From positions 1-64,000 of IMG/VR virus record IMGVR_UViG_3300000234_000002: a stretch of DNA of 64,000 nucleotides, one strand, 5' to 3'. How positions within the stretch are numbered: the stretch's first letter is position 1; every line of letters starts with the position of its first letter. This stretch comes from a virus. The notes under the pieces are model-generated. The model did not search any database, was not told where the DNA came from, and was given only the letters and a program-made list of their open reading frames with translations. The position numbers and the translations under genes were made by a program. This document shows, piece after piece, positions 1 to 64,000 of the stretch.

Positions 1-1415
1 AGTTTATAATCCACATAAAATCCATATCCGATTTGTAATGGGTCTTTTGAATTTTTCAAATTCCCTGAGAAAAACCCGCCACTACCAGAAGGAGTCGTAC
101 ATTTATAATTCAAAAATTCATTATCAATAGGAACGGTTGGAAGTATTAGGAAAGGAGATCCGCTTAAACTTCCACTTATAACTTGATCTTCTACGGAGTA
201 CACTTTATAGAAATCACTAACCTTTGGATATCCCATCCCATTTACAGAACTTCTTGTGAATTTAACGGAAGTTCCTTTGTCAACAAGAAGATTCCTACTT
301 ACCAGTTTAATATCCAGAAAGGGGAAGTTGGCGGCATCATTTGGATTTACATAAAGATTACCGCTATTTTTATCAATATAGGCAAAACCTTCTGGGGGTT
401 GAGAAATGGAGTCAACAAAAACTAGAGTTAAATAATATCTTCCAGAATTTGAATTTATGAAGCAGTAATAATCATCACTCGACCCATTTATAAGGTCAAC
501 GTTAGCCCCAACAGGTGTTGGGTAAGCAATTGTTGCTCCCATCAAGATGGAATTTAGAGAAAGTTCACCTAAACAACAGCCATCATAAAAAACATCTACA
601 CCAAGATTTGAGCCAACATCATTACTGGAAAAAACAACTTTCCCGGAACTTATAGAAAAAACAACTTCCCCAGAATTTGGGGTATACAAAGCTTGATCGT
701 CGTTTACTTGTATTGATTTTAAATGTAATTTGTTACCCATTCTTATCTGAGGTATTTGATGAGAAGATGGAATAGGATTTAAGTATAAATCATATGAAAC
801 TCCAGAGGATATAGGAAAAGACCCGATTTTCCCATCAACTCTGGATCTGTCGTAAAAAGTCTGAGCAGATAAATATAAATCGTTTGAAACAAGTATTTGG
901 TTATTCAGGTCATCTTCACTAAAGTTAAGGTTACCAGTTTCTCGGCTTATCTGAACCTGACCACTCGATAATATAGTGAATTCATCATTCGACGACACAA
1001 CAGAATAAGAAAAAGTAATAATTCTATTTATCAAACCAATATAAAGGTCATATCTAGACTCAGTTGGGCTTACATCCAAATCCGGAACTGGAACAGTAAT
1101 TCTGGGTTCGTTTGATATTTTTCCAAGTTTTTTGGGAATGGTTCCAGGATTTAATCCCCATCTTCTATTAAAACCATCCCAACTAAAACGTTGAATTGTG
1201 TTGTTGTTTCTCGACCAAAGAAATTTAAGATCTGGGGACCCTATGTCATAATCATTTAGATTTCCGCTTATGTATATTAAATACTCAGATCTGGATTCAT
1301 TGGCTTCAAAAGCCGTATCATCTGATATAAAATTATCAGGAGGGTAAGTAAGAGGGTTGTTTGATGTGGCTATTCGAATTCCTTCTAACAAGGAGCCACT
1401 TACATCAAGAGCCAT
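1..1415 (-). CDS. large virion structural protein (baseplate/tail-associated), partial: runs off the left edge
   Basis: Missing from the ORF track because it has no stop in the window. ATG at 1415 reads MALDVSGSLLEGIRIATSNNPLTYPPDNF and the same frame reads ...GFYVDYK at the edge (ends checked by hand). Follows the spike genes on the same strand. Confidence 0.7.
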   Translation of the reverse strand, partial: MALDVSGSLLEGIRIATSNNPLTYPPDNFISDDTAFEANESRSEYLIYISGNLNDYDIGSPDLKFLWSRNNNTIQRFSWDGFNRRWGLNPGTIPKKLGKISNEPRITVPVPDLDVSPTESRYDLYIGLINRIITFSYSVVSSNDEFTILSSGQVQISRETGNLNFSEDDLNNQILVSNDLYLSAQTFYDRSRVDGKIGSFPISSGVSYDLYLNPIPSSHQIPQIRMGNKLHLKSIQVNDDQALYTPNSGEVVFSISSGKVVFSSNDVGSNLGVDVFYDGCCLGELSLNSILMGATIAYPTPVGANVDLINGSSDDYYCFINSNSGRYYLTLVFVDSISQPPEGFAYIDKNSGNLYVNPNDAANFPFLDIKLVSRNLLVDKGTSVKFTRSSVNGMGYPKVSDFYKVYSVEDQVISGSLSGSPFLILPTVPIDNEFLNYKCTTPSGSGGFFSGNLKNSKDPLQIGYGFYVDYK

Positions 1416-1420
1416 GAATT

Positions 1421-1426
1421 ACGTTA
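1421..1426 (-). promoter_or_regulatory. -10-like box (gTAACGT) 5 nt upstream of ATG, leaderless type
   Basis: Minus strand attgTAACGTaattcATG; same geometry recurs at many genes. Confidence 0.45.
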
Positions 1427-1435
1427 CAATTAAAG

Positions 1436-2005
1436 TTAAAATATTGTACCTATACCACCACCAGAACCTGGTAAAGGACTAGGAGGGCCAGCTATTATTA
1501 AAGGCGAAACTGTAAGAGGAAGAGTTGTATCTAAAGATAAAGCAATGGCGTTTGCAAGCTGAAATGAAAAAATACCAGAAATACCAGAACTTATAAAAGA
1601 AGATGTAAAAACTGGGACAGAAATTAAAGAATTTGGTGTTATACTGGAAACACCAGTCCCGACGCCAACACCTGCTGATATTGTTGATATCTGAGATACA
1701 CCAAAAGCTTGAATTATTCCATTTGATATTTCAAGAGCGAGTTTCGGTGAGCTTATACCAATAAGTCCATTTGCTACGAAAAATGATATCATGGTTGGTA
1801 TCAAGGTAGGAGAAATAGGAAATCCGAATCCGGTCCCAACACCAGCTCCTAAAGTACCAACATTAACTGAAGTCACAATGAGATTAGACTTGTAAATAAA
1901 TAATGAATTCGCAAGAGCATTTACAAGTTGTGTTTTTGAAGGACCAATATTAGAAGATAAATTGATATCAAAGATGTTCCTGAGCGTTATTAAATCCATT
2001 GCCAT
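1436..2005 (-). CDS. Gly-rich baseplate/spike-associated protein
   Basis: 189 aa, two GxGVGTG repeats, 3 bp downstream of the spike gene. Confidence 0.55.
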   Translation of the reverse strand: MAMDLITLRNIFDINLSSNIGPSKTQLVNALANSLFIYKSNLIVTSVNVGTLGAGVGTGFGFPISPTLIPTMISFFVANGLIGISSPKLALEISNGIIQAFGVSQISTISAGVGVGTGVSSITPNSLISVPVFTSSFISSGISGIFSFQLANAIALSLDTTLPLTVSPLIIAGPPSPLPGSGGGIGTIF

Positions 2006-2008
2006 GGC

Positions 2009-4171
2009 TTATCCTATATTAATAGTTGGAATACCTAAGAGTGGTAAACCAGTTAAATAGTCTAGAGCAGGAGCTGGAGGACCGGGAACTCCAGCAACTG
2101 CAAAACCGACAGCAGTTAAACCTATTTGAGTGAAAGGTGCTTTTATTATGTTAGAAACGCCAGCTGTTATAGTATTTGTTAACGAAGAATTTAAAGAAAC
2201 TGGACCAGCAGCACAGTTCAAAGATATTGAACCAGCTGTTACGTTCACCGAGTAAACACCAGCTCCAACAGTGTTTGACATTGAACCGGCAGCAACTGAA
2301 TTTGACATTGAACCGGCAGCAACTGAATTTGACATTGAACCGGCAGCAACAGTATAACTGTACGAACCAACTAGCATGTTGGTAGTATCAAAACCAGCCA
2401 GTATATTGACTTGTCTCCCAAGTGCAAAGGTAGATGTTTTTAATTGAGCAAGCTGCTCTTGAGTTTTACCTAAAACAGTGCAAGATTCATCACCAGCAAC
2501 AACTCTTTTATTTCCACCGACCCCTATATTTAAAGAAAAAGAAGTCGCTCTTATGGCTTTTTCCCCGCCAATATCTTCAGAAAAACTACCACCTACATAT
2601 TTTAACTCGGATCCGGAAATCTTTGTGGAAACCGAACCGTTATAAGTATCATCTGAAGCAACACCAGAAGGGTCGCCACCATCAAATGTCTTCTTGATCT
2701 TTCCAGCAAGTTTTAAATTTATGCTATTACCATCAGCAAGTTTTCCTATCTCTATATTCATGCCGCCTAAAAATCTGGCATCAACTGAAGCGTTACTTGA
2801 GTTGGGGTCAGATCCAACCACCATTTTTATTAAGCCAGCTATGCTGGCTTCAACAGATTTGCCTTTTTGTTCAGAGCTTCCAGCTAAAGTTTTAGGGATA
2901 TAAAGTAAAACTTTTCCTTCTTTAGTAACGCCAAAAGCATATTGGTTTGAACTGTTTGGACTAAGAACTCTATAAAGTCTAGCTAAAGAAATACTATCCA
3001 TTATCCCAAGATTTTGAACAGTATCTACGGCTTCAAAAATAGGACCATTTGACAAAGACCTTTGATATGGGGAGTTAAATATTTTCATTGAAAGAACACG
3101 TTTATATAGTGTCCTCCCAGACTCTGAATGAAAGTCGTTACCAACAATTGTTCCGTGAACGTCTTCTATGAATACAGGATAAGGAGGATCAATCTGGAAT
3201 CCGTCACCTTCTTCTGTGACGGCCATTACCCCATCAGACAAATGACGAATTTCTTTTCTATCTTCAACATAACAAAGAGGATTTGAGTCAAAACCGGAAG
3301 TTGGTTCACCATGAACTACGTAAGAAATGTGCTGACCATCAGCAGTTACGACAGGAGGATAAAAAGGACTAGTCGGGTCATCAATAAAATTTCGAGTTCC
3401 ATCTTGTTTTATTAAACCAAATTGATATAATGTTGAATACGCAGGATTGTCTTGACTAATTTTATCCGGAATAGAACCATCAGGATTGCTCGGATAGAGG
3501 TCAGGAAGTAAGTTGAAAGCATTTCTCTTTATAAGACCTCTTCTATAATAGCCAGCGGCATTACTTGAAAATTCATTTATCGTCTGAAGGATGGAAGTTT
3601 GGTCAGAGTCACGAAGTCTAAATTCAACACCAGATCTGTTCGTGAAATAAACGTCCCTATCAAGTATGAAATCAGATCCGCTGCTTGAGGAAGATAAATA
3701 GTCTCCAGAGTAAACTTTTCTATTCTTAAGTCTTGTGATACCTAAATTAATTCCTGGATCGTCGTCAAAACTCGGATATCTATCTTTTAAAAGTTTAGCC
3801 TCTTCCAGTGATAAACTTGAAAAAGGTTCAAAATCTCGGGCCATATAAATGGCCGGAGTTAAATACTCAATTATGTAGGGTTTAAAAGAGCGGTCCCCAA
3901 ACTTTTTCCATCCGAGGATAACTTTGCTATTATTCTCTGGCATTACTCCGGACCAGCTACGCGGTCCGGAGCCTCCTGGTGCGGTTATAGGAACGTCGTG
4001 ATATTCACCCCATCCGGAATCAAGTCTGATTGAACAGACCATAGTTTCATAGTCAATATGTGTGATTCGGCCAGCCCAAAGATAAGCTTTAGCATCACGA
4101 GCCTCATTGGTTTGACTTTTATGCCCACCTATAAATCGGGGATCCGGATGCGGATAGACAGGCTTTTTCAT
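2009..4171 (-). CDS. baseplate central spike (gp5/VgrG-like)
   Basis: N-terminal OB-fold-like segment (GRITHIDY..CSIRL..GVMPE..KVILGW); C-terminal short-period beta-helix repeats (SMSNSVAAG); next to hub gene. Confidence 0.75.
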   Translation of the reverse strand: MKKPVYPHPDPRFIGGHKSQTNEARDAKAYLWAGRITHIDYETMVCSIRLDSGWGEYHDVPITAPGGSGPRSWSGVMPENNSKVILGWKKFGDRSFKPYIIEYLTPAIYMARDFEPFSSLSLEEAKLLKDRYPSFDDDPGINLGITRLKNRKVYSGDYLSSSSSGSDFILDRDVYFTNRSGVEFRLRDSDQTSILQTINEFSSNAAGYYRRGLIKRNAFNLLPDLYPSNPDGSIPDKISQDNPAYSTLYQFGLIKQDGTRNFIDDPTSPFYPPVVTADGQHISYVVHGEPTSGFDSNPLCYVEDRKEIRHLSDGVMAVTEEGDGFQIDPPYPVFIEDVHGTIVGNDFHSESGRTLYKRVLSMKIFNSPYQRSLSNGPIFEAVDTVQNLGIMDSISLARLYRVLSPNSSNQYAFGVTKEGKVLLYIPKTLAGSSEQKGKSVEASIAGLIKMVVGSDPNSSNASVDARFLGGMNIEIGKLADGNSINLKLAGKIKKTFDGGDPSGVASDDTYNGSVSTKISGSELKYVGGSFSEDIGGEKAIRATSFSLNIGVGGNKRVVAGDESCTVLGKTQEQLAQLKTSTFALGRQVNILAGFDTTNMLVGSYSYTVAAGSMSNSVAAGSMSNSVAAGSMSNTVGAGVYSVNVTAGSISLNCAAGPVSLNSSLTNTITAGVSNIIKAPFTQIGLTAVGFAVAGVPGPPAPALDYLTGLPLLGIPTINIG
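2274..2350. repeat. 27-bp perfect tandem repeat (~2.9 copies) coding spike beta-helix units
   Basis: tttgacattgaaccggcagcaactgaa at 2274 and 2301, partial at 2328. Confidence 0.95.
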
Positions 4172-4191
4172 TCCTTACAATACGAACAATG

Positions 4192-4197
4192 TAAAGT
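4192..4197 (+). promoter_or_regulatory. -10-like box (gTAAAGT) 5 nt upstream of ATG 4203; a divergent box gTATTGT at 4177-4182 serves the spike gene
   Basis: aatgTAAAGTttagtATG on +; ttcgTATTGTaaggaATG on -. Confidence 0.5.
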
Positions 4198-4202
4198 TTA
4201 GT

Positions 4203-4589
4203 ATGCTAATACAAGTTGAAAAACTCGATGGGTCGGATATAGAAAATGCTTCTTGGGTAACAAACAAAAATGTTGTATTCGATAAAAATTCATTTTTCTT
4301 TTTGACTTTAGATCTGAATGAAGAAAATTCGTTAAAAATAAAGAATTATATAAGTAAAACAAGGGTGTCTGGAATTGCATTAATTGGAGAAGAAATAAAT
4401 TTAAGAACTATAATGGATTCAGTCAACCACATGTACAGTATCAAAAATAATGAAATTGAAATGATTCTTAACCTAAAACCAATAAACAAAAGCGTTGAAC
4501 AAATTATATGTTATTTATGCTCACCAAACCAATGTGATAGCACTTTCCTTAAACATCTTGATAGTAAAAATTCTATAGAGAACCTCTAG
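4203..4589 (+). CDS. hypothetical protein
   Basis: 128-aa ORF filling the gap between spike and hub genes; has the upstream box. Confidence 0.55.
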   Translation: MLIQVEKLDGSDIENASWVTNKNVVFDKNSFFFLTLDLNEENSLKIKNYISKTRVSGIALIGEEINLRTIMDSVNHMYSIKNNEIEMILNLKPINKSVEQIICYLCSPNQCDSTFLKHLDSKNSIENL

Positions 4590-7500
4590 GAACGAATTCT
4601 AAATTACTACCAGCCGAGTTAAATTTAGTCGGGTTTATAGGATCAGCCAAAGTCGGAGAAGACGCAGGCTGCGGCTGAGTTCTCGGTGGGTTTGTCGTAA
4701 CCTGAACTGTAGGACCTCTTACCGAAACTCCACCATCAAAAGAAGTTCTTGCTTTTTCTTGAGCAGATGATGTTGTCTCTTTAAAGTTCGAAAGTGCGTT
4801 TTTGGTTAAACCAAATTGAAAATTCGCTTCATTTTGAAGAGCGCGTATGGCGTCAGGATCACCCAAAGACGCTCTATTAAACAAGGGATTTTTAGGATCG
4901 GGCAAGGTATTATCAACCTGAGTGTAAGGTTCAAATGGAACCTGGATATCTAAATCCCCAGCAGTAAATTTCTCTTCTCTCTTTGAGTTATACTCGTCAT
5001 AATTCTTCATAAACGTATTTTTCAAGAATTTTTCAAGTTCACCAAAAAACCCATCAGAAGTTATATTTGTGAGAAGAACGTTTCTCTCGATGGGTTTTTT
5101 AGGGTCTGCTTTCAAGATGCTTGAATATAAGCTATACTTTTGATCCCAAATGAGTTTGGTATCAGGGGTTGTGGTGGCCGCCAAACCCTCAGGACTATTA
5201 AGTTCATCAATTTGTCTTTGAGCTTCTTCTTTTGATATTAGTTCGGGAGATCCTTCAAGGGTGGAAGTGACCGTTTTATCGGAAGATCCGGCAGATTTTC
5301 CTGAAGACTGCGATATGATTTTCTCTATAAGAGTGCTGGGTAATAGTGTATACCAAGAAGTTCTACCTATACCACAAGAACATTTATTGCCAGCAAAAGC
5401 TGCAGAGAACTCACCCTTATTGATAGTTGGTTCCATTTCTTCAAGCTGGCGTGCTTTTCTTGTGGCATCAGCTTCTATATAAAGACCAACGCCTTTATTG
5501 GCATTCACTAAGTTAGTATAAGTCTGAGCGCTAGTAAGCTTGATTCCACTTATGGCATCCCCGGTCGTTCCAGTGAATGATGCACCTGTTATATAATCTT
5601 CCGGAACCATTTCCTCAAATTGCTGAGAAAAATTTAAAGAGTCTATCCCATTTATTCTCGACGGTTCTGTTAAAAGGCCAGAAGTTGGAGAAAATGGAAT
5701 AGTAAGACGATTTACTAATTTATCCCCATCTTTTACCTGAAGTTTACCTCTATCTATAAAAGCGCTTCTTCCATATCGATAATGACCTATAACTTCAAAA
5801 CCAAATTCATCAGATACTGGCCTTACTAAGATGTTAAGAGATGGTATAATTGAAAGTGATGAATTCTGGGATGTAAGTTCTTTATTTTTTGCCTCAATTT
5901 CAGAGGCTTCTTTTGTTGCTTTATCAAATTCAGCTTTAGTTAATTTTATTATATCTTTTAGTTTTTTCTCTTCCGGGGGGCTATCGTCAAATTCATAAAC
6001 TTCAATAGGTATATAAGCGATATTTGGATTGTTATCACCTCCAAGTTTTTCATACTCTTCTAGGCTAGTAGTAATTTTAGCATCAACATTTTTATTTTCT
6101 AAATTATTAATTATATAATCAGTTAAGTCATTCTTTGAAGGTGGCTTCTTAGGATTAGGGACTAATTTCCCGTGTTTTTGCTTCAAAGCTTGAAGTTGCT
6201 TTTCCAACTTCGAAAGCTTTGAGGATAAATCCTTTACAACTTTTTGTTTCTTTTTAAGATCTTCAGAAGTCTTCTTTATTTCAACATCTAAAGCTTTTCT
6301 TCTTTCTTGGTCTGTTTTATCAGACGTTACAACACCAGCAGTTGCGATTTGTCCATCAGGTGTTGAAAACAACTTTCTATTATTATCAGGCCCGCCATCA
6401 GTACCGGTTCCCCAAGCTATATAATTTGCAGGAATTAAAGTAAGTTCTTTAAATTTACGACTTTCGTCGTAAGCATAATCATAAGCTCCCATGTTGGTCA
6501 TCCCGGCTTCATAACGATGAGCACGGATTCTGCTTATGAGCTTTTCTTTATCCCCATAAACGAATTCTTTAAGAACGTCCCGAACGACGTTGTTATAATC
6601 ATTTGGAGTTCCTTCACTACTTTTTTGTTTACCACCTGCGTTTTTAGACTTGGAACTTCCTTTTGCTTCCAGAACTCTCGCAAGAACAGTTCCGTCGTAA
6701 GTCGAACGATAAACCATTACGACATTTGGATATCCCAATAATTTTCCAGTTTTAGGGTCACGAATTATAGCAGGCCCGCCATTTGAAGTTACAAGTTGAT
6801 CCTGTCCGCTTGAAGACCCAACGTCTCCTGGGAAAGTCACAGAATAAGAGTCATCTTCAACCTTAGGTCCAGCTTTACCATTCTCATTAACTGATGTTAC
6901 TGTTCTAGTCCCAGTTTTTTTGATAATTCCTATATTTTTTGGTGCTATGAATTTTGACCTTTTGGCAGTTAGAGTCAAAGTAGTAGTGGCGTCAGCACCA
7001 GGGCTATAGGAATGGGATATTCCCTGAATATAAAAGAAAGAATCATATTTGGGAATCCAAACCGGAAATCCCATTCGAAGTTCAGGCCTTAAAGGGACTG
7101 TAACAGTTCCATACTGTCGTTTGGAATTGAGTCTATCCATCCAGTCTAAAATATGGAAGAACAACTTTCTAGGATTTCCAGCCCATTCTAACTGAAGGTC
7201 AGCTCGTCTCCACCCATACCGCTTCAAAAGATGATAGTCGTAAACTCCGGTTCGAGGAGTAGTGATTTCATCATTCAGACCGTTATCCATCACGCCGCCA
7301 AATGCGTTACCAGAAGATGTAACATGAGTAACAACTTCAGCTTCGGAATCTGTAATAGAATCCTCTAATATATCAATATCATTTATCCAGCTGACAGGCT
7401 TATTAGCTAAAGTGTTTAAATTATAGAATGGTGGTTTGAATATGATATCGCCTGTTGTGTCACAATAAAATTCATAACCTATCTGATCTCTAGCTTGCAA

Positions 7501-8442
7501 AGCAAGAGACAGCTTGGTAACAGTGTCGTTCTGAAAGAACTCAACATCGCCTGCTCGTGAAAGTTCAATCTTAGCAGTTGCTACTTCTTTGTTATTTGAA
7601 TAAAGCAAAGTCGTAGACTGATTGCTTTGGAGTTTCTTATACTCCTGTTTAAATATTTCTGCCGAAATTTGATTCGGAGATACAGTCCCTTGAATACCAG
7701 AGAAGGAATAAGCTTGCCCTGAAGTTCCGAATAAAACTAAATTTGACTGAATATTTGAAAATTTAAGCTGCCAATAAGCCATCATATCTTTTGAATAAGA
7801 ACCAATAATTCCGGCTTCAGCTCCTCTTTCAGGAAGATAAGAAGTAAAAGAGCCTGTGGAAAGCAAAAAGTCACCCATAGCGTCACGTGCTAATTGGATG
7901 ATGGTTGTATATGGATTCTGTCCGGCGAACTGGTTTTGAAATAATTGATAGCCACCAGCGCTGGATCCAAAACCCGAAAGGAACGCGGGGTTTTGAGTTA
8001 CGTTAGTGAGTTCCCACCAACGAAGTATGTCTTTGCAGCTAACGCTTACTGTGGTAGTTCCGTTACTCCAACTTTGGGATACAGAACTCACCAAGCCCCA
8101 AAAAATTTTGTAATATTGAGGAATTCCTCCTACCATATAATATCCTTTAGCATATATTTCAACTTCCATCATAGGAATGATGATGAGCTGCCCGTCAACG
8201 AAAAATTGATTTACATCATTGTCTGGGATAGATAAATTGAAAGAAGCACTCCCTGGAGGAGAGTCTACTGAAGCTTCAGTTGTAATGCCAGTTATATAAT
8301 CGTTATAATTCACTTTTTTCTGACATTCACCACAACCTATAACAGAAGTCTCCCCTTGAAGAGAAACATAAGCATCAGCTGCGACTCTTATATAAGGTCT
8401 TTTATTTGCATCCCAAGTGTTTTTAAAAGCAGACTGTCTCAT
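4573..8442 (-). CDS. baseplate hub protein (gp27/gpD-like) with coiled-coil and C-terminal extension
   Basis: Hub-type motifs (SASFNLS, EVEIYAKG, FWGLVSSV, SCKDILR, YEFYCDTTGDIIFKPP, RPELRMGFPV, FYIQGISHS); position between tape measure and spike. Confidence 0.75.
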   Translation of the reverse strand: MRQSAFKNTWDANKRPYIRVAADAYVSLQGETSVIGCGECQKKVNYNDYITGITTEASVDSPPGSASFNLSIPDNDVNQFFVDGQLIIIPMMEVEIYAKGYYMVGGIPQYYKIFWGLVSSVSQSWSNGTTTVSVSCKDILRWWELTNVTQNPAFLSGFGSSAGGYQLFQNQFAGQNPYTTIIQLARDAMGDFLLSTGSFTSYLPERGAEAGIIGSYSKDMMAYWQLKFSNIQSNLVLFGTSGQAYSFSGIQGTVSPNQISAEIFKQEYKKLQSNQSTTLLYSNNKEVATAKIELSRAGDVEFFQNDTVTKLSLALQARDQIGYEFYCDTTGDIIFKPPFYNLNTLANKPVSWINDIDILEDSITDSEAEVVTHVTSSGNAFGGVMDNGLNDEITTPRTGVYDYHLLKRYGWRRADLQLEWAGNPRKLFFHILDWMDRLNSKRQYGTVTVPLRPELRMGFPVWIPKYDSFFYIQGISHSYSPGADATTTLTLTAKRSKFIAPKNIGIIKKTGTRTVTSVNENGKAGPKVEDDSYSVTFPGDVGSSSGQDQLVTSNGGPAIIRDPKTGKLLGYPNVVMVYRSTYDGTVLARVLEAKGSSKSKNAGGKQKSSEGTPNDYNNVVRDVLKEFVYGDKEKLISRIRAHRYEAGMTNMGAYDYAYDESRKFKELTLIPANYIAWGTGTDGGPDNNRKLFSTPDGQIATAGVVTSDKTDQERRKALDVEIKKTSEDLKKKQKVVKDLSSKLSKLEKQLQALKQKHGKLVPNPKKPPSKNDLTDYIINNLENKNVDAKITTSLEEYEKLGGDNNPNIAYIPIEVYEFDDSPPEEKKLKDIIKLTKAEFDKATKEASEIEAKNKELTSQNSSLSIIPSLNILVRPVSDEFGFEVIGHYRYGRSAFIDRGKLQVKDGDKLVNRLTIPFSPTSGLLTEPSRINGIDSLNFSQQFEEMVPEDYITGASFTGTTGDAISGIKLTSAQTYTNLVNANKGVGLYIEADATRKARQLEEMEPTINKGEFSAAFAGNKCSCGIGRTSWYTLLPSTLIEKIISQSSGKSAGSSDKTVTSTLEGSPELISKEEAQRQIDELNSPEGLAATTTPDTKLIWDQKYSLYSSILKADPKKPIERNVLLTNITSDGFFGELEKFLKNTFMKNYDEYNSKREEKFTAGDLDIQVPFEPYTQVDNTLPDPKNPLFNRASLGDPDAIRALQNEANFQFGLTKNALSNFKETTSSAQEKARTSFDGGVSVRGPTVQVTTNPPRTQPQPASSPTLADPINPTKFNSAGSNLEFVPRGSL

Positions 8443-8445
8443 GAT

Positions 8446-10092
8446 TCACCTAATTGAAGGGAGTAAAGATTGATTTGCTTCGATTTCGTACATAACATTG
8501 AATTTAAAACTATACTCCATACTATGAGGTCTATCCGCACTGTCAGTTATTGAAAAATCTAAGAATGAACCTATGTAAATCTTTCCATCATAATAAATGA
8601 ATATGCTCATTGGTATAAGTCGTATACCAGAATTTGTAGAACCGGCTTTTGGTCCTGCAAATATATAACCATTATTTTTATAAATTTTAACCAAACTCAT
8701 CAAATTCTGATACGCTAAACTTCGAACCCTCCGGAGATTCGAAAGGCCACCATTCCCAGCGGCGTCCATGGCATAAAAAGCAGCGGTCGATCCTGAACAC
8801 TGAATGGTCATTGGCTGTTCGAGCCAACTATGAATAACAGTAGTTCTTCTCGTCTTAGCCTTATCTATTGTGTGAGTGAAAGATTTATCAAAGTCTTTGG
8901 GATTGACAAGCAACGCCAGAGGCGGAGTTGACTGGAAAATTTTAATTTGTTCTTTAACTTCATTCAGATAATCTTGATTTGACCTATACTTTCTACCATC
9001 AAGAACTTTGCGGATATTACGACCCGGAGTTGCAGCTAAGGGATCATCAGACTCTAAATCTGTGACTCCACCTGAAGTCATGATACTGAAAGGTGGTGGT
9101 AAGGGGCCCTTCGTGCCTTTTTCTGGCGGTTTAGAATTAGCAGCCGGATTAGATGGGGATGCCTTAAGACCAAGTTTTTGTTGGGCAAGAACAGCGCCAG
9201 CAGTAACATTTCTTATGTATCTTGAGACCGGAGCTTCATAATAACCATATTTTGATTCTTTTCCGTCAGAACCTAATCTACCAGGGTACTCCGGAAATTT
9301 ATCTGGTCTTAAAGCTTTTGCGTACTCTTCAGGTGTTTGGGCATTTAAAATTCCTGGCCATCCAGAAACAGTATTTTGGAGCCAAGAACCAACTGCATCT
9401 TCTAAGGATCCATAAGATCTGAAATAAACTGGATACCAGTTACTGTTAGAATCACTATCAACAGTCAAATAGTAACTCCCACCACTCGGAAGAGGCGGCG
9501 GTTTTGACCAATTTGCAGGAACATTTTGTGGTGAAGGGCCAGGGGCTTTTGTTGGATTAGAGAAAGACCCACCACCACTGGCGTGGACAGCACCTATATT
9601 GAAGTTCTGACAACCAAATCTTCCTGATGGTTTATCACCGCCACCAGATTCAGCATTAATGTTACCTATCATAAGAGGAACTAAACGATTAATATCATTA
9701 TTACTAAAACCATTTTGTTTAAGAATTTTAATAAATAAAGCGGATAAATCTTCAATTCCGAAATTTGTTTGTACCTTTGGTTGTAAACCATCTTTTCTTT
9801 CACCACTAGTAAAAGCTATCGAAACACGTCCAATATCAGAAGGTTGTGAATTTTCAGAACCAGAAGAAGGAATTCCAAATTTATCATAAATATTTTCAGT
9901 TAAGATAAAATCAACTAATTGGTCAGGAGGAATAAATCCAATTATAAATGGCTTTAACTGCTTGGCTCCAGTAAGAGTTCTGTAGTTTCCGTCTTCTCTC
10001 TGGTCGTATGAAATGTTACCAGGACCATATGAATCTTTCAAAAATCTTGTTAGATTTGAAGTATACTGAGATAAATTATTGTAGAATTCCAT
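8446..10092 (-). CDS. tail-associated protein: putative GH73/lysozyme-like domain plus C-terminal tube-like baseplate domain
   Basis: NAESGG...NFNIGAV...YFRSYGSLEDAV...YYEA resembles the glucosaminidase pattern; C-terminus (LLVNPKDF..WLEQPMTIQCSGST..YIGSFLDFSITD..MEYSFKF) resembles the adjacent tube-initiator-like gene. Confidence 0.55.
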   Translation of the reverse strand: MEFYNNLSQYTSNLTRFLKDSYGPGNISYDQREDGNYRTLTGAKQLKPFIIGFIPPDQLVDFILTENIYDKFGIPSSGSENSQPSDIGRVSIAFTSGERKDGLQPKVQTNFGIEDLSALFIKILKQNGFSNNDINRLVPLMIGNINAESGGGDKPSGRFGCQNFNIGAVHASGGGSFSNPTKAPGPSPQNVPANWSKPPPLPSGGSYYLTVDSDSNSNWYPVYFRSYGSLEDAVGSWLQNTVSGWPGILNAQTPEEYAKALRPDKFPEYPGRLGSDGKESKYGYYEAPVSRYIRNVTAGAVLAQQKLGLKASPSNPAANSKPPEKGTKGPLPPPFSIMTSGGVTDLESDDPLAATPGRNIRKVLDGRKYRSNQDYLNEVKEQIKIFQSTPPLALLVNPKDFDKSFTHTIDKAKTRRTTVIHSWLEQPMTIQCSGSTAAFYAMDAAGNGGLSNLRRVRSLAYQNLMSLVKIYKNNGYIFAGPKAGSTNSGIRLIPMSIFIYYDGKIYIGSFLDFSITDSADRPHSMEYSFKFNVMYEIEANQSLLPSIR

Positions 10093-10094
10093 CT

Positions 10095-10943
10095 TTAACC
10101 TGTTAAACCGTCATCACCACCACTTCGAACAAAGTCTGGTATAGGAGGCGGAACTCTTACTCTTCCATTTTCAACTCCTCCACCATCTTCAACGTCACCA
10201 TTTATGTCATCGTCAGGGTTATACTCACCTATATTCTCCAATATTGCTTGCTGTTGAACAGGTTCAGGTTCAGGTTCAACAGCAACCTGTTGGACCGGAG
10301 ATGGACGTGAAGGAACTTGAAGAACCGTCGTTCCAGTTTCCAAAATTCCTATTTGATTTGTTGGAATTGTGTAAATAGTATTTTCTACTTCGAACTCCCA
10401 AGTGAGTTCAAAAGCGTAAGGAGTTGTGGCGGTCTCTTTAACACTGAAACTTGTGAAATGTCCTATAAAAGAACCTCTGTCGTAGAGGCACATAACACGA
10501 CCTCTTAAAACTGGTTGTCCTCTATCATTGAATATGCAGCCGTTGCCTCTAAAAAGTTCTATAAGATCTTCCATTCTTTCCCAAGCCATAGTATTTCTAC
10601 GGCTCGGATCAACACCATTCGGAGTCGAAAAGCTAGCAGTAGCTAGGCCACCATAAATGTTGAGAAAAGCACCAGTCGAAGCGGTGCACGATATAGTGTC
10701 GAGTTCGTCCACCCAAACGAACTCTATGAAAGCACCATAAGACATTTTAGTGCTTATGGATTTAGTCATTCTTTCATCTAAAGAATTTGGATTCGTGTGA
10801 AGTGCTAAAAAGACCTCAAATAATGGCTCTAAGGTTCCAGGACTAAGTATCTGAAATAACATCGGACGACCCTTACGAGAGGTATACCCGTAAGAGTCGT
10901 TTATCTTAGGATTCGGTACGTGTGGGAACTTTATGGTGGGCAT
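10095..10943 (-). CDS. tail tube initiator/baseplate tube-like protein
   Basis: LHTNPNSL..W..ELDTISCTAST..FIGHFTSFSVKE..PYAFELTWEF; immediately downstream of tape measure. Confidence 0.6.
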   Translation of the reverse strand: MPTIKFPHVPNPKINDSYGYTSRKGRPMLFQILSPGTLEPLFEVFLALHTNPNSLDERMTKSISTKMSYGAFIEFVWVDELDTISCTASTGAFLNIYGGLATASFSTPNGVDPSRRNTMAWERMEDLIELFRGNGCIFNDRGQPVLRGRVMCLYDRGSFIGHFTSFSVKETATTPYAFELTWEFEVENTIYTIPTNQIGILETGTTVLQVPSRPSPVQQVAVEPEPEPVQQQAILENIGEYNPDDDINGDVEDGGGVENGRVRVPPPIPDFVRSGGDDGLTG

Positions 10944-10945
10944 TT

Positions 10946-13900
10946 TTACTGTTGTTTATAGAGACTATGAACAGCGTCACGTATTTCAGCCGCTGAAGCT
11001 TGAGAATTCACATTTATGGTTGCGTTCACATTAACAACTTTGGAACCAGAACCACCAGAACCACCAGAACCACTTACTAACACACCACCCTTCGGAACAA
11101 CATACTCGCCCGCATGCACTTTAGCGACTTGATCGTAATTTACAGAACCACCGGTATCAAATGATGGTCCTTTCCAGTCACCCTTAATTCCAAATCTTTC
11201 TTTCTGTTCTTTACCGTTAAGCCAACTTTGGGTCATAGTCATAGCGTCAACAGCGCTTGTTATACCGCCTTCTTCAAATTGTGGTTTCCATTTATCAACT
11301 GTTGCAGCATCAGTTAATAGAGCAAATTCAAATAAAGCAGTTCTGAAAGATTCTAAAGTAGATTCTTTTATTACATTCTTATACTTTCCTTCAGTAAACT
11401 GAGGGTCGAGCTTAATGCCCTTATAAAGATGCTTTTCTATTTTTGAAAGTAAACTATTTGAATCATCAGCATTTTCAGCTGTAGAAACAGCAGCTTCAGT
11501 AGAGTCAAGAATTTCTTCGTGAGTTTTTTCAGCAACTTTGGCTGCATCTTCCTGAGTTTTTACGACTTCTTTAGTTGGACCTGAAGCAGAAGTTGCAGGA
11601 TTTGTGGTGGTAACAGCTCCTGGAACAGCAGAAGGAGCCCCACTAATTGGTAAACTTTGGTCTGTTAAATCACTAACATTTTTAACTTTAGATAAGTCAA
11701 CGATTTTTTTTGCATTAGCAGCGTTAGTTTCAGCAATTTTTTCCTGTGCAGTTTTTGAACGAGTCGTATCAGCTGGATCTCTTTTAGTTTTAAGACCAGC
11801 TGCTTTATCCTTAGCTTCTTGTGAAGTAAGACCTCTTTCGGCCATCCTACCAGAAAGATGAAGAACGTTTTCACCAACCCCGCCATTACCTTCCCAGTCT
11901 TTTAACTCATCGAGAAGTTTCAAAACTGGTGCTATGTCACCAGTTTCTGAAGCGGTAATTTGCGCTTTACTTATTTTTTCAGAATATTCTCTAGATTGAG
12001 TCCCGGTATATTTATACCCTCTAGCCATATTTTCCATGACCTTTTTAAAACCTTTAGGATCCATAGATGTTATAGTTTCTTTTAAAGAAGAAGAACTTGA
12101 AAGATCCTGAACTAGTTTATCGCCTGTATGGCCCTTCGCGGAGCCTTTTTTAACTTCAGCATTTACTATATCCAAAAATTGGTCACCACCAGCTTTTTTC
12201 CATGTTTGATCATTACGATTTACAGCATAAGCCTTTAGATTATCTGTTATCTCGTCTGCTTTTTTGACTTGCTTCTGCCCGCCGTCTTTCCATAATCCAA
12301 AAACACCAGCTACCAATTGATCCAAATAATCTGCAAGAGGATCTAAAACACGAAGAATTTGTTCTAAAAGGAAAGATATAACGTTATCTATTTTATCGCC
12401 GATAGAAGATGTTACGTTATATTGTTCTTGGCCTAAGTCAAAAATTTTCTTGTTATCTTTTGAAAGTTCTTGCGCCCTAACAGTAGCTTCCAAAATTTCA
12501 TCTTTGGAAACTGTTTTCATATCGTCTAAAGTAAGTTGGTCAACAGATTTTTTAGTTCTTCTAGATACTATTTCAGCAAGAGCAGTATTTAGGGTTCTAT
12601 CTTCAGTTCCACCAGTTTCCTTAATGAGAGATGTGTTACCTGCTAAATTTTCGTCCATACTTCTTAGAGCTTCATATTGTTCATTACTCATTCCTTTGCT
12701 AATAACATATTCTTGTAGTCCATCAAAACCTGTTCCAAATCTTTGTGATAATTCTTTCATTATCTTATAATTCGCCATCATACCAGCACCAGACATGGCG
12801 GTAGTGATGTTAAGAGCATCACCTTTTTGTCTCGCGCCTTCGTAGCGAGCTAATTTCTGAGCACTTCCTATCTGTGCACCATCTATAGTTTCACCTTGAG
12901 CGGAAGCATTTTTTCTTGCTTTTGCTAACATGTTAGCAGTGGCTTTTTCTCCACCTTTTATTGCTTTGGTAAAATCTTCTTCGTTAACCCCATATTTAGA
13001 AAAATTTTTAGCCATAGAGCGAGCTTTAGAGTCAAAGTCCTTTGCTAGGATACCAGAGACTTTTCCAACACCAACTTTTAAAGCGGTTCCGAGTCTTTGT
13101 TTGAAGTCCATACCCTTAAAACTTGCTGAAAAAGAATCTGTGAAATTCTTAACGTCTTTAGAACTCATGGTCTTTGAAAGTAAACGAATAGTTCCCGTAA
13201 GTTCTTCAAGTCTGTTTTGGTAAGTTTCCATATCCGGGATGACACTGTGGAAAATCCCCATGAATTTGGAAACTGGCATATTGGCAGCAGCAGCACCTCT
13301 TACTATTTCACCAAGAGCATCAATTGACGCTTCTCTCGTATAACCAAGTTCTTGGTTTAAATGGCCCATCATAACAGTTGCGTCTTCAGCAGACATACCT
13401 AATGCCTGACCGAAAACCATGGCGGATTTTGCTAATTTCTCGATACCTTCGTCTAAATTACCATCACCAATTTTATGAAGGTCGTTTTGTAACTGTTGTA
13501 TGGAACCTCCGGTTTCTCTTGCGAAGGTTCCGATAATTTTAGAAGTGAGTTCAGAGTTACCACCAAAAGCCCTCATGGACCAATCAGCAGCGCGAACTCC
13601 TTCTCTAAGATTTGCTAAACTCTTTCTATATGCTTCTGATCCAGCTCCTGCGTCTTTAGCTATTGAAGTTCCTGCAGTAAGCTCACGATTCAATTTAGCT
13701 GAAGCCTGAGAAGTCATTTCAATTACTTTTATAAAAACAGAAATAGCTGCAACAGCAATACCCATGACTCCGGCAAATTTAGCAAGATTCCCAGAAAGGC
13801 CACCAACCATGGCAGCCATATCACCACCAGCAGCCGCACTCGCAGCTCCAGCTCCACCACCACCACCTCCGCCAGCACCACCCGCAGCCCTAGCGGCACC

Positions 13901-14512
13901 CCCAATTCCCTTAGCTATCCCTCCGGCTGAAATTGGTGACTTGCTTCTAAAACCCTTTATAATGTTTGACATCCCACCCGCACCTCGGGTGAGATTCGAT
14001 ATGACGCTCTTTAATCCTCTTCCACCACCACCTTGGAGACCATCTCTTAGAAGATTAGGAAGTGAACTCCCTAACTCTTTAACACCAGATTTCAACGTCC
14101 TTCTTAAGTCAGAAACATAACGTTCCTGAGCTTGTATCATATTTTTAGTTGAACGAATTTGCTTTTGTAGAAGAGCGTTATGCTGTCCTATATTTCTATT
14201 TTGCTTAGTTGATAACTTATCTTTGTTTTTATCGGACCCTATACCAGCGGGACCGCCACCTTTGGCTCTAGCTTTACCACCACCTCCACCACCTGAAGCT
14301 AAACCTTTAGCAGACTTTCCGACTTCATCTGATACTCTTCGAATGTTCCTAATAACTGGACCTGAATTTTTAGATATGCCTTTTAAGGCTTCAGTTATAT
14401 TAAGTAAATTTTTCTCTAGATTTTTAAGATCACGAATAGTATTAGCAGTCGCCCTTTTATCTAATTCGGGTACTACTGGTATTTTTATATTGATTTTTTC
14501 TTTGCTTGCCAT
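10946..14512 (-). CDS. tail tape measure protein
   Basis: 1188 aa, Ala/Gly/Lys-rich and helical; C-terminal FDTGG..AKVHAGEYVVP..VNVNATINVN motif typical of tape measures; follows tube and chaperones. Confidence 0.85.
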   Translation of the reverse strand: MASKEKINIKIPVVPELDKRATANTIRDLKNLEKNLLNITEALKGISKNSGPVIRNIRRVSDEVGKSAKGLASGGGGGGKARAKGGGPAGIGSDKNKDKLSTKQNRNIGQHNALLQKQIRSTKNMIQAQERYVSDLRRTLKSGVKELGSSLPNLLRDGLQGGGGRGLKSVISNLTRGAGGMSNIIKGFRSKSPISAGGIAKGIGGAARAAGGAGGGGGGGAGAASAAAGGDMAAMVGGLSGNLAKFAGVMGIAVAAISVFIKVIEMTSQASAKLNRELTAGTSIAKDAGAGSEAYRKSLANLREGVRAADWSMRAFGGNSELTSKIIGTFARETGGSIQQLQNDLHKIGDGNLDEGIEKLAKSAMVFGQALGMSAEDATVMMGHLNQELGYTREASIDALGEIVRGAAAANMPVSKFMGIFHSVIPDMETYQNRLEELTGTIRLLSKTMSSKDVKNFTDSFSASFKGMDFKQRLGTALKVGVGKVSGILAKDFDSKARSMAKNFSKYGVNEEDFTKAIKGGEKATANMLAKARKNASAQGETIDGAQIGSAQKLARYEGARQKGDALNITTAMSGAGMMANYKIMKELSQRFGTGFDGLQEYVISKGMSNEQYEALRSMDENLAGNTSLIKETGGTEDRTLNTALAEIVSRRTKKSVDQLTLDDMKTVSKDEILEATVRAQELSKDNKKIFDLGQEQYNVTSSIGDKIDNVISFLLEQILRVLDPLADYLDQLVAGVFGLWKDGGQKQVKKADEITDNLKAYAVNRNDQTWKKAGGDQFLDIVNAEVKKGSAKGHTGDKLVQDLSSSSSLKETITSMDPKGFKKVMENMARGYKYTGTQSREYSEKISKAQITASETGDIAPVLKLLDELKDWEGNGGVGENVLHLSGRMAERGLTSQEAKDKAAGLKTKRDPADTTRSKTAQEKIAETNAANAKKIVDLSKVKNVSDLTDQSLPISGAPSAVPGAVTTTNPATSASGPTKEVVKTQEDAAKVAEKTHEEILDSTEAAVSTAENADDSNSLLSKIEKHLYKGIKLDPQFTEGKYKNVIKESTLESFRTALFEFALLTDAATVDKWKPQFEEGGITSAVDAMTMTQSWLNGKEQKERFGIKGDWKGPSFDTGGSVNYDQVAKVHAGEYVVPKGGVLVSGSGGSGGSGSKVVNVNATINVNSQASAAEIRDAVHSLYKQQ

Positions 14513-14521
14513 TTATAATTT

Positions 14522-15652
14522 TCAAGTCTTATCGAAGGTTTCGGGGTTGCTCAAATCAGCAAGTGATTTGTTGAAATTCTCTCTCTTTATTTCTTTCAGT
14601 CTATTAATTCTCTCCATGTATTCCTTAGCAGCTTGAGAATTACCAATAGATCTTGAACCGTCTTGGCTTTCAAGGTTGAGAGAGAATAATTTATGCTTTT
14701 GGGAATCTATTTCCTTGGACCTTCCTTCCATTTCCTTCATCTTCTGGTCCATCACCATGTCGTGATAGTCCTTCTCACCGGAAAGAGCGGAGGAAAGCTG
14801 CTCGGCTAGTTCTTCAGCAGTTTCAGCCTTGAACTTATTGACGACTGTGGCTAAACGACCATCCGGGAGATAAATTTTGCTCTCATATTCTTCGCCCTCT
14901 TTATCGATTTTATTCAAATAACGATAAAGAACTTTCATTTTAAGTTCTTCTCGTTCTTGTTTCTCTTTATTTATACGACCTTTATCTTTTTCATCAATGG
15001 ACTTGATGGCTTTACCACCAGCCATGCAAGATCCTACGAATTTAGCGTTAGCCCAATCTCTTTCAACTTCTTCTTTGGTATCTACTATATGGTTGAGTGA
15101 TACCCACATTTGTTGGGTTGAAGTAAGACCTAAATGATCGGTTCCTGGAACACCTGTATTTAAATGTGAGTTTATTGGTGAACCTATTATATGGAGCCAT
15201 TTAAACCTTGAACGATTTTCATAGGTATAAACCTCGGTTAAAGGAAAAAGTCTGTTAGAACGTTCGTTAAGATAAGAAAGATTGTCTATTATTCTGTTTT
15301 GTTCAACTGGGGAAAGAGTTCCGATTATTCGGATTATTTTATCTATATGATTTGGTCTTTCATAAAGAACATTCACACCATTTATCATGAAAACGCTGTG
15401 AGCTATTAAACGAATTCGAAATGAAGTATCTGATTCGAATTTTGAAGAACGAACTGGTTTTGCATAACTTATTAATTTAATTTCATTTTGATTTATGGTT
15501 TTGAAAACAAAATGATGTTTTTTGACAATTGAAGTTGCTGTTAAAAAACCAGTGAATAAAAAATCTTCGAACTCTTTCCATACATCATCCGATACCTTTT
15601 TGTAGGTTTCGGGAACTGATATTACTATTTTCTTAGTTGTATTATCTGACAA
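14522..15652 (-). CDS. putative tail assembly chaperone
   Basis: Directly upstream of tape measure; FVFKT..IAHSVFMINGVN resembles the neighbouring gene. Confidence 0.5.
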   Translation of the reverse strand: MSDNTTKKIVISVPETYKKVSDDVWKEFEDFLFTGFLTATSIVKKHHFVFKTINQNEIKLISYAKPVRSSKFESDTSFRIRLIAHSVFMINGVNVLYERPNHIDKIIRIIGTLSPVEQNRIIDNLSYLNERSNRLFPLTEVYTYENRSRFKWLHIIGSPINSHLNTGVPGTDHLGLTSTQQMWVSLNHIVDTKEEVERDWANAKFVGSCMAGGKAIKSIDEKDKGRINKEKQEREELKMKVLYRYLNKIDKEGEEYESKIYLPDGRLATVVNKFKAETAEELAEQLSSALSGEKDYHDMVMDQKMKEMEGRSKEIDSQKHKLFSLNLESQDGSRSIGNSQAAKEYMERINRLKEIKRENFNKSLADLSNPETFDKT

Positions 15653-15658
15653 TTTAGA

Positions 15659-16510
15659 TCACGCTTTTTTGAACCTCGGATTAACAGAATGAGTTATGTT
15701 AGGGTCTAAAACTGGAGTGTTATTTACTTTGACCTTTGGCTCCAAAACGTCATTTCTGACCGGAACGTTTTTGGCTTCTGGGATGGGAGACTCTTCAATG
15801 AATGGAGCTTCGTCAGATTCCAAATCTTTTACGCTAAAAGGTGACTCTTGCACAACGACTTCTTCCTCCTCTTCATACTCTGAAGGTGGGTCTATCCTCT
15901 TGAAAGGATCAAAATCTTCTTTTTCTTCCTCAGTTGATTCTCCTTCTTCGGAAGATTCAGACTCCTCTTCAGACCCGGAACTTTCAACAAGTTTCGGCTT
16001 TCCGAGATTCTTTCTGAGTTCTTGGACTCTAGATTCAAGATCAGAGAGTTCAACTTCAGGGTCTTTGACGTTATCGAATTCTATGTCTTTTAAATTTGAC
16101 TTCTGGTGTGATTCCATGAGATCTGAGTAAACGGTGAATATGTCATCTATGAGCTGGGCTCCCCAATTTTTCATATACCCTTCAAGCATAATATTAAGAG
16201 GAACGCTTACCGTTTTTCCTTCTTTAGACTTTTGGGGGAAAGACGGTTTGAAATCACGAAATTTTAGAAAGTCTATATTATCAATTCCAGATATTGCGTA
16301 GCTTAGGGTTATGCGCTTAATTTCTATCATAATATTGGCGCCGAGTTCACGAGAGTTCATCATCTCGTTTATCTTAAACTGCGAAAAATAAGGAATTGGA
16401 GAAAGCTTGAAAACTTTCCCGGCAATTTTTCTGTTCCAAACAACATCGGAATTTCCGATGTTTGAAAGTTTGTCTTCTATTTCTTGAAAAAATGCACTAT
16501 CTATAGCCAT
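15659..16510 (-). CDS. putative tail assembly chaperone with acidic low-complexity tail
   Basis: Between tube and tape measure; VFKLSP..LSYAISGIDNID; Glu/Ser-rich C-terminus. Confidence 0.5.
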   Translation of the reverse strand: MAIDSAFFQEIEDKLSNIGNSDVVWNRKIAGKVFKLSPIPYFSQFKINEMMNSRELGANIMIEIKRITLSYAISGIDNIDFLKFRDFKPSFPQKSKEGKTVSVPLNIMLEGYMKNWGAQLIDDIFTVYSDLMESHQKSNLKDIEFDNVKDPEVELSDLESRVQELRKNLGKPKLVESSGSEEESESSEEGESTEEEKEDFDPFKRIDPPSEYEEEEEVVVQESPFSVKDLESDEAPFIEESPIPEAKNVPVRNDVLEPKVKVNNTPVLDPNITHSVNPRFKKA

Positions 16511-16515
16511 GTGTC

Positions 16516-16521
16516 ACTATA
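16516..16521 (-). promoter_or_regulatory. -10-like box (gTATAGT) 5 nt upstream of ATG 16510
   Basis: aagTATAGTgacacATG. Confidence 0.5.
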
Positions 16522-16558
16522 CTTAACTGAATCAGTTTTTAATGTAAAAGATAAAATA

Positions 16559-16678
16559 ATGAAGCCCTCGCAAGTTGCCACTGAACTCCGTAAAATTGCT
16601 GCCGCTATCGAGGCGTCGAAGACGCCTGATAAGACGAAGGTCGCGTCAGCCATAAAGGGTCTTGTAAAAAAGATCGCT
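16559..16678 (+). repeat. 120-bp leader repeat, copy A
   Basis: atgaagccctcgcaagttgccact...aaaaagatcgct; matches five other copies. Confidence 0.97.
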
Positions 16679-16810
16679 AATGACGAAATGACTGAAGAGG
16701 AAAAACTTTTAGAAAAAGGTATAACGCCTGGTCAAAGGAAAAAAACGGAAGCGCCTGGACATTCGACTGAAGAGCTAGAAGAAGACGGCGTATTCGACGA
16801 CGAATTTTGA
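16559..16810 (+). CDS. leader-family protein A (40-aa leader + 43-aa acidic cargo)
   Basis: Start revised to ATG 16559, where the shared leader begins; cargo has 15 D/E in 43 aa. Confidence 0.8.
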   Translation: MKPSQVATELRKIAAAIEASKTPDKTKVASAIKGLVKKIANDEMTEEEKLLEKGITPGQRKKTEAPGHSTEELEEDGVFDDEF

Positions 16811-16817
16811 GATAAGA

Positions 16818-16851
16818 AATTGTGGGGCCATAACTTTATGGCCCCACAATT
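16818..16851. terminator. perfect inverted repeat between convergent genes, probable bidirectional terminator
   Basis: aattgtggggccataa-ct-ttatggccccacaatt. Confidence 0.8.
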
Positions 16852-16854
16852 ATA

Positions 16855-17166
16855 TCACCACCTATAAATGGAACGTTCAGATCCCTGGTCGGGTTCAATA
16901 TCGTCATCTTCATCATTTGGTTTTATGATTTCGCGGCGTCTTATAGGATTTACAATTGTTACTGTTAATTTGAATTCAGGCTTAAAACTGTGGTTGCAAG
17001 TTCCGCAACCACAAGAAAGTATCCATATACCAGGACTTGGATTGGGATTTCCAACGTCAATGTCATAATCGTCAGCGTAAGTGTTAACATCATTTTTACA
17101 TTTTGGGCATGAAACAACACTTGGAAGTCCCAACATCATTTCTAGATTCAAATTATATCCCATCAT
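16855..17166 (-). CDS. small Zn-ribbon-like protein
   Basis: CPKC...CGTC; the upstream box gTATTAT favours the second ATG (17163). Confidence 0.6.
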   Translation of the reverse strand: MMGYNLNLEMMLGLPSVVSCPKCKNDVNTYADDYDIDVGNPNPSPGIWILSCGCGTCNHSFKPEFKLTVTIVNPIRRREIIKPNDEDDDIEPDQGSERSIYRW

Positions 17167-17185
17167 AAATAATACACCAAAAAGA

Positions 17186-17214
17186 TTTCAGGGGCGATAA
17201 TTTCGCCCCTGAAA
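17186..17214 (-). terminator. intrinsic terminator after the tail tube gene
   Basis: tttcaggggcga-N5-tcgcccctgaaa, followed by a T run on the minus strand. Confidence 0.8.
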
Positions 17215-17237
17215 CTCCGTGGAGACCGAATTTAAAA

Positions 17238-17930
17238 TTAACGAATACCACCACCGGGAACAGTGAAGAGACGAGATCCAGAACCGGGTTGGATGATCGG
17301 GTTGTTACCAGCGTCAAGGAGATCGCCGTAAGTATCAACCGAGTTACCAAAGTTCGTGAATCCGTCCGTCACGTCAGTTGCCATTGCCTGGCAATCTTCC
17401 AAAACGATGGCAGAATCGCCAGGGAAAGAAACCGAATAGCTGTTTATCCAGCAGGCTTCGAAGTATGTGACCATGGCGTAATTGGCACCATCAGTCTCAG
17501 TTGTCTTCTTGAAGATCGCCGCCTGATCGATGGCGGTCACAAGCTCCGAGAACACAAGCTCCGAGCGGATGTCAAACGGCCATTTGTGATGGCGAAGAGA
17601 GCGGACAAGACCATCAATACCACCTCTGTAACCGAGTTCCTGGACTATGCCAGCAGTGTACATGAGAGTGCGGTTGAGGGTCAAAGAAGCCGGTTCGGTA
17701 ACACCAGGAACGAGTTCCACAACTCGGTCACCGAAACCAACACCACGAACCGGATCGACTGAACGACTTTCCGAAAAGTCGAAAGTCGAAAGAACACCAA
17801 CTTGTTTCTGAGAAGGGGCTCCAGTGGTATAAGGCTTAGAAAAAACGCGATTCTTTTGGCTTATGGCCACCCTGGTGTTTGGTGAAGATCCTTTTCTATA
17901 AATCTGAGGTACGTCGGCTTCTCTTGACAT
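17238..17930 (-). CDS. tail tube protein
   Basis: VGVLSTFDFSESR..VRGVGFGD..ELVPG..LTLNR..PFDI..YFEACWINSYSVSF..E; SD (GAGGAG); GC-richer codons. Confidence 0.85.
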   Translation of the reverse strand: MSREADVPQIYRKGSSPNTRVAISQKNRVFSKPYTTGAPSQKQVGVLSTFDFSESRSVDPVRGVGFGDRVVELVPGVTEPASLTLNRTLMYTAGIVQELGYRGGIDGLVRSLRHHKWPFDIRSELVFSELVTAIDQAAIFKKTTETDGANYAMVTYFEACWINSYSVSFPGDSAIVLEDCQAMATDVTDGFTNFGNSVDTYGDLLDAGNNPIIQPGSGSRLFTVPGGGIR

Positions 17931-18010
17931 TTGGTCTCCTCATTCCAACAATAATCAAAAATTTATTTAATAAATGTGGAAATTTCAAATATTTTAGTGT
18001 AACCTATCAG

Positions 18011-18520
18011 ATGCTAATGCAAGACTGCTTGTCGACATATAAAGAGCGTGGACTTTGTTTCTTTTGGGATGGGATATTTTCTCAGTGGTATCCATCCCAA
18101 ATTCATTATAATGGGAATATATTTCAAACAGCTGAACATCTAATGATGTTTAATAAGGCCGAACTTTTTGAAGATTTCGAAACTCGAAATGAAATCTTGA
18201 AGTCTAAAACACCCAAAGAAGCCAAGAAGCTTGGGCGAAGTATCAAAAATTTCAACCAAAAAGTTTGGGATGAATGTAAATATCGTATTGTAGAACGTGG
18301 TAATATTTTAAAATTTACCCAACATCAAGATTTATTTAAAGAGTTATTTGCAACAAGATCAAAAATTCTTGTAGAAGCGTCCCCATACGACAAAATTTGG
18401 GGTATCGGTCTATCGGTCGAAGACCCAAAATCACTCGACCCGAATCAGTGGCTCGGAGAGAATCTATTAGGCTTCATACTTACGGACGTTCGAGATACTT
18501 TAATTCGAATTAAATTTTGA
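18011..18520 (+). CDS. NADAR (YbiA-like) family protein
   Basis: FSQWY..TAEHLMM..KA.LF.D..AKKLGR..W..GN..KFTQ..LVEASPYD.IWGIG..GENLLG..L..VR; start revised to ATG 18011 with box gTAACCT 5 nt upstream. Confidence 0.92.
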   Translation: MLMQDCLSTYKERGLCFFWDGIFSQWYPSQIHYNGNIFQTAEHLMMFNKAELFEDFETRNEILKSKTPKEAKKLGRSIKNFNQKVWDECKYRIVERGNILKFTQHQDLFKELFATRSKILVEASPYDKIWGIGLSVEDPKSLDPNQWLGENLLGFILTDVRDTLIRIKF

Positions 18521-18662
18521 CTTGTAGGTTTTTATTCTTCTATTGTTGAGTGATTTCACTTCATAAAATCGCCTTAGAGTCTAATATTGATCTGCTATTA
18601 TATTAAAAGCTATTCTTATAAAAGTTCTTGTTCAAATCTTTACCAAAACTTGGTCCTCTATC

Positions 18663-18701
18663 GGGTCAAGGTCAACAAGGTGAAATATATGACCTTGACC
18701 C
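18663..18701. terminator. 12-bp inverted repeat in a convergent intergenic region
   Basis: gggtcaaggtca-N15-tgaccttgaccc. Confidence 0.5.
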
Positions 18702-18799
18702 AAACACTGAACTTTAGATGATAACGTTCGTGAAGCCTTAACCTAATTATCTAAAGTTCAGTGAAATGGAAGACTTAGACAAATAGTGGTTTAGGATAA

Positions 18800-19270
18800 T
18801 CATCCTATAGCAGCTAACTCTTCAGCAACAGCTCTGGTAGCTCCACTCATTGGTCCTTCATAAACGGGAGCTTGACCCATGGCGTCTTGCTCACTCATAC
18901 CGGCGTAAATTTTTACGCCCCTAGGTGACTTTTCAACAAGCCAAACTGGAGATTCAGAGTTTACCCAAACCGAACCCCAACCAGCTTCGTATAAACCTTC
19001 CCCATCAACTACCATTCTATTACTTAAGGCGTTCCTCAGTCCATACTCGATGGTAATTTCTGGATAATTCGAAACAGTTCCCATGTCAACAGGGCATTCT
19101 TCGATTATGGAAGTGTTGAAATTAGAAATATTCAACACAGTCTCTGAAGCCGTGATTGACCTAATTATCTTCTTTAGCTCTTGTGCGACAACACCCCGTT
19201 CAGGTCGAACGGAATTTTGAATCTTTGCCGCTATTTTTCGGAGTTCGGATGCAACCTTGCTTGGTTTCAT
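18800..19270 (-). CDS. leader-family protein B (diverged leader + unrelated cargo)
   Basis: MKPSKVASELRKIAAKIQNSVRPERGVVAQELKKIIRSITA aligns without gaps to the consensus leader. Confidence 0.8.
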   Translation of the reverse strand: MKPSKVASELRKIAAKIQNSVRPERGVVAQELKKIIRSITASETVLNISNFNTSIIEECPVDMGTVSNYPEITIEYGLRNALSNRMVVDGEGLYEAGWGSVWVNSESPVWLVEKSPRGVKIYAGMSEQDAMGQAPVYEGPMSGATRAVAEELAAIG

Positions 19271-19323
19271 GTAAAAAATTATTAAAAAAATCTAAGTTTA
19301 GTTTGTTTATGTAAATTTAATAT

Positions 19324-19593
19324 ATGGCAGACTTAGACGGATTTGGTGCAGAAGTAGGGAAAAATTTCAAACATTATGTGTCGGAAAAGGGTAAAAATCT
19401 GACTCTTGATAATCTAAAAGAGTATAGAAGCGAAGGTTATAAACTAGATATTTTTAGCTATGAAGGAAAGATTGGGGATCTTGAAATATATGGTACTGAT
19501 TCAATCGTTCAAGAACCATGTATAATATTTGATGGAAAGAAGTTTTACTCTTTTAGAATCGCATTAAAAGCTATATCCGAAAAACTTACGTAA
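19324..19593 (+). CDS. hypothetical protein
   Basis: 89-aa ORF, box gTAAATT 6 nt upstream. Confidence 0.6.
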   Translation: MADLDGFGAEVGKNFKHYVSEKGKNLTLDNLKEYRSEGYKLDIFSYEGKIGDLEIYGTDSIVQEPCIIFDGKKFYSFRIALKAISEKLT

Positions 19594-19623
19594 ATTTTAT
19601 TTCAGTGTATTTATTATTTAATA

Positions 19624-20508
19624 ATGACCTCTCTAGTAAAATCCATCTACCCCGAAATTTCTTGTCCTCCGTGGCTTCCTAACGCCGTGTGTTACGAAGT
19701 CATTATGGGAAGTAACGCCTATGGAGTATCCTCCGATGACTCCGACACGGACATTTATGGTTTTTGCATCCCTAAAAAGGAAATGATTTTTCCGCATTTG
19801 GCGGGAGAAATCTTCGGATTCGGATCTCAAGCCAAAAGATTTGACGTTTGGCAAGAACATCATATTAAAAATAAAGATAAAGAATATGACTTTTCTATTT
19901 ATGGAATTGTGAAGTTTTTCCAGCTTTGCATGGAAAACAATCCTAATATGATAGATTCACTTTTTGTTCCTAATAACTGTGTTATTTATTCAAATGCCGT
20001 AGGACAACATGTTCGTGAGAATCGTCATAAGTTTCTCCATAAGGGCTGTTTCCACAAGCTAAAGGGATATGCTTATTCTCAACTCAACAAAATGAAGAAC
20101 GGTAGTCCTCGTGAAAATTCAAAGAGGGCTGAAAGCATAGCCAAATATGGTTTTGACGTGAAATTCGGATATCATGTTGTGAGGCTCGTTTTGGAAGCCG
20201 AACAAATTCTCACAACTGGAGATTTGAATCTTCAACTCCATAAAGAACAGTTGAAAGCGATAAGACGTGGAGAAGTTCCACTCGAAAAAATCGAAGAGTT
20301 TTTTAATGAAAAAGAGAAAGTTCTTGAGGGTCTTTATCATTCATCAACAGTAATTCCTTATTCTCCGGATGAAAACGCAATAAAAGAGCTTCTCATAAAT
20401 TGTTTAGAAATGCACTACGGCTCTCTTGAGAAAGCCGTAGTCATTGAGGATTCTCACATCAAAGCTCTTCGAGATATCAAAAAGATTCTCGAAAAAGCCA
20501 ACATTTAG
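19624..20508 (+). CDS. Pol-beta-superfamily nucleotidyltransferase (YcgL/RlaP-like)
   Basis: MGSNAYG..SDTDIYG; NNPNMIDSLF; GYAYSQ; GFDVKFGYH.VRL; LKAIRRGE. Confidence 0.85.
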   Translation: MTSLVKSIYPEISCPPWLPNAVCYEVIMGSNAYGVSSDDSDTDIYGFCIPKKEMIFPHLAGEIFGFGSQAKRFDVWQEHHIKNKDKEYDFSIYGIVKFFQLCMENNPNMIDSLFVPNNCVIYSNAVGQHVRENRHKFLHKGCFHKLKGYAYSQLNKMKNGSPRENSKRAESIAKYGFDVKFGYHVVRLVLEAEQILTTGDLNLQLHKEQLKAIRRGEVPLEKIEEFFNEKEKVLEGLYHSSTVIPYSPDENAIKELLINCLEMHYGSLEKAVVIEDSHIKALRDIKKILEKANI

Positions 20509-20545
20509 GTTTTTCCACTTCATGAAAGTTCTGGGGAGATAAAAC

Positions 20546-20965
20546 TCAACCTGAATTTTCAGAAGTCTCAATTATATCACAAAGTAAAGAATCTAGATAG
20601 TGATGAGAAAATTCGTCACCAAGAAAACCTAACGTCTGACTATCTCCCCATCTTTCATCAGATATTTCAACACCATCACAGGTAAAAACACCATCAGTGT
20701 TGTTTTTATCGAGTCGTCCATCAAATGTGCATTTTCTTCCATCGTGAAGAGTGAATTCAAAATATCCATCAATTATATCAAATGATTTATCTTTTTGGCT
20801 AATATATTCTCGAATTTTCACAACATTTGGGGTGAATAAATTTCCGGCGATCTTCTTAACAAGACCCTTTATAGCGCTTGCGACCCTCGCCTTATCAGGC
20901 GTCTTCGACGCCTCGATAGCGGCAGCGATTTTTCTTAACTCAGTGGCAACTTGCGAGGGCCTCAT
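20546..20965 (-). CDS. leader-family protein C
   Basis: Start revised to ATG 20965; leader + 99-aa unrelated cargo. Confidence 0.8.
   Translation of the reverse strand: MRPSQVATELRKIAAAIEASKTPDKARVASAIKGLVKKIAGNLFTPNVVKIREYISQKDKSFDIIDGYFEFTLHDGRKCTFDGRLDKNNTDGVFTCDGVEISDERWGDSQTLGFLGDEFSHHYLDSLLCDIIETSENSG
20846..20965 (-). repeat. 120-bp leader repeat, copy C
   Basis: 17 differences from copy A by hand alignment. Confidence 0.95.
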
Positions 20966-20982
20966 TGTGTTTCTTTTATCCG

Positions 20983-21007
20983 AGCTGCGGATCAAAGCTG
21001 CGGATCA
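20983..21007. repeat. 12-bp direct repeat (13-bp period) at the junction of two leader genes
   Basis: agctgcggatca-a-agctgcggatca. Confidence 0.85.
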
Positions 21008-21993
21008 CTAAACAAAAGACCGTCAATTTTTCCATCAATATTAATTAACTCCGATGAAGCTTTTACTAGAACATTTTGCTGACGAATGTAAAGACTTTCA
21101 ATTTCATTTATAACATCATCGCCAAGATGACTGAATTCAGACCTCACATAATTCATATTTAATGGCACAACAGCCTCTGATAAAGCTTCCAAAGCATAAC
21201 CTGCACCCTCAAAGTCATTTAAAAATTTAGTAGCAAGGTTATTAGCATAAGATACATATTCATCATTGTGAGCGATCTTTTTAACAAGACCCTTTATGGC
21301 TGAAGCGACCTTCGTCTTATCAGGCGTCTTCGACGCCTCGATAGCGGCAGCAATTTTTCTTAGCTCAGTGGCAACTTGCGAGGGCTTCATGACATTTCCT
21401 TTATCCGAAGAAGTTTTCGTTTCGAGAACGTCCTTCAAAATTTCATTGAGGTCATTATCAAGTTCTAGCTTTGCAGCTTTTACCTTTTCAATATAACTAT
21501 CGTAAACTTTCTTTAATTTTAGCGCTTCATATTCTTCGACTCTCGGATGGTCGGCTTTAGGGAAACGCTTCAAACAAGAATCATAAGTTTTATACGCAGC
21601 ATTGTAAGCATCGTTAAATTTTGGAACGAACGACTTATGGAATTTACTGAAGAACTTATTGGCCGAGTTATTCCACTCGGACATTGAGTCTTTCTCTATA
21701 TTTTCTTTAACCTGAGTTACAATGTCTTTCCCTTTAGCGGAAAGGTATTTCTGAGCGATTCTTTTGGACACTAAGCTATTGGATGACACTTGTGAATTCC
21801 CAACTTCTTTTTGTGCCCAAGAATCACCTTCAGGAGTATTGTAGACCAGACATTTATAACCTTGAATTTTCAAGTATCCGGAGAATGTTGAATCTCTAAC
21901 AACATTCTCCGGTACATTCTTAACATCCCACTGGCCGTCAGGCTGTAAATGGAAACCGAGACCCGACGTCATTTTAAAATCGTCTGATAACAT
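20992..21993 (-). CDS. 333-aa protein with an internal leader copy D; probable second start at 21390
   Basis: Leader in frame at aa 202-241; AAGGA precedes the internal ATG. Confidence 0.75.
   Translation of the reverse strand: MLSDDFKMTSGLGFHLQPDGQWDVKNVPENVVRDSTFSGYLKIQGYKCLVYNTPEGDSWAQKEVGNSQVSSNSLVSKRIAQKYLSAKGKDIVTQVKENIEKDSMSEWNNSANKFFSKFHKSFVPKFNDAYNAAYKTYDSCLKRFPKADHPRVEEYEALKLKKVYDSYIEKVKAAKLELDNDLNEILKDVLETKTSSDKGNVMKPSQVATELRKIAAAIEASKTPDKTKVASAIKGLVKKIAHNDEYVSYANNLATKFLNDFEGAGYALEALSEAVVPLNMNYVRSEFSHLGDDVINEIESLYIRQQNVLVKASSELINIDGKIDGLLFSDPQL
21271..21390 (-). repeat. 120-bp leader repeat, copy D (intragenic)
   Basis: Direct sequence match. Confidence 0.97.
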
Positions 21994-22008
21994 CAGGTTA
22001 CCCTAAAT

Positions 22009-22494
22009 TCACTCTCCGTGATGACCTTTTCCACGTCTATCGAAGTAATAGGTAGAATTCTTCGACTGATCACCGTAAACGGAGTGAACAGCTTTCTCAA
22101 TTTGCTCAAGCGGCTTATCGAGGTCCTCAACGGTGTCTACTTGCTGGAAAATTCCAGCAAGTTTATGGACCGAAGAAGCCAAAGTGCGACGAGCTTTGAC
22201 GTCCGAGCGTCTCTCGGTCGCGGCTACTGCTTTCTTCAAAGTCTCCAGAATCGAAGAAATCTTCGAATAGATCTTCGCGTTGTGAGTAGAAGCGCTATGG
22301 AGAGTGTCGATTTGGCTGTGGATGAAACCGATGTCGTCTTTCATCGACTCTTTACCGAAAGATTCCTCAGCTTCGCTTGCCTGTTCACTTATAACTTTAA
22401 TTTCTTCCTGAAGTTCTTGAACAGTATCCGTGACAGCTTCGGACTGAGGGTCCATATTGGCAAGTTTGCGAACAGTGGAGATCAAAGATTTCAT
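22009..22494 (-). CDS. coiled-coil protein, possibly head-internal or scaffold
   Basis: SD (AAGGA), GC-richer codons, VRKLA/VHKLA motifs. Confidence 0.55.
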   Translation of the reverse strand: MKSLISTVRKLANMDPQSEAVTDTVQELQEEIKVISEQASEAEESFGKESMKDDIGFIHSQIDTLHSASTHNAKIYSKISSILETLKKAVAATERRSDVKARRTLASSVHKLAGIFQQVDTVEDLDKPLEQIEKAVHSVYGDQSKNSTYYFDRRGKGHHGE

Positions 22495-22529
22495 GGTTTC
22501 CTTTCAATTCTTTCCTATCAATAGCTTAA

Positions 22530-24032
22530 TCAAACAAAAGAACTTTGGTTGGATTCTATCAAAATGCTGTCTGGAGGTGATTGATATTTATGATGTTTCT
22601 TAGACATCTGGCCAATTTTATGATTATCAATAATTTGCTTAGTTGCTTTTATGATGTTGTCGAGGCTGAAATAGCATACGCCCTCAACAACTCTTCCTTC
22701 AGCCACAGCATTTTTAATCGTATTCTTAACCAAACTCTTGATATAGTCGCCAGTCAAACCTTCAGTGAGTTCAATAATGTTGGAAAAAGAATCTGCGGTA
22801 AAACTATCATCATGCTGAGTGCAATATGATTTGAAGAACTTAGAAATCATTTCTCTTCTGTCGACAGCATCAGGAAGAGGGATTTCAATTTTCGAGTCAA
22901 ATCTTCCAGGTCGATTGATAAGGGCTTCATCCATAGAAAAAACGTCATTGGTGGAAGCCATAACAACCACACCAGAGTTTTCTCTAGCACCGTCTAAACA
23001 AGCTAAAAACTCGTTCAAAATTCTTCCGGATCCACCAAAACTCGATCTATCTTGACCGAAAAGGTCCATATCTTCTATAAAAATTATGCAAGGAGTCAAA
23101 GCTCTGGCAGCTTCAAAAAGCGAAGTCACATGGTCTGCCTGATTTATTGACTTACCGGTGCACCATATGCGAGTCATGCCTTCCGAGACTTCACAGTCTA
23201 TGGCTCGGAAAGTCATGGTTTTTGCCATACCGGGAGGTGATATGAGCATTACGTTATTGGAAGGCGGCATCCCAAGTTCAAGAAATTTATCGGCATTCTT
23301 TAATATTTCAACAGTGTTATTTCTTATCATTTCCTTCAGAGAAGGCTTCATTATAATGGAGTCCCAAGAGGTGTTGGTGACTTCACCAAAACCAAAAATT
23401 CCCTGATCATAAGTTAAACATTTCTTATAATAAATATCGTTTACCATTCTAGACTCGTCAAGATCAACCAAGAAATTCTCAGCAAGTTGAGAATTTTCAG
23501 GGTTCGTCATGACAGAGACACTGCAACTCATGCTTGTGTAGCACAAGTCCAAGTTCACAGTCAAATTCTTATTCGTTTTACGGCATTTGACGAAAAAACA
23601 TCCAAAAGCCGGAAGAAGCATTTTTTGATTTAAAGATATTTCAAAAAGCTCAGATTGAATTCTGAAATTGTAATCATTTTTAATCATATCCGAAAACTCA
23701 TAAGAGTCCATGAACGGAATAATGTCGTAAGATGAAGAAGGTCCGTTGAAAAGGCAATAGAATGAATAAGAATTCAGGGCTCGAGACCAGCTCGGATAGG
23801 TTCTATTTACAGAAGTGCACTTATAAAGAGAAGATTCAAGCCAAATCTCTTTTATGTGGTTAACCGGATCCGATGGATACCACTTTTGGGGAGCTTTTTT
23901 GTTTCTTTCATCGACCTTATAAAAGTAAGTGTCAACAAAGTAATTTATAAGACCTGAAACCATAGAACTGATATTATAAGGTTTAGAGTCAAGATTTTTA
24001 ATATAATTAGCAGTTTTAGCTAAGTTACTCAT
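22530..24032 (-). CDS. AAA+ ATPase (classical clade) with atypical Walker A
   Basis: SPPGMAKT, IIFIEDMD, MASTN..MDEALINRPGRFD, LPD. Confidence 0.9.
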   Translation of the reverse strand: MSNLAKTANYIKNLDSKPYNISSMVSGLINYFVDTYFYKVDERNKKAPQKWYPSDPVNHIKEIWLESSLYKCTSVNRTYPSWSRALNSYSFYCLFNGPSSSYDIIPFMDSYEFSDMIKNDYNFRIQSELFEISLNQKMLLPAFGCFFVKCRKTNKNLTVNLDLCYTSMSCSVSVMTNPENSQLAENFLVDLDESRMVNDIYYKKCLTYDQGIFGFGEVTNTSWDSIIMKPSLKEMIRNNTVEILKNADKFLELGMPPSNNVMLISPPGMAKTMTFRAIDCEVSEGMTRIWCTGKSINQADHVTSLFEAARALTPCIIFIEDMDLFGQDRSSFGGSGRILNEFLACLDGARENSGVVVMASTNDVFSMDEALINRPGRFDSKIEIPLPDAVDRREMISKFFKSYCTQHDDSFTADSFSNIIELTEGLTGDYIKSLVKNTIKNAVAEGRVVEGVCYFSLDNIIKATKQIIDNHKIGQMSKKHHKYQSPPDSILIESNQSSFV

Positions 24033-24058
24033 GCAAACTGTACTTTAATAGGAGCTTA

Positions 24059-25852
24059 TTAGAAGGACATAGAATCTAAATATTTATCCCAAATATAAAT
24101 TTTATCTGAGAAATTCATATTCAATGAAATACTCGCAACAGAAGATGACTTTCTTCTTTTAAGGGCTTTATCTGCATATCCTCTTAGTTCCTCGTTTTCA
24201 TTTTCTGAAATTTCTTCAAGTGTTTTTAAAGGTGTGTTTGGGTTGCCACAAAGCCATACTAATGTTATGAAATCACCAGTTTTTGAAAATTTATGGAGTA
24301 CTTCAGGAGGACTTTTTGGATTGCTGGAGATAGACTTAATGAACTCTGGGTCTTCAGTATCCGAAAAACTTTCAATTATTTCGACGGGAATTTTCGGGTT
24401 ATTGAGCAAAGAAGTTATTGAATGATGATCTCCATATTCAATGATTTCATTTGCGATTTCATTATTAATATTTGAATTGCGAGCAATGCCTCTTTGAATA
24501 TGGGGATCTTTTTTTCTTGCCAAAAGAATAAGAATTTCTGAAGAAACTTTTTTATTTGCACCTAAAGCGTTCAAAACTTCTTTGTTATGACTTTCTGAAA
24601 GTGCTTCAATAATTCCGGGTGTTATATTTTTATTACTAGCCAAACTTGCAAGAACTTCATGATCATCGTCCAATAAATTTTCAAGAATTTCAACAGGAGT
24701 CAAAGGATTAGATGCTATAACTGATCGAACTTCAAGGTCTTTGTCAGTTGATAATTTTTCGATAATACTCCGTGGTAAATTAGTATTAGTACCCAAAAAA
24801 GCACGAATCTCTGCACTTTCATGATTTGAAAATTTTTCTAAAGTATTAGCATCCGTATTTGGGTTGCGAACAACACCTGAAAGAACGTCATAATCTTCGG
24901 AGTTTGAAAGTTTTTCCAAAATGTATGGTGGGGTGCTGTGATTATAAGCAATACCAATATTAGTATTAACATCGTTTTCATCAAATAATAACTCAATCAT
25001 ATAGGGAGTCAAGTTTTCATTTGAAGAAATTGCTTTTTTTATTTCCTTATTGTCACTCTTAACAAGATCTTCTTGTTCTTTTTTAGATAACTCTTCACCC
25101 GACCCGAATTTTGCAAGTGCACTCTTTGGAGCATCTTTAGCTTTTTGATCGCAAACATTCATAATACTATTGAAACTATCACCTAAATATTTTGAAACTT
25201 TATAATCAGAAAGTTGTTTGTCATAGGAGTTCCAAAATATTTTCTCTTCAGTGTTATTATCAACGTCTCTTTGATAGCTTATCGCTATTTTATAAAGTGG
25301 ATCCGAAATATCGGATTTTTTGTTTAATACGAAAAAGAAAACACAATTTGATAATTGATACTCCTCATAATATGATGCACCCTTCATCGTTATACACCAT
25401 TTAGAGCCTTGACCGTGGAATATTGAAGCAGCTTTATTTTTTATCCACAAAACTTCAAAATCATCATTTTCAAAAATTTTCTCAGAATCAGGAACTTCTT
25501 CTAGTTTATAACGTTTTTGAACTTTATCTTTCCTACCCGATTGGTTATCTTTCAATTCAAATAACTGGTCTCTAAGTTCCGTAAATTCATTAAATTTATA
25601 CTGATAAATATCTCGCTTTTCTAAATTCTTCCCAAATTTCTCGAAAAGTTCAACAACATCAGCAATTTCAGCAGAAAGTGCTTGCCCAGACTCAAGTATT
25701 TTAAGTTCCCACTCAAGATATTTATTCTTCCCTTTTGTGGGATCTTTAGAACTAAAATACTCTATGTCTTTTTGATACTGTGGATATTTGACTAAAGCAT
25801 CTTTTTCTGATAATGCAGCGATAATTGAATATGCTATACGAACTAAATTCAT
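24059..25852 (-). CDS. alpha-solenoid (LRV/HEAT-like repeat) protein, paralogue 1
   Basis: About 13 units of A.NPNTP..ILEKLS.D; N-terminal domain with GSKWCITM. Confidence 0.8.
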   Translation of the reverse strand: MNLVRIAYSIIAALSEKDALVKYPQYQKDIEYFSSKDPTKGKNKYLEWELKILESGQALSAEIADVVELFEKFGKNLEKRDIYQYKFNEFTELRDQLFELKDNQSGRKDKVQKRYKLEEVPDSEKIFENDDFEVLWIKNKAASIFHGQGSKWCITMKGASYYEEYQLSNCVFFFVLNKKSDISDPLYKIAISYQRDVDNNTEEKIFWNSYDKQLSDYKVSKYLGDSFNSIMNVCDQKAKDAPKSALAKFGSGEELSKKEQEDLVKSDNKEIKKAISSNENLTPYMIELLFDENDVNTNIGIAYNHSTPPYILEKLSNSEDYDVLSGVVRNPNTDANTLEKFSNHESAEIRAFLGTNTNLPRSIIEKLSTDKDLEVRSVIASNPLTPVEILENLLDDDHEVLASLASNKNITPGIIEALSESHNKEVLNALGANKKVSSEILILLARKKDPHIQRGIARNSNINNEIANEIIEYGDHHSITSLLNNPKIPVEIIESFSDTEDPEFIKSISSNPKSPPEVLHKFSKTGDFITLVWLCGNPNTPLKTLEEISENENEELRGYADKALKRRKSSSVASISLNMNFSDKIYIWDKYLDSMSF

Positions 25853-25874
25853 ACTTTTTTTTCTTATTATAAGT

Positions 25875-26381
25875 TTATACAGACATTATTTTAAATGGAG
25901 GACGAACTGCATTGCTGTGAATAGAAGCAGCTTTCAATGCAGTTTTTATTCGGGTCTTAGGATCAAAACCAACAGTTGAGGCTAAAGAACCTAAACAGAT
26001 TTCGTCTGCTATTCCTATTGCATTATAACAGTTTACGGATCTTTCTAAGTGGTAATCATTGTAACTGGTCCAAATGCGACCTTTGCTACCAACTATTATT
26101 TGCCAGTCGTTTAAATTATATTTATTACTCTTTATGTATCGATGAAAAGAATCCATGAAGATGTTACCATCGTCATCCGATCCTAAAGGTTCTAACGGTT
26201 TAAAATTCAAAAAAGCCGTTTCAAATTTCCAATTTCCTGCAAATCCGACAAGCCAGCCATTTCTTTTAAAAAGTTTTTTATTTGTAACAGAACAAATAGT
26301 AGAATTCGACACTCCGGAACTAGCAGAGTCCGAACCGAACCAAACTTTCCCATCTGATTCAATGCCAACTACTGCAGTCAT
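25875..26381 (-). CDS. HslV/proteasome-beta-like Ntn hydrolase
   Basis: MTAVVGI..GKVWFGSDS (N-terminal Thr), KKLF, VGFAG, YNAIG; start revised to the Met before Thr. Confidence 0.7.
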   Translation of the reverse strand: MTAVVGIESDGKVWFGSDSASSGVSNSTICSVTNKKLFKRNGWLVGFAGNWKFETAFLNFKPLEPLGSDDDGNIFMDSFHRYIKSNKYNLNDWQIIVGSKGRIWTSYNDYHLERSVNCYNAIGIADEICLGSLASTVGFDPKTRIKTALKAASIHSNAVRPPFKIMSV

Positions 26382-26390
26382 TTTCATTCC

Positions 26391-27605
26391 TCATTTATGA
26401 ATTGGGTGATTTTCGTCAACCCAAATCGGAGAAACTAGGCACTTTCCTCGTTTAGAATCAAGAAGATAACTTGCTTGAACCGGTTCTTGATAAGAGGCAC
26501 GGACCGAAGTTCCATAAGCCGAATGGCCTATGACTGAACCATTACATATCACTCGTCCTAAATCCAAAAACGTGTGCCAATGACCTATATGGTGGTAATG
26601 AGCTTTTAAACCAGGGATGGTATCCCAGGAAGAAACATATTTCATAAGGGGAATCGAAAGTCCACCAATTCCACCAGAGTATTTTGTTTCATCTCCATGA
26701 TGAAAATGGAGGTTCCAACCGTAAACACTAATGATGGTGTGGGCGCTTTTAGGAGCTTCTATTTTAACTCTGGGTTCATTTTTATAATAATGTTGAACGT
26801 CTTTGTAAACCGCCCATTCGTAAGAGTGGCTCCAACCGGTAGCTACTCTTCTTTCTTTAGTGGTTCGACCATGATTTCCGTAGTTACACGGGACTAAAAT
26901 ATTTTCAATTTGATCATCAGCCAAGAACGAGTCTATGGCTTCTACCATCATGTTTTTGAATACGGAAGCTGCCTGTAATGGAGCGAGAGATGTGGTTTCC
27001 ACGAGTTCATCGTGAATATGGCCTGTTATGTGATCTCCACCGAACCACAAAACAACGTCTCGAATTTTATAAGATGATCTATGGTGAGCAAGAAGCCAAT
27101 GGGCTCCTTCATACATTCTTTTGATTCTTGATTTTGCAATATCAAGAGAATATGAATTGCAACCGCCAACACTTTCAGAGTCAACAGTCTCCTCTATATG
27201 CCAATCCGAACCCATAACAACCAAGGCACCTTCTCTTTCGTGCCTTTCTCTTTGATTTATAAAGATTGTCCTCTCGATTGGTTGAGAGGACAATTCATCG
27301 TGAAATTTATTTTTTAGTCTTTCTTCTATTAACCTATCTGAGAGTTCTGAAATTTGAGATTTTAAGTCTTTTTCTTGAAACTTTCGAAGTTTCTTTTGAA
27401 CAATTTCTTCAGACTGGCTATTGACAAACCATCCTACAGTATTATTTGACTTTTTAGAAAATAAGACTTTATCTATTTCGAGTTCACGAATTTCTCTAGT
27501 TATAACAGAATGGTGAATTTTTAAAGAATTGGAGATGCTAGTTACGTTGGAACCTGGATTGGACTTCAGATAGTCCAATATTAGGTTTGCGTTTTTGCTT
27601 AGCAT
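26391..27605 (-). CDS. winged-HTH + calcineurin-like metallophosphoesterase
   Basis: SDWH, GGD, GNHGR, HHGD, GHWH motifs; N-terminal ILDYLKSNPG..ISNSL HTH. Confidence 0.85.
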   Translation of the reverse strand: MLSKNANLILDYLKSNPGSNVTSISNSLKIHHSVITREIRELEIDKVLFSKKSNNTVGWFVNSQSEEIVQKKLRKFQEKDLKSQISELSDRLIEERLKNKFHDELSSQPIERTIFINQRERHEREGALVVMGSDWHIEETVDSESVGGCNSYSLDIAKSRIKRMYEGAHWLLAHHRSSYKIRDVVLWFGGDHITGHIHDELVETTSLAPLQAASVFKNMMVEAIDSFLADDQIENILVPCNYGNHGRTTKERRVATGWSHSYEWAVYKDVQHYYKNEPRVKIEAPKSAHTIISVYGWNLHFHHGDETKYSGGIGGLSIPLMKYVSSWDTIPGLKAHYHHIGHWHTFLDLGRVICNGSVIGHSAYGTSVRASYQEPVQASYLLDSKRGKCLVSPIWVDENHPIHK

Positions 27606-27660
27606 GACACAACAAATCGTAAAAAGAAGATTATTAAAAAGCGGTACAATTTTATTGAAA

Positions 27661-27978
27661 TTATTTATTCACAACGAATATTACTATACCAAAAATCGTA
27701 ATGGCGAAACCAGTCATTTTAGTATATGATATCTCAAAAAATGAATTACTGAAGTATCCTATCAATAATGGGTACATAATAACAAGTATTAAGTCATAAA
27801 TTATCGCATCCTTCAAGATGTCTTTAGAATAAGAGGCAACAATCGTCCAAGTGGGAACAAGTCCCATTAGATACATAATAACAGAATAGTGACTTCCACG
27901 GTGTAAGTTACAGCTAAGCCATGAATTTATGGATATTGTTATTAATAAAATTGGTATCCAATAAATCATCATCCGCAA
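27661..27978 (-). CDS. small membrane protein (about 4 TM segments)
   Basis: Hydrophobic segments; SMR/DMT-like size. Confidence 0.55.
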   Translation of the reverse strand: MRMMIYWIPILLITISINSWLSCNLHRGSHYSVIMYLMGLVPTWTIVASYSKDILKDAIIYDLILVIMYPLLIGYFSNSFFEISYTKMTGFAITIFGIVIFVVNK

Positions 27979-28040
27979 TAAGCAAAAAAGATTTATTTAT
28001 ATCATAACATTTAATAAGTATTTAATAGATATTAAATGTT

Positions 28041-28328
28041 ATGATTAGTGGAAAAGAAAAGTTTGTTAGAAAAATGGCTGCTTTAGCTTCTTCTTCAAAT
28101 CAAGAATTAGCAAGTGCAATTAAAACAAAAATATTCCCGAAGTGGATGCGTTCAACGAACCCGAATTGGGAATCAGGTGATACACAAGTTCTTGGAGAAC
28201 CTGTCAAGATGGGTGCACAAGATGGTGAACTCTATCTTGAAGCACGTGGAATTCGCGTTACGCAGGAATGGGATGGGGAGTTAAGTAAGAATTTAAACGA
28301 TCTTTTAGAAAGTTGGCTTAGTCATTAA
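28041..28328 (+). CDS. hypothetical protein (N-terminal VRKMA motif)
   Basis: 95-aa ORF. Confidence 0.6.
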   Translation: MISGKEKFVRKMAALASSSNQELASAIKTKIFPKWMRSTNPNWESGDTQVLGEPVKMGAQDGELYLEARGIRVTQEWDGELSKNLNDLLESWLSH

Positions 28329-28454
28329 TCCGGCCATACTTTGGAAGCCCAGTAGCGAGCATCCCTTCTATTCTTTGAACGAATTATTTTATAGGTACAA
28401 AACGTGGACCAAATAAAATATGCCCAAATGAATCCTGTTAGTATATAAAGAATG

Positions 28455-28748
28455 TTATTCAACACTGTCTAACCAATCATTGAACACCCAAACCGGACGG
28501 CCATCGCAGGTCAAAACTGCATTAGCTTCTACAGCTTTCGCGAGCTTCTCAGGAGTCAGGTCACAAGCATTCGTAAACCCATTTGTATATGATACTTTTT
28601 CCCGGTTAAATGGTTTTGATGGTTCCGGAATTACTAATAAACTACCAAGCTCAACCGATAGGTTTGTCAACCGAGTGGATAATATCTGCATTTCCAAACG
28701 GATTTCTCGTGCTCGCCAGAAATTTCGTTCTTCAATTTTCATTTTCAT
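28455..28748 (-). CDS. hypothetical protein
   Basis: 97 aa, SD GAGGT. Confidence 0.6.
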   Translation of the reverse strand: MKMKIEERNFWRAREIRLEMQILSTRLTNLSVELGSLLVIPEPSKPFNREKVSYTNGFTNACDLTPEKLAKAVEANAVLTCDGRPVWVFNDWLDSVE

Positions 28749-28821
28749 TTATCACCTCGCACAGCATCAATTCGAGCTTCAAGCTTTTTTAGATTTTCCA
28801 AGACATTGGTCATGATCCTTA

Positions 28822-29196
28822 TCAGGTTTTGAGACAGTCATTTCCCCATTTTTGCTTTTGGGGCATTCTGTATGGAGCATTTACACCAGATTCAATTGCA
28901 TCCGGTGATGGAACTTTTCCACGACGAAAACAAGCTTCCTTGAAAACGTGAAAATTGAATTCATACCCCTTAAAATTGATAGTGGCAATTCCCTTATCTT
29001 CTATATCTCGACCATTTTCAATTCCGGCCATGAGATCCCAAAGAGATCTCCTCTGTCCGTTCAAATAACGTTTGAGAGTTTGGGTATACTGTTCATAACT
29101 GTTCAGGGTATTTTGTGCGGCTTCAACCGCTTTGAGATTTGAAGAACTTCTAACTACGAGTTTCAACCATTCGGTTGAAGAAATTTGGTCGATCAT
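28822..29196 (-). CDS. hypothetical protein
   Basis: 124 aa, box gTAATAT 5 nt upstream. Confidence 0.6.
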   Translation of the reverse strand: MIDQISSTEWLKLVVRSSSNLKAVEAAQNTLNSYEQYTQTLKRYLNGQRRSLWDLMAGIENGRDIEDKGIATINFKGYEFNFHVFKEACFRRGKVPSPDAIESGVNAPYRMPQKQKWGNDCLKT

Positions 29197-29211
29197 TTCA
29201 AATATTACATT

Positions 29212-29679
29212 TCAAATACTCGATTGTTCTACACTTAAAAGTAAATGATGATATTTGAGTTTATCTTTATACTCGGAGGTGTGATCCACTATAATAGATA
29301 AATATCTCTTCCTTGGAGGGAAAGAAGAGTATAACTTGATAATATTATCTATGACATAATACTTCTTTTCCGAAAGAAATCTATCGAGAAAATCTCTTAG
29401 AGACTTTTCATTATGAAGACCATTAAATTCAAGACCTTCAAAAATGTTGACAGTGAGAGCCCAGTCATTTAATCTTTCTTTTATATAATCCGGGTAATCA
29501 GTTACCATTCTAGTGCTGGCAGGTAGACAAGCCACAGTCATTATTACTGCACAAAGATTACCCTTAGAATCCAACTGGTGATAAAAACAAATTTGGTCTT
29601 TATCAACAGACATGACTTCGCCAGTAAAATTCGGACATCTAATAACTAATATATCTTCAACTGGATCATAACAAGCCAT
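29212..29679 (-). CDS. hypothetical protein
   Basis: 155 aa, box gTAATGT 4 nt upstream. Confidence 0.6.
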   Translation of the reverse strand: MACYDPVEDILVIRCPNFTGEVMSVDKDQICFYHQLDSKGNLCAVIMTVACLPASTRMVTDYPDYIKERLNDWALTVNIFEGLEFNGLHNEKSLRDFLDRFLSEKKYYVIDNIIKLYSSFPPRKRYLSIIVDHTSEYKDKLKYHHLLLSVEQSSI

Positions 29680-29686
29680 AAAAACA

Positions 29687-31444
29687 TTACATAGTTTTCA
29701 GCCATCTGACTTTTTTAAGATTTTCTTCGACTCGAACTAAACCCGCGTCCTTATAAAAATCATTCTCTGACATGTGGGAATTTTTTGCCATATCCCAAAC
29801 TGTTTTCTTATTTATTATTCTATTATTTTCAACATCTAAATAGTGATATGATGGCGGAGATTCACCAAGTTTAGTCCAATTCGAAGCTAAATATATGGTG
29901 CCGTTATCACCAACATTAGGATCCGAATAACTAACCACAGCTTTGATTTCTTTATTATTTATTTTCAAAAGCTTCAAAAATTTTCTTAAGGAAAAGCTGC
30001 TCAAATTCTTCAGATGATAGCTTGGATGAACACAAAATCTTCTAAGTTCTCTTATATCTTTCGGACCGAATTTGGACCCGGTTTTATCATTAATACTTTT
30101 TATTGTTTGATTTCTACCAACTCCGCTGAAAGCAGATAAAACAACAAGTTTCCCATCAAGATATCCACCATAACATGTAACAACTGAACCTAAATTCCCA
30201 AGATAATGGTATAAAGAAAGGAATTCGTGGGCTTCATGATTTGGGCATTTTTTGAATTCAATATTTTTAAGCTCAAAATCAAAAGACTCGGACTCCTTAT
30301 GATATAATTTATTATCAAGAATTTTGGAGAGCTTGCCTAAGTGGATTTCGTGTTCATAAATCCAAAGAAGTTTGTGATTCGTATTATTCTCAACATAAGA
30401 AGACTTCGACCTATCACGAGGATTACCAAAGTATCCATACTCTTTAAAATTGTGAAAATAATCACCCTGGCACTCTATGAGCAAATTATGATCTGGAAGG
30501 AAAAAGTCAAAAGAGTAAGGACCTATATTATAATTATGATGGTAATTTACTTTATACCTGTTTTCAAGCAAACCCATAACAATTTTTTCAGTAGAAGGAA
30601 TTTTATTACTTGATCCTGGAATCGATAAAGTGCATTTTACTCCATATTTTCTTTCTAAAGTTTTTACAGTTTTTGCTCTTTTACATTCTTTTTTATTGCA
30701 ACACAAATCTTCATATTTTTCAGTATATTTAGAAAAAGATAAGTCAAACTGAGATTTACAATAATCACATAAAGCGCAAACTTTCTTAGCTGTTTTGAAA
30801 TTTAAAGATTCGACATCATACCCGAATTTTTCTAAAGTTTCCTTTGCAAGTAAATTCGGGTTTAACTTTGGTTTTGTTCTCTCAATAAAATCTTTGTGGA
30901 ATTGACTTTTAGATACGGTTTGATCTTTATAAGATGAAGATAAAGCGTCACATTTTTTACAAGCACCATTAACAGAATTCGTTATATTACACATTTTTGT
31001 TTCAAAAGTAGAATCACAAAATTCACATTTAGCTATAACATTTTTCCTAGAAATTGGTTTTATATTTGGATAAGAATACCCATATTTCATGTATGTTAAT
31101 TTATTATCCATATTGCGATATGGTACAGAGTTTAAAAATAAAAAATAGCTTCTCTTAGAATGAGTAATTTCTAAATTTTCATAATCTTCGGAAATATTTG
31201 AACAACTTTGACAATTTTCTTTTAAACAAAACAGGCATTTCTTTTTACTTTTGAAATAAGGAATGTCTAAAAGGTTTGTGGAACCATATTTCTTTATAAG
31301 AGTTTCCTTGTTTCTATTTAGCTTAACAAGATCTTTATCTCTTGATTTCCAAACTTCACAATTCTTAAAATGTCTTTTTAAAGTAGAAGACGAATTCGCC
31401 CCCCAACCACATAAACAATGGTGGGAGGCGAATTTTTCAGTCAC
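29687..31444 (-). CDS. Zn-finger repeats + Vsr/DUF559-like endonuclease + Mom-like GNAT domain (Hef-like homing endonuclease architecture)
   Basis: CxxC repeats; YSFDFF..LLIECQGDYFH..D..K..IYEHE; C-terminal YHYLG..ELRRFC..VVSYSD..GTIYLASNW. Confidence 0.75.
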   Translation of the reverse strand: MTEKFASHHCLCGWGANSSSTLKRHFKNCEVWKSRDKDLVKLNRNKETLIKKYGSTNLLDIPYFKSKKKCLFCLKENCQSCSNISEDYENLEITHSKRSYFLFLNSVPYRNMDNKLTYMKYGYSYPNIKPISRKNVIAKCEFCDSTFETKMCNITNSVNGACKKCDALSSSYKDQTVSKSQFHKDFIERTKPKLNPNLLAKETLEKFGYDVESLNFKTAKKVCALCDYCKSQFDLSFSKYTEKYEDLCCNKKECKRAKTVKTLERKYGVKCTLSIPGSSNKIPSTEKIVMGLLENRYKVNYHHNYNIGPYSFDFFLPDHNLLIECQGDYFHNFKEYGYFGNPRDRSKSSYVENNTNHKLLWIYEHEIHLGKLSKILDNKLYHKESESFDFELKNIEFKKCPNHEAHEFLSLYHYLGNLGSVVTCYGGYLDGKLVVLSAFSGVGRNQTIKSINDKTGSKFGPKDIRELRRFCVHPSYHLKNLSSFSLRKFLKLLKINNKEIKAVVSYSDPNVGDNGTIYLASNWTKLGESPPSYHYLDVENNRIINKKTVWDMAKNSHMSENDFYKDAGLVRVEENLKKVRWLKTM

Positions 31445-31457
31445 TTAAACTTTACAC

Positions 31458-34400
31458 TTAGGATCTAACGCGGACACTCAAAGTGGCCACGATGTATTCA
31501 AGCGGAAAGACCGGGACGTAGATAGCAGATACTCTGAGTATCGTTGGGTCGTTCTCGTCAGAAGCCACCTCAATACCAGCAACGGAAGTAACGATTTGCT
31601 GATCGATCAGAGTGGTGAAAGCGCCACTAATGGCGGTCTCAACGCTCTTGATGAGGTTACCGGTTAACTTCTGTCCGATGTAAGGGTCGAGAACCTGACG
31701 GAGAACCTTCTGTACGTATTGGATGGTAAGGACGACCGAAGGAGTTCTCGTGAGAACCGAGTCAACGTTCGTGGTAAGAGCGTGTCGAACTCTGAGACCA
31801 GCCTGAACCTGCTCAATGATCGTTACGCCGTTAACCGCGATTTGGTTGGCTTCAGTCGGGTCAAGAACTCTTCCGATTCTTCGGAATCCCTGTATGGACC
31901 TTCTGGTAAGAGGGCTGGCGACATCAAAGGTCGGATTACAGGTCGAGGCGGCGTAAGCAGCGGCGGCGTAAGTTCCATCAACGAGTTGATCAACCAAATT
32001 ACCAAGAGAATCCTGGACCGAGATTACGAAAGAGTCAGGGTAAACGACAGTTACGAGTTCCGAGTTCAAAGATCTTGCTATGGACTGAACTCCAAGAGGA
32101 GAAGTTCCGGTAGCAACACCAACAACGCCAGTACGCTCGCCCTCCTGACGAGGAGCGCTCATGAACACACAGTGCTGGTTGAGGTAACCAAACACCTGAG
32201 TATTCGAAGTCAGAGGAATAACGACGTCAGCAGGGGTAGAACCACCAATCTTCTTTTTCTGCTCATCAATTGCAGAGATGTAAGCAGAAACCGGAGCTTG
32301 GCTGCTATTGGCGGATCTAAAGACTTGCTTGAGACCAACAACAACGGCACCGTTCAACTGAGCTATGCGAGCCGCGAGAGAAAGAGGACTATCAGGGGTC
32401 GGGGATCCGAAAGCCTGAATTATCTTCTTCGAGTCTCTGTAGAGCTGAGTCGAGATATCGCTCTTGGCGTAGTCGTAGGAAATGTAGTAAACATCTCCTA
32501 CCTGGGGCTCAATACCAGATCTATCGTAGGTTCTCACCAAGGAAGTCGTTCCAGGATTCATATTGAATGTGTTGTAGACTGTGAGTTCTACACCATTCAC
32601 TGCACGAATCGGAAGCGAAGCATCGGTTACGAAAGTCTGGTTAACTACGAGAGTGAAGCTTCCTCCGCTCGTATAATCACCAGAAGACGCCGGGAGAACC
32701 GTAAATCTCAGGCCCGTGGTCGAATCCGTGTAGGTCTGACCAGGGAATCCAGTTCCGTGAGAACCTAAGAGACCCTGAGAAGAAGCCACAGTGAATCCGG
32801 ACTGAGCATTCTCACCAATATCGCCCGAAGATCCAACAACAATCCCCAAACCAGTGTCTTCAATCAGAGCCGAGTTGGCAACCGAACTGAATGCAACGGT
32901 GGAGCTGTTTCCAGTAGATCTGGAATTGACGGTCAGGTAATTTCCGAGACCCTGGACCGGAACTTGGTAAGCAAAAGCCAAGCTGGAGAAAGAAGAATTT
33001 GCGTTTAACGCGTTAGCGATTTTCTTGGCAGTCGGCTGACTTCTCTGAACCGTGAGACCGGGCTCAAGACCGAGAACCAAATTCGCGTTACCGGAGGTCT
33101 TGATGGTTATCAACGAGTTTACGGTGTTGATTCTGGAGGTAAGAACCAATTTACCGCTATTGATTCCCTGGCCGGTTCTCGCAACGAGTTCGTTGAGGAA
33201 GAAAGCGGAAGGGTTGGTCGTGTCGTTGGTGCCGTGGACGTGGTAGATTCCCTGAATTTCAGCCAAGTGGAGAGGATACTTGGTCTGGAGTTCAGTAGTA
33301 AGAGTTATGAGAGTACCAGAGTTGGTCGCGTTCGCCGAAGTGATGTTGTTGGTTACATCATCAACAACGTGAACACCGGACTGCAGTAAGTGAAGATTGA
33401 AGTCGGCCTTAAGCTCATTCGCGAGAGCAAGGGCGGTAGGACTGTCAACAGCATTGGTGGCTGTGATTATGTTGACAGTATCACTCGTCAAGTGAGCAGA
33501 AGCCAAAACGCGGTGAGCGTTATATTTGGCCTTCAAGTCATTGAGGATTGGGTAGCAGTCAGATTCAATAACCGGCGCCGACGCGGGGGTCAGAGTATTG
33601 GTTGCGTCGTCCTTACCATGAACGCCACGCTGCGTTAAGTGGAGATTGAACGCATCTTTGAGATCATTGGCGAGTCTAACAGCAGTAACCAAATTCGAAG
33701 CGTTAGCAGTTGTTACGACATTCAGAGTGTCGTCGAGCTGATGGATACCAGCTTGACTCAAGTGAAGATTGAACTTGGTCTTTATATCATTTAAGAGCGT
33801 TAGAGAGTCACCAAGCGTAACGGCAACAGGCGCCGATATGGTGTTAACGGCATCTGCTATGACATGGAACACAGTAGAAACTCTGTGAGCTTCATACTTC
33901 GTTCTAAGGTTGTTGGCAAGAGCGATGACATCAGCCGTGTAAGTCGCAACATCGGCAGCCGAAGCATATTCGATGTAGACGTCGTTGATGGAAGTTACGA
34001 CGTCATTAAGCGTTACAGCACTTCCAGACGGAATGGTGGCAGTTACGTCAACACCGTCAACGTTGATTTGGACGGAATCATTGACTCCGGCAGTCACATT
34101 GTACGGCGCCGTCTTGGTCGCGACGTAAGAAGCAACCTGATTTATGGAGTTATAAGAACCCTGAGCGCTTGCGTTCGGAGAAAGACCAATCTTGGTCGAT
34201 CCATCAGTCTGTCCAGATCCAGTCGGAGGAAGAACGAGAACAGAAGAAACGAGACCATTGGTGAACGAAGGAACGCTTCGTCCACGAATCACGATGGCGT
34301 TTTCTGAACCGTAAGAAAGGACCGAGGCCAGAGCGTTGGGAGCGGAAGAAAGGAACGTTCCGGAACCGTCCGCGTGAACCTGAGTGTCGGCATCGACCGC

Positions 34401-36509
34401 AGCGTTTATAGCTGTAGCAACGTCCGAAAGAGTCGTAGCAGCCGAAATGTCGATGGGAGCAAGGGTAATCCCGTCGATCACAAGAAGCAATCTGTCAGTC
34501 GACAATGGAGTAACCGAAGCTACCGGATTACCCAAAAGAAGGGCTCGGAATGCGGTAGAAAGGTTAACAGTTACCGGTGCATTTCCGTCGATTACTACGC
34601 CACCAAAGTTCTGGCTGTAAGCGTAGATGTCGTACGGCTCCTGCTTCCCATTAGAGAAAGAAGCGTGGGTCGCGGGATTCAACGCGTTAGAGAACGTGAC
34701 CGTGACGGTCTCCGAAGTCGGATTTCCGGCTCCAGTGTGGATGACGTCAGGAGCCTGTTCAGAGCCGGAAGGCCACTGAATGGTTTCAGGAAGGCCGGAT
34801 TTGGTTCCGAACTTGGTTCCGTAAAGGTTTACGCCAGTGAGAGCGGAAGCTATCGTGTAAGTTCCGATAGAAGAAGGTCCAGGAGTCACAACGCTGAAAG
34901 TATAGGTATCATCTACTATTCTGTTATACCAGAAAGTAGCGAAAGCCTTATAATCAGCAGGAACCGGGCTCTTCAACGTGACTGTGTTGTTAGTTCCGTC
35001 AACTTCAGTCACAGCTACAGGAGGTCTGGAACTGGCATCTCTCCAGTTCTTACCAACATGAACTATGACAAGATCGGGTCTGTTGGTCGGAAGGTCAATT
35101 CTTCCGTTCGTAACAGTCTGATAAAGGGAGACACCAAGGGGCGTATCTCTACCATTTCCAGTGGTGGGGGTCAGGGGAAGAACGAACTTGCTCGTAGAAA
35201 CCGAGTTCAAAACCGGATCTACGAATCTGGAGCACTCAGAACCATAAACACGATTATCAACAAGCAAACCAACTATTTGGGTGCTGTTGAAAGCGGTATT
35301 TCCAGTCTGAACGCCGGAGGAAACGTTGAAAGTCGCCCCCCACTGAATTCTTGACTGATCACCATCATTGGTAACAACGAAATCTTGACCATTGATATAA
35401 TCACGACGACCCGGACCAATTCCGACGTTCCCAACATTCACAATGTTGGTATTCGGAAGGTAGTCAAAAGTGTCTTGGAAAGTATTGAAATAATAGGTGA
35501 TGTTGACAGTCGAACCGTCAGTCGGAGCGAACGGGAGAGTCACCAAGCTATTAAGACCGTCAACCGACGATGCAATAACAACCTGTCCGTTCACCAAAAC
35601 GCTAACCTTCGTAATGTCAGTCGTTATGATTCCGCCATCGGAACCATCAACAATAGGACCTTGGAAGGTTCTGAAAGACTTGTTGCGGGAAGTGGAAACT
35701 CCGGGATTAAACCCGAAAACGCCGTTGGCATTTCCACTACTTATCGTTATATTCCCGGCAGCGGTCAATCTGACGTGATTCAAGCCGTCAGCATCAACGT
35801 GGATCGAAGCAGTCAAACCGGTGATGTTAGCAGCGTTGACGTCATTAGCAACATCCGCAGCAGGACGGCTCGTACCGGCGGTTAAATTGACAGAGTAGGT
35901 GGTGAGATCGTTCACCACTAAAGTGAGAGTGTCGTTGGTTCCCGATACAACAGAGTAAGGCTCAGCTTTGGGAGCGGTAAGAATAGCAAGGCCAGCGCTT
36001 ATTTGCTGGGAAAGATTGTCAGTTATTCTTACGTCTTTTCGGTGGAAGAAATAATTAACAAGAACAACATCATCTTCATTCGGTGGAACCAAGATGGTCA
36101 CCAAGCCGTTTACGCCGTCGACGGACGAAACTATAACAGACTCGTTATTGACAGTAACAGAAACCTTGGTAACATCGAACGTGGTGAGACCACGACCCGA
36201 ACCGTCCACTATAGGAACGTTTCTTACCTTAAACTGAGTTTTGGAACCATCCTGGTTACCTAAAACAGGGTTTGAAAGAGTTCCACCAGAAACCCATCTA
36301 CCAGTAACGTCCTCACCAAAAATGGGAGTATCAGCTACACTGCTGGAACCTCTCACCATTTCATAGTTGGATTGCGATAAGGTCTCCTTACCGACACCGA
36401 TAAGAACGGGAACTCGAATTCCACCAAGGTTCTGAGCCGCAGAGGGATCAGCAGAAGTAGAAACAGTCACACCAGGAGGAGTGTAGGTGGGGAAGGGACC
36501 AATCGCCAT
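31458..36509 (-). CDS. tail sheath protein, unusually large
   Basis: N-terminal YTPPGV..PVLIG; C-terminal sheath core (SLAARIAQLNGA, PLTRRSI.GF, NGVTII, YIGQK, Y.PVFPLEYI); SD; GC-richer codons. Confidence 0.9.
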   Translation of the reverse strand: MAIGPFPTYTPPGVTVSTSADPSAAQNLGGIRVPVLIGVGKETLSQSNYEMVRGSSSVADTPIFGEDVTGRWVSGGTLSNPVLGNQDGSKTQFKVRNVPIVDGSGRGLTTFDVTKVSVTVNNESVIVSSVDGVNGLVTILVPPNEDDVVLVNYFFHRKDVRITDNLSQQISAGLAILTAPKAEPYSVVSGTNDTLTLVVNDLTTYSVNLTAGTSRPAADVANDVNAANITGLTASIHVDADGLNHVRLTAAGNITISSGNANGVFGFNPGVSTSRNKSFRTFQGPIVDGSDGGIITTDITKVSVLVNGQVVIASSVDGLNSLVTLPFAPTDGSTVNITYYFNTFQDTFDYLPNTNIVNVGNVGIGPGRRDYINGQDFVVTNDGDQSRIQWGATFNVSSGVQTGNTAFNSTQIVGLLVDNRVYGSECSRFVDPVLNSVSTSKFVLPLTPTTGNGRDTPLGVSLYQTVTNGRIDLPTNRPDLVIVHVGKNWRDASSRPPVAVTEVDGTNNTVTLKSPVPADYKAFATFWYNRIVDDTYTFSVVTPGPSSIGTYTIASALTGVNLYGTKFGTKSGLPETIQWPSGSEQAPDVIHTGAGNPTSETVTVTFSNALNPATHASFSNGKQEPYDIYAYSQNFGGVVIDGNAPVTVNLSTAFRALLLGNPVASVTPLSTDRLLLVIDGITLAPIDISAATTLSDVATAINAAVDADTQVHADGSGTFLSSAPNALASVLSYGSENAIVIRGRSVPSFTNGLVSSVLVLPPTGSGQTDGSTKIGLSPNASAQGSYNSINQVASYVATKTAPYNVTAGVNDSVQINVDGVDVTATIPSGSAVTLNDVVTSINDVYIEYASAADVATYTADVIALANNLRTKYEAHRVSTVFHVIADAVNTISAPVAVTLGDSLTLLNDIKTKFNLHLSQAGIHQLDDTLNVVTTANASNLVTAVRLANDLKDAFNLHLTQRGVHGKDDATNTLTPASAPVIESDCYPILNDLKAKYNAHRVLASAHLTSDTVNIITATNAVDSPTALALANELKADFNLHLLQSGVHVVDDVTNNITSANATNSGTLITLTTELQTKYPLHLAEIQGIYHVHGTNDTTNPSAFFLNELVARTGQGINSGKLVLTSRINTVNSLITIKTSGNANLVLGLEPGLTVQRSQPTAKKIANALNANSSFSSLAFAYQVPVQGLGNYLTVNSRSTGNSSTVAFSSVANSALIEDTGLGIVVGSSGDIGENAQSGFTVASSQGLLGSHGTGFPGQTYTDSTTGLRFTVLPASSGDYTSGGSFTLVVNQTFVTDASLPIRAVNGVELTVYNTFNMNPGTTSLVRTYDRSGIEPQVGDVYYISYDYAKSDISTQLYRDSKKIIQAFGSPTPDSPLSLAARIAQLNGAVVVGLKQVFRSANSSQAPVSAYISAIDEQKKKIGGSTPADVVIPLTSNTQVFGYLNQHCVFMSAPRQEGERTGVVGVATGTSPLGVQSIARSLNSELVTVVYPDSFVISVQDSLGNLVDQLVDGTYAAAAYAASTCNPTFDVASPLTRRSIQGFRRIGRVLDPTEANQIAVNGVTIIEQVQAGLRVRHALTTNVDSVLTRTPSVVLTIQYVQKVLRQVLDPYIGQKLTGNLIKSVETAISGAFTTLIDQQIVTSVAGIEVASDENDPTILRVSAIYVPVFPLEYIVATLSVRVRS

Positions 36510-36563
36510 TTGAAATTCTTCCTTTAAAAAGATTTTATGTATTTAGTAAGTATAAAGTATCGG

Positions 36564-36595
36564 TTTTTGGTTTCAGTATTACCTGAAACCAAAAA
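36564..36595 (-). terminator. 13-bp hairpin, probable terminator
   Basis: tttttggtttcag-tattac-ctgaaaccaaaaa. Confidence 0.65.
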
Positions 36596-36626
36596 TTCAT
36601 AAGGAGACTAAAATAAAAAAGAATAG

Positions 36627-37037
36627 CTACTGCTTAGCTTTATTGTATAAATTTATTGCTTTATTCCTAATTTCTAATGTGCTGCTATCGGCCTTCATAA
36701 GTTTGCCGTCAGGTGTCTGACTAAGAGAATTTGTTCCCAAACTCTGTCTTATTTTCGACCTCTCAGCTTTTTGCTGTTGTATCTTCTCCCACTTAGACTT
36801 TGAAGATCTACCAACAGCTTTATCTAAAGAAGGATAGTCAACATCATGGACTCCGCTATTTCCGACGGTCCCACCTTTAAAATTAAAAGAAACCAAACTC
36901 ACCATTTTTCTGGGAGATGAAGACGTGCAAATCGGACAAGGGTGTTCGGTTTTATACTTTTGAACATTTTCAGAACCCATTATTAGTTCTTCAAATAAAT
37001 TTCCACATTCGTGACATTCATACTCATAAACAGGCAT
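36627..37037 (-). CDS. FmdB-family zinc-ribbon protein
   Basis: MPVYEYECHECG..FE..CPIC..RKMVS..F.FKG. Confidence 0.85.
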   Translation of the reverse strand: MPVYEYECHECGNLFEELIMGSENVQKYKTEHPCPICTSSSPRKMVSLVSFNFKGGTVGNSGVHDVDYPSLDKAVGRSSKSKWEKIQQQKAERSKIRQSLGTNSLSQTPDGKLMKADSSTLEIRNKAINLYNKAKQ

Positions 37038-37042
37038 GTAAA

Positions 37043-37048
37043 ACTATA
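37043..37048 (-). promoter_or_regulatory. -10-like box (gTATAGT) 5 nt upstream of ATG 37037
   Basis: tagTATAGTtttacATG. Confidence 0.5.
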
Positions 37049-38257
37049 CTAAATAATTCTCTCAAAAGAAAGGTGTTTACCTATTAAAACTGGCAGAGAC
37101 TGTGAATTGAGTAAATTTGAAGTCTTCACAAGATCCAAATCCAAAGTTCCATCAAGCCATCCTTTTTCATCTTCAGCAGATTTGGATACAAGTTCAGTGC
37201 GACTGACAACAGCCGGGAGGGGAATCCAGGTCTCCCAATCTACGCGAAGAGAAAGTGAAATTGAACTTTCATAAAAATAGCTATCATCAGTTTCATTATA
37301 TACTTCTTCGTTTTCTCCACCAGGAGAAAGGTCTATAAGTTCAATTCCTTCATAACCGAGTGAACTTTGTCTATCCCAAAGTTGATGAATTATGAAGTCG
37401 GAAAACTTCTCTCTATCCTCGGAGTCTCTGGAAAAAGCTATAAGTTCAAGAGAAACTTCAAATTTTCCACCGTATATTCTTGCAACGTCTGTTCTCTCAT
37501 CAGTTATTACTATAATGTGTTTGTCACATATTTCAATTCTATCGCCGAAACATATTACGCATCCGGGAATTGCTGAAATATTGGTGCCTTCATAATCAAA
37601 ATAGTGAGACTTTGTAGTAAAACCTTCGTAGCGATAATCTGCATGGACGCTATATCCAATAGGAACATCTTTGAGGAATAAAATTTCTCCAGTATCATAA
37701 TTTATTGTGTAGTCAGTATTGACTATCAACTGTTTTCTATTATCAAGCCATAATCTAAGAGAACCAGGGTATATCTTATCTCTTGATATTTGACCTTCAG
37801 TGCTAGATGTACTGGTGAAAAATATGACAGGTTCACCATGAACAGTGTAATGGGGAGTTACTGAAAATTCCCCTGGAACTTGTCTAGCTTTGTCCGGTAA
37901 TTTGTCGACGGTTATTATATAACTCCCCGGCTGAGAAGGAAATTTTGTTCTTCTCGGGTCCAATCTCTCAAGCTCATTATTATTTTCTTTAACCCATTCT
38001 ATAGAATAGCTTGGCTTTTGGTCAAAATAAGTTAACATGCAAAATGATGACAGAGTTCCCATATAATTATCGGCTGAAAGACGAACTCTTTCAGCCGAAG
38101 TACCATTTATTATAACACCTCTTTGAGGTCTTTCATCAAAGGAAAATTTATTTTGGACGTTATTTACATCGTTTCTATACTTTGGGTGAGTATAAAGTAC
38201 GCCTTTGATTTCGTTTATTATTTTCTTTTTAGTGGCGTTTGTTAGCCAATTCTTCAC
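37049..38257 (-). CDS. putative tail completion/terminator protein
   Basis: Upstream of sheath; DYTINYDTGEI insert domain; ELIAFSRD..REKFSD. Confidence 0.5.
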   Translation of the reverse strand: MKNWLTNATKKKIINEIKGVLYTHPKYRNDVNNVQNKFSFDERPQRGVIINGTSAERVRLSADNYMGTLSSFCMLTYFDQKPSYSIEWVKENNNELERLDPRRTKFPSQPGSYIITVDKLPDKARQVPGEFSVTPHYTVHGEPVIFFTSTSSTEGQISRDKIYPGSLRLWLDNRKQLIVNTDYTINYDTGEILFLKDVPIGYSVHADYRYEGFTTKSHYFDYEGTNISAIPGCVICFGDRIEICDKHIIVITDERTDVARIYGGKFEVSLELIAFSRDSEDREKFSDFIIHQLWDRQSSLGYEGIELIDLSPGGENEEVYNETDDSYFYESSISLSLRVDWETWIPLPAVVSRTELVSKSAEDEKGWLDGTLDLDLVKTSNLLNSQSLPVLIGKHLSFERII

Positions 38258-38535
38258 GAATTTACGTTACTATAAAAACCTCGACGGATTCTTCCTATTT
38301 TCAAAGCTCCGTTAAGCCAGATTTTATGGTCGGAAATCTTTCTTTTAGTTCTCCTAAAACGAAGGATTTCCTTTATTATCTCTTTTTCTACTTGAATAAG
38401 TTGAGACTTACTAAGAGCTTTCGAATATTTGAAAAGAAGATCTAAAGAATAACTTGTCATATAGGTACTTCTACCAAGAGAGTATCGAATGGTGCTGAGT
38501 ATAAGTACCCAAAGATCTTCATCAAAAACTTCCAT
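38254..38535 (-). CDS. hypothetical protein
   Basis: IRYSLGRSTYM; box gTAATAT 5 nt upstream. Confidence 0.65.
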   Translation of the reverse strand: MEVFDEDLWVLILSTIRYSLGRSTYMTSYSLDLLFKYSKALSKSQLIQVEKEIIKEILRFRRTKRKISDHKIWLNGALKIGRIRRGFYSNVNS

Positions 38536-38684
38536 TCAAGATATTACATTCGTAAATTCAAAACTATTGAAGCGATATATCAAGAAAATGGTGAAAAAGT
38601 AAAGCCAAACCAAAACTCGGCTTCACACTTCATGTTGATAAATGGGTGTAGTATATAAATTTGGGTATAACTTCGGACACTGAA

Positions 38685-38733
38685 ATTTTGCGTGCAACTC
38701 GCCCTGTGGAAAACAGCGAGTTGCACGCAAAAT
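38685..38733. terminator. 18-bp perfect stem downstream of leader gene E
   Basis: attttgcgtgcaactcgc-N13-gcgagttgcacgcaaaat. Confidence 0.7.
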
Positions 38734-38741
38734 GGAGTTAA

Positions 38742-39098
38742 TCACTCACGGGTACTGGGATGACCTAACTCTTCTATCATAGACATAATAATTTCCGTCT
38801 CTTCTTCCTGGTCTATATCCCCATCACTTTCACGAACCCAATCCGCATCTCTACCATCTTTTTCAAGGCTTATTTTATAAGTGTGCTCTTGCCCATCAGG
38901 AGTTTGGCTTGTGACTCTCCACTCTTCCCATCTGGGGTCTTCCTCAGGAAGAACTTCTTTTTTCAATATGGGGGAGTTAGCGATCTTTTTTACAAGACCC
39001 TTTATGGCTGACGCGACCTTCGTCTTATCAGGCGTCTTCGACGCCTCGATAGCGGCAGCAATTTTTCTTAGCTCAGTGGCAACTTGCGAGGGCCTCAT
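38742..39098 (-). CDS. leader-family protein E (78-aa acidic cargo)
   Basis: Start revised to ATG 39098 with GGAG upstream. Confidence 0.8.
   Translation of the reverse strand: MRPSQVATELRKIAAAIEASKTPDKTKVASAIKGLVKKIANSPILKKEVLPEEDPRWEEWRVTSQTPDGQEHTYKISLEKDGRDADWVRESDGDIDQEEETEIIMSMIEELGHPSTRE
38979..39098 (-). repeat. 120-bp leader repeat, copy E
   Basis: Direct sequence match. Confidence 0.97.
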
Positions 39099-39121
39099 GA
39101 AAACTCCGTGATATAAAAAAC

Positions 39122-40120
39122 TCAATCGCTCATTTGAGCGGCAGTGTGGAGACCGAGAGCAACAGCGTGCATAGGGTCAGATGCCTGTCTGATTTCCGAT
39201 ATTTCAATCGGAAATTTTGACTTCTTGGATTCAAAGATTTCAGTAAATTTATCCATGAAGCCCGAAGCCATGGAAGTTCCGCCAGAAACAATAATGGGAA
39301 TGGGAGTGGAAAGAAGAAATTCAGACTTTGCTCTATGAAATTGAGAAATAATCTTATCTATTGTATATTCGATAAGATTAGAAATGTAGAAAGAAATCGC
39401 TTCAGCTTCTCTTCCCCTTGGGTTCAAGATGTTAACCCCCGACTCTTTAATATGACAAGCCTTCGAAGCTGTGATCCCTAAAGCACTTGAAGCTCCAGCA
39501 TCAATCCAATCACCACCTCTCCCGAGCGAGAATTCCAAAGCGCTCATCGCGTTGTATGACAAACAAACATTTGTCATACCAGATCCATATGATATCCCAA
39601 GACCGGAGAATTTTGTGGATGAACCTTCGGAATAAACTATAGCGAGCGCTTCATTAACTGGCTCCGGGTCGTAACCAGTTTCTTGGATTATCTTTTTGAG
39701 AATGCTGGTGTGATAAATGGTATTGGAACCGGCAATATCAATTGCCGGGGCCGGAACAGAGAAACAGCATTTTTCGTTCGGGGACTTCGGCTTCCCGATG
39801 AGATTGTTAATTATAATGGCGATGACTTTCTGAGCCTCAACTTCACCGGACGAAACAACACCGCCTGCGAGGGGTCTGCGGATTTCTTTGTTGAAAAGAT
39901 TCGCAGAAGCTAATGCGTCATCACCAATAACATAAAGAGAACCATCAATTTCTACGAAAGCAGTGTTGCTGAGCTTGAGCATCCTCTTGTGCTCAATAGG
40001 CAAATCAAGGAAAGCATCCCTAACTCTTTTAATGGAAACTTTCTTTTCTGAACTTCGTGCAGCCACGAAGTTCATAGTTCCACAGTCTAGACCAACACCA
40101 AAGATTTCGTTTTTAGACAT
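39122..40120 (-). CDS. actin-like ATPase (MreB/ParM/FtsA superfamily)
   Basis: GLDCGT, IGDDA, RRPLAGGVV, FSVPA, VNEALA, GISYGSGMTN, GGDWID, VSGGTS, AVALG. Confidence 0.85.
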   Translation of the reverse strand: MSKNEIFGVGLDCGTMNFVAARSSEKKVSIKRVRDAFLDLPIEHKRMLKLSNTAFVEIDGSLYVIGDDALASANLFNKEIRRPLAGGVVSSGEVEAQKVIAIIINNLIGKPKSPNEKCCFSVPAPAIDIAGSNTIYHTSILKKIIQETGYDPEPVNEALAIVYSEGSSTKFSGLGISYGSGMTNVCLSYNAMSALEFSLGRGGDWIDAGASSALGITASKACHIKESGVNILNPRGREAEAISFYISNLIEYTIDKIISQFHRAKSEFLLSTPIPIIVSGGTSMASGFMDKFTEIFESKKSKFPIEISEIRQASDPMHAVALGLHTAAQMSD

Positions 40121-40154
40121 TTCGATAATCAAGTTACATCAAAGTTTTTATTTT

Positions 40155-40682
40155 TTAATATTTGGAATTCTCATATTCACGGAAAGATTCAGCTAAATCA
40201 GAAACTCCTGATTCTTCTAAGCCTTCAATAATATCATTTGAATGAAATGCTCCATGGGAGCAAAACCAAATAATAGTGTCTTCTTTTTGTAAAAACTCTT
40301 TCATAGAAGAATATTTTTTGAACGACTTCTGATCAAATCCTTCGACTTCATCCCAAGTTTTTGATCCAGATCCCAGGACGTCAACAGGACTACTGGATTT
40401 TAAACTTTTCGGGTCTGAATTAATAGCAACAAAAACTGAGTCAGTAAAAGCTGCCCAAATACTACCGCTAACCTTTAAACCTTCTTTCATTTCATAAACA
40501 AGGTCCATAGCAGAATAATCGCCGTTATTTATATCGATAGATACAACTGAGGGAACTTCAGATGAGATCTTTTTAACAAGACCCTTTATGGCTGAAGCGA
40601 CCTTCGTCTTATCAGGCGTCTTCGACGCCTCGATAGCGGCAGCAATTTTACGGAGTTCAGTGGCAACTTGCGAGGGCCTCAT
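40155..40682 (-). CDS. leader-family protein F (135-aa cargo)
   Basis: Start revised to ATG 40682; TATAAT 4 nt upstream. Confidence 0.8.
   Translation of the reverse strand: MRPSQVATELRKIAAAIEASKTPDKTKVASAIKGLVKKISSEVPSVVSIDINNGDYSAMDLVYEMKEGLKVSGSIWAAFTDSVFVAINSDPKSLKSSSPVDVLGSGSKTWDEVEGFDQKSFKKYSSMKEFLQKEDTIIWFCSHGAFHSNDIIEGLEESGVSDLAESFREYENSKY
40563..40682 (-). repeat. 120-bp leader repeat, copy F
   Basis: Direct sequence match; ends KKIS. Confidence 0.97.
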
Positions 40683-40720
40683 GAAAATTATAGAAAATAA
40701 AAAAATAAAAAACTCAAGAT

Positions 40721-41263
40721 TCAAATTTTTGGTTTTTTACCTCTCAAATTTTTGAGAGCGTTTATAGATTCGTGGTTTCCTTCAACCTTCTTCTCTTCGG
40801 CATTAAAATTGACTTCACTATTTTCCGGGGTAATTTGGCTGGGTATGAATATTGGCATACTATTATCGACAGCTTGTTCTGGTCGGGATGACTGGCTTGG
40901 CTGGAAATTACCAGAAGCGTTTTGCATAGTCTTCTCTAAAGACGATATCATGGATTCAAGTCTGTTCATAAGAGCGTCTACTTTAGACTCTTTAACATTA
41001 TCAGGTTCATTTTTAATTACCATATTATTGATGATCTGAGGCGGCGGCGGTTGAGTAACTTCTTCTTTGCGAAGAACTTGAGAGTGGACAACCTTTGTGG
41101 TATTGATAGGATGAACTGATATATAATGGGAAAGTCTACGAACATCTTGAGAAGATGAATATTGATGATCTGATATTATAGATTCACCTCCACCAGTTAA
41201 AGTTACTCCGATGTCTTCTATTGCCAAAGAAGTGTTCAAACGATTTTTTATTTTAAACATCAC
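40721..41263 (-). CDS. hypothetical protein
   Basis: 180 aa, 4-bp overlap with the upstream gene. Confidence 0.7.
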   Translation of the reverse strand: MMFKIKNRLNTSLAIEDIGVTLTGGGESIISDHQYSSSQDVRRLSHYISVHPINTTKVVHSQVLRKEEVTQPPPPQIINNMVIKNEPDNVKESKVDALMNRLESMISSLEKTMQNASGNFQPSQSSRPEQAVDNSMPIFIPSQITPENSEVNFNAEEKKVEGNHESINALKNLRGKKPKI

Positions 41264-41925
41264 AAACTCTTTTCTATCAGATCTCTTATGGCTGATGAAA
41301 ACTCATTCGCCACTAAATCCGATACTCTATTCGCAAATCTTCCTATTATACCTTCAAGTTGTTTAGACTTGTAAATGAATTCTTTATTTTCAGCCTCATA
41401 CTCCTCTTTGCGGGCTGCCATATAAGAGTTAGATTTAATTATTAACTTGCCTTGCCTAGTAAGAAGCATAGACTTAGGGGTCGCACTAATTTTTCTTTTA
41501 AAGTCACGGTGAGATGAAGTCTCTCTGGCGTCAAGAACCCTTCGGCGCCCATCATTCAATCCATCGCCGTAACGCTTTCTAGCGTCAACGGCACCGTAAC
41601 CTCTTCTCAGAACTCTCTGAACTCCGCCTAAAGGCTTTTTTCTGAAAGTTTTGTCGGGTTTCGGCTCTTCCTCTTCGTCAGATTCTTCTACTTTTATATC
41701 AGAGTTTTCTAAATCTATGCCCTCGATGTCAAATACTATCTCGAATTCTATTACATTATTCGTTATATTAGCTAAAACTTCATAATGTTTTAAATGTTCA
41801 AATTTGGTAATACCTTCGGACACCAATAATTTATCAAGCAAATCAATGCCATCCTTAGCTATTTCTTCAACTATTGAAGAAATAATCTGTTTTGAAATTT
41901 GGAGGAGTGATTTCTCGATGCTCAT
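41260..41925 (-). CDS. hypothetical protein, possibly virion morphogenesis
   Basis: 221 aa, translationally coupled in the neck cluster; basic central region. Confidence 0.6.
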   Translation of the reverse strand: MSIEKSLLQISKQIISSIVEEIAKDGIDLLDKLLVSEGITKFEHLKHYEVLANITNNVIEFEIVFDIEGIDLENSDIKVEESDEEEEPKPDKTFRKKPLGGVQRVLRRGYGAVDARKRYGDGLNDGRRRVLDARETSSHRDFKRKISATPKSMLLTRQGKLIIKSNSYMAARKEEYEAENKEFIYKSKQLEGIIGRFANRVSDLVANEFSSAIRDLIEKSL

Positions 41926-43241
41926 CTACGGTAAGTATTTTCAAAAGTTACAGTGTTACCACGAAATTCACGTTCATCAGGGATAGCGGATCTTTCCGAA
42001 ACCATAGGGTTCGAAGAACCTTCACCCGGAATAGTGAATCTTGTTTGAGGAGAATAAAGACGGGAAGTATTTATAATAGGAACTTTACTTCTTATATCTT
42101 GTTCATCAATGTGTGATATTATAAAAAACTGCTGAAGTTGCATGCCTCTAGCAGTTGGCATTTTAACCGAACCTATCGAATATCTGTCACCATTCAATTT
42201 TAAAATGAAATCCCTTTGAGACAATAGAGGTGAAGGACTAGTCCAAGTATCTTGTTCGTGTGATAACGTCTGTCCCCTATTTGTTAATTTATGAGCTTTA
42301 TTTGAGTCATCGGGAGCTATTATTATATCGTAAGGACCGTCGTAACCACCTATGAATCCGGTGGCGTAGCAAAGTAAACAATCAGATTGCGGCTGTCTAT
42401 GCGTAGAAGAATAACAACCACATCTAATTCCAAAATTCTTTCGAATATAAACTTTTACCCTTTCCCCACCTTGGTAGAGAAGGAATTTATTCCTTCTTAC
42501 AGCTTCTCTCCATATCCAGTCAAGCTGTTCAGTTTCGTAATTATTGGATATAGCTGATTTACTGAGTGAAGTTTCAACTTCATTACCACTAGAATCAACA
42601 CAAACTGAAGTTAGTCTATAATACACTCTCTGCCCCATGTTAGTTTTCACAATATTATTTTTATAACGATAAGTTGCTAAAACAACACTATTTTCATTCG
42701 GGACTACTGGAGGAATAGGTTTTTGGGAAACAGGATCAAAAGAACCATAATTTCTTATTTGAACTTGACCAGAAGTTGAGTCTATGGAATCTATGGAAGC
42801 CACAACACCATCAATTGTGACGTAAACATTAAGGCTAGCGCAGTCTGCTTCACCAAGCCAAGGCTGGATGACGATCGGTTTGTATCTAGTTTGAAAAACC
42901 CATTGGGCATCAGGGTCAGTAGTTCCCTTATATACAAATGAGTTCGATACATCTTCTTCCAAAGAAAGAGCGGTAATAGTTTCGTCTCTCCAAAAGTTAC
43001 TGCAAACCGGAATTAAATTTAATTTTTGAAAATCACCATAAGGAGAATCGAAAGCCCTATAAATATTAACGCCTATTATTTGGAACCTGGAATTTTGAAA
43101 TAAACTTGACGGGTCATCCCATCTTAAATCAATAATTCCAGGTTCAAGACCAGACTGACAAGAAAAATTCAAAGGAGGTAAAGGAGAGGCCGAATAGTCC
43201 TGTTCCAGTATATGGGGAGGTCTATCAGCAGGAGCTGGCAT
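41922..43241 (-). CDS. putative neck/head-completion protein with FN3-like N-terminus
   Basis: IDLRWD..GVNIYRA..YYRLTSV; GGERVK..RCGC..DCLLCYATGFIGGY..LSQRDFI..RYSI. Confidence 0.6.
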   Translation of the reverse strand: MPAPADRPPHILEQDYSASPLPPLNFSCQSGLEPGIIDLRWDDPSSLFQNSRFQIIGVNIYRAFDSPYGDFQKLNLIPVCSNFWRDETITALSLEEDVSNSFVYKGTTDPDAQWVFQTRYKPIVIQPWLGEADCASLNVYVTIDGVVASIDSIDSTSGQVQIRNYGSFDPVSQKPIPPVVPNENSVVLATYRYKNNIVKTNMGQRVYYRLTSVCVDSSGNEVETSLSKSAISNNYETEQLDWIWREAVRRNKFLLYQGGERVKVYIRKNFGIRCGCYSSTHRQPQSDCLLCYATGFIGGYDGPYDIIIAPDDSNKAHKLTNRGQTLSHEQDTWTSPSPLLSQRDFILKLNGDRYSIGSVKMPTARGMQLQQFFIISHIDEQDIRSKVPIINTSRLYSPQTRFTIPGEGSSNPMVSERSAIPDEREFRGNTVTFENTYRR

Positions 43242-43274
43242 AATAAAAAGATTTAATCAAGAATTGAAACAAAT

Positions 43275-43556
43275 TTAGTCTTCTTCGACTAAGACGTGAA
43301 GTGAATATCCACCGTTTTCACCAGGTTCAACCGATAGTCTTTGTATTTTAGATTTATCGAGGTCCTCATCGGACAAAACCTTCTGGACAGTTTGAACCTT
43401 AGCCTGATTAATGGTTTTTATTCTTGCGTCGAGTTCGTCGAGTTCATGCTTACGACGAACATACTCAACGGACCAATGCGTCAAAGATGCATCATACTCG
43501 GATATGCGGGTGAGGGTCTCGCCGGAAAGAGGAAATTTTTTAGTAACCATAGCCAT
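43275..43556 (-). CDS. small coiled-coil protein
   Basis: 93 aa. Confidence 0.6.
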   Translation of the reverse strand: MAMVTKKFPLSGETLTRISEYDASLTHWSVEYVRRKHELDELDARIKTINQAKVQTVQKVLSDEDLDKSKIQRLSVEPGENGGYSLHVLVEED

Positions 43557-43815
43557 AAGGAATAATACCAGGCTTAAATGTGATTTTTAACTCTAAATTA
43601 TCCGCCGAAGCATAATGTCTATCAAGTCCGTATTCGTTTTTCGTTATATTAAGAGCTGACTCTACGGCAGCTTCTATTTCAAATTTAAGTTTTTCTTGGA
43701 GAGCATTCTTATCAACATCGCCCGAAAAATGAACTTCGAAAGATAGACTACCTTTTATAAAATATTGGTTGTCGTCTTCACTGGCGATCTTAGTGGCAAT
43801 TTTACCAAAATTCAT
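43540..43815 (-). CDS. hypothetical protein with N-terminal KIATKIA
   Basis: 91 aa. Confidence 0.65.
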   Translation of the reverse strand: MNFGKIATKIASEDDNQYFIKGSLSFEVHFSGDVDKNALQEKLKFEIEAAVESALNITKNEYGLDRHYASADNLELKITFKPGIIPYGYGY

Positions 43816-43990
43816 AAAACATAATGAAAATTAAAAGAATAATACATGAAAATTAGTTATTAACTGTTAATTTAATCAACGCAGACTCTCGTCGAACACT
43901 ATGACTAATGCCACATTGTCTCGTACAAGTCTTCATCATTTCACGTATAATAATGATGCTTTTTATAAAATATTGGTTGTCGTCTTCACT
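43753..43990. repeat. 30-bp perfect direct repeat (43753-43782 and 43961-43990): duplicated, frameshifted 5' end of gene 43540-43815
   Basis: ttttataaaatattggttgtcgtcttcact twice; encodes SEDDNQYFIK. Confidence 0.92.
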
Positions 43991-44333
43991 AGCTTTTGCT
44001 TGCAATTTTAACTTCATACTGAAATTCATTGCTACCATCCCAATACATCAGAATATCTCTTAATAGATCCTCATCACCAACAACATTCTCTAAAACACCA
44101 TTTTGTAATTCATCAGTTGAAAAAATTGCAGAGTGTGATTCACCACCACACTTTGCAGTTATGAAATCAACATCACCTTCTTCAATTTTCACATCATAAA
44201 TTTTTGTCTTTGTAGCGATCTTTTTTACAAGACCCTTTATGGCTGAGGCGACCCTCGCCTTATCAGGCGTCTTCGACGCCTCGATAGCGGCAGCAATTTT
44301 TCTTAGCTCAGTGGCAACTTGCGAGGGCTTCAT
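43989..44333 (-). CDS. leader-family protein G (74-aa acidic cargo)
   Basis: ORF starts exactly at the leader; TACAGT 4 nt upstream. Confidence 0.85.
   Translation of the reverse strand: MKPSQVATELRKIAAAIEASKTPDKARVASAIKGLVKKIATKTKIYDVKIEEGDVDFITAKCGGESHSAIFSTDELQNGVLENVVGDEDLLRDILMYWDGSNEFQYEVKIASKS
44214..44333 (-). repeat. 120-bp leader repeat, copy G
   Basis: Direct sequence match. Confidence 0.97.
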
Positions 44334-44356
44334 GTTAACTGTAAAGAATAAAAAAG

Positions 44357-46147
44357 TTACAAATCAAAGAAATACCTATGTTTAGGCGGAGTATGTACTT
44401 TCTTATAACCGAGTTTTGAAGCACACTCAGCTTCCTTCATGTTGTTTTTCTTTGCGTACCCATATAAAGTTTTCTTATTTATTTCTTGACCCGAATCATT
44501 TTCATAAAAATAACTTCTAGTTGTTTTACCATCAAATGTCCAATTTGAAGCTTGATATATGGTTCCTGAATGACCAAATCTCGGATCAGCAAATGACACC
44601 AATTTTTTGACTTCGGGATAATCGGATTTGAAAAGCTTAATGACTTTAGACATTGCATATGATGCGAAGTTTTTCTTGTGATATGAGGGATGAATGCAGA
44701 ATCTGTCGAGTTCCATAACTTGGTCATTATTGAGTTTAAACCTAGGGGCGATACCCTGGCGAACTGGAGGAGCAAATTTAGCGACCCCGACAATCTCCCC
44801 ATTAAGTTTAAATAAATAAACATGGCTAGAATTTCTACCAAAACCCCCATAATGAAATTTATTAAGAAAATCCCGGATACCGTCTTCGTGTTCAAGAATT
44901 TTGAATTTGACGGAATCGAACTCGAAGTCTTTGAGTTCATGTGATTCTCTATCTGGATTACGATAGGTGGGGGTTAAGATGGATTGATTTGTAGTCTTGT
45001 GAATACAAGTTCCACCGTTTTCATGTTTACTATAATTGCAGTTGAAACATAATATTTGATATTCTTCTTTGTTAAGCAACCCCCTTGATAATTTGGATAA
45101 TATATCAACGCCTGATCCATCGCCTTCTTCTCTTTTCAAACTCCCATCATTATTGATATGGTCGATGCAAAGATGAGTTAAATCGTCATCGCCGCAACAA
45201 GCACATTTACCACCAAAAGACTTTAAAATACTGTTTATCCTATCACGTTTCACAGACATGACACAAACAAGGCACCTATTTTTCTCATGGGATGTTTGGG
45301 AGTTAAAAAAAGATAAATCTTTTTCCTCCCCACAAAGATTGCAAGTTTTACTTATTCCGAATGTTGGTTTATTAGATAGATGGTGTACAGGGTTTACTCT
45401 ATATTTACTAGAATTGCAATTGTGACACATCGTTTGGAAATCATGATGATCGAGTTCACCGAGAAGAATTTTCCTTTTCCAACCTATGGAACCATGAACT
45501 CTATGTAAATGACCATCATTATTTTTATGATCTGTAGTTAAGAACCTTGGTTCAGATTCACCACAAATAACGCAAACGTGACCTATAAGTTCAAATAAAG
45601 ACTGTTTAACCAGTTCTCTATCGAGTTTTGACTTTTCAGACACATGTGATGAATTCTTTAACCTCCATTCCTTTTGTCGTTTAGTGATAGTTTCTTTATT
45701 CTTCTGTTGATATTCAACTTTCCGTTTAATTATTCTTTCTCTATTTTCAGCATAATACGCATGCTTTTTTTCTATGATCGATTCTTTATTATTCAGATAA
45801 TAATTCCGGCTACTCTCTTGTCGAGCTTCAATATTTAATCCAGTGACTTCTTTATTTCTTTGCCTCCTACAAATTTTGCACTTTGCATCATGACCGTTAG
45901 CTTTTGCGGAATTTTTAAAAAATTCAGAAAGTGGCTTTTCGATATCACATGATTTACATGTTTGCGTAGTTAATTCGTCAACTACTTTTTCTTCGAGTTT
46001 CCTTTTATTTAGTTCAAGATAATTATCATTTATTGCTTTTCTGCACGATTTGCACTTAACATCGAGACCATTACGATTAGTTCGAATCTTAAAAAATTCT
46101 GAAAAACTTTTTTCGGCCCCACAATTTTTACAAACCTGAGTGTCCAT
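44357..46147 (-). CDS. Zn-finger + tandem HNH-like domains + Mom-like GNAT domain
   Basis: CxxC..K..SEF..CKxC repeats; two CxxCG..DH.NNDG..C.NCN units; ELDRFCIHP..LVSFADP..HSGTIYQASNW. Confidence 0.75.
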   Translation of the reverse strand: MDTQVCKNCGAEKSFSEFFKIRTNRNGLDVKCKSCRKAINDNYLELNKRKLEEKVVDELTTQTCKSCDIEKPLSEFFKNSAKANGHDAKCKICRRQRNKEVTGLNIEARQESSRNYYLNNKESIIEKKHAYYAENRERIIKRKVEYQQKNKETITKRQKEWRLKNSSHVSEKSKLDRELVKQSLFELIGHVCVICGESEPRFLTTDHKNNDGHLHRVHGSIGWKRKILLGELDHHDFQTMCHNCNSSKYRVNPVHHLSNKPTFGISKTCNLCGEEKDLSFFNSQTSHEKNRCLVCVMSVKRDRINSILKSFGGKCACCGDDDLTHLCIDHINNDGSLKREEGDGSGVDILSKLSRGLLNKEEYQILCFNCNYSKHENGGTCIHKTTNQSILTPTYRNPDRESHELKDFEFDSVKFKILEHEDGIRDFLNKFHYGGFGRNSSHVYLFKLNGEIVGVAKFAPPVRQGIAPRFKLNNDQVMELDRFCIHPSYHKKNFASYAMSKVIKLFKSDYPEVKKLVSFADPRFGHSGTIYQASNWTFDGKTTRSYFYENDSGQEINKKTLYGYAKKNNMKEAECASKLGYKKVHTPPKHRYFFDL

Positions 46148-46168
46148 AGTTAACTATACATTAAAAAT

Positions 46169-46201
46169 TAACTGGGATAACTGGGATAACTGGGATAACT
46201 G
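46169..46201. repeat. 9-bp tandem repeat (taactggga x3.7) upstream of the HNH-Mom gene
   Basis: taactggga taactggga taactggga taactg, then degenerate aattgggataaactgga. Confidence 0.9.
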
Positions 46202-46235
46202 TGTTAAAATTGGGATAAACTGGATGATGGAAGAA

Positions 46236-47132
46236 TCAAAGTCCAACGAATTTACGTGGAGTAAGAGTACCTCTACCAACGTTAGGACCAAACGAAGAGC
46301 GTATCCCCATGCCGTATCTTGACTGTTTAAGACCGCGCATAAACTTTACAGTTTCTTTAGCAGGAATAATCATTTCCTGGAACCGAGAATTAGCATCGTT
46401 CATAAGACCTTGGAATTTTGAACTCTTCTCTAAATCGAGTGATATGCCGCCAATAGTGTAATTAAATTCGTCTTGGATCCAATTCACCGTAAGAGCCTGA
46501 AGAGCGTAAACCATTGCACCTGTTAGAAGTAAGGATCTCCATGGTCTATACTGTGTTATTAATTGATCCAGATTCTGAAAAGAAGTCATGGGTGGGTATA
46601 TATTGATTGAATCGTTAGATACGTTCAAATATTCAAGAAGTTCACATTCTTCCCAAACGTATCCGAAAACTCGTGTGAATTGATTGACTGACTCCTCACC
46701 AGAAGGGGGCATGAAATGGTAGTTGCGGGCCGGGTTATTATCTCTGAGAAGTATTCTGAGACTTCTTATTAGATCAAGTTCAATATTTGTAGCCCCGGCA
46801 AGGGATATAACTTGAGTTGGATCTGACACAATGGAAAATTCTTGGAGGACTTGAACTTCTCTGGCGCCGACATACTCTCTGAAGTGCCATCTTATTCTAT
46901 AATTACCGATGTTGGCATCCATCGGTATGAGGAAAGAAGCATAATATTCACCGACGCTCGGGTTTACGGGTTTTCTTTTTGCTGGAGGAAGTAATATCTC
47001 AACTCCGGTCGTGTAATCATAGATGTCATATGATATTTCAGCGGCATTCTTCGGAGTTTGGTCTTTCGATTTCAAAAATAATGAAAGACCATCCGAGCGA
47101 GAAAGTTCCATACCACGCTTGAAGGCAGTCAT
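46236..47132 (-). CDS. putative neck/head-tail adaptor protein
   Basis: N-terminal Ig-like part (VGEYYA..GNYRIRW); LR.LLRD..W...LL.YL..A..EFNYTIGGISLDLEKS.KF. Confidence 0.6.
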   Translation of the reverse strand: MTAFKRGMELSRSDGLSLFLKSKDQTPKNAAEISYDIYDYTTGVEILLPPAKRKPVNPSVGEYYASFLIPMDANIGNYRIRWHFREYVGAREVQVLQEFSIVSDPTQVISLAGATNIELDLIRSLRILLRDNNPARNYHFMPPSGEESVNQFTRVFGYVWEECELLEYLNVSNDSINIYPPMTSFQNLDQLITQYRPWRSLLLTGAMVYALQALTVNWIQDEFNYTIGGISLDLEKSSKFQGLMNDANSRFQEMIIPAKETVKFMRGLKQSRYGMGIRSSFGPNVGRGTLTPRKFVGL

Positions 47133-47179
47133 ATAAAACAAAGTTTAACTAAACTCTTATTGTAAATTCAGTTTGACCA

Positions 47180-48589
47180 ATGTCTTATAAAGTGTGTAGT
47201 ATATGTAAAAAAGAACTTGAAATTACAGAATTTCATAAAGATAAGTCAAGAAAAGGTGGGTTAAGAAAAGATTGTAAAGAATGTACTAAATCTAGAAATA
47301 ATCTACGTTATCAAAAGAAAAAAGAAATTGTAAAAAGTAAAATTAAAGAATATTATGATGAAGGTGGAGGAAAGGAAAAAGAAAAAGAAAGAAATTCAAT
47401 TCTTCAAGAAAAATTATTTTCCATTATGGGTAATTGTTGTAAAATATGCGGAACTGAGGAACATCTAGTAATAGATCATATTGATGGTGGTGGAAATTTA
47501 GATAGAAAGAAAACATCAAAATGGGGGTTGATAAGAAAAATACTAAGTTCAAAAGTTGATATCAAAAAGTATAGGTTACTTTGTTCAAATTGCAACATTA
47601 AAAGTCATTTTATAAATAATGTAGTTAAAATAGAGACAAAAGAAAAAACAGGGATATTAAAAGAATGTAAAACCTGTCTTGAAAATAAAGACACATCTTT
47701 ATTTCATTCACACAAAAAATATGAAGATGGTCTTTATTATGAGTGCAAAACTTGCGATAGAAATAGGGGTCAAAATATTAAAAAGAAAGTAATGGACTTT
47801 ATTGGGAATGGAATTTGTGCAAAATGTGGTGAGTCTGATATTGATAAATTATCAATAGATCATGTAACACCTGTCGGAAAAAAGAGAGAAGCTCATGGTA
47901 GTATTTTATATAGAAGATTGTTAAGGAAAAAAGAAAAGTTAGAAAATCTTCAAGTTTTATGCTTCAATTGCAACCTAGAGAAAAGTGATAAAAAACCAGT
48001 TGAATTCATCGAGTTTGAATTCATCGAATGCCAATTTAGGTACATCGATAAAGAAAGTTCAAGTTCATTTCTCGATAATTATCATTACGATGGATATGGT
48101 AGACATCAAAAATTTTCTATAGGTGTTTTCTTTGAAGATGAACTTATCTGTGTAGCAAAATTTTGTCCAGTAGTAAGACAAAACGTATCAAGTAAAACTG
48201 GTTTTACAGATTCTGAAGTTTTGGAACTTGATAGATTCTGTATCCATCCAAAAAGACATAAATATAATTTTGGTTCGTTTTCGATGTCAAAAATAATGAA
48301 AATGATTAAAAATGATTTCAAAGATATTGGGTGTTTAGTATCCTTTTCTGATAAAGAACAAGGACATAATGGGTCGCTATACAGGTCATCGAACTGGAAA
48401 TTTATTGGTGAAACGGAAAAAAGTTATTTTTATGAAAAAGATGGAGAAATCATAAAAAAGAAAGTTTTTTATGATAGAGCGAAGTCTAGTGGACTTATGG
48501 ATAATAAAACTGAAAGAGAAGTTGCTATTGAAAATGGGTATAACATCATAAAAACTGACAAAAAGTTAAAATTCATGTACAAACTCTAA
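47180..48589 (+). CDS. Zn-finger + tandem HNH-like domains + Mom-like GNAT domain
   Basis: CSICK.E..I.EF..CKEC; IDHI..LLCSNCN; IDHV..NLQVLCFNCN; ELDRFCIHP..LVSFSD..HNGSLYRSSNW. Confidence 0.75.
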   Translation: MSYKVCSICKKELEITEFHKDKSRKGGLRKDCKECTKSRNNLRYQKKKEIVKSKIKEYYDEGGGKEKEKERNSILQEKLFSIMGNCCKICGTEEHLVIDHIDGGGNLDRKKTSKWGLIRKILSSKVDIKKYRLLCSNCNIKSHFINNVVKIETKEKTGILKECKTCLENKDTSLFHSHKKYEDGLYYECKTCDRNRGQNIKKKVMDFIGNGICAKCGESDIDKLSIDHVTPVGKKREAHGSILYRRLLRKKEKLENLQVLCFNCNLEKSDKKPVEFIEFEFIECQFRYIDKESSSSFLDNYHYDGYGRHQKFSIGVFFEDELICVAKFCPVVRQNVSSKTGFTDSEVLELDRFCIHPKRHKYNFGSFSMSKIMKMIKNDFKDIGCLVSFSDKEQGHNGSLYRSSNWKFIGETEKSYFYEKDGEIIKKKVFYDRAKSSGLMDNKTEREVAIENGYNIIKTDKKLKFMYKL

Positions 48590-48607
48590 ATCAAAAGGAA
48601 ATATTTC

Positions 48608-48907
48608 ATGAAGCGCTGTTGTGATGTAATAAATCAAACCACAGGGGAACTTATCGGATACCTTGTGGAATGCCCAGCATGTAGAGATGCCGATAGATGC
48701 AGCGCCCACGTTTTCAATATCAGAAAAGACGGAAGAGGATGGGATTTCGATGGTAGCTACGAATTCCCAACGTTCTCGCCTTCAATGCTGGCTCGTGATT
48801 CACGCGGCCATATATGCCATAGTTTTGTTCGTAACGGGAAAATAGAATATCTTAGCGATTGCACACACGAGCTTGCCGGACAAACTATCGATTTACCTGA
48901 ATTATGA
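48608..48907 (+). CDS. DUF6527-like Cys/His protein
   Basis: CPAC..H..WDFDG..PTFSPSML..CHSFVRNG.I.YL.DCTHELAGQT. Confidence 0.7.
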   Translation: MKRCCDVINQTTGELIGYLVECPACRDADRCSAHVFNIRKDGRGWDFDGSYEFPTFSPSMLARDSRGHICHSFVRNGKIEYLSDCTHELAGQTIDLPEL

Positions 48908-49285
48908 CTTTTTATCGAGAAGAGAATTATATATTTGATATGTGAGTTCTTTCTTCATACTATCAGATAAGACAAAATGATATTCATTTGGTGGTTTTCC
49001 GGGTCTAGCGTCATCCATAGGATGACTTATTGCTTCACTATCACTCGGAAATCCCATTTTGACAGTAATGGTTCCGTCCGGGGCGTAAGATAGTTTATCT
49101 ATTCCTCTACTATGACCTATCCAAATATCAGCTTCTGGGGGTTCGGAACTTATTTCGCCATCGTCAGTATAAACATCAAACCCTAAACCAATAAGGAAAT
49201 TTTCCAAATCGTCGTAAAATAAACTAGCTTCTTTCGTGTCAGTATAAAGTGGATTTCCTTTGATTATAACAACCGACTTTTTCAT
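48902..49285 (-). CDS. small protein with an alpha/beta-hydrolase-like GHSRG motif
   Basis: VVIIKG..WIGHSRG..H. Confidence 0.5.
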   Translation of the reverse strand: MKKSVVIIKGNPLYTDTKEASLFYDDLENFLIGLGFDVYTDDGEISSEPPEADIWIGHSRGIDKLSYAPDGTITVKMGFPSDSEAISHPMDDARPGKPPNEYHFVLSDSMKKELTYQIYNSLLDKKS

Positions 49286-49359
49286 TAAATTAACTGATGA
49301 CTAAACTTCTAGCAAAATGTCCGGAAATTAAAAAAAATTATAATGTAATATATGGAGTC

Positions 49360-49581
49360 ATGGAAAACAAAGAAAAAACGGTTAGTGTGAGACTGGAAGT
49401 CACGAAGAACTTTTATGAATTATCTAAAAAAGTTCAAGAAACCCCTGAAATGGAAACACTCAAGGCGTTGTTCATTCAAGGAGCAAGGATAATGCAAAAA
49501 TATGGAGAGTTGAAAAAGGAAGGATGGACACTTGAATTCGTTTCTCCTGATAGATCAAAAAGCATACAGGTCATGTTATAA
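49360..49581 (+). CDS. hypothetical protein, possibly ribbon-helix-helix-like
   Basis: Start revised from 49297 to ATG 49360; TVSVRLEV then helices. Confidence 0.45.
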   Translation: MENKEKTVSVRLEVTKNFYELSKKVQETPEMETLKALFIQGARIMQKYGELKKEGWTLEFVSPDRSKSIQVML

Positions 49582-49586
49582 GAAAT

Positions 49587-49841
49587 ATGAATAATTTCAT
49601 TTATTTAAAAAGTTTTAAGGCTCAAGATATGCATAAATTGAAGATGTTATACATTTTAAAAGAAAGTTATATAAATTTTTATGATTATGAAGAAAAACTT
49701 ACAATAGGACACCCAGAGGTAAACGTTCCGGATTTGGTAATAAATGCAATAAGTAAATGCAAACTTAAGCAGGGTGAAGTTTGCATTGAAAGAGGACTGA
49801 AAATAAAAAATATATTCATGGTCGGAAATCAGAAATGTTAA
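49587..49841 (+). CDS. hypothetical protein
   Basis: Shares VPD.V...(I/L).KC with 49924-50205, likely paralogues. Confidence 0.55.
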   Translation: MNNFIYLKSFKAQDMHKLKMLYILKESYINFYDYEEKLTIGHPEVNVPDLVINAISKCKLKQGEVCIERGLKIKNIFMVGNQKC

Positions 49842-49923
49842 GACGTAATGTCCGTTATGGAGGAAAAGTAGTATTTGAAAGAAATGGCCTAAAAGTCATA
49901 AATAAGGATCGTTTTAAGCACTA

Positions 49924-50205
49924 ATGTTTGATTTTTACATAGAAATAAAGAAATTTCAAAAGAAAGAACATGTAGTTCAGTTATTCATTTTGAAAGAAAA
50001 TCGTTATAAATTTGCAATGGAAATCCTATTAAATAGGATTAATAGAAACACCATAAAAATTTCGGTGAACAACCTTGAGAGTCTCGGGTTGGAAGTACCC
50101 GATATAGTTCTGAAATTCTTGAATAAATGTGAATATGAAGACGGATATCTAACAATAGATAAAGGAAGAATTACGATTATTGAACCAGTAGAAAATGTAA
50201 TTTAA
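49924..50205 (+). CDS. hypothetical protein
   Basis: FILKE..VPDIV..LNKC similar to the preceding ORF. Confidence 0.55.
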   Translation: MFDFYIEIKKFQKKEHVVQLFILKENRYKFAMEILLNRINRNTIKISVNNLESLGLEVPDIVLKFLNKCEYEDGYLTIDKGRITIIEPVENVI

Positions 50206-50208
50206 AAA

Positions 50209-50451
50209 ATGAAAAATCTCGAAAAAGCGCTATCCGGGACACATGAAATAAGAATCATAGTTAACGCTGATGAATTTGAAGACCTTATGGATTGGAATAA
50301 AGTTATTGCAGAATTGCGTAAGAATAAAACATGTGTGTATATTTCGATGTATCCAGTACAACCACATACTTCAAATTATGAAATGACGTTCCCTGAAAAC
50401 GGAGCTTTGGGTACAGAAACGATTGAGTTGAAAACTGAGAAAATATTTTAA
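50209..50451 (+). CDS. hypothetical protein
   Basis: 80 aa, box gTAATTT 5 nt upstream. Confidence 0.55.
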   Translation: MKNLEKALSGTHEIRIIVNADEFEDLMDWNKVIAELRKNKTCVYISMYPVQPHTSNYEMTFPENGALGTETIELKTEKIF

Positions 50452-51062
50452 TTCTGAGCCCAATAAACGATCTTCATCCAGTCGGGGTGCTCGTGACACT
50501 TTTTGCAGTGATCTCTTCTGACTGAATACTTTTTCTTCAAAACAACGCCATGAATGAATCCGGAGCGGGTTCCGGCATCTTTGTGAACTGTTGCAATACC
50601 GCGAATCATTCTTTCATTTTCAATATTTGCATCAAATTTTTCGACGATGGAAATTGAACTTGTGTTGAGGTTCAAATCCTCAAGGATGTTTCTTCTTTCA
50701 TTATAATTCTTTTTTGAAGTCATATTAAAATTCATTGAAACAACGTCCCAAAAAGTCAGTTTGCAAATAACTGATTTATTATGCCTCCAGCTTCCTCTCT
50801 TGGATGGAGTCCAGATTTCTCCGTCAAGAATTGTTCCATTAGGAATATTTGAACTCTTGAGCTCTTCGGTCAAATTATCAGTAATTTCCATTGAAACCTT
50901 GTCTCGCGTATAAAATTCGAATTTATTATTCATTTTATAAAGAAGAATACGGAAGCCGTCATACTTTGGCTCCATCACATAACCCGACAAGTCAATAGAC
51001 CCAAAAATGTCGTCGTTAACTCTGACGGGCTTTTGTGGATACATCCACCAATAGGGCTTCAT
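50448..51062 (-). CDS. ATP-dependent ligase-like adenylation domain only
   Basis: EPKYDGFR, ILDGEI, FWDVV, IHGVVLK, WMKI; no OB domain. Confidence 0.8.
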   Translation of the reverse strand: MKPYWWMYPQKPVRVNDDIFGSIDLSGYVMEPKYDGFRILLYKMNNKFEFYTRDKVSMEITDNLTEELKSSNIPNGTILDGEIWTPSKRGSWRHNKSVICKLTFWDVVSMNFNMTSKKNYNERRNILEDLNLNTSSISIVEKFDANIENERMIRGIATVHKDAGTRSGFIHGVVLKKKYSVRRDHCKKCHEHPDWMKIVYWAQN

Positions 51063-51091
51063 GAAAACAGTTAAAAAGATTAAAACTAAAT

Positions 51092-51313
51092 TTACAAACT
51101 TTTGTGAGAGATTGATATAACAGAATTCCCAATGTTAAAAGTATGAATTTTGCGAATAACAGCCCCTGGAATATTATCAATTACTTTCCCGTCAATATCT
51201 TTAATATGAGAAAAATGTCTTTCTGTCATAGTGGCTGGCTTATATCTAATACCGTTATGTAGAATATAAAGTTCTTCTTTTTCAAGATTTATCGATAGAA
51301 TTAAATTCAACAC
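51092..51313 (-). CDS. hypothetical protein
   Basis: 73 aa, box gTAATTT 4 nt upstream of GTG. Confidence 0.45.
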   Translation of the reverse strand: MLNLILSINLEKEELYILHNGIRYKPATMTERHFSHIKDIDGKVIDNIPGAVIRKIHTFNIGNSVISISHKSL

Positions 51314-51320
51314 ATCAAAA

Positions 51321-53030
51321 TTACATTGCTAAATATTTATCCCAAACACTTTCTTTGGAATCAACGATCCTGTATTCAGAATTTGAAAGAATACTTGCAA
51401 CAGTTCTCGATTTCTTGTTTTTTATGGCATCAGATCGAACGTAGTTACTTTTATCTTTTTCTAAAATGTCTAATACCTCAACAGGGGTATTCGGATTTTG
51501 AGCCAATTGCAGACGAACGGAAGGTTCAGGATCTTTTGCTAATTTTTTGGATATCTCCAAAGGAAGATTTGGATTACTAGCTAAATTACCTCTAATTCCC
51601 TCATCAGAACTGTTGGCGAAATCAGAAAGAATGTGAGGTGGGGTGTTGGGATTGGAAACAACATTTTGGATAACAATAAAATTCGTTTCTTTAGACATTT
51701 CTTCAAGTAAATGAGGAGGAGCGCTCGGGTTTTTTGAAACGAGGAAATGACTTATCGAGTCCTTATCATTTGCTAATTCTTCAAGAATGAATTGAGGAGA
51801 ATTAGGATTCTCAGCTAAACTTTCGGAAAACTTTCCAGTTCCATATAAGTCAACAAGAACTTCATGAGGAGTGTTAGGATTTACTGAAGCGGCTTTTACG
51901 ACTTCAATTTTGGGATCTTTAGCAAGAATTTCAAGAATATCTGAAGGAGTGTTGTGATTATACGCGACGTTCATACGAATGACATCTTTAGAATTTTTCG
52001 ATAAAATAGAAAGAACATTAGGTGGTGTTTTTCGGTTGTTTGAAATTGCTTCGTTAACCTTATAAATGTCAAGACCAACAAGCTTTTCGAAAATATGTGG
52101 TGGAGTGTTGTGATTATAAGCAATTTTCAGAATAACATCAGGATCTTCATCATCACTCAACAACTCGAGCATATAAGGCGTTATATGCTTGCTGCGAAAG
52201 ATTACGGATTTTATTTTTTCATTGTCATTCTTAACAAGGTCTTCTTGTTCTTTTTGACTTATTGACTCTCCGGAACCAAACTTCGCAAGTGCACTCTTTG
52301 GGGCGTCTTTAGCTTTTTGATCGCAAATCGTGTCTATTTTAGAAAAACTTTCTCCTAAATATTTTGATATCGTAGATTTAGATATTTGATCATCAAGTGA
52401 ACTCCAAAATATTTTTTCTTTAGTGTTGTTATCAATATCTCTCTGATAGGATATAGCGATTTTATAAAGTGGATCCGAGATATCAGATTTTTTGTTTAGT
52501 ATGAAAAAGAAAACAGTATTATCGAGCTGATATTGCTCATAATAAGATTTTCCTTTCATCGTTACACACCATTTTGAGCCTTTTCCATGAAATACTGAAG
52601 CCGCTTTGTTTTTAATCCACAAAACCTCAAAATCATCGTTTTCAAATAATTTTTCGGAATCCGGTACCTCTTCTAACTTATAACGCTTATCAGCTTTATC
52701 CTTCTTTAAACTTTTCTGTTCTTTTAATTCAAGAAGCTTATCTCTAAGTTCCGTGAATTCGTTAACTTTATACTGATAAATATCGCGTTTGTCGAGTTTT
52801 GGACTGAACTTTTCAAAAAGTTCAACAACATCAGCAATTTCTTCCGATAAAGCTTGGTTTGAATCAAGAATCTTGAGTTCCCATTCAAGGTATTTACTTC
52901 TACCCCTAGATGGATCCCTTTCGCTGAAATACTCGATTTCCTCTTCATAATGAGGAAATCGAGCTAATGCATCTTTCTTAGATAACGCCGCTGTTTTTAT
53001 AATCAAACTAGCAATACGACTAAAATCCAT
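51321..53030 (-). CDS. alpha-solenoid (LRV/HEAT-like repeat) protein, paralogue 2
   Basis: N-terminal half nearly identical to 24059-25852; NPNTP repeats. Confidence 0.8.
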   Translation of the reverse strand: MDFSRIASLIIKTAALSKKDALARFPHYEEEIEYFSERDPSRGRSKYLEWELKILDSNQALSEEIADVVELFEKFSPKLDKRDIYQYKVNEFTELRDKLLELKEQKSLKKDKADKRYKLEEVPDSEKLFENDDFEVLWIKNKAASVFHGKGSKWCVTMKGKSYYEQYQLDNTVFFFILNKKSDISDPLYKIAISYQRDIDNNTKEKIFWSSLDDQISKSTISKYLGESFSKIDTICDQKAKDAPKSALAKFGSGESISQKEQEDLVKNDNEKIKSVIFRSKHITPYMLELLSDDEDPDVILKIAYNHNTPPHIFEKLVGLDIYKVNEAISNNRKTPPNVLSILSKNSKDVIRMNVAYNHNTPSDILEILAKDPKIEVVKAASVNPNTPHEVLVDLYGTGKFSESLAENPNSPQFILEELANDKDSISHFLVSKNPSAPPHLLEEMSKETNFIVIQNVVSNPNTPPHILSDFANSSDEGIRGNLASNPNLPLEISKKLAKDPEPSVRLQLAQNPNTPVEVLDILEKDKSNYVRSDAIKNKKSRTVASILSNSEYRIVDSKESVWDKYLAM

Positions 53031-53053
53031 ATGTAAAAATACAGAAAAAAGAC

Positions 53054-54595
53054 TTAAGAAGATCTCAGAATAAAATCAGGAAGATTGCTCTGTCCCATGG
53101 AGTGTTCATACCTCACAGAAGGAGAAGCATGATTGAATGGAATATTAAGTTTTAGTCTAACATCACTTTCAACCCAATTACGAAGTTCAACTATCTGCTC
53201 AGATGATAAATGATCGGTAAAGGTATAAGACTTATATCCACCATTAGGATCACCTTTATAATATTCAGATACTTCCGTAAAATCAACATCATAAGCGTGA
53301 AGCCTGTCACCAGTTCTTGGGCTCGTGTAAGTCCAAACGTTATCAAATTCTTGATTCTTATAAGCTTCATCATAATAAGGGGTTCCGGGATAAGTGGTGA
53401 TCACGGTGCAATCAAAATCCGCAGGCTTTGACTTTATAAGCCAATCATGAACAGCACGAATAGAGTTTTCACTCTCTCCAGCATGACCTATACTCATCAA
53501 CGCTTTCACCTTTAAATCATATTTATTGGCTATATCCATAACATTATCGTTGTCTTCTACGGTTGCCCTCTTCTGTATGTTAGTCAGGATTCTGGGGTCT
53601 GCAGCTTCGAATCCGCAAAGAAGCCACCTGAAGCCAGCACGATACATCGAAGATGCCTGTTCTTCGTTAAATAACTCGGACTTAATGAAGCCTCTTAGAC
53701 TAAAATCCACACCGAGTTCCGATTGCAAATCGGAAATTTTATTCATGAGGTCAACAAGACCTTTATTCACGTTGAGTTCATCATCATAAAACATGAAACC
53801 AGTATGACCATAAGTCTCGTGAAGGAATTTGATTTCTTTAATAATGCTTTCCGAGCTTCTAGTTCTTATCATTCGGAGGCTTTTTGAATTTCTCCCACCA
53901 CAATAAGCACAAGCAAAAGGACAACCGAGCTGAGCAATAAGACTCGTCGACGGCTTCCCATCGATCATATATTTATAGCTTTTAGCATCAACAAGGTGTC
54001 TGGCCGGATAAGGGCTAGCTTCATATACTTCATCATCCATGAAGTATTCACCTTTATGATCGTCAGCATCTATCAACTTAGGGGAGTCAGGTCTTAAAGC
54101 AGTAAATATTGAATATTCTCCGTCACCAGAAACTAAGACATCAACTAAATTTTGAAGTTTATCGAAAGCCCTGTGGGCTCTATCGGCTCTTTTTTGTTTG
54201 ACCTCCATCTTTCTAGCTGAATCCACTAGAGTAATGTGAGGTCCGCCAAGAATGATTTTCAAATCAGGTCTAACACTTCGAATTCTTTCGATAATGAGCT
54301 TTACAGCTGGGAGCTGAGGAGTCGTGGTGGTTATTCCGATTGCTATATCATTACAATCTTTAGTATAAGATTCCACAACGTCCAAATAATTACTAATTCC
54401 GCTCGTATCTATGACGTTTACTTTATAACCAGCGCTTTCTAACGAAGACGCGACTTTGAGAACACCGAGACTCATAAAAACTCTTTCGTCGAGTAGAAAT
54501 AAAGAAGGAGGAATCAATAAAGAAACACTTTTACCCTTACCACTGTCGATTTTAATTTTACTGGAAAGAATTGGAAGAGTTAACATCAGGCCCAA
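53054..54595 (-). CDS. B12-binding radical SAM enzyme (class B methyltransferase-like)
   Basis: SLGVLKVASSL, ILGGPH, GDGE, LGCPFACAYC, FYDDE, GFEAAD. Confidence 0.9.
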   Translation of the reverse strand: MGLMLTLPILSSKIKIDSGKGKSVSLLIPPSLFLLDERVFMSLGVLKVASSLESAGYKVNVIDTSGISNYLDVVESYTKDCNDIAIGITTTTPQLPAVKLIIERIRSVRPDLKIILGGPHITLVDSARKMEVKQKRADRAHRAFDKLQNLVDVLVSGDGEYSIFTALRPDSPKLIDADDHKGEYFMDDEVYEASPYPARHLVDAKSYKYMIDGKPSTSLIAQLGCPFACAYCGGRNSKSLRMIRTRSSESIIKEIKFLHETYGHTGFMFYDDELNVNKGLVDLMNKISDLQSELGVDFSLRGFIKSELFNEEQASSMYRAGFRWLLCGFEAADPRILTNIQKRATVEDNDNVMDIANKYDLKVKALMSIGHAGESENSIRAVHDWLIKSKPADFDCTVITTYPGTPYYDEAYKNQEFDNVWTYTSPRTGDRLHAYDVDFTEVSEYYKGDPNGGYKSYTFTDHLSSEQIVELRNWVESDVRLKLNIPFNHASPSVRYEHSMGQSNLPDFILRSS

Positions 54596-55725
54596 CCTCT
54601 TTCTTTTTTAGCGTCAAGTACAATCTTTTCTAAATCAGAGGATATTTTTTCCCAAGTATACTGTTTACTGAGTTCCATACCTAAATTTGAATATTTGTCT
54701 CTAGTTTCTTTATTTTTGAGAGTTTCAATTATCATATCAGAGTAGATTTTTTCTTTACCACCGAATGGTGTCTCTATCATCTGAACACTACCGCCATATA
54801 ATTCCCCTAAGGCATCTTGGTTCGTTATAATAGGGACAGTTCCAGAAGCACATGCTTCCATGATAGAAACTGAAAAACCCTCGGTATAAGACATCGTTTC
54901 ACAAGGGTAAGCAAGAACTTCTGCTTTATTAAATTCTTCACGTATTCTGTTGCGACTAACAGAATCGTGCAGATGAACGTTCATTTTTGCATTTTTCTTA
55001 AAACGTTTGAAACACTCTATTATATATTTTGCTCTGTTTGAAGATTCGGCATAGGTATAATGGTAACCAGGATTGACGTCTACGAAATGATCAAGCCAGT
55101 TTTTTATTTTGTAAAAAATATGAAGTTCTGCGTGGGGAACAGCTTCAATAACATTTGGCCATATAGAAAGTAAATTGTGAAGACCTCTGTCAGGAGAGGA
55201 AGCCCAAATCACTCTTCCAGGAATTTTGTTGCTCGTGTCATAAGAAGAAGGATCACAGCCGTTATGGAGAACTCTCCATTTATTGAAATGAGGAGTTAAA
55301 ACACCGACATTTTGTCGATGTGATTCAGAAGGACTAGTCCATATATCAACAAAATCATCATAATCAGGAAGACAATGTTCAAAAGAATTTATTTGGAGAT
55401 TACAAAGCCTTATTATTTTCCAACTTATGAATCTAAGATAATTCGGTTCATTCCATGAAATTGCGAAATCATAGTTATTGCTAGTGTTAACCTGATCTTG
55501 TATGTGTTCAAGAGGAATTATATGAATACCATTCCATTCCATAGGACCATGAGTTGTATCCATGAAAATGGATATATCATGACCCCTAGATTGGAGTACT
55601 CTTGCTATTGATATAAAAGAATATTCAGAACCGGTGAGACCTCTTGGGTTCGAATAAATATCTTCTGAAAAATTAAATTTATATCCAGCGGTACACCAAG
55701 GACTGTAAATAAATGCAGCTTTCAT
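54586..55725 (-). CDS. GT4-type glycosyltransferase
   Basis: GLTGSE, SSPDRGL, EGFSVSIMEACASG, YTWE. Confidence 0.88.
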   Translation of the reverse strand: MKAAFIYSPWCTAGYKFNFSEDIYSNPRGLTGSEYSFISIARVLQSRGHDISIFMDTTHGPMEWNGIHIIPLEHIQDQVNTSNNYDFAISWNEPNYLRFISWKIIRLCNLQINSFEHCLPDYDDFVDIWTSPSESHRQNVGVLTPHFNKWRVLHNGCDPSSYDTSNKIPGRVIWASSPDRGLHNLLSIWPNVIEAVPHAELHIFYKIKNWLDHFVDVNPGYHYTYAESSNRAKYIIECFKRFKKNAKMNVHLHDSVSRNRIREEFNKAEVLAYPCETMSYTEGFSVSIMEACASGTVPIITNQDALGELYGGSVQMIETPFGGKEKIYSDMIIETLKNKETRDKYSNLGMELSKQYTWEKISSDLEKIVLDAKKERGWA

Positions 55726-56864
55726 ATATAACTCGGTAGTCCTTCTTTTCCGCGAGTCAAAATTGTCTGTTCAAGTCTATCAGTTAGAATAGACCACTCG
55801 AATTTTTCGGAATGTTTGCGACACGAATCTGACATATGAGATTTTAAAGATTCACTATTTAATGCATGTAAAAGTTTTTCGGTATACTGAGATTTCTTTC
55901 CTTCATAAGGCGGCTCGACAAATAATGAAACGGGAGACCAAAGCTCTTTGAAGCAATCGTCAGCGCATATGACCGGAACAGTCCCGGAAGCGCAAGCCTC
56001 AAGTATAGAAACACCAAAAGTTTCAGTGTAATGAACTGCATCTAAAGGATAAGCCATAATCTCTGATGTAGAAATTTCTTCACGAATTCTGTTTCTACTA
56101 ACAGATCCATGAGGAAAAATATTATAACCGGAAGACATTCTCTTCATTGCCTCTTTTGAATATAATGAACGCATACCGAGTTCAGTGTTCATAACACCTC
56201 TTTCGGTCTTATTATTGAAGTCTATGGCGTTACAAAAAGCATCAAGGCCACTGAAATCATAAAAAATATGAAGGCTTGCATCAGGTACTTCAGAAATTAT
56301 TCTAGGCCAAATTTCCAAAAGCCTATGTAAACCTCTATCATGAGAGGAAGCCCAAACAACTTTGTTTTTTACTTTTTTCGATGGTTTAAAATCTTTTAAA
56401 TCAACGCCATTATAACATATCTTAATTTTTTCTTTTGGAAATGAGGTATACCTCATTAAATAATCGGCGTGGGAATAAGAAAGTGGAGTTAAAATATCCA
56501 CATAGTCTTCCCATCCAACAGGGCAGCTGAAAAAGTCAGAAACTTGCTGGTTGAAAATCTTTAAAACATCATTATTAGCAAGCGCCAACGGACGAGGATC
56601 CATCCACGACAAAAGAGCGCCCCAGTCTTGCTTACAGTAAATGTCTTCCCATTCTTTATAAGGACAAAGTGTCACACCATAAGTATTCCCGGCGTGAGGG
56701 AACCTCGAAAATAATGTTACTTCATGTCCTTTCTTAGCTAAATTTATTGCGTAAGAAAAACATGATATTTCGGATCCAGTCATACCACGACTTGAATCCC
56801 AAAGATTATTTGGGTCGAAGTCATGTCTTACGCAGAAATCAGGATAGAAAAAACCTATTCTCAC
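55722..56864 (-). CDS. GT4-type glycosyltransferase
   Basis: GMTGSE, NGVD, SSHDRGL, ETFGVSILEACASG, FEWS. Confidence 0.88.
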   Translation of the reverse strand: MRIGFFYPDFCVRHDFDPNNLWDSSRGMTGSEISCFSYAINLAKKGHEVTLFSRFPHAGNTYGVTLCPYKEWEDIYCKQDWGALLSWMDPRPLALANNDVLKIFNQQVSDFFSCPVGWEDYVDILTPLSYSHADYLMRYTSFPKEKIKICYNGVDLKDFKPSKKVKNKVVWASSHDRGLHRLLEIWPRIISEVPDASLHIFYDFSGLDAFCNAIDFNNKTERGVMNTELGMRSLYSKEAMKRMSSGYNIFPHGSVSRNRIREEISTSEIMAYPLDAVHYTETFGVSILEACASGTVPVICADDCFKELWSPVSLFVEPPYEGKKSQYTEKLLHALNSESLKSHMSDSCRKHSEKFEWSILTDRLEQTILTRGKEGLPSYI

Positions 56865-57820
56865 GTTTTATTCCTGCTCTCAAAAGCTTTGAGGCTAAAC
56901 CAATCAAGAGTTTGTCTCATACCCTCTTCGTATGAAACTTGAGGGGACCATCCAATAAGTTCATTTATGAGACTAACATTTGGACACCTTTGTTTAGGGT
57001 CGTCTTGAAGTGGTTTCAGATTCAGTATCTTGCTCTTGTTACCATAAAATTCATTTATATATTTGGCTATATCTAAAACAGTTCTTTCATCGGGATTTCC
57101 GATGTTTACTGCTTCTACAGGCTTTACCTTATCAGAGTTCATCAAACCATGAAGAGCCCTAACAGTATCTGATACATAACAAACACTTCTTGTCTGAAGT
57201 CCGTCACCATAAACAGTCATATCGTTACCATGAATAGCCTGCATGGTGAAATTTGGTATCATTCTACCATCTTCCATGTCCATCTTCGGTCCATAAGTAT
57301 TGAACAGACGAGCTATTCTTATGTCTGTTTTGTGAATATCATGATAACACCAAGCTAAAGATTCAGCAGCTCTTTTACCCTCGTCATAACAACTTCTAGG
57401 ACCTAGAGTATTGACTCTACCGTGATATGATTCTTTTTGAGGATGGACTTCAGGGTCACCATAAACTTCAGAAGTTGAAGTAATTAAAACTCTCGACCCA
57501 TTTATCGAAGCATAGTCAAAAACATTCTGAGATCCAATAAAAGCAGTTTCCATAGTATAAATCGGGTCTTTTTGATAATGAACAGGACTCGCAGGACAAG
57601 CGAGATGGTATATTTGATCAAATTTAACAGAAAGATTTAGTTCTCCTGAAAATCTAATATCTCGATTAAAAAACCGGATGTCGCGAATAACATCATCAAG
57701 ATTCTTTATGGAAGAACAGTATGAGTTATCAATTACATAAACAGTATCTCCATTCTCTACAAGGTGCTTAACTAAATGAGACCCAACAAAACCAGAACCG
57801 CCTGTTACCAGTATTTTCAT
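56861..57820 (-). CDS. UDP-glucuronate decarboxylase (UDP-xylose synthase-type extended SDR)
   Basis: TGGSGFVGSH, IYHLACPASPVHYQ, STSEVYGDP..HPQ, RSCYDEGKR, RLFNTYGP, GDGLQTRS. Confidence 0.9.
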   Translation of the reverse strand: MKILVTGGSGFVGSHLVKHLVENGDTVYVIDNSYCSSIKNLDDVIRDIRFFNRDIRFSGELNLSVKFDQIYHLACPASPVHYQKDPIYTMETAFIGSQNVFDYASINGSRVLITSTSEVYGDPEVHPQKESYHGRVNTLGPRSCYDEGKRAAESLAWCYHDIHKTDIRIARLFNTYGPKMDMEDGRMIPNFTMQAIHGNDMTVYGDGLQTRSVCYVSDTVRALHGLMNSDKVKPVEAVNIGNPDERTVLDIAKYINEFYGNKSKILNLKPLQDDPKQRCPNVSLINELIGWSPQVSYEEGMRQTLDWFSLKAFESRNKT

Positions 57821-57824
57821 GTTC

Positions 57825-60296
57825 TTATCTCTTCAGTATGGCTTTGTAAGGATGAATTACGATTGTAGACATTTCATCGACCAAAGAATTCAGCTCTTTA
57901 TCCCAAGAAATCGCCACATCGTTCCAACTAAAGTTGGACCTAGCATGATTAATGAGATTCATTCTCTTATCATCAGAAATTGGATTTCTGAGATTTTCTA
58001 TTATTGCTTTCTTATACTTCTCATTATATTCGTGAGAATTCCAGTCGCCGTGTATCATAGTACCACGATTACCGACCGTTTCATTAAGAGCAGCCACAGG
58101 AGAAGTTATTATTTGTAGACCAGCAGCCTGGGCTTCCATCGCCGATATACAACTGGTTTCTGAGAACCAAGTCCCATAAAGCCAATGGGATGCGGACATG
58201 AAATGGGAGGCTAATATTTCTTGTGAAACTCTGCCATGATAGAAAACATTTTTAGTGTTGTTAAGAAGATTCTTTAAGTGGCCTATATAAGAAATTTGAC
58301 TTTGATCGTTAACGAGCTTCGCGCTCATTTCCCAATTTTCAAAACCGTAGAAAACGTGAAGCTCAGCATCAGGAACTTCGTCTACGACGTTACCCCAAAC
58401 ATTGAGCAAAGACAAAAGACCTCTGTCTGGGCTTGAACTATAGATAGCTTTATTTTTGTTTTTCTTGATTTCAGAAAACTCTTTATCATTAAAACGATCG
58501 AAGTTTATCCCGTTTTTTGTTACGTGAACTTTATCCTCATGGAGATATTTATAATTCTCCAAGAAGAAACCCTTGTGCCAGTTAGATAGGGTCAAGAACC
58601 TATCAATTTTCAGGGACCTTGCATAGTTCAGTTCATCCCCACAATGAATGTCATGAACCCAGCAAAGGTTAACTTTAGACTTCAGTCCAAGATGCTCATC
58701 AAAAATGTGAGGGCGACGAGAAGAAATCATAATATCACACTCAACGTTTGCAAAATTTGAATAATCAGTGTATTGGACACCATCGAAAGTGCCCTCTAAT
58801 CCATAACAGTCGCCATAAACTCTAACACTATGGCCCATGCTTACGAGCCTAGTTGACATCTCTATTAAAGCAATTTCGCTTCCACCGTTACCCTTTTCTT
58901 TAACAGTTTCAGGATTCCACTTTTCATAACTATGACCAACAAAGAAAACTATATCTCTTTTTCTGTCGGTCTTGTAAGTGAAATCGTTGAGTGGAACAAG
59001 TTTTTCCACATCAACATTTTTTACGACTGGAGTAACAACACTAATATCATTACTTTCTTTTTCGATAATAGAAAGTATTCTGTTGAAATCCGATTTTGTT
59101 AAATGACCAACTTCAACAAGTTTGTTTAATGGATCGTTAAGCTTGATTTTGCTTAAATGAGTTGTATATATTTTCCGATTCAAAATTAGAGATTGATCAT
59201 CAGGAACGGTAGAAATAGCTCTATTGACACTTTCTAAAGCTTCCTCAACTTTCCCTAACTTATTTAGTGCAAAGTTATAATATTTTTGTATATCATATTC
59301 TCTATCAAGAGGATTAACAAATAAAATAGTTTTTGTTGGCGGTAAATCCAAACCCTTTTTGATAAATCTTACACACTTCGTCCAAAGTTCATTTTGAATT
59401 CTTAGATCAGATTGACTTTGGGCTTTAAAATAAAAACACTTTCCTATTGCAAAAAGTGGCTCACCCCAGTCATCTTTAGTGGAATGAGCCAAAAGAGCCC
59501 ATTTCAAAGAAGAATCGGTATCGCCCTTAGAAAGATAATGACGAGCAAGCTCCATGCACGAGAGACATTTCTCATCATCCCATCCAGAAAGAGCTACGTA
59601 TTTTTCATGAAATTTAATGGAGTTATCAATATCATTGATATTCCCGTATTCGAGACCTAGATAATAAAGCTGCCGAACGTCAGAATCACCAACTTTATCA
59701 TAATTCGATTTCAGAATCCTGAGATTCCTGTTTTTTTCTACAGGTTTTAGATTCAAATCACGCTTATGAACAATAACACACTCTTTGGATTCATGAAGAT
59801 GATCTAAAGGTTTTATTGGAACCAAAACTTCATGAACAGCGCCTTGCCATTCAAAATGAGAAGCCGGACTAACTAATCTTTCTCTGTAATGATAACAAGT
59901 CACATTCCCGTTATGGTCGTGTGAGTACTCATATGGGAACATTATCATGCAATTTTTATTATATTTAATATTCGTTACTAAATCATAAAGTTTCTCAGCC
60001 CCATAAACCTCATCATCACCATCTATCCACATAACCCAAGGTTGTGTGGCTAAGCTAAAACTTCTCTGTCTAGCGTTAGAAAAAGACTGAATTTTACCAT
60101 CAGAGTCGTTACAATCCAGATAAGTTTCAAACTTATCAGCATACTTTGAAACTATTTCTAAAGTTCTGTCTACAGAACCAGTATCAACAACGCATATTTC
60201 AGCAACATGTGGTCTGATAGATCTTAAACAATCTTCTATTTGAGCTTCTTCATTTTTTACTATAAGACAGACCGATATAGGGGCAACTTTATTCAT
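57825..60296 (-). CDS. GT2-TPR-GT4 fusion glycosyltransferase
   Basis: ISVCLIVKNEE, VDTGSVDRT, WIDGDD, GAVHE; TPR helices; GGSE, SSPDRGL, ETSCISAMEAQAAG; start revised to ATG 60296. Confidence 0.9.
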   Translation of the reverse strand: MNKVAPISVCLIVKNEEAQIEDCLRSIRPHVAEICVVDTGSVDRTLEIVSKYADKFETYLDCNDSDGKIQSFSNARQRSFSLATQPWVMWIDGDDEVYGAEKLYDLVTNIKYNKNCMIMFPYEYSHDHNGNVTCYHYRERLVSPASHFEWQGAVHEVLVPIKPLDHLHESKECVIVHKRDLNLKPVEKNRNLRILKSNYDKVGDSDVRQLYYLGLEYGNINDIDNSIKFHEKYVALSGWDDEKCLSCMELARHYLSKGDTDSSLKWALLAHSTKDDWGEPLFAIGKCFYFKAQSQSDLRIQNELWTKCVRFIKKGLDLPPTKTILFVNPLDREYDIQKYYNFALNKLGKVEEALESVNRAISTVPDDQSLILNRKIYTTHLSKIKLNDPLNKLVEVGHLTKSDFNRILSIIEKESNDISVVTPVVKNVDVEKLVPLNDFTYKTDRKRDIVFFVGHSYEKWNPETVKEKGNGGSEIALIEMSTRLVSMGHSVRVYGDCYGLEGTFDGVQYTDYSNFANVECDIMISSRRPHIFDEHLGLKSKVNLCWVHDIHCGDELNYARSLKIDRFLTLSNWHKGFFLENYKYLHEDKVHVTKNGINFDRFNDKEFSEIKKNKNKAIYSSSPDRGLLSLLNVWGNVVDEVPDAELHVFYGFENWEMSAKLVNDQSQISYIGHLKNLLNNTKNVFYHGRVSQEILASHFMSASHWLYGTWFSETSCISAMEAQAAGLQIITSPVAALNETVGNRGTMIHGDWNSHEYNEKYKKAIIENLRNPISDDKRMNLINHARSNFSWNDVAISWDKELNSLVDEMSTIVIHPYKAILKR

Positions 60297-60321
60297 GCAT
60301 AACACTACCAGAAACGATAAA

Positions 60322-61296
60322 TCAAGTTAAATACTGTCTGAAGCACATAAACCAACCAGAAAAAGTCCCAGCTCCCGTGGAAACCTTTTCAACAGAAACT
60401 CTTATCTTCCATCTATTATGGAAGTAATCAGCTTTATAAGTTTCTATGTCAAGCATTCCTATTTGGCTTCCGAGAGGAATATTTTTAATATAAGAAACAC
60501 TTAGAGGGATGTTCAGTAAATGCCAGTCAGTCCCCCGAACAGAATTAGGAGTAACAGCGCCAGTTGCGAAGTCAACATTCCAAAAACCATCACCATTTGT
60601 AGGAGCTGGGACAGCTGTAGATAAATTCAGATCATGAGTTCCATTATTGTTAGTAGCTGGCATAATGACGCTATATCCATAACCAGTATCCAAAAGATTT
60701 ACATTTCCCGTGTTAGAACCATTTAAAACAGGAGAGTTTGCAGGTATAATGGAAGAAAGAGTGAATTTATCTCTTGAATCCCAATTTTCAACTGGATACC
60801 ATTGAGCTTGACAATCGTGAATCAATATTGGCTCAATAAATTCCATTTCCATATATTTGACTTCAGGAACAGTAAATTCTAAATAAACAGGAGTTCCTTC
60901 ACCTCTCCCAGAAGCAGGAGGTGTTGGGTTCTTATTATCACCAGCCCCGGTGAAATAAGTTCTCCAATAAAAAGGAGCCGGATTTATTACGATGTTTGGT
61001 CGATTATCAAATTCAGAAGGAGCATCAAGTTTGAAGTTGAAAGTTGGCCTTAGGGCGTTGCCTCTGTGAGCAGCCACTATATTATTTAAATTAGTTACTT
61101 CATCATTAGGTAAAGCGTTTTTAAACCAAACTGTAAAAGTTTGAAGAGTGTTATTGACATCGATTCTGTCCATTACGATAGTGAAATCAGAAAAACCATA
61201 ATTTCGAGAATACATTATTTGATTTTCAAATCTGTCAAAGTCAAACTTTCCAGTTTGGGTTTGAGAAAAATTGAATAAGTAAGAGGTTAGCGCCAT
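60322..61296 (-). CDS. hypothetical, probably virion protein
   Basis: 324 aa, beta-rich, abuts the fibre genes. Confidence 0.55.
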   Translation of the reverse strand: MALTSYLFNFSQTQTGKFDFDRFENQIMYSRNYGFSDFTIVMDRIDVNNTLQTFTVWFKNALPNDEVTNLNNIVAAHRGNALRPTFNFKLDAPSEFDNRPNIVINPAPFYWRTYFTGAGDNKNPTPPASGRGEGTPVYLEFTVPEVKYMEMEFIEPILIHDCQAQWYPVENWDSRDKFTLSSIIPANSPVLNGSNTGNVNLLDTGYGYSVIMPATNNNGTHDLNLSTAVPAPTNGDGFWNVDFATGAVTPNSVRGTDWHLLNIPLSVSYIKNIPLGSQIGMLDIETYKADYFHNRWKIRVSVEKVSTGAGTFSGWFMCFRQYLT

Positions 61297-62001
61297 TTAA
61301 AATGAAAATCCAAAAAAAATTGAATTGAAATTGTTACCGGATGGAGAGTAGTTTTCGTCAAGGATTTCAGTTATAGAATGAGCCTGAGCGGTTGAAGAAC
61401 CGAAAGTCCAACTCATACTAGTAGTTTGAGGTGTTGAAATATTTTTTGAACTGACCATAAATCTTGTGCCGCTACTAAAAGAGTCATTAATTTCAGTTTG
61501 ACCTCCACCAGGGGTTGCAGCGGAAGCTGAGTCATTTGCACAAAGACAATCAACTAAAACAGAATTTGAACCTATTGTTGTTATATCAGTTGAATAAGAA
61601 GAAACAGTGTTGTTATCTGAAAAATTAGTTCCTACTGAACCGAGTGAAATTTGATAAACACCACTATACACTAAAACTAAAGCTTCCCATGAGTAAAGGG
61701 ATCCACCACCCGTAAAAGTCCATGAAAGATTATAACTTCCAGTAGATGAAGGTAAACTAGCATCTGGTAACCAGAAAACAGCAGATCTAGTTCTATTACT
61801 AAAAGAAACAGCGGTAGCGCTAGGACCAATATTCATAGACACACCATTATACGATGTGGAACCAAATACTAAAGTCCCAGAACCAATACTCTTAAGTATA
61901 GCTACTAAAAATCTATTAGAACCTGAAGCAACAGATAAATTATGAGAAAAACCAGCAGAAAATCCCGTAAAATAATCACTGTCAAGTTGAGTTATTGTCA
62001 T
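61297..62001 (-). CDS. fibre-associated beta-rich protein, possible receptor-binding tip
   Basis: Ser/Thr/Gly-rich; 1 bp downstream of the fibre gene. Confidence 0.5.
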   Translation of the reverse strand: MTITQLDSDYFTGFSAGFSHNLSVASGSNRFLVAILKSIGSGTLVFGSTSYNGVSMNIGPSATAVSFSNRTRSAVFWLPDASLPSSTGSYNLSWTFTGGGSLYSWEALVLVYSGVYQISLGSVGTNFSDNNTVSSYSTDITTIGSNSVLVDCLCANDSASAATPGGGQTEINDSFSSGTRFMVSSKNISTPQTTSMSWTFGSSTAQAHSITEILDENYSPSGNNFNSIFFGFSF

Positions 62002-62002
62002 T

Positions 62003-64000
62003 TTATGAAAAATTCAAAGTACCAACACCATAATAAAGTGAACCGTTATAATAAAAAGTAACTATATGGACAGTATTAGCGGCAGTGTTTACAGCAGGAG
62101 AAGAACCTCCAGGCCATCGAACAGTAGAAGGCCAGTTTACAGTCCTTCCGCCAGTAGCATCTTGAACTAAACGAAGCAAAAGGTTTGAAACTCCGGTTGT
62201 TGGAGCGGTAAATATTAAAGTAGAAGCAGTTCCCGTTAAAGTAACAGCTTGCCTCAAGCCGTTATTCCAGTTAATGGTAGCAGTAGCACCACTGTTACCA
62301 TTAATGAATTCTTGATCAAAACCTATTGTTTTGACGTTGGATATTTGACCTTGGTCGTTTACAGTTACAGTAGAGCTGGTTATATTTCTACCATTTGTTC
62401 CAGAAAAACGAGCTATAGAATTGTTAATAGCAGTACCGGGACCTATAACAGCAGTAGGACTTACGGGACCGGTGGGTCCCTGAGGACCAGTAGCACCAGC
62501 TGGACCGGTTGGTCCAGCAGGACCGCCAGAAGGTCCTGTGGCTCCAGTAGCGCCATCAGCTCCTCTAGGAGAAAAAGCAACAAATTTCTGGTTTAGAATT
62601 TCAGGGAATCTACCAGAGTTATAAGGTCTTCTCCATTCAACATATAAAGTATGGACTCCAGCAGAAAGTCTTCTACTTTCAAAATTATTTACAATTTCTG
62701 GTTGACCAGAAATAACATTAACGAAGCCTTGAACAGGACTTCCACGATCGTTATCAAAAACTATCCTGAATTCCGCTACGGCACCAGTATTTCCAGTGCC
62801 AACTCTTGATGAAGCAAAAACAGAAGCATTGTATATAGCGAGTAAATCTGTTGATTGAGTTAAATTGAAATTCAAATAAGAACTTGGAACAGGGATAAAT
62901 GTTGCCGATGTTGCTATCGGACCAGAGTTGGTCGCAAAAGAAGCAACACTCGTCGAGACCAAAGTAAAAATAAGAGGACCAGGAACAACACCAGCTAAGC
63001 CTTGAGGACCAGTTACCCCTTGAGCGCCAGTGGGTCCAACGGGACCAGTGTCACCACGAGGGCCAGTTGGGCCTTGAGCACCGGTAGTTCCTGGGCCAGT
63101 TACACCTTGCGAACCAGTTGGACCAATAAGACCTGGAGAACCTTGGATACCTTGCGGGCCAATAATTCCTGTATCCCCACGGGGACCAGTGGCACCTTGG
63201 GGACCAGTTACACCCTGTATTCCTTGAACACCGGTAGCGCCCTGTGGTCCAGTGGATCCTATAGGACCCGTGTCACCACGAGGACCCGTTAAACCAGGGG
63301 AGCCTTGGGGTCCTGTGTTTCCTATAGGACCAATAGGACCAGTTATACCCTGCGGTCCAGTTTGTCCTTGTAATCCAGTAGCACCCTGGAGACCTATTTG
63401 TCCAGTTGGTCCCTGAATACCTTGGGGTCCAATTTGACCTGTGGGTCCGACAGCTCCGGTAGTGCCTTGGAGGCCAGTCGAACCTTGTATACCTGTAGCA
63501 CCTTGAGGTCCTGTGACACCTTGTATACCTGTGACACCCTGTATACCAGTGGCACCTTGTGGCCCGATTGGACCTGTAGCTCCAGTATTGCCACGGGGAC
63601 CTGTATCACCTCTTGGGCCAGTATCTCCTTGAATTCCTGTGTTACCACGAGGTCCGGTGATGCCTTGTATACCAGTTGGGCCCTGTGGTCCCGTATCACC
63701 TCTAGGGCCAGTTTGGCCCTGTGGTCCCGTAGAACCCTGAGGTCCAATTTGTCCGGTTTGACCTTGAGGACCAGTGACACCAGGAGATCCTGTCTGTCCC
63801 TGCGGGCCAATCTGTCCTGTCGACCCTTGGATACCGGTGGCGCCTTGGGGGCCTTGGGGGCCTGTAGGACCTTGGGGGCCGGTTGGTCCCACAATGCCTT
63901 GTGAACCTGTATCACCACGAGGACCAGTTTGTCCTTGAATACCAGTAGGACCTTGAATACCCTGAGGACCGGTATCACCTCTTGGTCCTGTTGGACCCTG
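62003..64000 (-). CDS. collagen-like tail/head fibre protein, partial: start lies beyond the right edge
   Basis: More than 100 Gly-X-Y triplets continuing upstream of the called start (63892); globular domain, short second collagen run, C-terminal beta-sandwich ([18 protein letters not shown]). Confidence 0.9.

Follow-up and report, generated by a model that had tools for sequence, protein, structure and literature searches.

A 120-nt coding repeat, present in six near-identical copies and one diverged copy in the window (the 64,000-nt stretch formed by positions 1 to 64,000 of virus record IMGVR_UViG_3300000234_000002), encodes what we can say with considerable confidence is a basic two-helix hairpin of 36–40 residues, part of a large unnamed modular family in an uncultivated clade of giant phages. 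This module, a protein domain and not a DNA element, is usually followed by a short linker of small residues and then by a highly variable, almost always acidic domain; in rarer layouts the hairpin is duplicated, present at both ends, or internal. As judged from the sequences, the near-identity of the copies is a case of concerted evolution, in which six of the seven have been homogenised by gene conversion. The leading hypothesis for their function, reached only by analogy, is virion packaging.

The sequence-only reading had reported six DNA copies of some 86–98% identity plus a copy recognisable only at the protein level, and both statements were borne out. The six copies lie exactly at the coordinates reported and differ from one another at 3–17 of 120 positions (86–98% identity); with copy D as the reference, they are 91–100% identical across 117–120 nt. 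The seventh, at 19151-19270 on the minus strand, is found by the leader profile with an E-value of 4e-24 and shares 48% aa identity. The profile check proposed in that reading, run in six frames on the full 83,957-bp record, gave no eighth copy, for a total of seven. Each copy does continue in frame into a different tail (43–135 aa), and the seven tails show no mutual similarity by BLASTP (E > 0.3). The GC contrast noted earlier is likewise real: leaders have a GC content of 0.49–0.53 (GC3 0.53–0.60) and cargos one of 0.32–0.44 (GC3 0.17–0.37), in a genome with a GC content of 0.39.

Gene A (16559..16810, plus strand, 83 aa) consists of the module (16559-16678) and a 43-aa acidic tail that ends in DDEF and is probably disordered. 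The others are on the minus strand. Gene G (18800..19270, 156 aa; module 19151-19270) continues into a 116-aa acidic domain with a pI of 4.17, and its module is the old copy left out of homogenisation. Gene B (20546..20965, 139 aa), in which the module (20846-20965) precedes a 99-aa acidic domain, starts 26 nt past the end of ORF C. The latter runs uninterrupted for 333 aa (20992..21993) and comprises a 201-aa N-domain, the module and a 92-aa acidic domain, so that copy C (21271-21390) corresponds to residues 202–241 and not to a gene start; an AAAGGA lies 8 nt upstream of the internal ATG, and a short form is therefore also possible. The same N-domain recurs in the metagenomic protein P0013, where it is joined to two internal modules that lack a Met. 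Gene D (38742..39098, 118 aa; module 38979-39098) carries a 78-aa acidic domain predicted to form four strands and one helix. In gene E (40155..40682, 175 aa; module 40563-40682) the acidic domain is 135 aa long, and our search found no relatives of it. Gene F (43989..44333, 114 aa; module 44214-44333, then a 74-aa acidic domain) lies immediately 3′ of an HNH/Mom-like endonuclease gene. For every one of the seven cargos the pI lies within 4.17–4.43; the median for the phage proteome is 5.9, and only 1 of 85 proteins falls below 4.5. Acidity extends to the metagenomic cargos as well, 93% of 121 being net negative with a median pI of 4.36.

The claim that similarity begins at the ATG can be kept only in part: genes D and E have a 13-nt upstream box in common. 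A T-rich box, TTTTT[TA]A[TA], is found at positions -19 to -23 of five of the seven module genes. It occurs as TTTTTTAT at 39113..39120 on the minus strand, 22 nt upstream of the gene D ATG, and boxes of the same class lie at 16536-16543 (plus strand) for gene A and, on the minus strand, at 19282-19289 for G, 40697-40704 for E and 44348-44355 for F. Further minus-strand examples precede the tail sheath gene (36523-36530) and an HNH gene (46160-46167); altogether nine genes have the box at this distance, against about 0.2 expected, and it is likely to be a promoter or initiation-region element. The setting among tail and neck genes that had been claimed for all copies did not hold up. The sheath gene (31458-36509) is the only recognisably structural neighbour, the others encoding a volactin-like actin, three HNH/Mom-like endonucleases, a NADAR protein, a nucleotidyltransferase, a Cdc48-like AAA ATPase and an exonuclease; this neighbourhood is not a tail/neck module.

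The module follows the pattern MKPSQ..LRRIA..I..SK.PD..LVA.DLKK. Helices are predicted at residues 3–19 and 25–40, separated by a five-residue S-K-x-P-D turn; the net charge is +6, the pI is above 10, and conserved R/K residues are exposed at positions 11, 12, 21, 25, 33 and 34. AlphaFold models the hairpin with pLDDT values of 86–95. Some proteins consist of tandem modules only, and one of these was modelled as four helices that superpose on four-helix bundles over 81–86 residues (Z about 10, rmsd 2.2 Å). The module has no match in Pfam, PHROG, the PDB or the literature other than de novo designed helix-loop-helix repeats, the only PDB matches of the broad profiles, which suggests an idealised stable hairpin. 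No match above threshold was obtained for the seven proteins in Pfam/PHROG searches, and 45 relatives gave sporadic sub-threshold matches only (for example, DUF7433 in 2 of 45). The C-terminal domain of ribosomal protein uL11 was considered and rejected: it was matched only weakly by the narrow profile (E 0.06–0.33) and lost with broad ones, and PF00298 finds nothing in this phage though it matches 14 of 14 control genomes.

Searched against 1.84 billion protein representatives, the module profile matched 496 clusters at E <= 1e-3, all metagenome-derived and unnamed. Among the best 143 of these, the module is single and N-terminal in 120, present more than once in 16, often with one copy at the extreme C-terminus, and internal in 7; proteins with a module at both ends recur (P0010, P0040, P0074, P0077). 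The cargos of the 141 best-scoring proteins form 94 BLAST groups, and some family members contain LRV/HEAT repeats, zinc ribbons or 200-aa N-terminal domains. The idea of a portable module on unrelated domains thus holds well past this phage. That of an N-terminal address tag does not, given the C-terminal, tandem-only and internal examples and the position of copy C; with such placements the module acts like a folded domain and not like a signal confined to a terminus. Cleavage near KKIA, also expected in the earlier reading, finds no counterpart in a conserved motif: within 20 residues past the module, the prohead-protease motifs [LIV]xE and [SAG]xE (the latter that of phiKZ-like phages) occur in 32–35 of 122 proteins versus 34–38.5 for shuffled tails.

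That reading had further proposed a DNA-homogenised tag for any captured ORF, and here the relatives point elsewhere. The orthologues of genes B (P0079, from a different metagenome) and D (P0135) in other phages come with a module of their own that has already diverged. The fusions are therefore old, and the near-identity within this phage reflects gene conversion, not fresh capture. In a four-gamete test 13 of 28 informative site pairs fail, and conversion also fits the raised GC3 of the homogenised copies. In related phages module copies are 23–65% identical in protein and 37–68% in DNA, and on these values homogenisation is not seen there. The clade has in common a 1,683-aa sheath and a volactin-like actin. 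Two relatives keep the core order of sheath, 402-aa gene, volactin, 180, 221 and 439 (55–64% identity) and have other genes in place of D, E and F; the module genes lie in slots of varying content, set between core genes that are conserved. Co-directional arrays of them are frequent in relatives, with up to five genes in 1.9–3.1 kb.

We tentatively propose, by analogy, that the hairpin serves for docking wherever in the protein it stands, and that it may work in the way that the P22 scaffolding protein uses its coat-binding hairpin. A wide variety of acidic effector domains would thereby be tied to a single receptor, most likely the procapsid inner face or another head-internal component, and the proteins would be packaged and then delivered along with the genome; tandem hairpin-only proteins could bridge such sites as bivalent linkers, or fill them. 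Two observations hint towards the head: five module genes have their positioned box in common with the sheath gene, and in the relative G001 the major head gene is followed 3–4 kb downstream by the main module cluster, which lies on the same strand. Several others were counted against docking in the head. The positioned box also precedes the HNH gene; the module is found in none of the cultured phages; the 84-kb record contains no major head protein, portal, scaffold or prohead protease; and at the metagenomic loci a head protein accounts for 1 of 111 neighbours, among which homing endonucleases prevail. The G001 module genes have their own AT-rich upstream box, missing from the G001 head and sheath genes, so late co-expression is not general. 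We also counted against this reading the missing cleavage motif, although protease specificity in the clade may differ from [LIV]xE/[SAG]xE, and the fact that strongly acidic proteins are not obviously favoured beside packed DNA.

Other explanations have to be weighed against docking in the head. The basic hairpin might instead bind DNA or RNA, in which case the proteins would act in the infected cell: acidic effectors (DNA mimics or anti-defence inhibitors, for instance) would be tethered through the hairpin to the nucleoid or the genome, and hairpin-only proteins would be small nucleic-acid coats. The net charge of +6, the conserved exposed R/K residues and the existence of basic tandem-only proteins would all suit this, as would the pI values of the cargos, acidic proteins being typical of DNA-mimic inhibitors, and the accessory regions are shared with a NADAR protein, a known anti-DarT type. 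Our search, however, found no known nucleic-acid-binding fold or motif; the weak likeness of the narrow profile to the RNA-binding helix-loop-helix of uL11 (E 0.06) is gone with broader profiles, the Pfam L11 model matching nothing in the phage, and a basic hairpin and an acidic domain could equally neutralise each other. We consider this explanation unlikely. It is distinctly unlikely, in our estimate, that the hairpin is a cytoplasmic pairing module for mixed cargo complexes or a handle for a phage machine such as the Cdc48/VAT-like AAA ATPase, serving unfolding, turnover or translocation of the module proteins. Two hairpins in one chain are predicted as a four-helix bundle, yet any helical model will commonly show such geometry at a Z of about 10; chains with a hairpin at each end do recur. 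The ATPase matches the VAT/Cdc48 D2 domain (E 5e-47), an HslV-like peptidase is encoded two genes away, and the order of AAA ATPase, 161-aa gene, C-type N-domain and module genes is kept in several metagenomic relatives. This synteny may just reflect relatedness, though, the HslV-like gene is missing in G001 and G002, and the G001 ATPase (137.7 kb) is distant from the module clusters at 43.5 and 223–231 kb.

The proteins could also be an ordinary paralogue family with one ancestor, in which fast evolution has made the C-terminal part unrecognisable and the hairpin is a structural core with no addressing role. The acidity common to all cargos would fit, as would the B and D orthologue pairs, in which the cargo is ~32–34% and the hairpin ~55–60% identical. 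Common descent sits poorly, though, with cargos that range from 43 to 135 aa in this phage alone and fall into so many unlinked groups, with members built on repeats, zinc ribbons or large N-terminal domains, with the freedom of module position, and with copy G, whose tail has no detectable similarity to the others next to a hairpin 48% identical; we rate it very unlikely. A role for the conserved 120 nt as nucleic acid (a structured RNA, a recombination site or a regulatory cassette) is already close to refuted, as is an assembly artefact. The high DNA identity, sharp edges and atypical GC would suit such readings, and homologous recombination could use the copies as substrates; but relatives keep the protein and not the DNA, the RNA fold z-score is -0.79, and synonymous differences outnumber replacements in 12 of 15 copy pairs. 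As for an artefact, the phage is present in three sequencing runs from two studies. In the deepest, X1, Logan contigs end within the leaders and tie each cargo to its leader half, and the common leader unitigs have a depth of 72–84 compared with ~31 for single-copy flanks, an excess (2.3–2.7x) expected of genuine multi-copy sequence; the artefact check suggested in the earlier reading thus came out in favour of real copies.

If the hairpin is a docking or loading tag, it would mark a large, otherwise invisible set of phage effectors (the 496 clusters, with ~94 unrelated cargo groups in the best 141 proteins alone, nearly all orphan and acidic) and would provide a simple sequence handle for finding, in uncultivated giant phages, effectors that are delivered or co-localised. 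A further consequence would be that phages use a reusable folded docking domain and not just short cleavable peptides, and the 40-residue tag could become an encapsidation tool. Whatever its function, the locus is a clean case of concerted evolution of a protein module inside one phage genome, with converted tracts that form a mosaic inside the 120 nt, raised GC3 and an old copy outside conversion. More doubtful to us is the full version of the loading idea, again drawn from analogy: that the MKPSQ hairpin is a natural, position-independent cargo-loading domain. Small acidic effectors of at least ~100 families, which are probably DNA mimics and anti-defence proteins of other kinds, would enter the head by this route and be delivered together with the genome, and conversion would keep tag and receptor matched. 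Such a domain would be a folded counterpart of the T4 capsid-targeting sequence (CTS) and a natural equivalent of the engineered P22 scaffold tag.

The CTS is found on the T4 internal proteins IPI, IPII and IPIII and on Alt; it is ~10–20 residues long, strictly N-terminal, and cut off by the prohead protease after a Glu. In both systems a common N-terminal element is found on small accessory proteins that are otherwise unrelated and whose genes lie in variable parts of the genome, and relatives differ in cargo but retain the element. Our module differs in being a predicted folded hairpin of 36–40 residues rather than a short unfolded peptide, in occurring also C-terminally, internally and in tandem, and in having no conserved cleavage motif past it; furthermore, the T4 internal proteins are basic, whereas the module cargos are acidic. 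At the DNA level, the arrangement resembles PeSLs, reportedly described by Arbiol et al. in 2010, which are said to be mobile promoter/stem-loop cassettes, non-coding and regulatory, that flank accessory genes of T4-type phages. Both are short DNA repeats 5′ of accessory genes in hyperplastic regions, and repeats of the PeSL type can drive recombination and shuffling; the repeat described here shows a gene-conversion mosaic. PeSLs are non-coding, however, whereas the repeat here comprises a positioned T-rich box and the first 120 coding nt, and its conserved unit is a protein domain kept in relatives despite diverged DNA.

A further parallel is with P22. The helix-turn-helix of its scaffolding protein (aa 268–303, 36 residues) is amphipathic and cationic and binds coat protein, and fusions to it are encapsidated (PMC9962691). 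Three module profiles searched against the PDB at E <= 10 gave no match to P22 gp8 or another scaffold, short hairpins being hard to relate in this way, and we counted the lack of sequence similarity against docking in the head. The P22 element is also single and C-terminal, on a long essential scaffold that leaves the capsid, whereas the module here heads many small accessory proteins. A cationic helix-turn-helix of ~36 aa is what is predicted for the module, and the likeness to the gp8 element extends to helix, five-residue turn and helix and to amphipathic character (PMC9962691). The gp8 element is a self-contained docking domain that takes fused foreign cargo into the procapsid, whatever the attachment (PMC9962691).

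In the repeat search, the 120-nt family appeared as a group of minus-strand direct repeats plus inverted matches to a plus-strand copy at 16559. BLAST of copy D against the whole 83,957-bp record found six places that are 91–100% identical, recovering every position at which the sequence-only reading had placed a DNA-level copy: 16559-16678 (+) and 20846-20965, 21271-21390, 38979-39098, 40563-40682 and 44214-44333 (all −). On translation, each opens with M(K/R)PSQVATELRKIAAAIEASKTPDK.. and then runs in frame into a different tail, and a seventh gene, G (18800-19270, −), begins with a 48%-identical version of these 40 residues. When a profile built from all seven was run over the six frames of the full record, it recovered the seven (E 7e-28 to 4e-24) and no further copies. 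The tails, as had been proposed, are unrelated to one another in sequence: BLASTP gave no tail–tail similarity (E > 0.3). The leaders have a GC fraction of 0.49–0.53 against 0.39 for the genome, and a GC3 of 0.53–0.60 against 0.17–0.37 for the tails. The claim that the copies begin at gene starts stands for A (16559-16810, +), B (20546-20965, −), D (38742-39098, −), E (40155-40682, −), F (43989-44333, −) and G, but copy C forms residues 202–241 of an unbroken 333-aa ORF (20992-21993, −).

The copies are very unlikely to be an assembly artefact. The phage is present in three public runs (two biofilm metagenomes from one study and one soil metagenome; 91–99% of sampled words), and in the deepest of these, X1, de Bruijn contigs end within the leaders. 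Leader unitigs there have a depth of 72–84, against about 31 for the flanks, and contigs link the copies: one passes from the A tail through gene G into the 3′ half of the B leader, and another joins the B and C leaders. Because of this depth and these links, we take the repeat to be real and multi-copy.

From a 45-sequence alignment, AlphaFold2 models the module as a helical hairpin, with helices at residues 3–19 and 25–40 and an S-K-x-P-D turn between them (pLDDT 86–95). The conserved positions belong mostly to the hairpin core (L10, I13, A14, I17, V28, A29), the turn and a set of exposed basic residues. With broad profiles, the sole PDB matches were de novo designed helix-loop-helix repeat proteins, implying that the module is close to an idealised stable hairpin. 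Two candidate identities were discarded: a uL11-like one, whose weak match (E 0.06) was not reproduced, and DUF7433, whose matches were sub-threshold and sporadic. A second, shorter N-terminal motif, M..(K/V)IA.(K/R)IAS, opens the conserved small gene adjoining F (43540-43815, −) and also starts genes in two giant-phage contigs, G001 and G002 (L031 13799-14179 (−); L032 9426-9932 (−)); the likeness extends to just helix 1 of the module, and this motif could be half of a module or simply an unrelated helix.

Of the 143 best foreign clusters, 120 show one N-terminal module and 16 show two or three, and in 7 an "internal" module still starts with Met; these last could reflect ORFs called too long, or recent fusion events. 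Some multi-module proteins consist of just two hairpins and a Pro/Ala linker, and others place one hairpin at each end, for example flanking LRV/HEAT repeats. The tandem-only protein is predicted to form four helices that superpose on up-down four-helix bundles (Z about 10, rmsd 2.2 Å, 81–86 residues); this geometry is common and does not argue for homology. The metagenomic protein P0013 has the N-terminal domain of ORF C, 41% identical across 177 aa, and continues into two internal, Met-less modules, implying that C is a genuine fusion and that the module need not be terminal. No cleavage motif was found after the module. Since the module is position-independent, sometimes duplicated, confidently predicted to fold and not followed by such a motif, a self-contained docking domain fits better than a cleavable signal, and the N-terminal, cleavable tag originally envisaged is not borne out.

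The module has a net charge of +6 and a pI above 10, and all seven tails have net charges of −9 to −14 and pI values of 4.17–4.43. Among 121 metagenomic members, 93% of the tails are net negative, with a median pI of 4.36. This acidity is not a general bias of the phage, whose proteome has a median pI of 5.9 and only one of 85 called proteins with a pI below 4.5. Word-index searches found nothing but itself for the E cargo, and no relatives lacking a module for the B cargo. In gene D, the predicted hairpin is followed in the AlphaFold2 model by a four-stranded sheet and a helix; this model gave no fold match in the PDB or BFVD at E ≤ 0.001, and the ESM Atlas hits were all generic helical hairpins, the SRP54 N domain for example.

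Searching 1.84 billion representative proteins with the seven-sequence profile yielded 496 clusters at E ≤ 1e-3, the best 150 of which are small proteins that carry MKPSQ..LRRIA..I..SK.PD..LVA.DLKK and continue into unrelated sequence. Every member whose source was looked up came from a metagenome, and the sole name attached was "hypothetical protein". We found no Pfam or PHROG family for the module proteins, no match to one typical member among 50,697 GenBank phage records (tblastn), and nothing relevant in the literature on the module motif or on jumbo-phage capsid-targeting paralogues. Scanning GTDB species genomes for patterns gave no confirmed relative, although its narrow patterns make this weak evidence of absence from cells. 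A word-index search with the leader matched only this phage's proteins, which are carried on a 322-kb contig.

The large viral contigs G001 (241 kb) and G002 (193 kb) are true relatives of this phage: both keep, at 58–64% identity and in the same position, its volactin-family actin homologue (39122-40132, −; PF25216, E 5e-70), which lies between module genes E and D, and a 439-aa neighbour at 55–59%. We found no literature linking volactin to phages. G001 encodes at least five modules and G002 at least six, and within each contig the copies are only 23–65% identical as protein and 37–68% as DNA. Selection therefore acts on the module protein, and near-identity at the DNA level is peculiar to this phage. 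RNA structure of the repeat was considered and rejected: a 150-nt region showed no unusual fold (z = −0.79).

The eight informative sites among the six near-identical copies fall in four blocks (site 5; 27–33; 76–80; 108), and all four combinations occur at 13 of the 28 informative site pairs, the pattern that gene conversion leaves when it recurs inside a stretch of 120 nt; copy G is outside this exchange. Synonymous differences outnumber replacement differences in 12 of the 15 copy pairs, and the raised leader GC3 would fit either GC-biased conversion or selection for expression. Orthologues of B and D from another metagenome (P0079 and P0135) align over their full length at 35–36% identity and already carry diverged modules of their own; the module–cargo fusions are therefore older than the near-identity of the six copies. 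Rather than any captured ORF receiving the tag, as had been suggested, existing tags have been homogenised.

The order sheath, 402-aa gene, volactin homologue, 180, 221, 439 is conserved with G001 and G002, and D, E and F occupy variable slots within it that in the relatives are filled by other genes, including endonucleases. Only the last 350 or so residues of the 1,683-aa tail sheath (31458-36509, −) match a sheath family (phrog_2839); across 987 residues the protein shares 56% identity with a G001 homologue of 1,567 aa. Co-directional arrays of up to five module genes in 1.9–3.1 kb are common among 39 metagenomic loci; homing endonucleases are the commonest annotated family near module genes in such loci, and a major head protein accounts for only 1 of 111 neighbouring proteins. 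In G001, the largest module cluster lies 3–4 kb downstream of the major head gene (L007 6249-7145 (+); phrog_2522, E 8e-46), on the same strand. A LAGLIDADG-type endonuclease fusion follows that gene, and about 6 kb downstream a short ORF (L007 12821-13081 (+)) has similarity just to the C-terminal end of this head family; the head gene may be duplicated or interrupted.

Other genes around the modules are varied. A NADAR-domain protein (18011-18520, +; PF08719, E 6.6e-50) lies in the accessory region of A and G; enzymes of this kind reverse DarT ADP-ribosylation of DNA, and it is likely a counter-defence gene. A nucleotidyltransferase lies near G, and an exonuclease is also in the module-gene neighbourhood. 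A single-domain AAA ATPase (22530-24032, −), matching the D2 domain of VAT/Cdc48/p97 (E 5e-47) and conserved in relatives, is two genes from an HslV/proteasome-beta-like peptidase (25875-26387, −; phrog_1040, 2.5e-8) that was not found in G001 or G002; from their sequences, the two may be a phage-encoded unfoldase–protease pair. The LRV/HEAT-repeat protein between them (24059-25852, −) has a paralogue at 51321-53030 (−), with 73–82% DNA identity in several blocks exactly 27,172 nt apart; LRV repeats also lie between two hairpins in some metagenomic module proteins (P0010, P0011). Three paralogous HNH/endonuclease VII/Mom-like multidomain genes are present (29687-31444, −; 44357-46147, −; 47180-48589, +), two of which face each other and have a 54-nt inverted repeat in common (44495-44548 / 48389-48442). 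Three glycosyltransferase genes and a nucleotide-sugar epimerase form a cluster at 54586-60296 (−). A 947-aa collagen-like Gly-X-Y repeat protein (−; 62003-64000 in the window and on to 64846 in the full record), probably a fibre, accounts for the tightly packed families of 9- and 18-nt periodic repeats found at the window end.

A T-rich box, TTTTT[TA]A[TA], lies 19–23 nt before the ATG in nine genes, against about 0.2 expected at that distance: module genes A, D, E, F and G, the sheath gene, an HNH gene and two more. It may be a promoter element. B and C do not have it: B starts 26 nt past the end of C, and the module of C is internal. The presence of the box before the sheath gene as well is a hint that the module genes are expressed late, but we do not retain it as a late-promoter argument, since the HNH gene has it too and relatives use other upstream boxes: the G001 module genes share a different AT-rich box, absent from that contig's head and sheath genes.

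What would such a docking domain bind? The likeliest single mechanism, tentatively held and argued by analogy, is that the hairpin would attach a range of acidic effectors to a receptor inside the head, so that they are packaged; we put it first because of the hairpin's resemblance to the P22 scaffold element and the weak head-gene and sheath-box hints. The basic hairpin might instead tether intracellular effectors to nucleic acid, which we regard as unlikely. A little less likely again is a handle for pairing or for recognition by a machine such as the Cdc48-like ATPase or HslV-like peptidase. For pairing, a predicted complex of two hairpins (alignment A3, residues 1–42) scored 0.02, which speaks neither for nor against it. 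For machine recognition, several relatives share the gene order AAA ATPase, 161-aa gene, C-type N-domain, module genes, but the synteny fails in G001 and G002, and in G001 the ATPase is far from the module clusters.

Two further readings concern the origin of the pattern. That these are simply fast-evolving paralogues seems improbable; once their modules are masked, the 141 members compared split into 94 BLAST groups. An element acting at the nucleic-acid level, or an artefact of assembly, is by far the least credible, given the leader depth in X1 and the divergence of the relatives' copies.

Among documented working analogues, the nearest to the module is the helix-turn-helix with which the P22 scaffolding protein binds coat, an amphipathic, cationic element of 36 residues with two helices and a five-residue turn; it is essential for shell binding, and fusions to truncated scaffold bring foreign proteins into the procapsid (PMC9962691). 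The predicted module shares this architecture; no scaffold protein was among its PDB sequence matches at E ≤ 10 with three profiles, although hairpins this short are difficult to connect through sequence. Four features define a T4-type capsid-targeting sequence: shortness, a strictly N-terminal position, a protease site after it and presence inside capsids. The module lacks the first three. That phages can put one common element on variable cargo is already known. What is new is a clear case of intragenomic concerted evolution, together with a basic hairpin, predicted to be folded, that on the sequences is duplicable, position-independent and almost always joined to acidic domains, and that defines an unnamed family of about 500 clusters.

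Follow-up and report, generated by a model that had tools for sequence, protein, structure and literature searches.

Evidence for gene conversion among dispersed copies of a 120-bp coding leader in a jumbo phage

A stretch of 64,000 nt of viral DNA (IMG/VR record IMGVR_UViG_3300000234_000002, positions 1 to 64,000; here called the window) carries seven copies of a 40-codon leader, and no further copy is found in the whole 84-kb record. Gene conversion among the leader copies is a well supported and, in our judgement, likely explanation of their mosaic pattern. The first-pass annotation of this DNA had proposed gene conversion or crossover between the copies, and a further role of the leader as a recombination handle by which cargos are shuffled from one locus or phage to another. 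Exchange between copies is supported by the site tests, by the clustering of leaders by genome and by a tract in a sister lineage. For cargo shuffling we obtained one hint, from a single metagenome contig (L069).

Leader copies and their mosaic pattern

In all copies the homology begins at the ATG or close to it and ends at codon 40, and the cargos that follow are unrelated. In some copy pairs, 12-24 nt upstream of the ATG are also homologous. Copy A (16559..16678, ATG at 16559) is the sole leader on the + strand and belongs to a gene (16559-16810) with an acidic cargo of 43 aa. The remaining copies are on the - strand. Copy B (19151..19270, ATG at 19270; gene 18800-19270) is a diverged, unhomogenised paralogue with 49% amino acid and ~48-50% nucleotide identity to the other leaders. 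Copy C (20846..20965, ATG at 20965; gene 20546-20965) diverges most among the six close copies and has private synonymous patches, for example at codon 30 (TCA to AGC). Copy D (21271..21390, ATG at 21390) forms residues 202-241 of a 333-aa ORF (20992-21993); its module is internal and is preceded by a conserved 200-aa N-domain. The gene of copy E (38979..39098, ATG at 39098; gene 38742-39098) is found immediately 3' of a Volactin-like actin gene (39122-40132). Copy F (40563..40682, ATG at 40682; gene 40155-40682) precedes an acidic cargo of 135 aa. The gene of copy G (44214..44333, ATG at 44333; gene 43989-44333) is located immediately 3' of an HNH-Mom fusion gene (44357-46147), and HNH-Mom fusion nucleases are also encoded at other sites of the window. 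The gene neighbourhood of the leader carriers is mixed, including genes for a sheath-like 1683-aa protein and for actin-like, Mom-HNH, AAA and exonuclease proteins. The phage DNA is contained in three sequencing runs (0.99; 0.93, soil, 2012; 0.93, biofilm, 2014).

The mosaic was analysed in the close set of six copies (A, C, D, E, F and G), with the diverged copy B left outside. These six share 86-97.5% DNA identity, 13 of their 18 variable leader sites are synonymous, and the leader is under purifying selection at the peptide level. The codon states listed in the first-pass annotation are all seen in the sequence. Codon 2 is AAG in A, D and G and AGG in C, E and F, while codons 9-11 read GAA CTC CGT in A and F and GAG YTA AGA in C, D, E and G. 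Codons 26-27 are ACG AAG in A, D, E and F and GCG AGG in C and G, and codon 36 is GTA in A, E and G and GTT in C, D and F. The four-gamete pattern that it described is likewise present, both between codon 2 and codons 9-11 and between codons 9-11 and codon 36. In total, 13 pairs of biallelic sites are incompatible, with a Hudson-Kaplan Rm of 2. Codon 29 (GCG/GCT/GCA/GCC), which was absent from the annotation's list, co-varies with codon 36; the haplotype of copy A, for instance, is AAG / GAA CTC CGT / ACG AAG / GCG / GTA. Since codon 29 travels with codon 36, copies A, F, D and E form a complete two-by-two set of a four-site left block and a two-site right block. Copy F has the left block as in A and the right block as in D. 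The identical runs follow the same arrangement: A equals F and D equals E over nt 6-86, A equals E over nt 34-122, and D equals F over nt 34-117.

An invariant core at nt 34-75 (16592..16633 in copy A coordinates) is common to A, D, E, F and G, and copy C departs from it at nt 39 only. Exchange that recombines the left and right blocks probably takes place in this core. It holds a GC-rich hairpin with a 7-bp stem and a GAA loop, lengthened by TATC/GATA pairing, and its constancy might reflect selection on the hairpin rather than conversion. A search of viral contigs with the exact 36-nt core returned no match, and promoter and terminator scans around the leader copies gave no excess of sites. 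GC3 is 52-60% in the six close leaders, 40% in copy B and 17-37% in the cargos. GC-biased conversion is a suggestion only, because the six copies amount to about one data point and other genes are also GC3-rich (49% in the gene of the 1683-aa sheath-like protein); codon bias could explain the leader values too.

A single duplication tree had been considered unable to produce this pattern unless multi-base changes recurred in parallel. The best of 105 topologies takes 26 steps against a minimum of 21. A PHI-like permutation on the six copies, the kind of recombination test that the first-pass annotation had proposed, gave p 0.001-0.016. Sawyer's SSCF (p = 0.015) and the clustering of variable sites (p = 0.006) point in the same direction. 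Sawyer's maximum fragment statistic MCF (p 0.14) and 3SEQ-like triplets after Bonferroni correction in the window phage, G000 (0.57), are not significant. In the sister lineage G002 the triplets are borderline (0.10), and the PHI-like test of its subfamily is not significant because the sites are saturated. The six copies contain only 9 informative sites, which collapse to ~5 independent blocks. Taken by themselves, the incompatibility tests within the window moderately back exchange between the copies.

These data can be read in another way, as a tree ((A,F),((C,G),(D,E))) from a recent ancestor with parallel changes at nt 5 (K/R), 87 and 108. The five extra steps of the best tree are all confined to these three single-base sites, and nt 87, which is four-fold degenerate, shows all four bases, so that recurrent mutation at hot sites is possible; the triplet tests, non-significant once corrected, also suit this reading. 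However, tree-only simulations give P(excess >= 5) <= 0.015 even under strong rate heterogeneity, with at most 1.5% of them reaching five extra steps even when only 25-40 sites are variable. Moreover, nt 87 and nt 108 switch jointly (GCG with GTA versus GCT with GTT) on both left-block backgrounds. Nor can the leaders stem from a recent whole-gene ancestor: their cargos show no relationship, and C, D and E at least are fusions of long standing, so the near-identity of the leaders itself already requires recombination. We regard descent by duplication and parallel change as improbable.

Concerted evolution and a tract in a sister lineage

The leader module is widespread, with 961 cluster representatives, and is multi-copy in related phage records of 110-436 kb. 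Six related genomes (G001-G006) have 5-11 copies each, with a mean nucleotide identity of only 51-68%. The leader DNA tree unites the six copies of the window in a single long-stemmed clade (support 100/99), and leaders group by genome, not by cargo homology. Where residues are identical, the same codon encodes them 87% of the time within the six copies versus 38% between genomes. Homologues of cargo C with their own leaders are found in G002, P0074 and P0102, and a homologue of cargo E with its own leader is P0104. The leaders on these homologous cargos share only 17-21 of 40 residues with C or E, whereas C and E share 38 of 40 with each other; at the DNA level, the leader of copy C is 60% identical to that of G002 L027. 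For the D protein, the homologue P0012 has an N-domain with 39% identity followed by a diverged internal module without Met. By comparison, the internal module of copy D is 95-97.5% DNA-identical to the N-terminal leaders A and E, start codon included. Because the cargos C and E and the N-domain of D carry diverged modules elsewhere, the leaders in this phage have evolved in concert, with similarity within the genome exceeding that between genomes. This comparison supports exchange more strongly than the tests within the window do. Cargos B, E, F and G had no match in G001-G004 and G006, and no relatives of copy F were found in viral contigs. Two of the leader-cargo fusions, those of C and E, are ancient and stable, an argument against frequent reshuffling.

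The tight clade on its long stem could also result from recent grafting, in which one master leader, or several slightly different ones, was copied like a cassette onto six existing genes, with the differences arising later or coming from the masters. The upstream homology of 12-24 nt in some pairs and the GC-rich hairpin core, which resembles an independent element, fit such an origin. Yet other phages already have the module on their homologues of cargos C and E and of the D protein, so these loci had leaders earlier, and to replace one leader with another amounts to gene conversion. The module is, furthermore, a conserved protein domain across its many clusters and not a non-coding repeat, and grafting by itself does not yield the two-by-two block pattern. 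We therefore give recent grafting little credence.

A conversion tract of 140 nt between neighbouring leader paralogues is directly visible in the sister phage population; this direct evidence belongs to the sister lineage G002, not to the phage of the window. Among the alleles P0154, P0074, P0153 and P0155 the cargo is identical at 101 of 101 residues and the leader differs at 7. Six of these seven residues match a neighbouring paralogue (Fisher p 1e-4); I13V in P0155 is the one private change. Three further samples show 100% identity between the leader region from -24 to +116 and the leader of the neighbour, within unchanged flanks. In G002 the same two neighbouring leaders are only 86% identical. 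The hint of cargo shuffling also comes from this lineage, where contig L069 from sample Ga0315283 lacks exactly one 465-bp leader-to-leader unit holding one cargo. This gap could be an assembler collapse of the 140-nt repeat.

Chimeric haplotypes made by a short-read assembler threading the 120-bp repeat are very improbable: the record is indeed a metagenome assembly with a repeat near read length, and the NCBI 322-kb contig yields the same proteins as the 84-kb IMG record but may be one assembly with it, yet no variable site is more than 45 nt away from unique flanking sequence (nt 5-39 upstream, nt 76-120 downstream), so that a k-mer or read of at least ~50 nt anchors each state at its locus, an assembler that took a wrong route through the core would exchange whole flanks and reorder the contig instead of making new left/right combinations, and the equivalent sister-lineage mosaics occur in at least 3 independent samples and would need two switches within 140 nt.

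Exchange mechanism and the leader module

Gene conversion would act here on a 120-bp leader predicted to encode a small basic helix-turn-helix module. In a lineage of ~400-kb jumbo phages this module is joined to small acidic domains that are unrelated to one another. Homologous recombination between dispersed copies, with short and mostly non-reciprocal tracts, would homogenise six of the seven copies; at each event, a stretch of one leader would be copied over from a different leader. Both ends of a tract would fall within the 120 bp or just a few bases beyond, with many junctions probably in the 36-42 nt invariant core, and the mosaic, four-gamete pattern would be the record of overlapping partial tracts. 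The clustered patches at codons 9-11, 26-27 and 29-31, described as all-synonymous, may have been left over from older, diverged leaders or imported from such leaders. The process seen in the sister population presumably also acted in the phage of the window, and the exchange probably runs through the recombination-dependent replication of the phage. We infer conversion rather than crossover, because a crossover of copy A with other copies would invert 4-28 kb.

The cargos are 43-135 aa long and strongly acidic (net charge -9 to -14). Neither Pfam nor PHROGs gave a family for any leader protein, cargos included; a search of the ESM Atlas gave no usable match, and a literature search with the motif retrieved no relevant paper. 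The AlphaFold model of P0007, a natural two-module protein, has four helices (pLDDT 72) and found no match in the PDB. A predicted complex of two leader copies scored 0.02, which carries no weight either way. Among 149 relatives with the module motif, the first module is N-terminal in 141; 17 proteins have two modules and 13 have a C-terminal one. An A-I-E motif is present in the six close copies, with K-I-Q instead in copy B. The module is a candidate docking or targeting tag shared by these proteins, a role for which we see an even chance. It is improbable that the leader is a dedicated cassette-exchange site, with a hairpin core that is purposely cut or stalled, for example by one of the HNH-Mom nucleases, and acidic cargos (perhaps injected anti-defence proteins) that undergo conversion, deletion and exchange among co-infecting jumbo phages at a rate both high and programmed.

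Relation to known systems

Concerted evolution by gene conversion is known, for example, from bacterial tuf or rRNA paralogues and from cassette conversion of the pilS/pilE type. The leaders resemble such multigene families in their likeness within a genome, short mosaic tracts, sharp homology boundaries and alleles that differ by patches copied from paralogues. They differ in that homogenisation affects only a 120-bp module at the start of unrelated genes, in a jumbo phage. Unlike in pilS/pilE, there is no layout of silent cassettes and an expression site, and no sign that variation itself is the purpose. Polymorphic toxin and effector loci also have a constant N-terminal region that switches abruptly to unrelated C-terminal domains and serves as recombination substrate. 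The leader proteins lack toxin C-terminal domains and immunity genes, however: their acidic cargos match no toxin family, and the genes are dispersed in a phage.

To judge by the titles of two papers on T4-type phages, PeSLs (promoter early stem-loop motifs) are non-coding composite promoter-terminator motifs (PMC2839356, PMC4122927). PeSL cassettes resemble our case as short dispersed repeats before variable small ORFs of a large phage, with gain, loss or replacement of the intervening genes by homologous recombination proposed for both, and the leader-bounded 465-bp indel of the sister lineage shares their geometry. Unlike the PeSL motifs, the leader repeat is coding (the first 40 codons) and is kept as a protein module with the hairpin inside its coding core; it is not a non-coding repeat of promoter and stem-loop. 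The T4 capsid targeting sequence and the head propeptides of giant phages similarly place a common N-terminal peptide on unrelated small proteins, and here the cargos are acidic (PMC5694885, PMC10052503). The A-I-E of the leader resembles a prohead-protease site. In contrast to the T4 sequence, the leader has 40 residues instead of ~10, and the modules of its relatives are also internal, C-terminal or tandem.

Gene conversion itself is thus a known process, found here on a protein module without a match to a curated family. The leaders provide a clean natural case of concerted evolution confined to a 120-bp protein-coding module in a virus genome. They indicate that short dispersed repeats recombine actively in these ~400-kb phages, which offers a route to the gain and loss of small accessory genes. 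They also flag a widespread module of 40 residues, at 5-11 copies per genome, that tags many small acidic proteins and whose function is testable.

Leader copies and neighbouring genes

The window covers the first 64 kb of an 84-kb IMG/VR virus record (39% GC; CheckV completeness about 20%). The record contains seven copies of a 40-codon leader; searches for repeats, for the leader protein across the entire record and for DNA matches at low stringency turned up no other. Copy A (ATG at 16559) is the only plus-strand copy. The minus strand carries B (ATG at 19270), C (20965), D (21390), E (39098), F (40682) and G (44333). Six copies (all but B) are close, with DNA identities of 86–97.5%, and B, at 49% protein identity, is a diverged paralogue. 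Homology starts at the ATG or a few bases upstream and ends at codon 40, beyond which the seven proteins are unrelated. The leader carries a net charge of +6, and the cargos, the protein parts after it, are all acidic (−9 to −14). Copy D is not N-terminal and forms residues 202–241 of a 333-aa open frame. The D gene (20992–21993, minus) and the C gene (20546–20995, minus) are arranged in tandem, start-to-start 425 nt, and have seven additional codons (S-S-D-K-x-N-x) in common immediately upstream of the leader Met. In the homologous protein P0012, an N-domain equivalent to that of D is followed by module, cargo, module and cargo within 419 aa, so the D/C locus has the appearance of a two-module gene that has been split or fused.

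Several other features are observed in the window. Immediately downstream of leader gene A, the opposite strand carries two very strong terminator-like hairpins with 15-bp and 13-bp stems and following T runs (16818–16851 and 17185–17215, minus). An actin-like gene (39122–40132, minus) located between leader genes F and E gives a strong Pfam Volactin match (E 5e-70); a Volactin-type actin homologue in a jumbo phage may merit separate attention. In two large fusions (29687–31444 and 44357–46147, both minus), a Mom-like GNAT domain is joined to HNH or endonuclease VII-type nuclease domains; the latter fusion ends 24 nt upstream of leader G. ORFs of 91 aa (43540–43815, minus) and 61 aa (43853–44038, minus) have the motif ASEDDNQYFIK near their starts. 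The 61-aa ORF overlaps leader gene G at the gene's 3′ end and could therefore be a partial duplicate that a rearrangement left behind. The stretches 24908–25819, inside a 597-aa protein with leucine-rich-repeat-variant domains, and 52080–52991 are paralogous (73–82% identity over about 900 nt) at a spacing of exactly 27172 nt. A 1683-aa protein (31458–36509, minus) has a GC3 of 49%, well above its neighbours, and over its last 90 residues shows a weak resemblance, short of the Pfam cut-off (E 5e-5), to the C-terminal domain of the phage tail sheath. A gene with long collagen-like G-x-y repeats is found at the window edge (62988–63991, minus).

Mosaic pattern among the close copies

The first-pass annotation had described the leader copies as recombinant mosaics, and each of its codon states and both of its four-gamete patterns (codon 2 versus codons 9–11, codons 9–11 versus codon 36) are correct in the sequence. 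The six close copies vary at 18 of 120 sites, nine of them informative, with 13 incompatible biallelic site pairs and a Hudson–Kaplan Rm of 2. A single tree does not fit: when all 105 unrooted trees were scored, the best one, ((A,F),((C,G),(D,E))), needed 26 steps against a minimum of 21, and its five extra steps are located at nt 5, 87 and 108. The states of codons 29 and 36 co-vary, a linkage absent from the earlier list. With this linkage, A, F, D and E cover all four pairings of left-block state (four sites, codons 9–11) and right-block state (two sites). Exact identity extends over nt 6–86 for A and F and for D and E, over nt 34–122 for A and E, and over nt 34–117 for D and F. This arrangement is the strongest pattern in the mosaic data and exactly what exchange within the invariant core would yield.

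The formal recombination tests agree in part. A PHI-like permutation of informative sites (p 0.001–0.016), a Sawyer-type sum-of-squares test (p 0.015) and the clustering of variable sites along the leader (p 0.006) are positive, whereas the Sawyer maximum-fragment test (p 0.14) and 3SEQ-like triplets after Bonferroni correction are not significant. Recombination-free simulations on the best tree rarely reached an excess of five steps (at most 1.5% of runs), also when only 25–40 sites were free to vary or rates were strongly uneven. We judge the evidence within the window as moderate, not overwhelming, since the nine informative sites fall into about five blocks.

Assembly chimeras would be another source of mosaic haplotypes; the same seven proteins occur in an NCBI 322-kb contig and in the IMG record, which may not be independent assemblies. 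However, unique flank lies within 45 nt of each variable site, so that reads or k-mers of about 50 nt tie each state to its own locus, and a wrong path through the core would give a rearranged contig, not new block combinations. The geometry of the loci thus argues against chimeras. The patches of clustered, fully synonymous differences (for example CGT to AGA in the left block, TCA to AGC in copy C) resemble segments of older or foreign functional leaders more than recent mutations.

The leader module and its relatives

A leader profile retrieved 961 cluster representatives among 1.84 billion proteins, and neither Pfam nor PHROG has a family covering the module. In 149 related proteins matching a simple module motif, the first module is N-terminal in 141, two modules are present in 17 and a C-terminal one in 13. 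The model of a natural two-module protein predicts a helix-turn-helix twice (pLDDT 72), with no match in the PDB. Because the module is also found internally, C-terminally and in tandem in relatives, its candidate role is more readily that of a general docking or targeting domain than that of a strict cleaved signal.

The invariant core can fold into a GC-rich hairpin with a 7-bp stem, a GAA loop and a TATC/GATA extension (16606–16631 in copy A, same codons in C–G), and its predicted stability greatly exceeds what synonymous recodings reach (z −4.4 to −5.8). Copy B has a different stem (19196–19212; z −3.1) with its register off by about 5 nt. A comparable hairpin is present at the same register in the subfamily of G002, a record of a sister lineage, and most relatives have none. 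Possible readings of the core hairpin are a hotspot for recombination, a structure with a regulatory role and a side effect of the high GC3.

Conversion tracts in a sister lineage and probable concerted evolution

Related viral records (110–436 kb; two are complete and have terminal repeats) contain 5–11 leader copies each, with a mean within-genome identity of only 51–68% nt and a maximum of 88% in a tandem cluster of G002. At shared residues, the same codon is used in 87% of cases among the six close copies versus 38% between genomes. The six copies group as a single clade (support 100/99) when leader DNA is placed in a maximum-likelihood tree, on a long stem and with very short internal branches.

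Allelic variation in the G002 lineage gives a more direct view. Four alleles of its leader gene X (P0154, P0074, P0153, P0155) are identical in all 101 cargo residues and differ at seven of 40 leader residues (Fisher p 1e-4). Six of these seven are the residues of the neighbouring paralogues Y or W, and the seventh, I13V in P0155, is private. In contigs from three other samples, the X leader region from −24 to +116 is 100% identical to the Y leader region of G002, while X and Y within G002 itself are only 86% identical, and there is no change in the flanks and cargo of X. This 140-nt segment is a real conversion tract, because an assembly error would have to combine two path switches inside 140 nt, the second of them without a shared k-mer. 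In a fifth sample, the part absent from contig L069 is exactly the 465-bp unit from leader to leader that carries cargo X; the contig has the X upstream flank, one hybrid leader and the Y cargo. Recombination between the X and Y leaders would be expected to give this product; an assembly collapse of a 140-nt repeat could also have produced it.

Sequence exchange among the leader copies, as first proposed, is well supported by the tree misfit, the concerted evolution and the sister-lineage tracts, and we consider gene conversion quite probable. Non-crossover events would be likelier than crossover, since copy A is inverted relative to the others and a crossover would invert 4–28 kb. One gene in the window matches the PHROG exonuclease family phrog_284, and such an exonuclease might, as we infer, take part in leader recombination. 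The further proposal of the leader as a handle for shuffling cargos stays tentative for this phage and has its basis in the single sister-lineage indel of L069. Frequent cargo swapping is also spoken against by the stability of the C and E fusions. Homologues of cargo C (in G002, P0074 and P0102) and of cargo E (P0104) bear their own leaders, which match the C or E leader at only 17–21 of 40 residues, while 38 of 40 residues agree between the C and E leaders. Between the D protein and P0012 the N-domain shows 39% identity, and the alignment continues straight into an internal module of P0012 that lacks a Met. In this phage, the D module has 95–97.5% DNA identity to the N-terminal leaders A and E, start codon included.

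The closest known systems are multigene families under concerted evolution driven by gene conversion, and the PeSL cassettes of T4-type phages (PMC2839356, PMC4122927). PeSLs are non-coding and differ in this from the leader, a coding repeat. Judged from the homologues, the leader–cargo fusions of C, D and E are old, and the combination of such old fusions with leaders that are young and genome-specific is the hallmark of concerted evolution.
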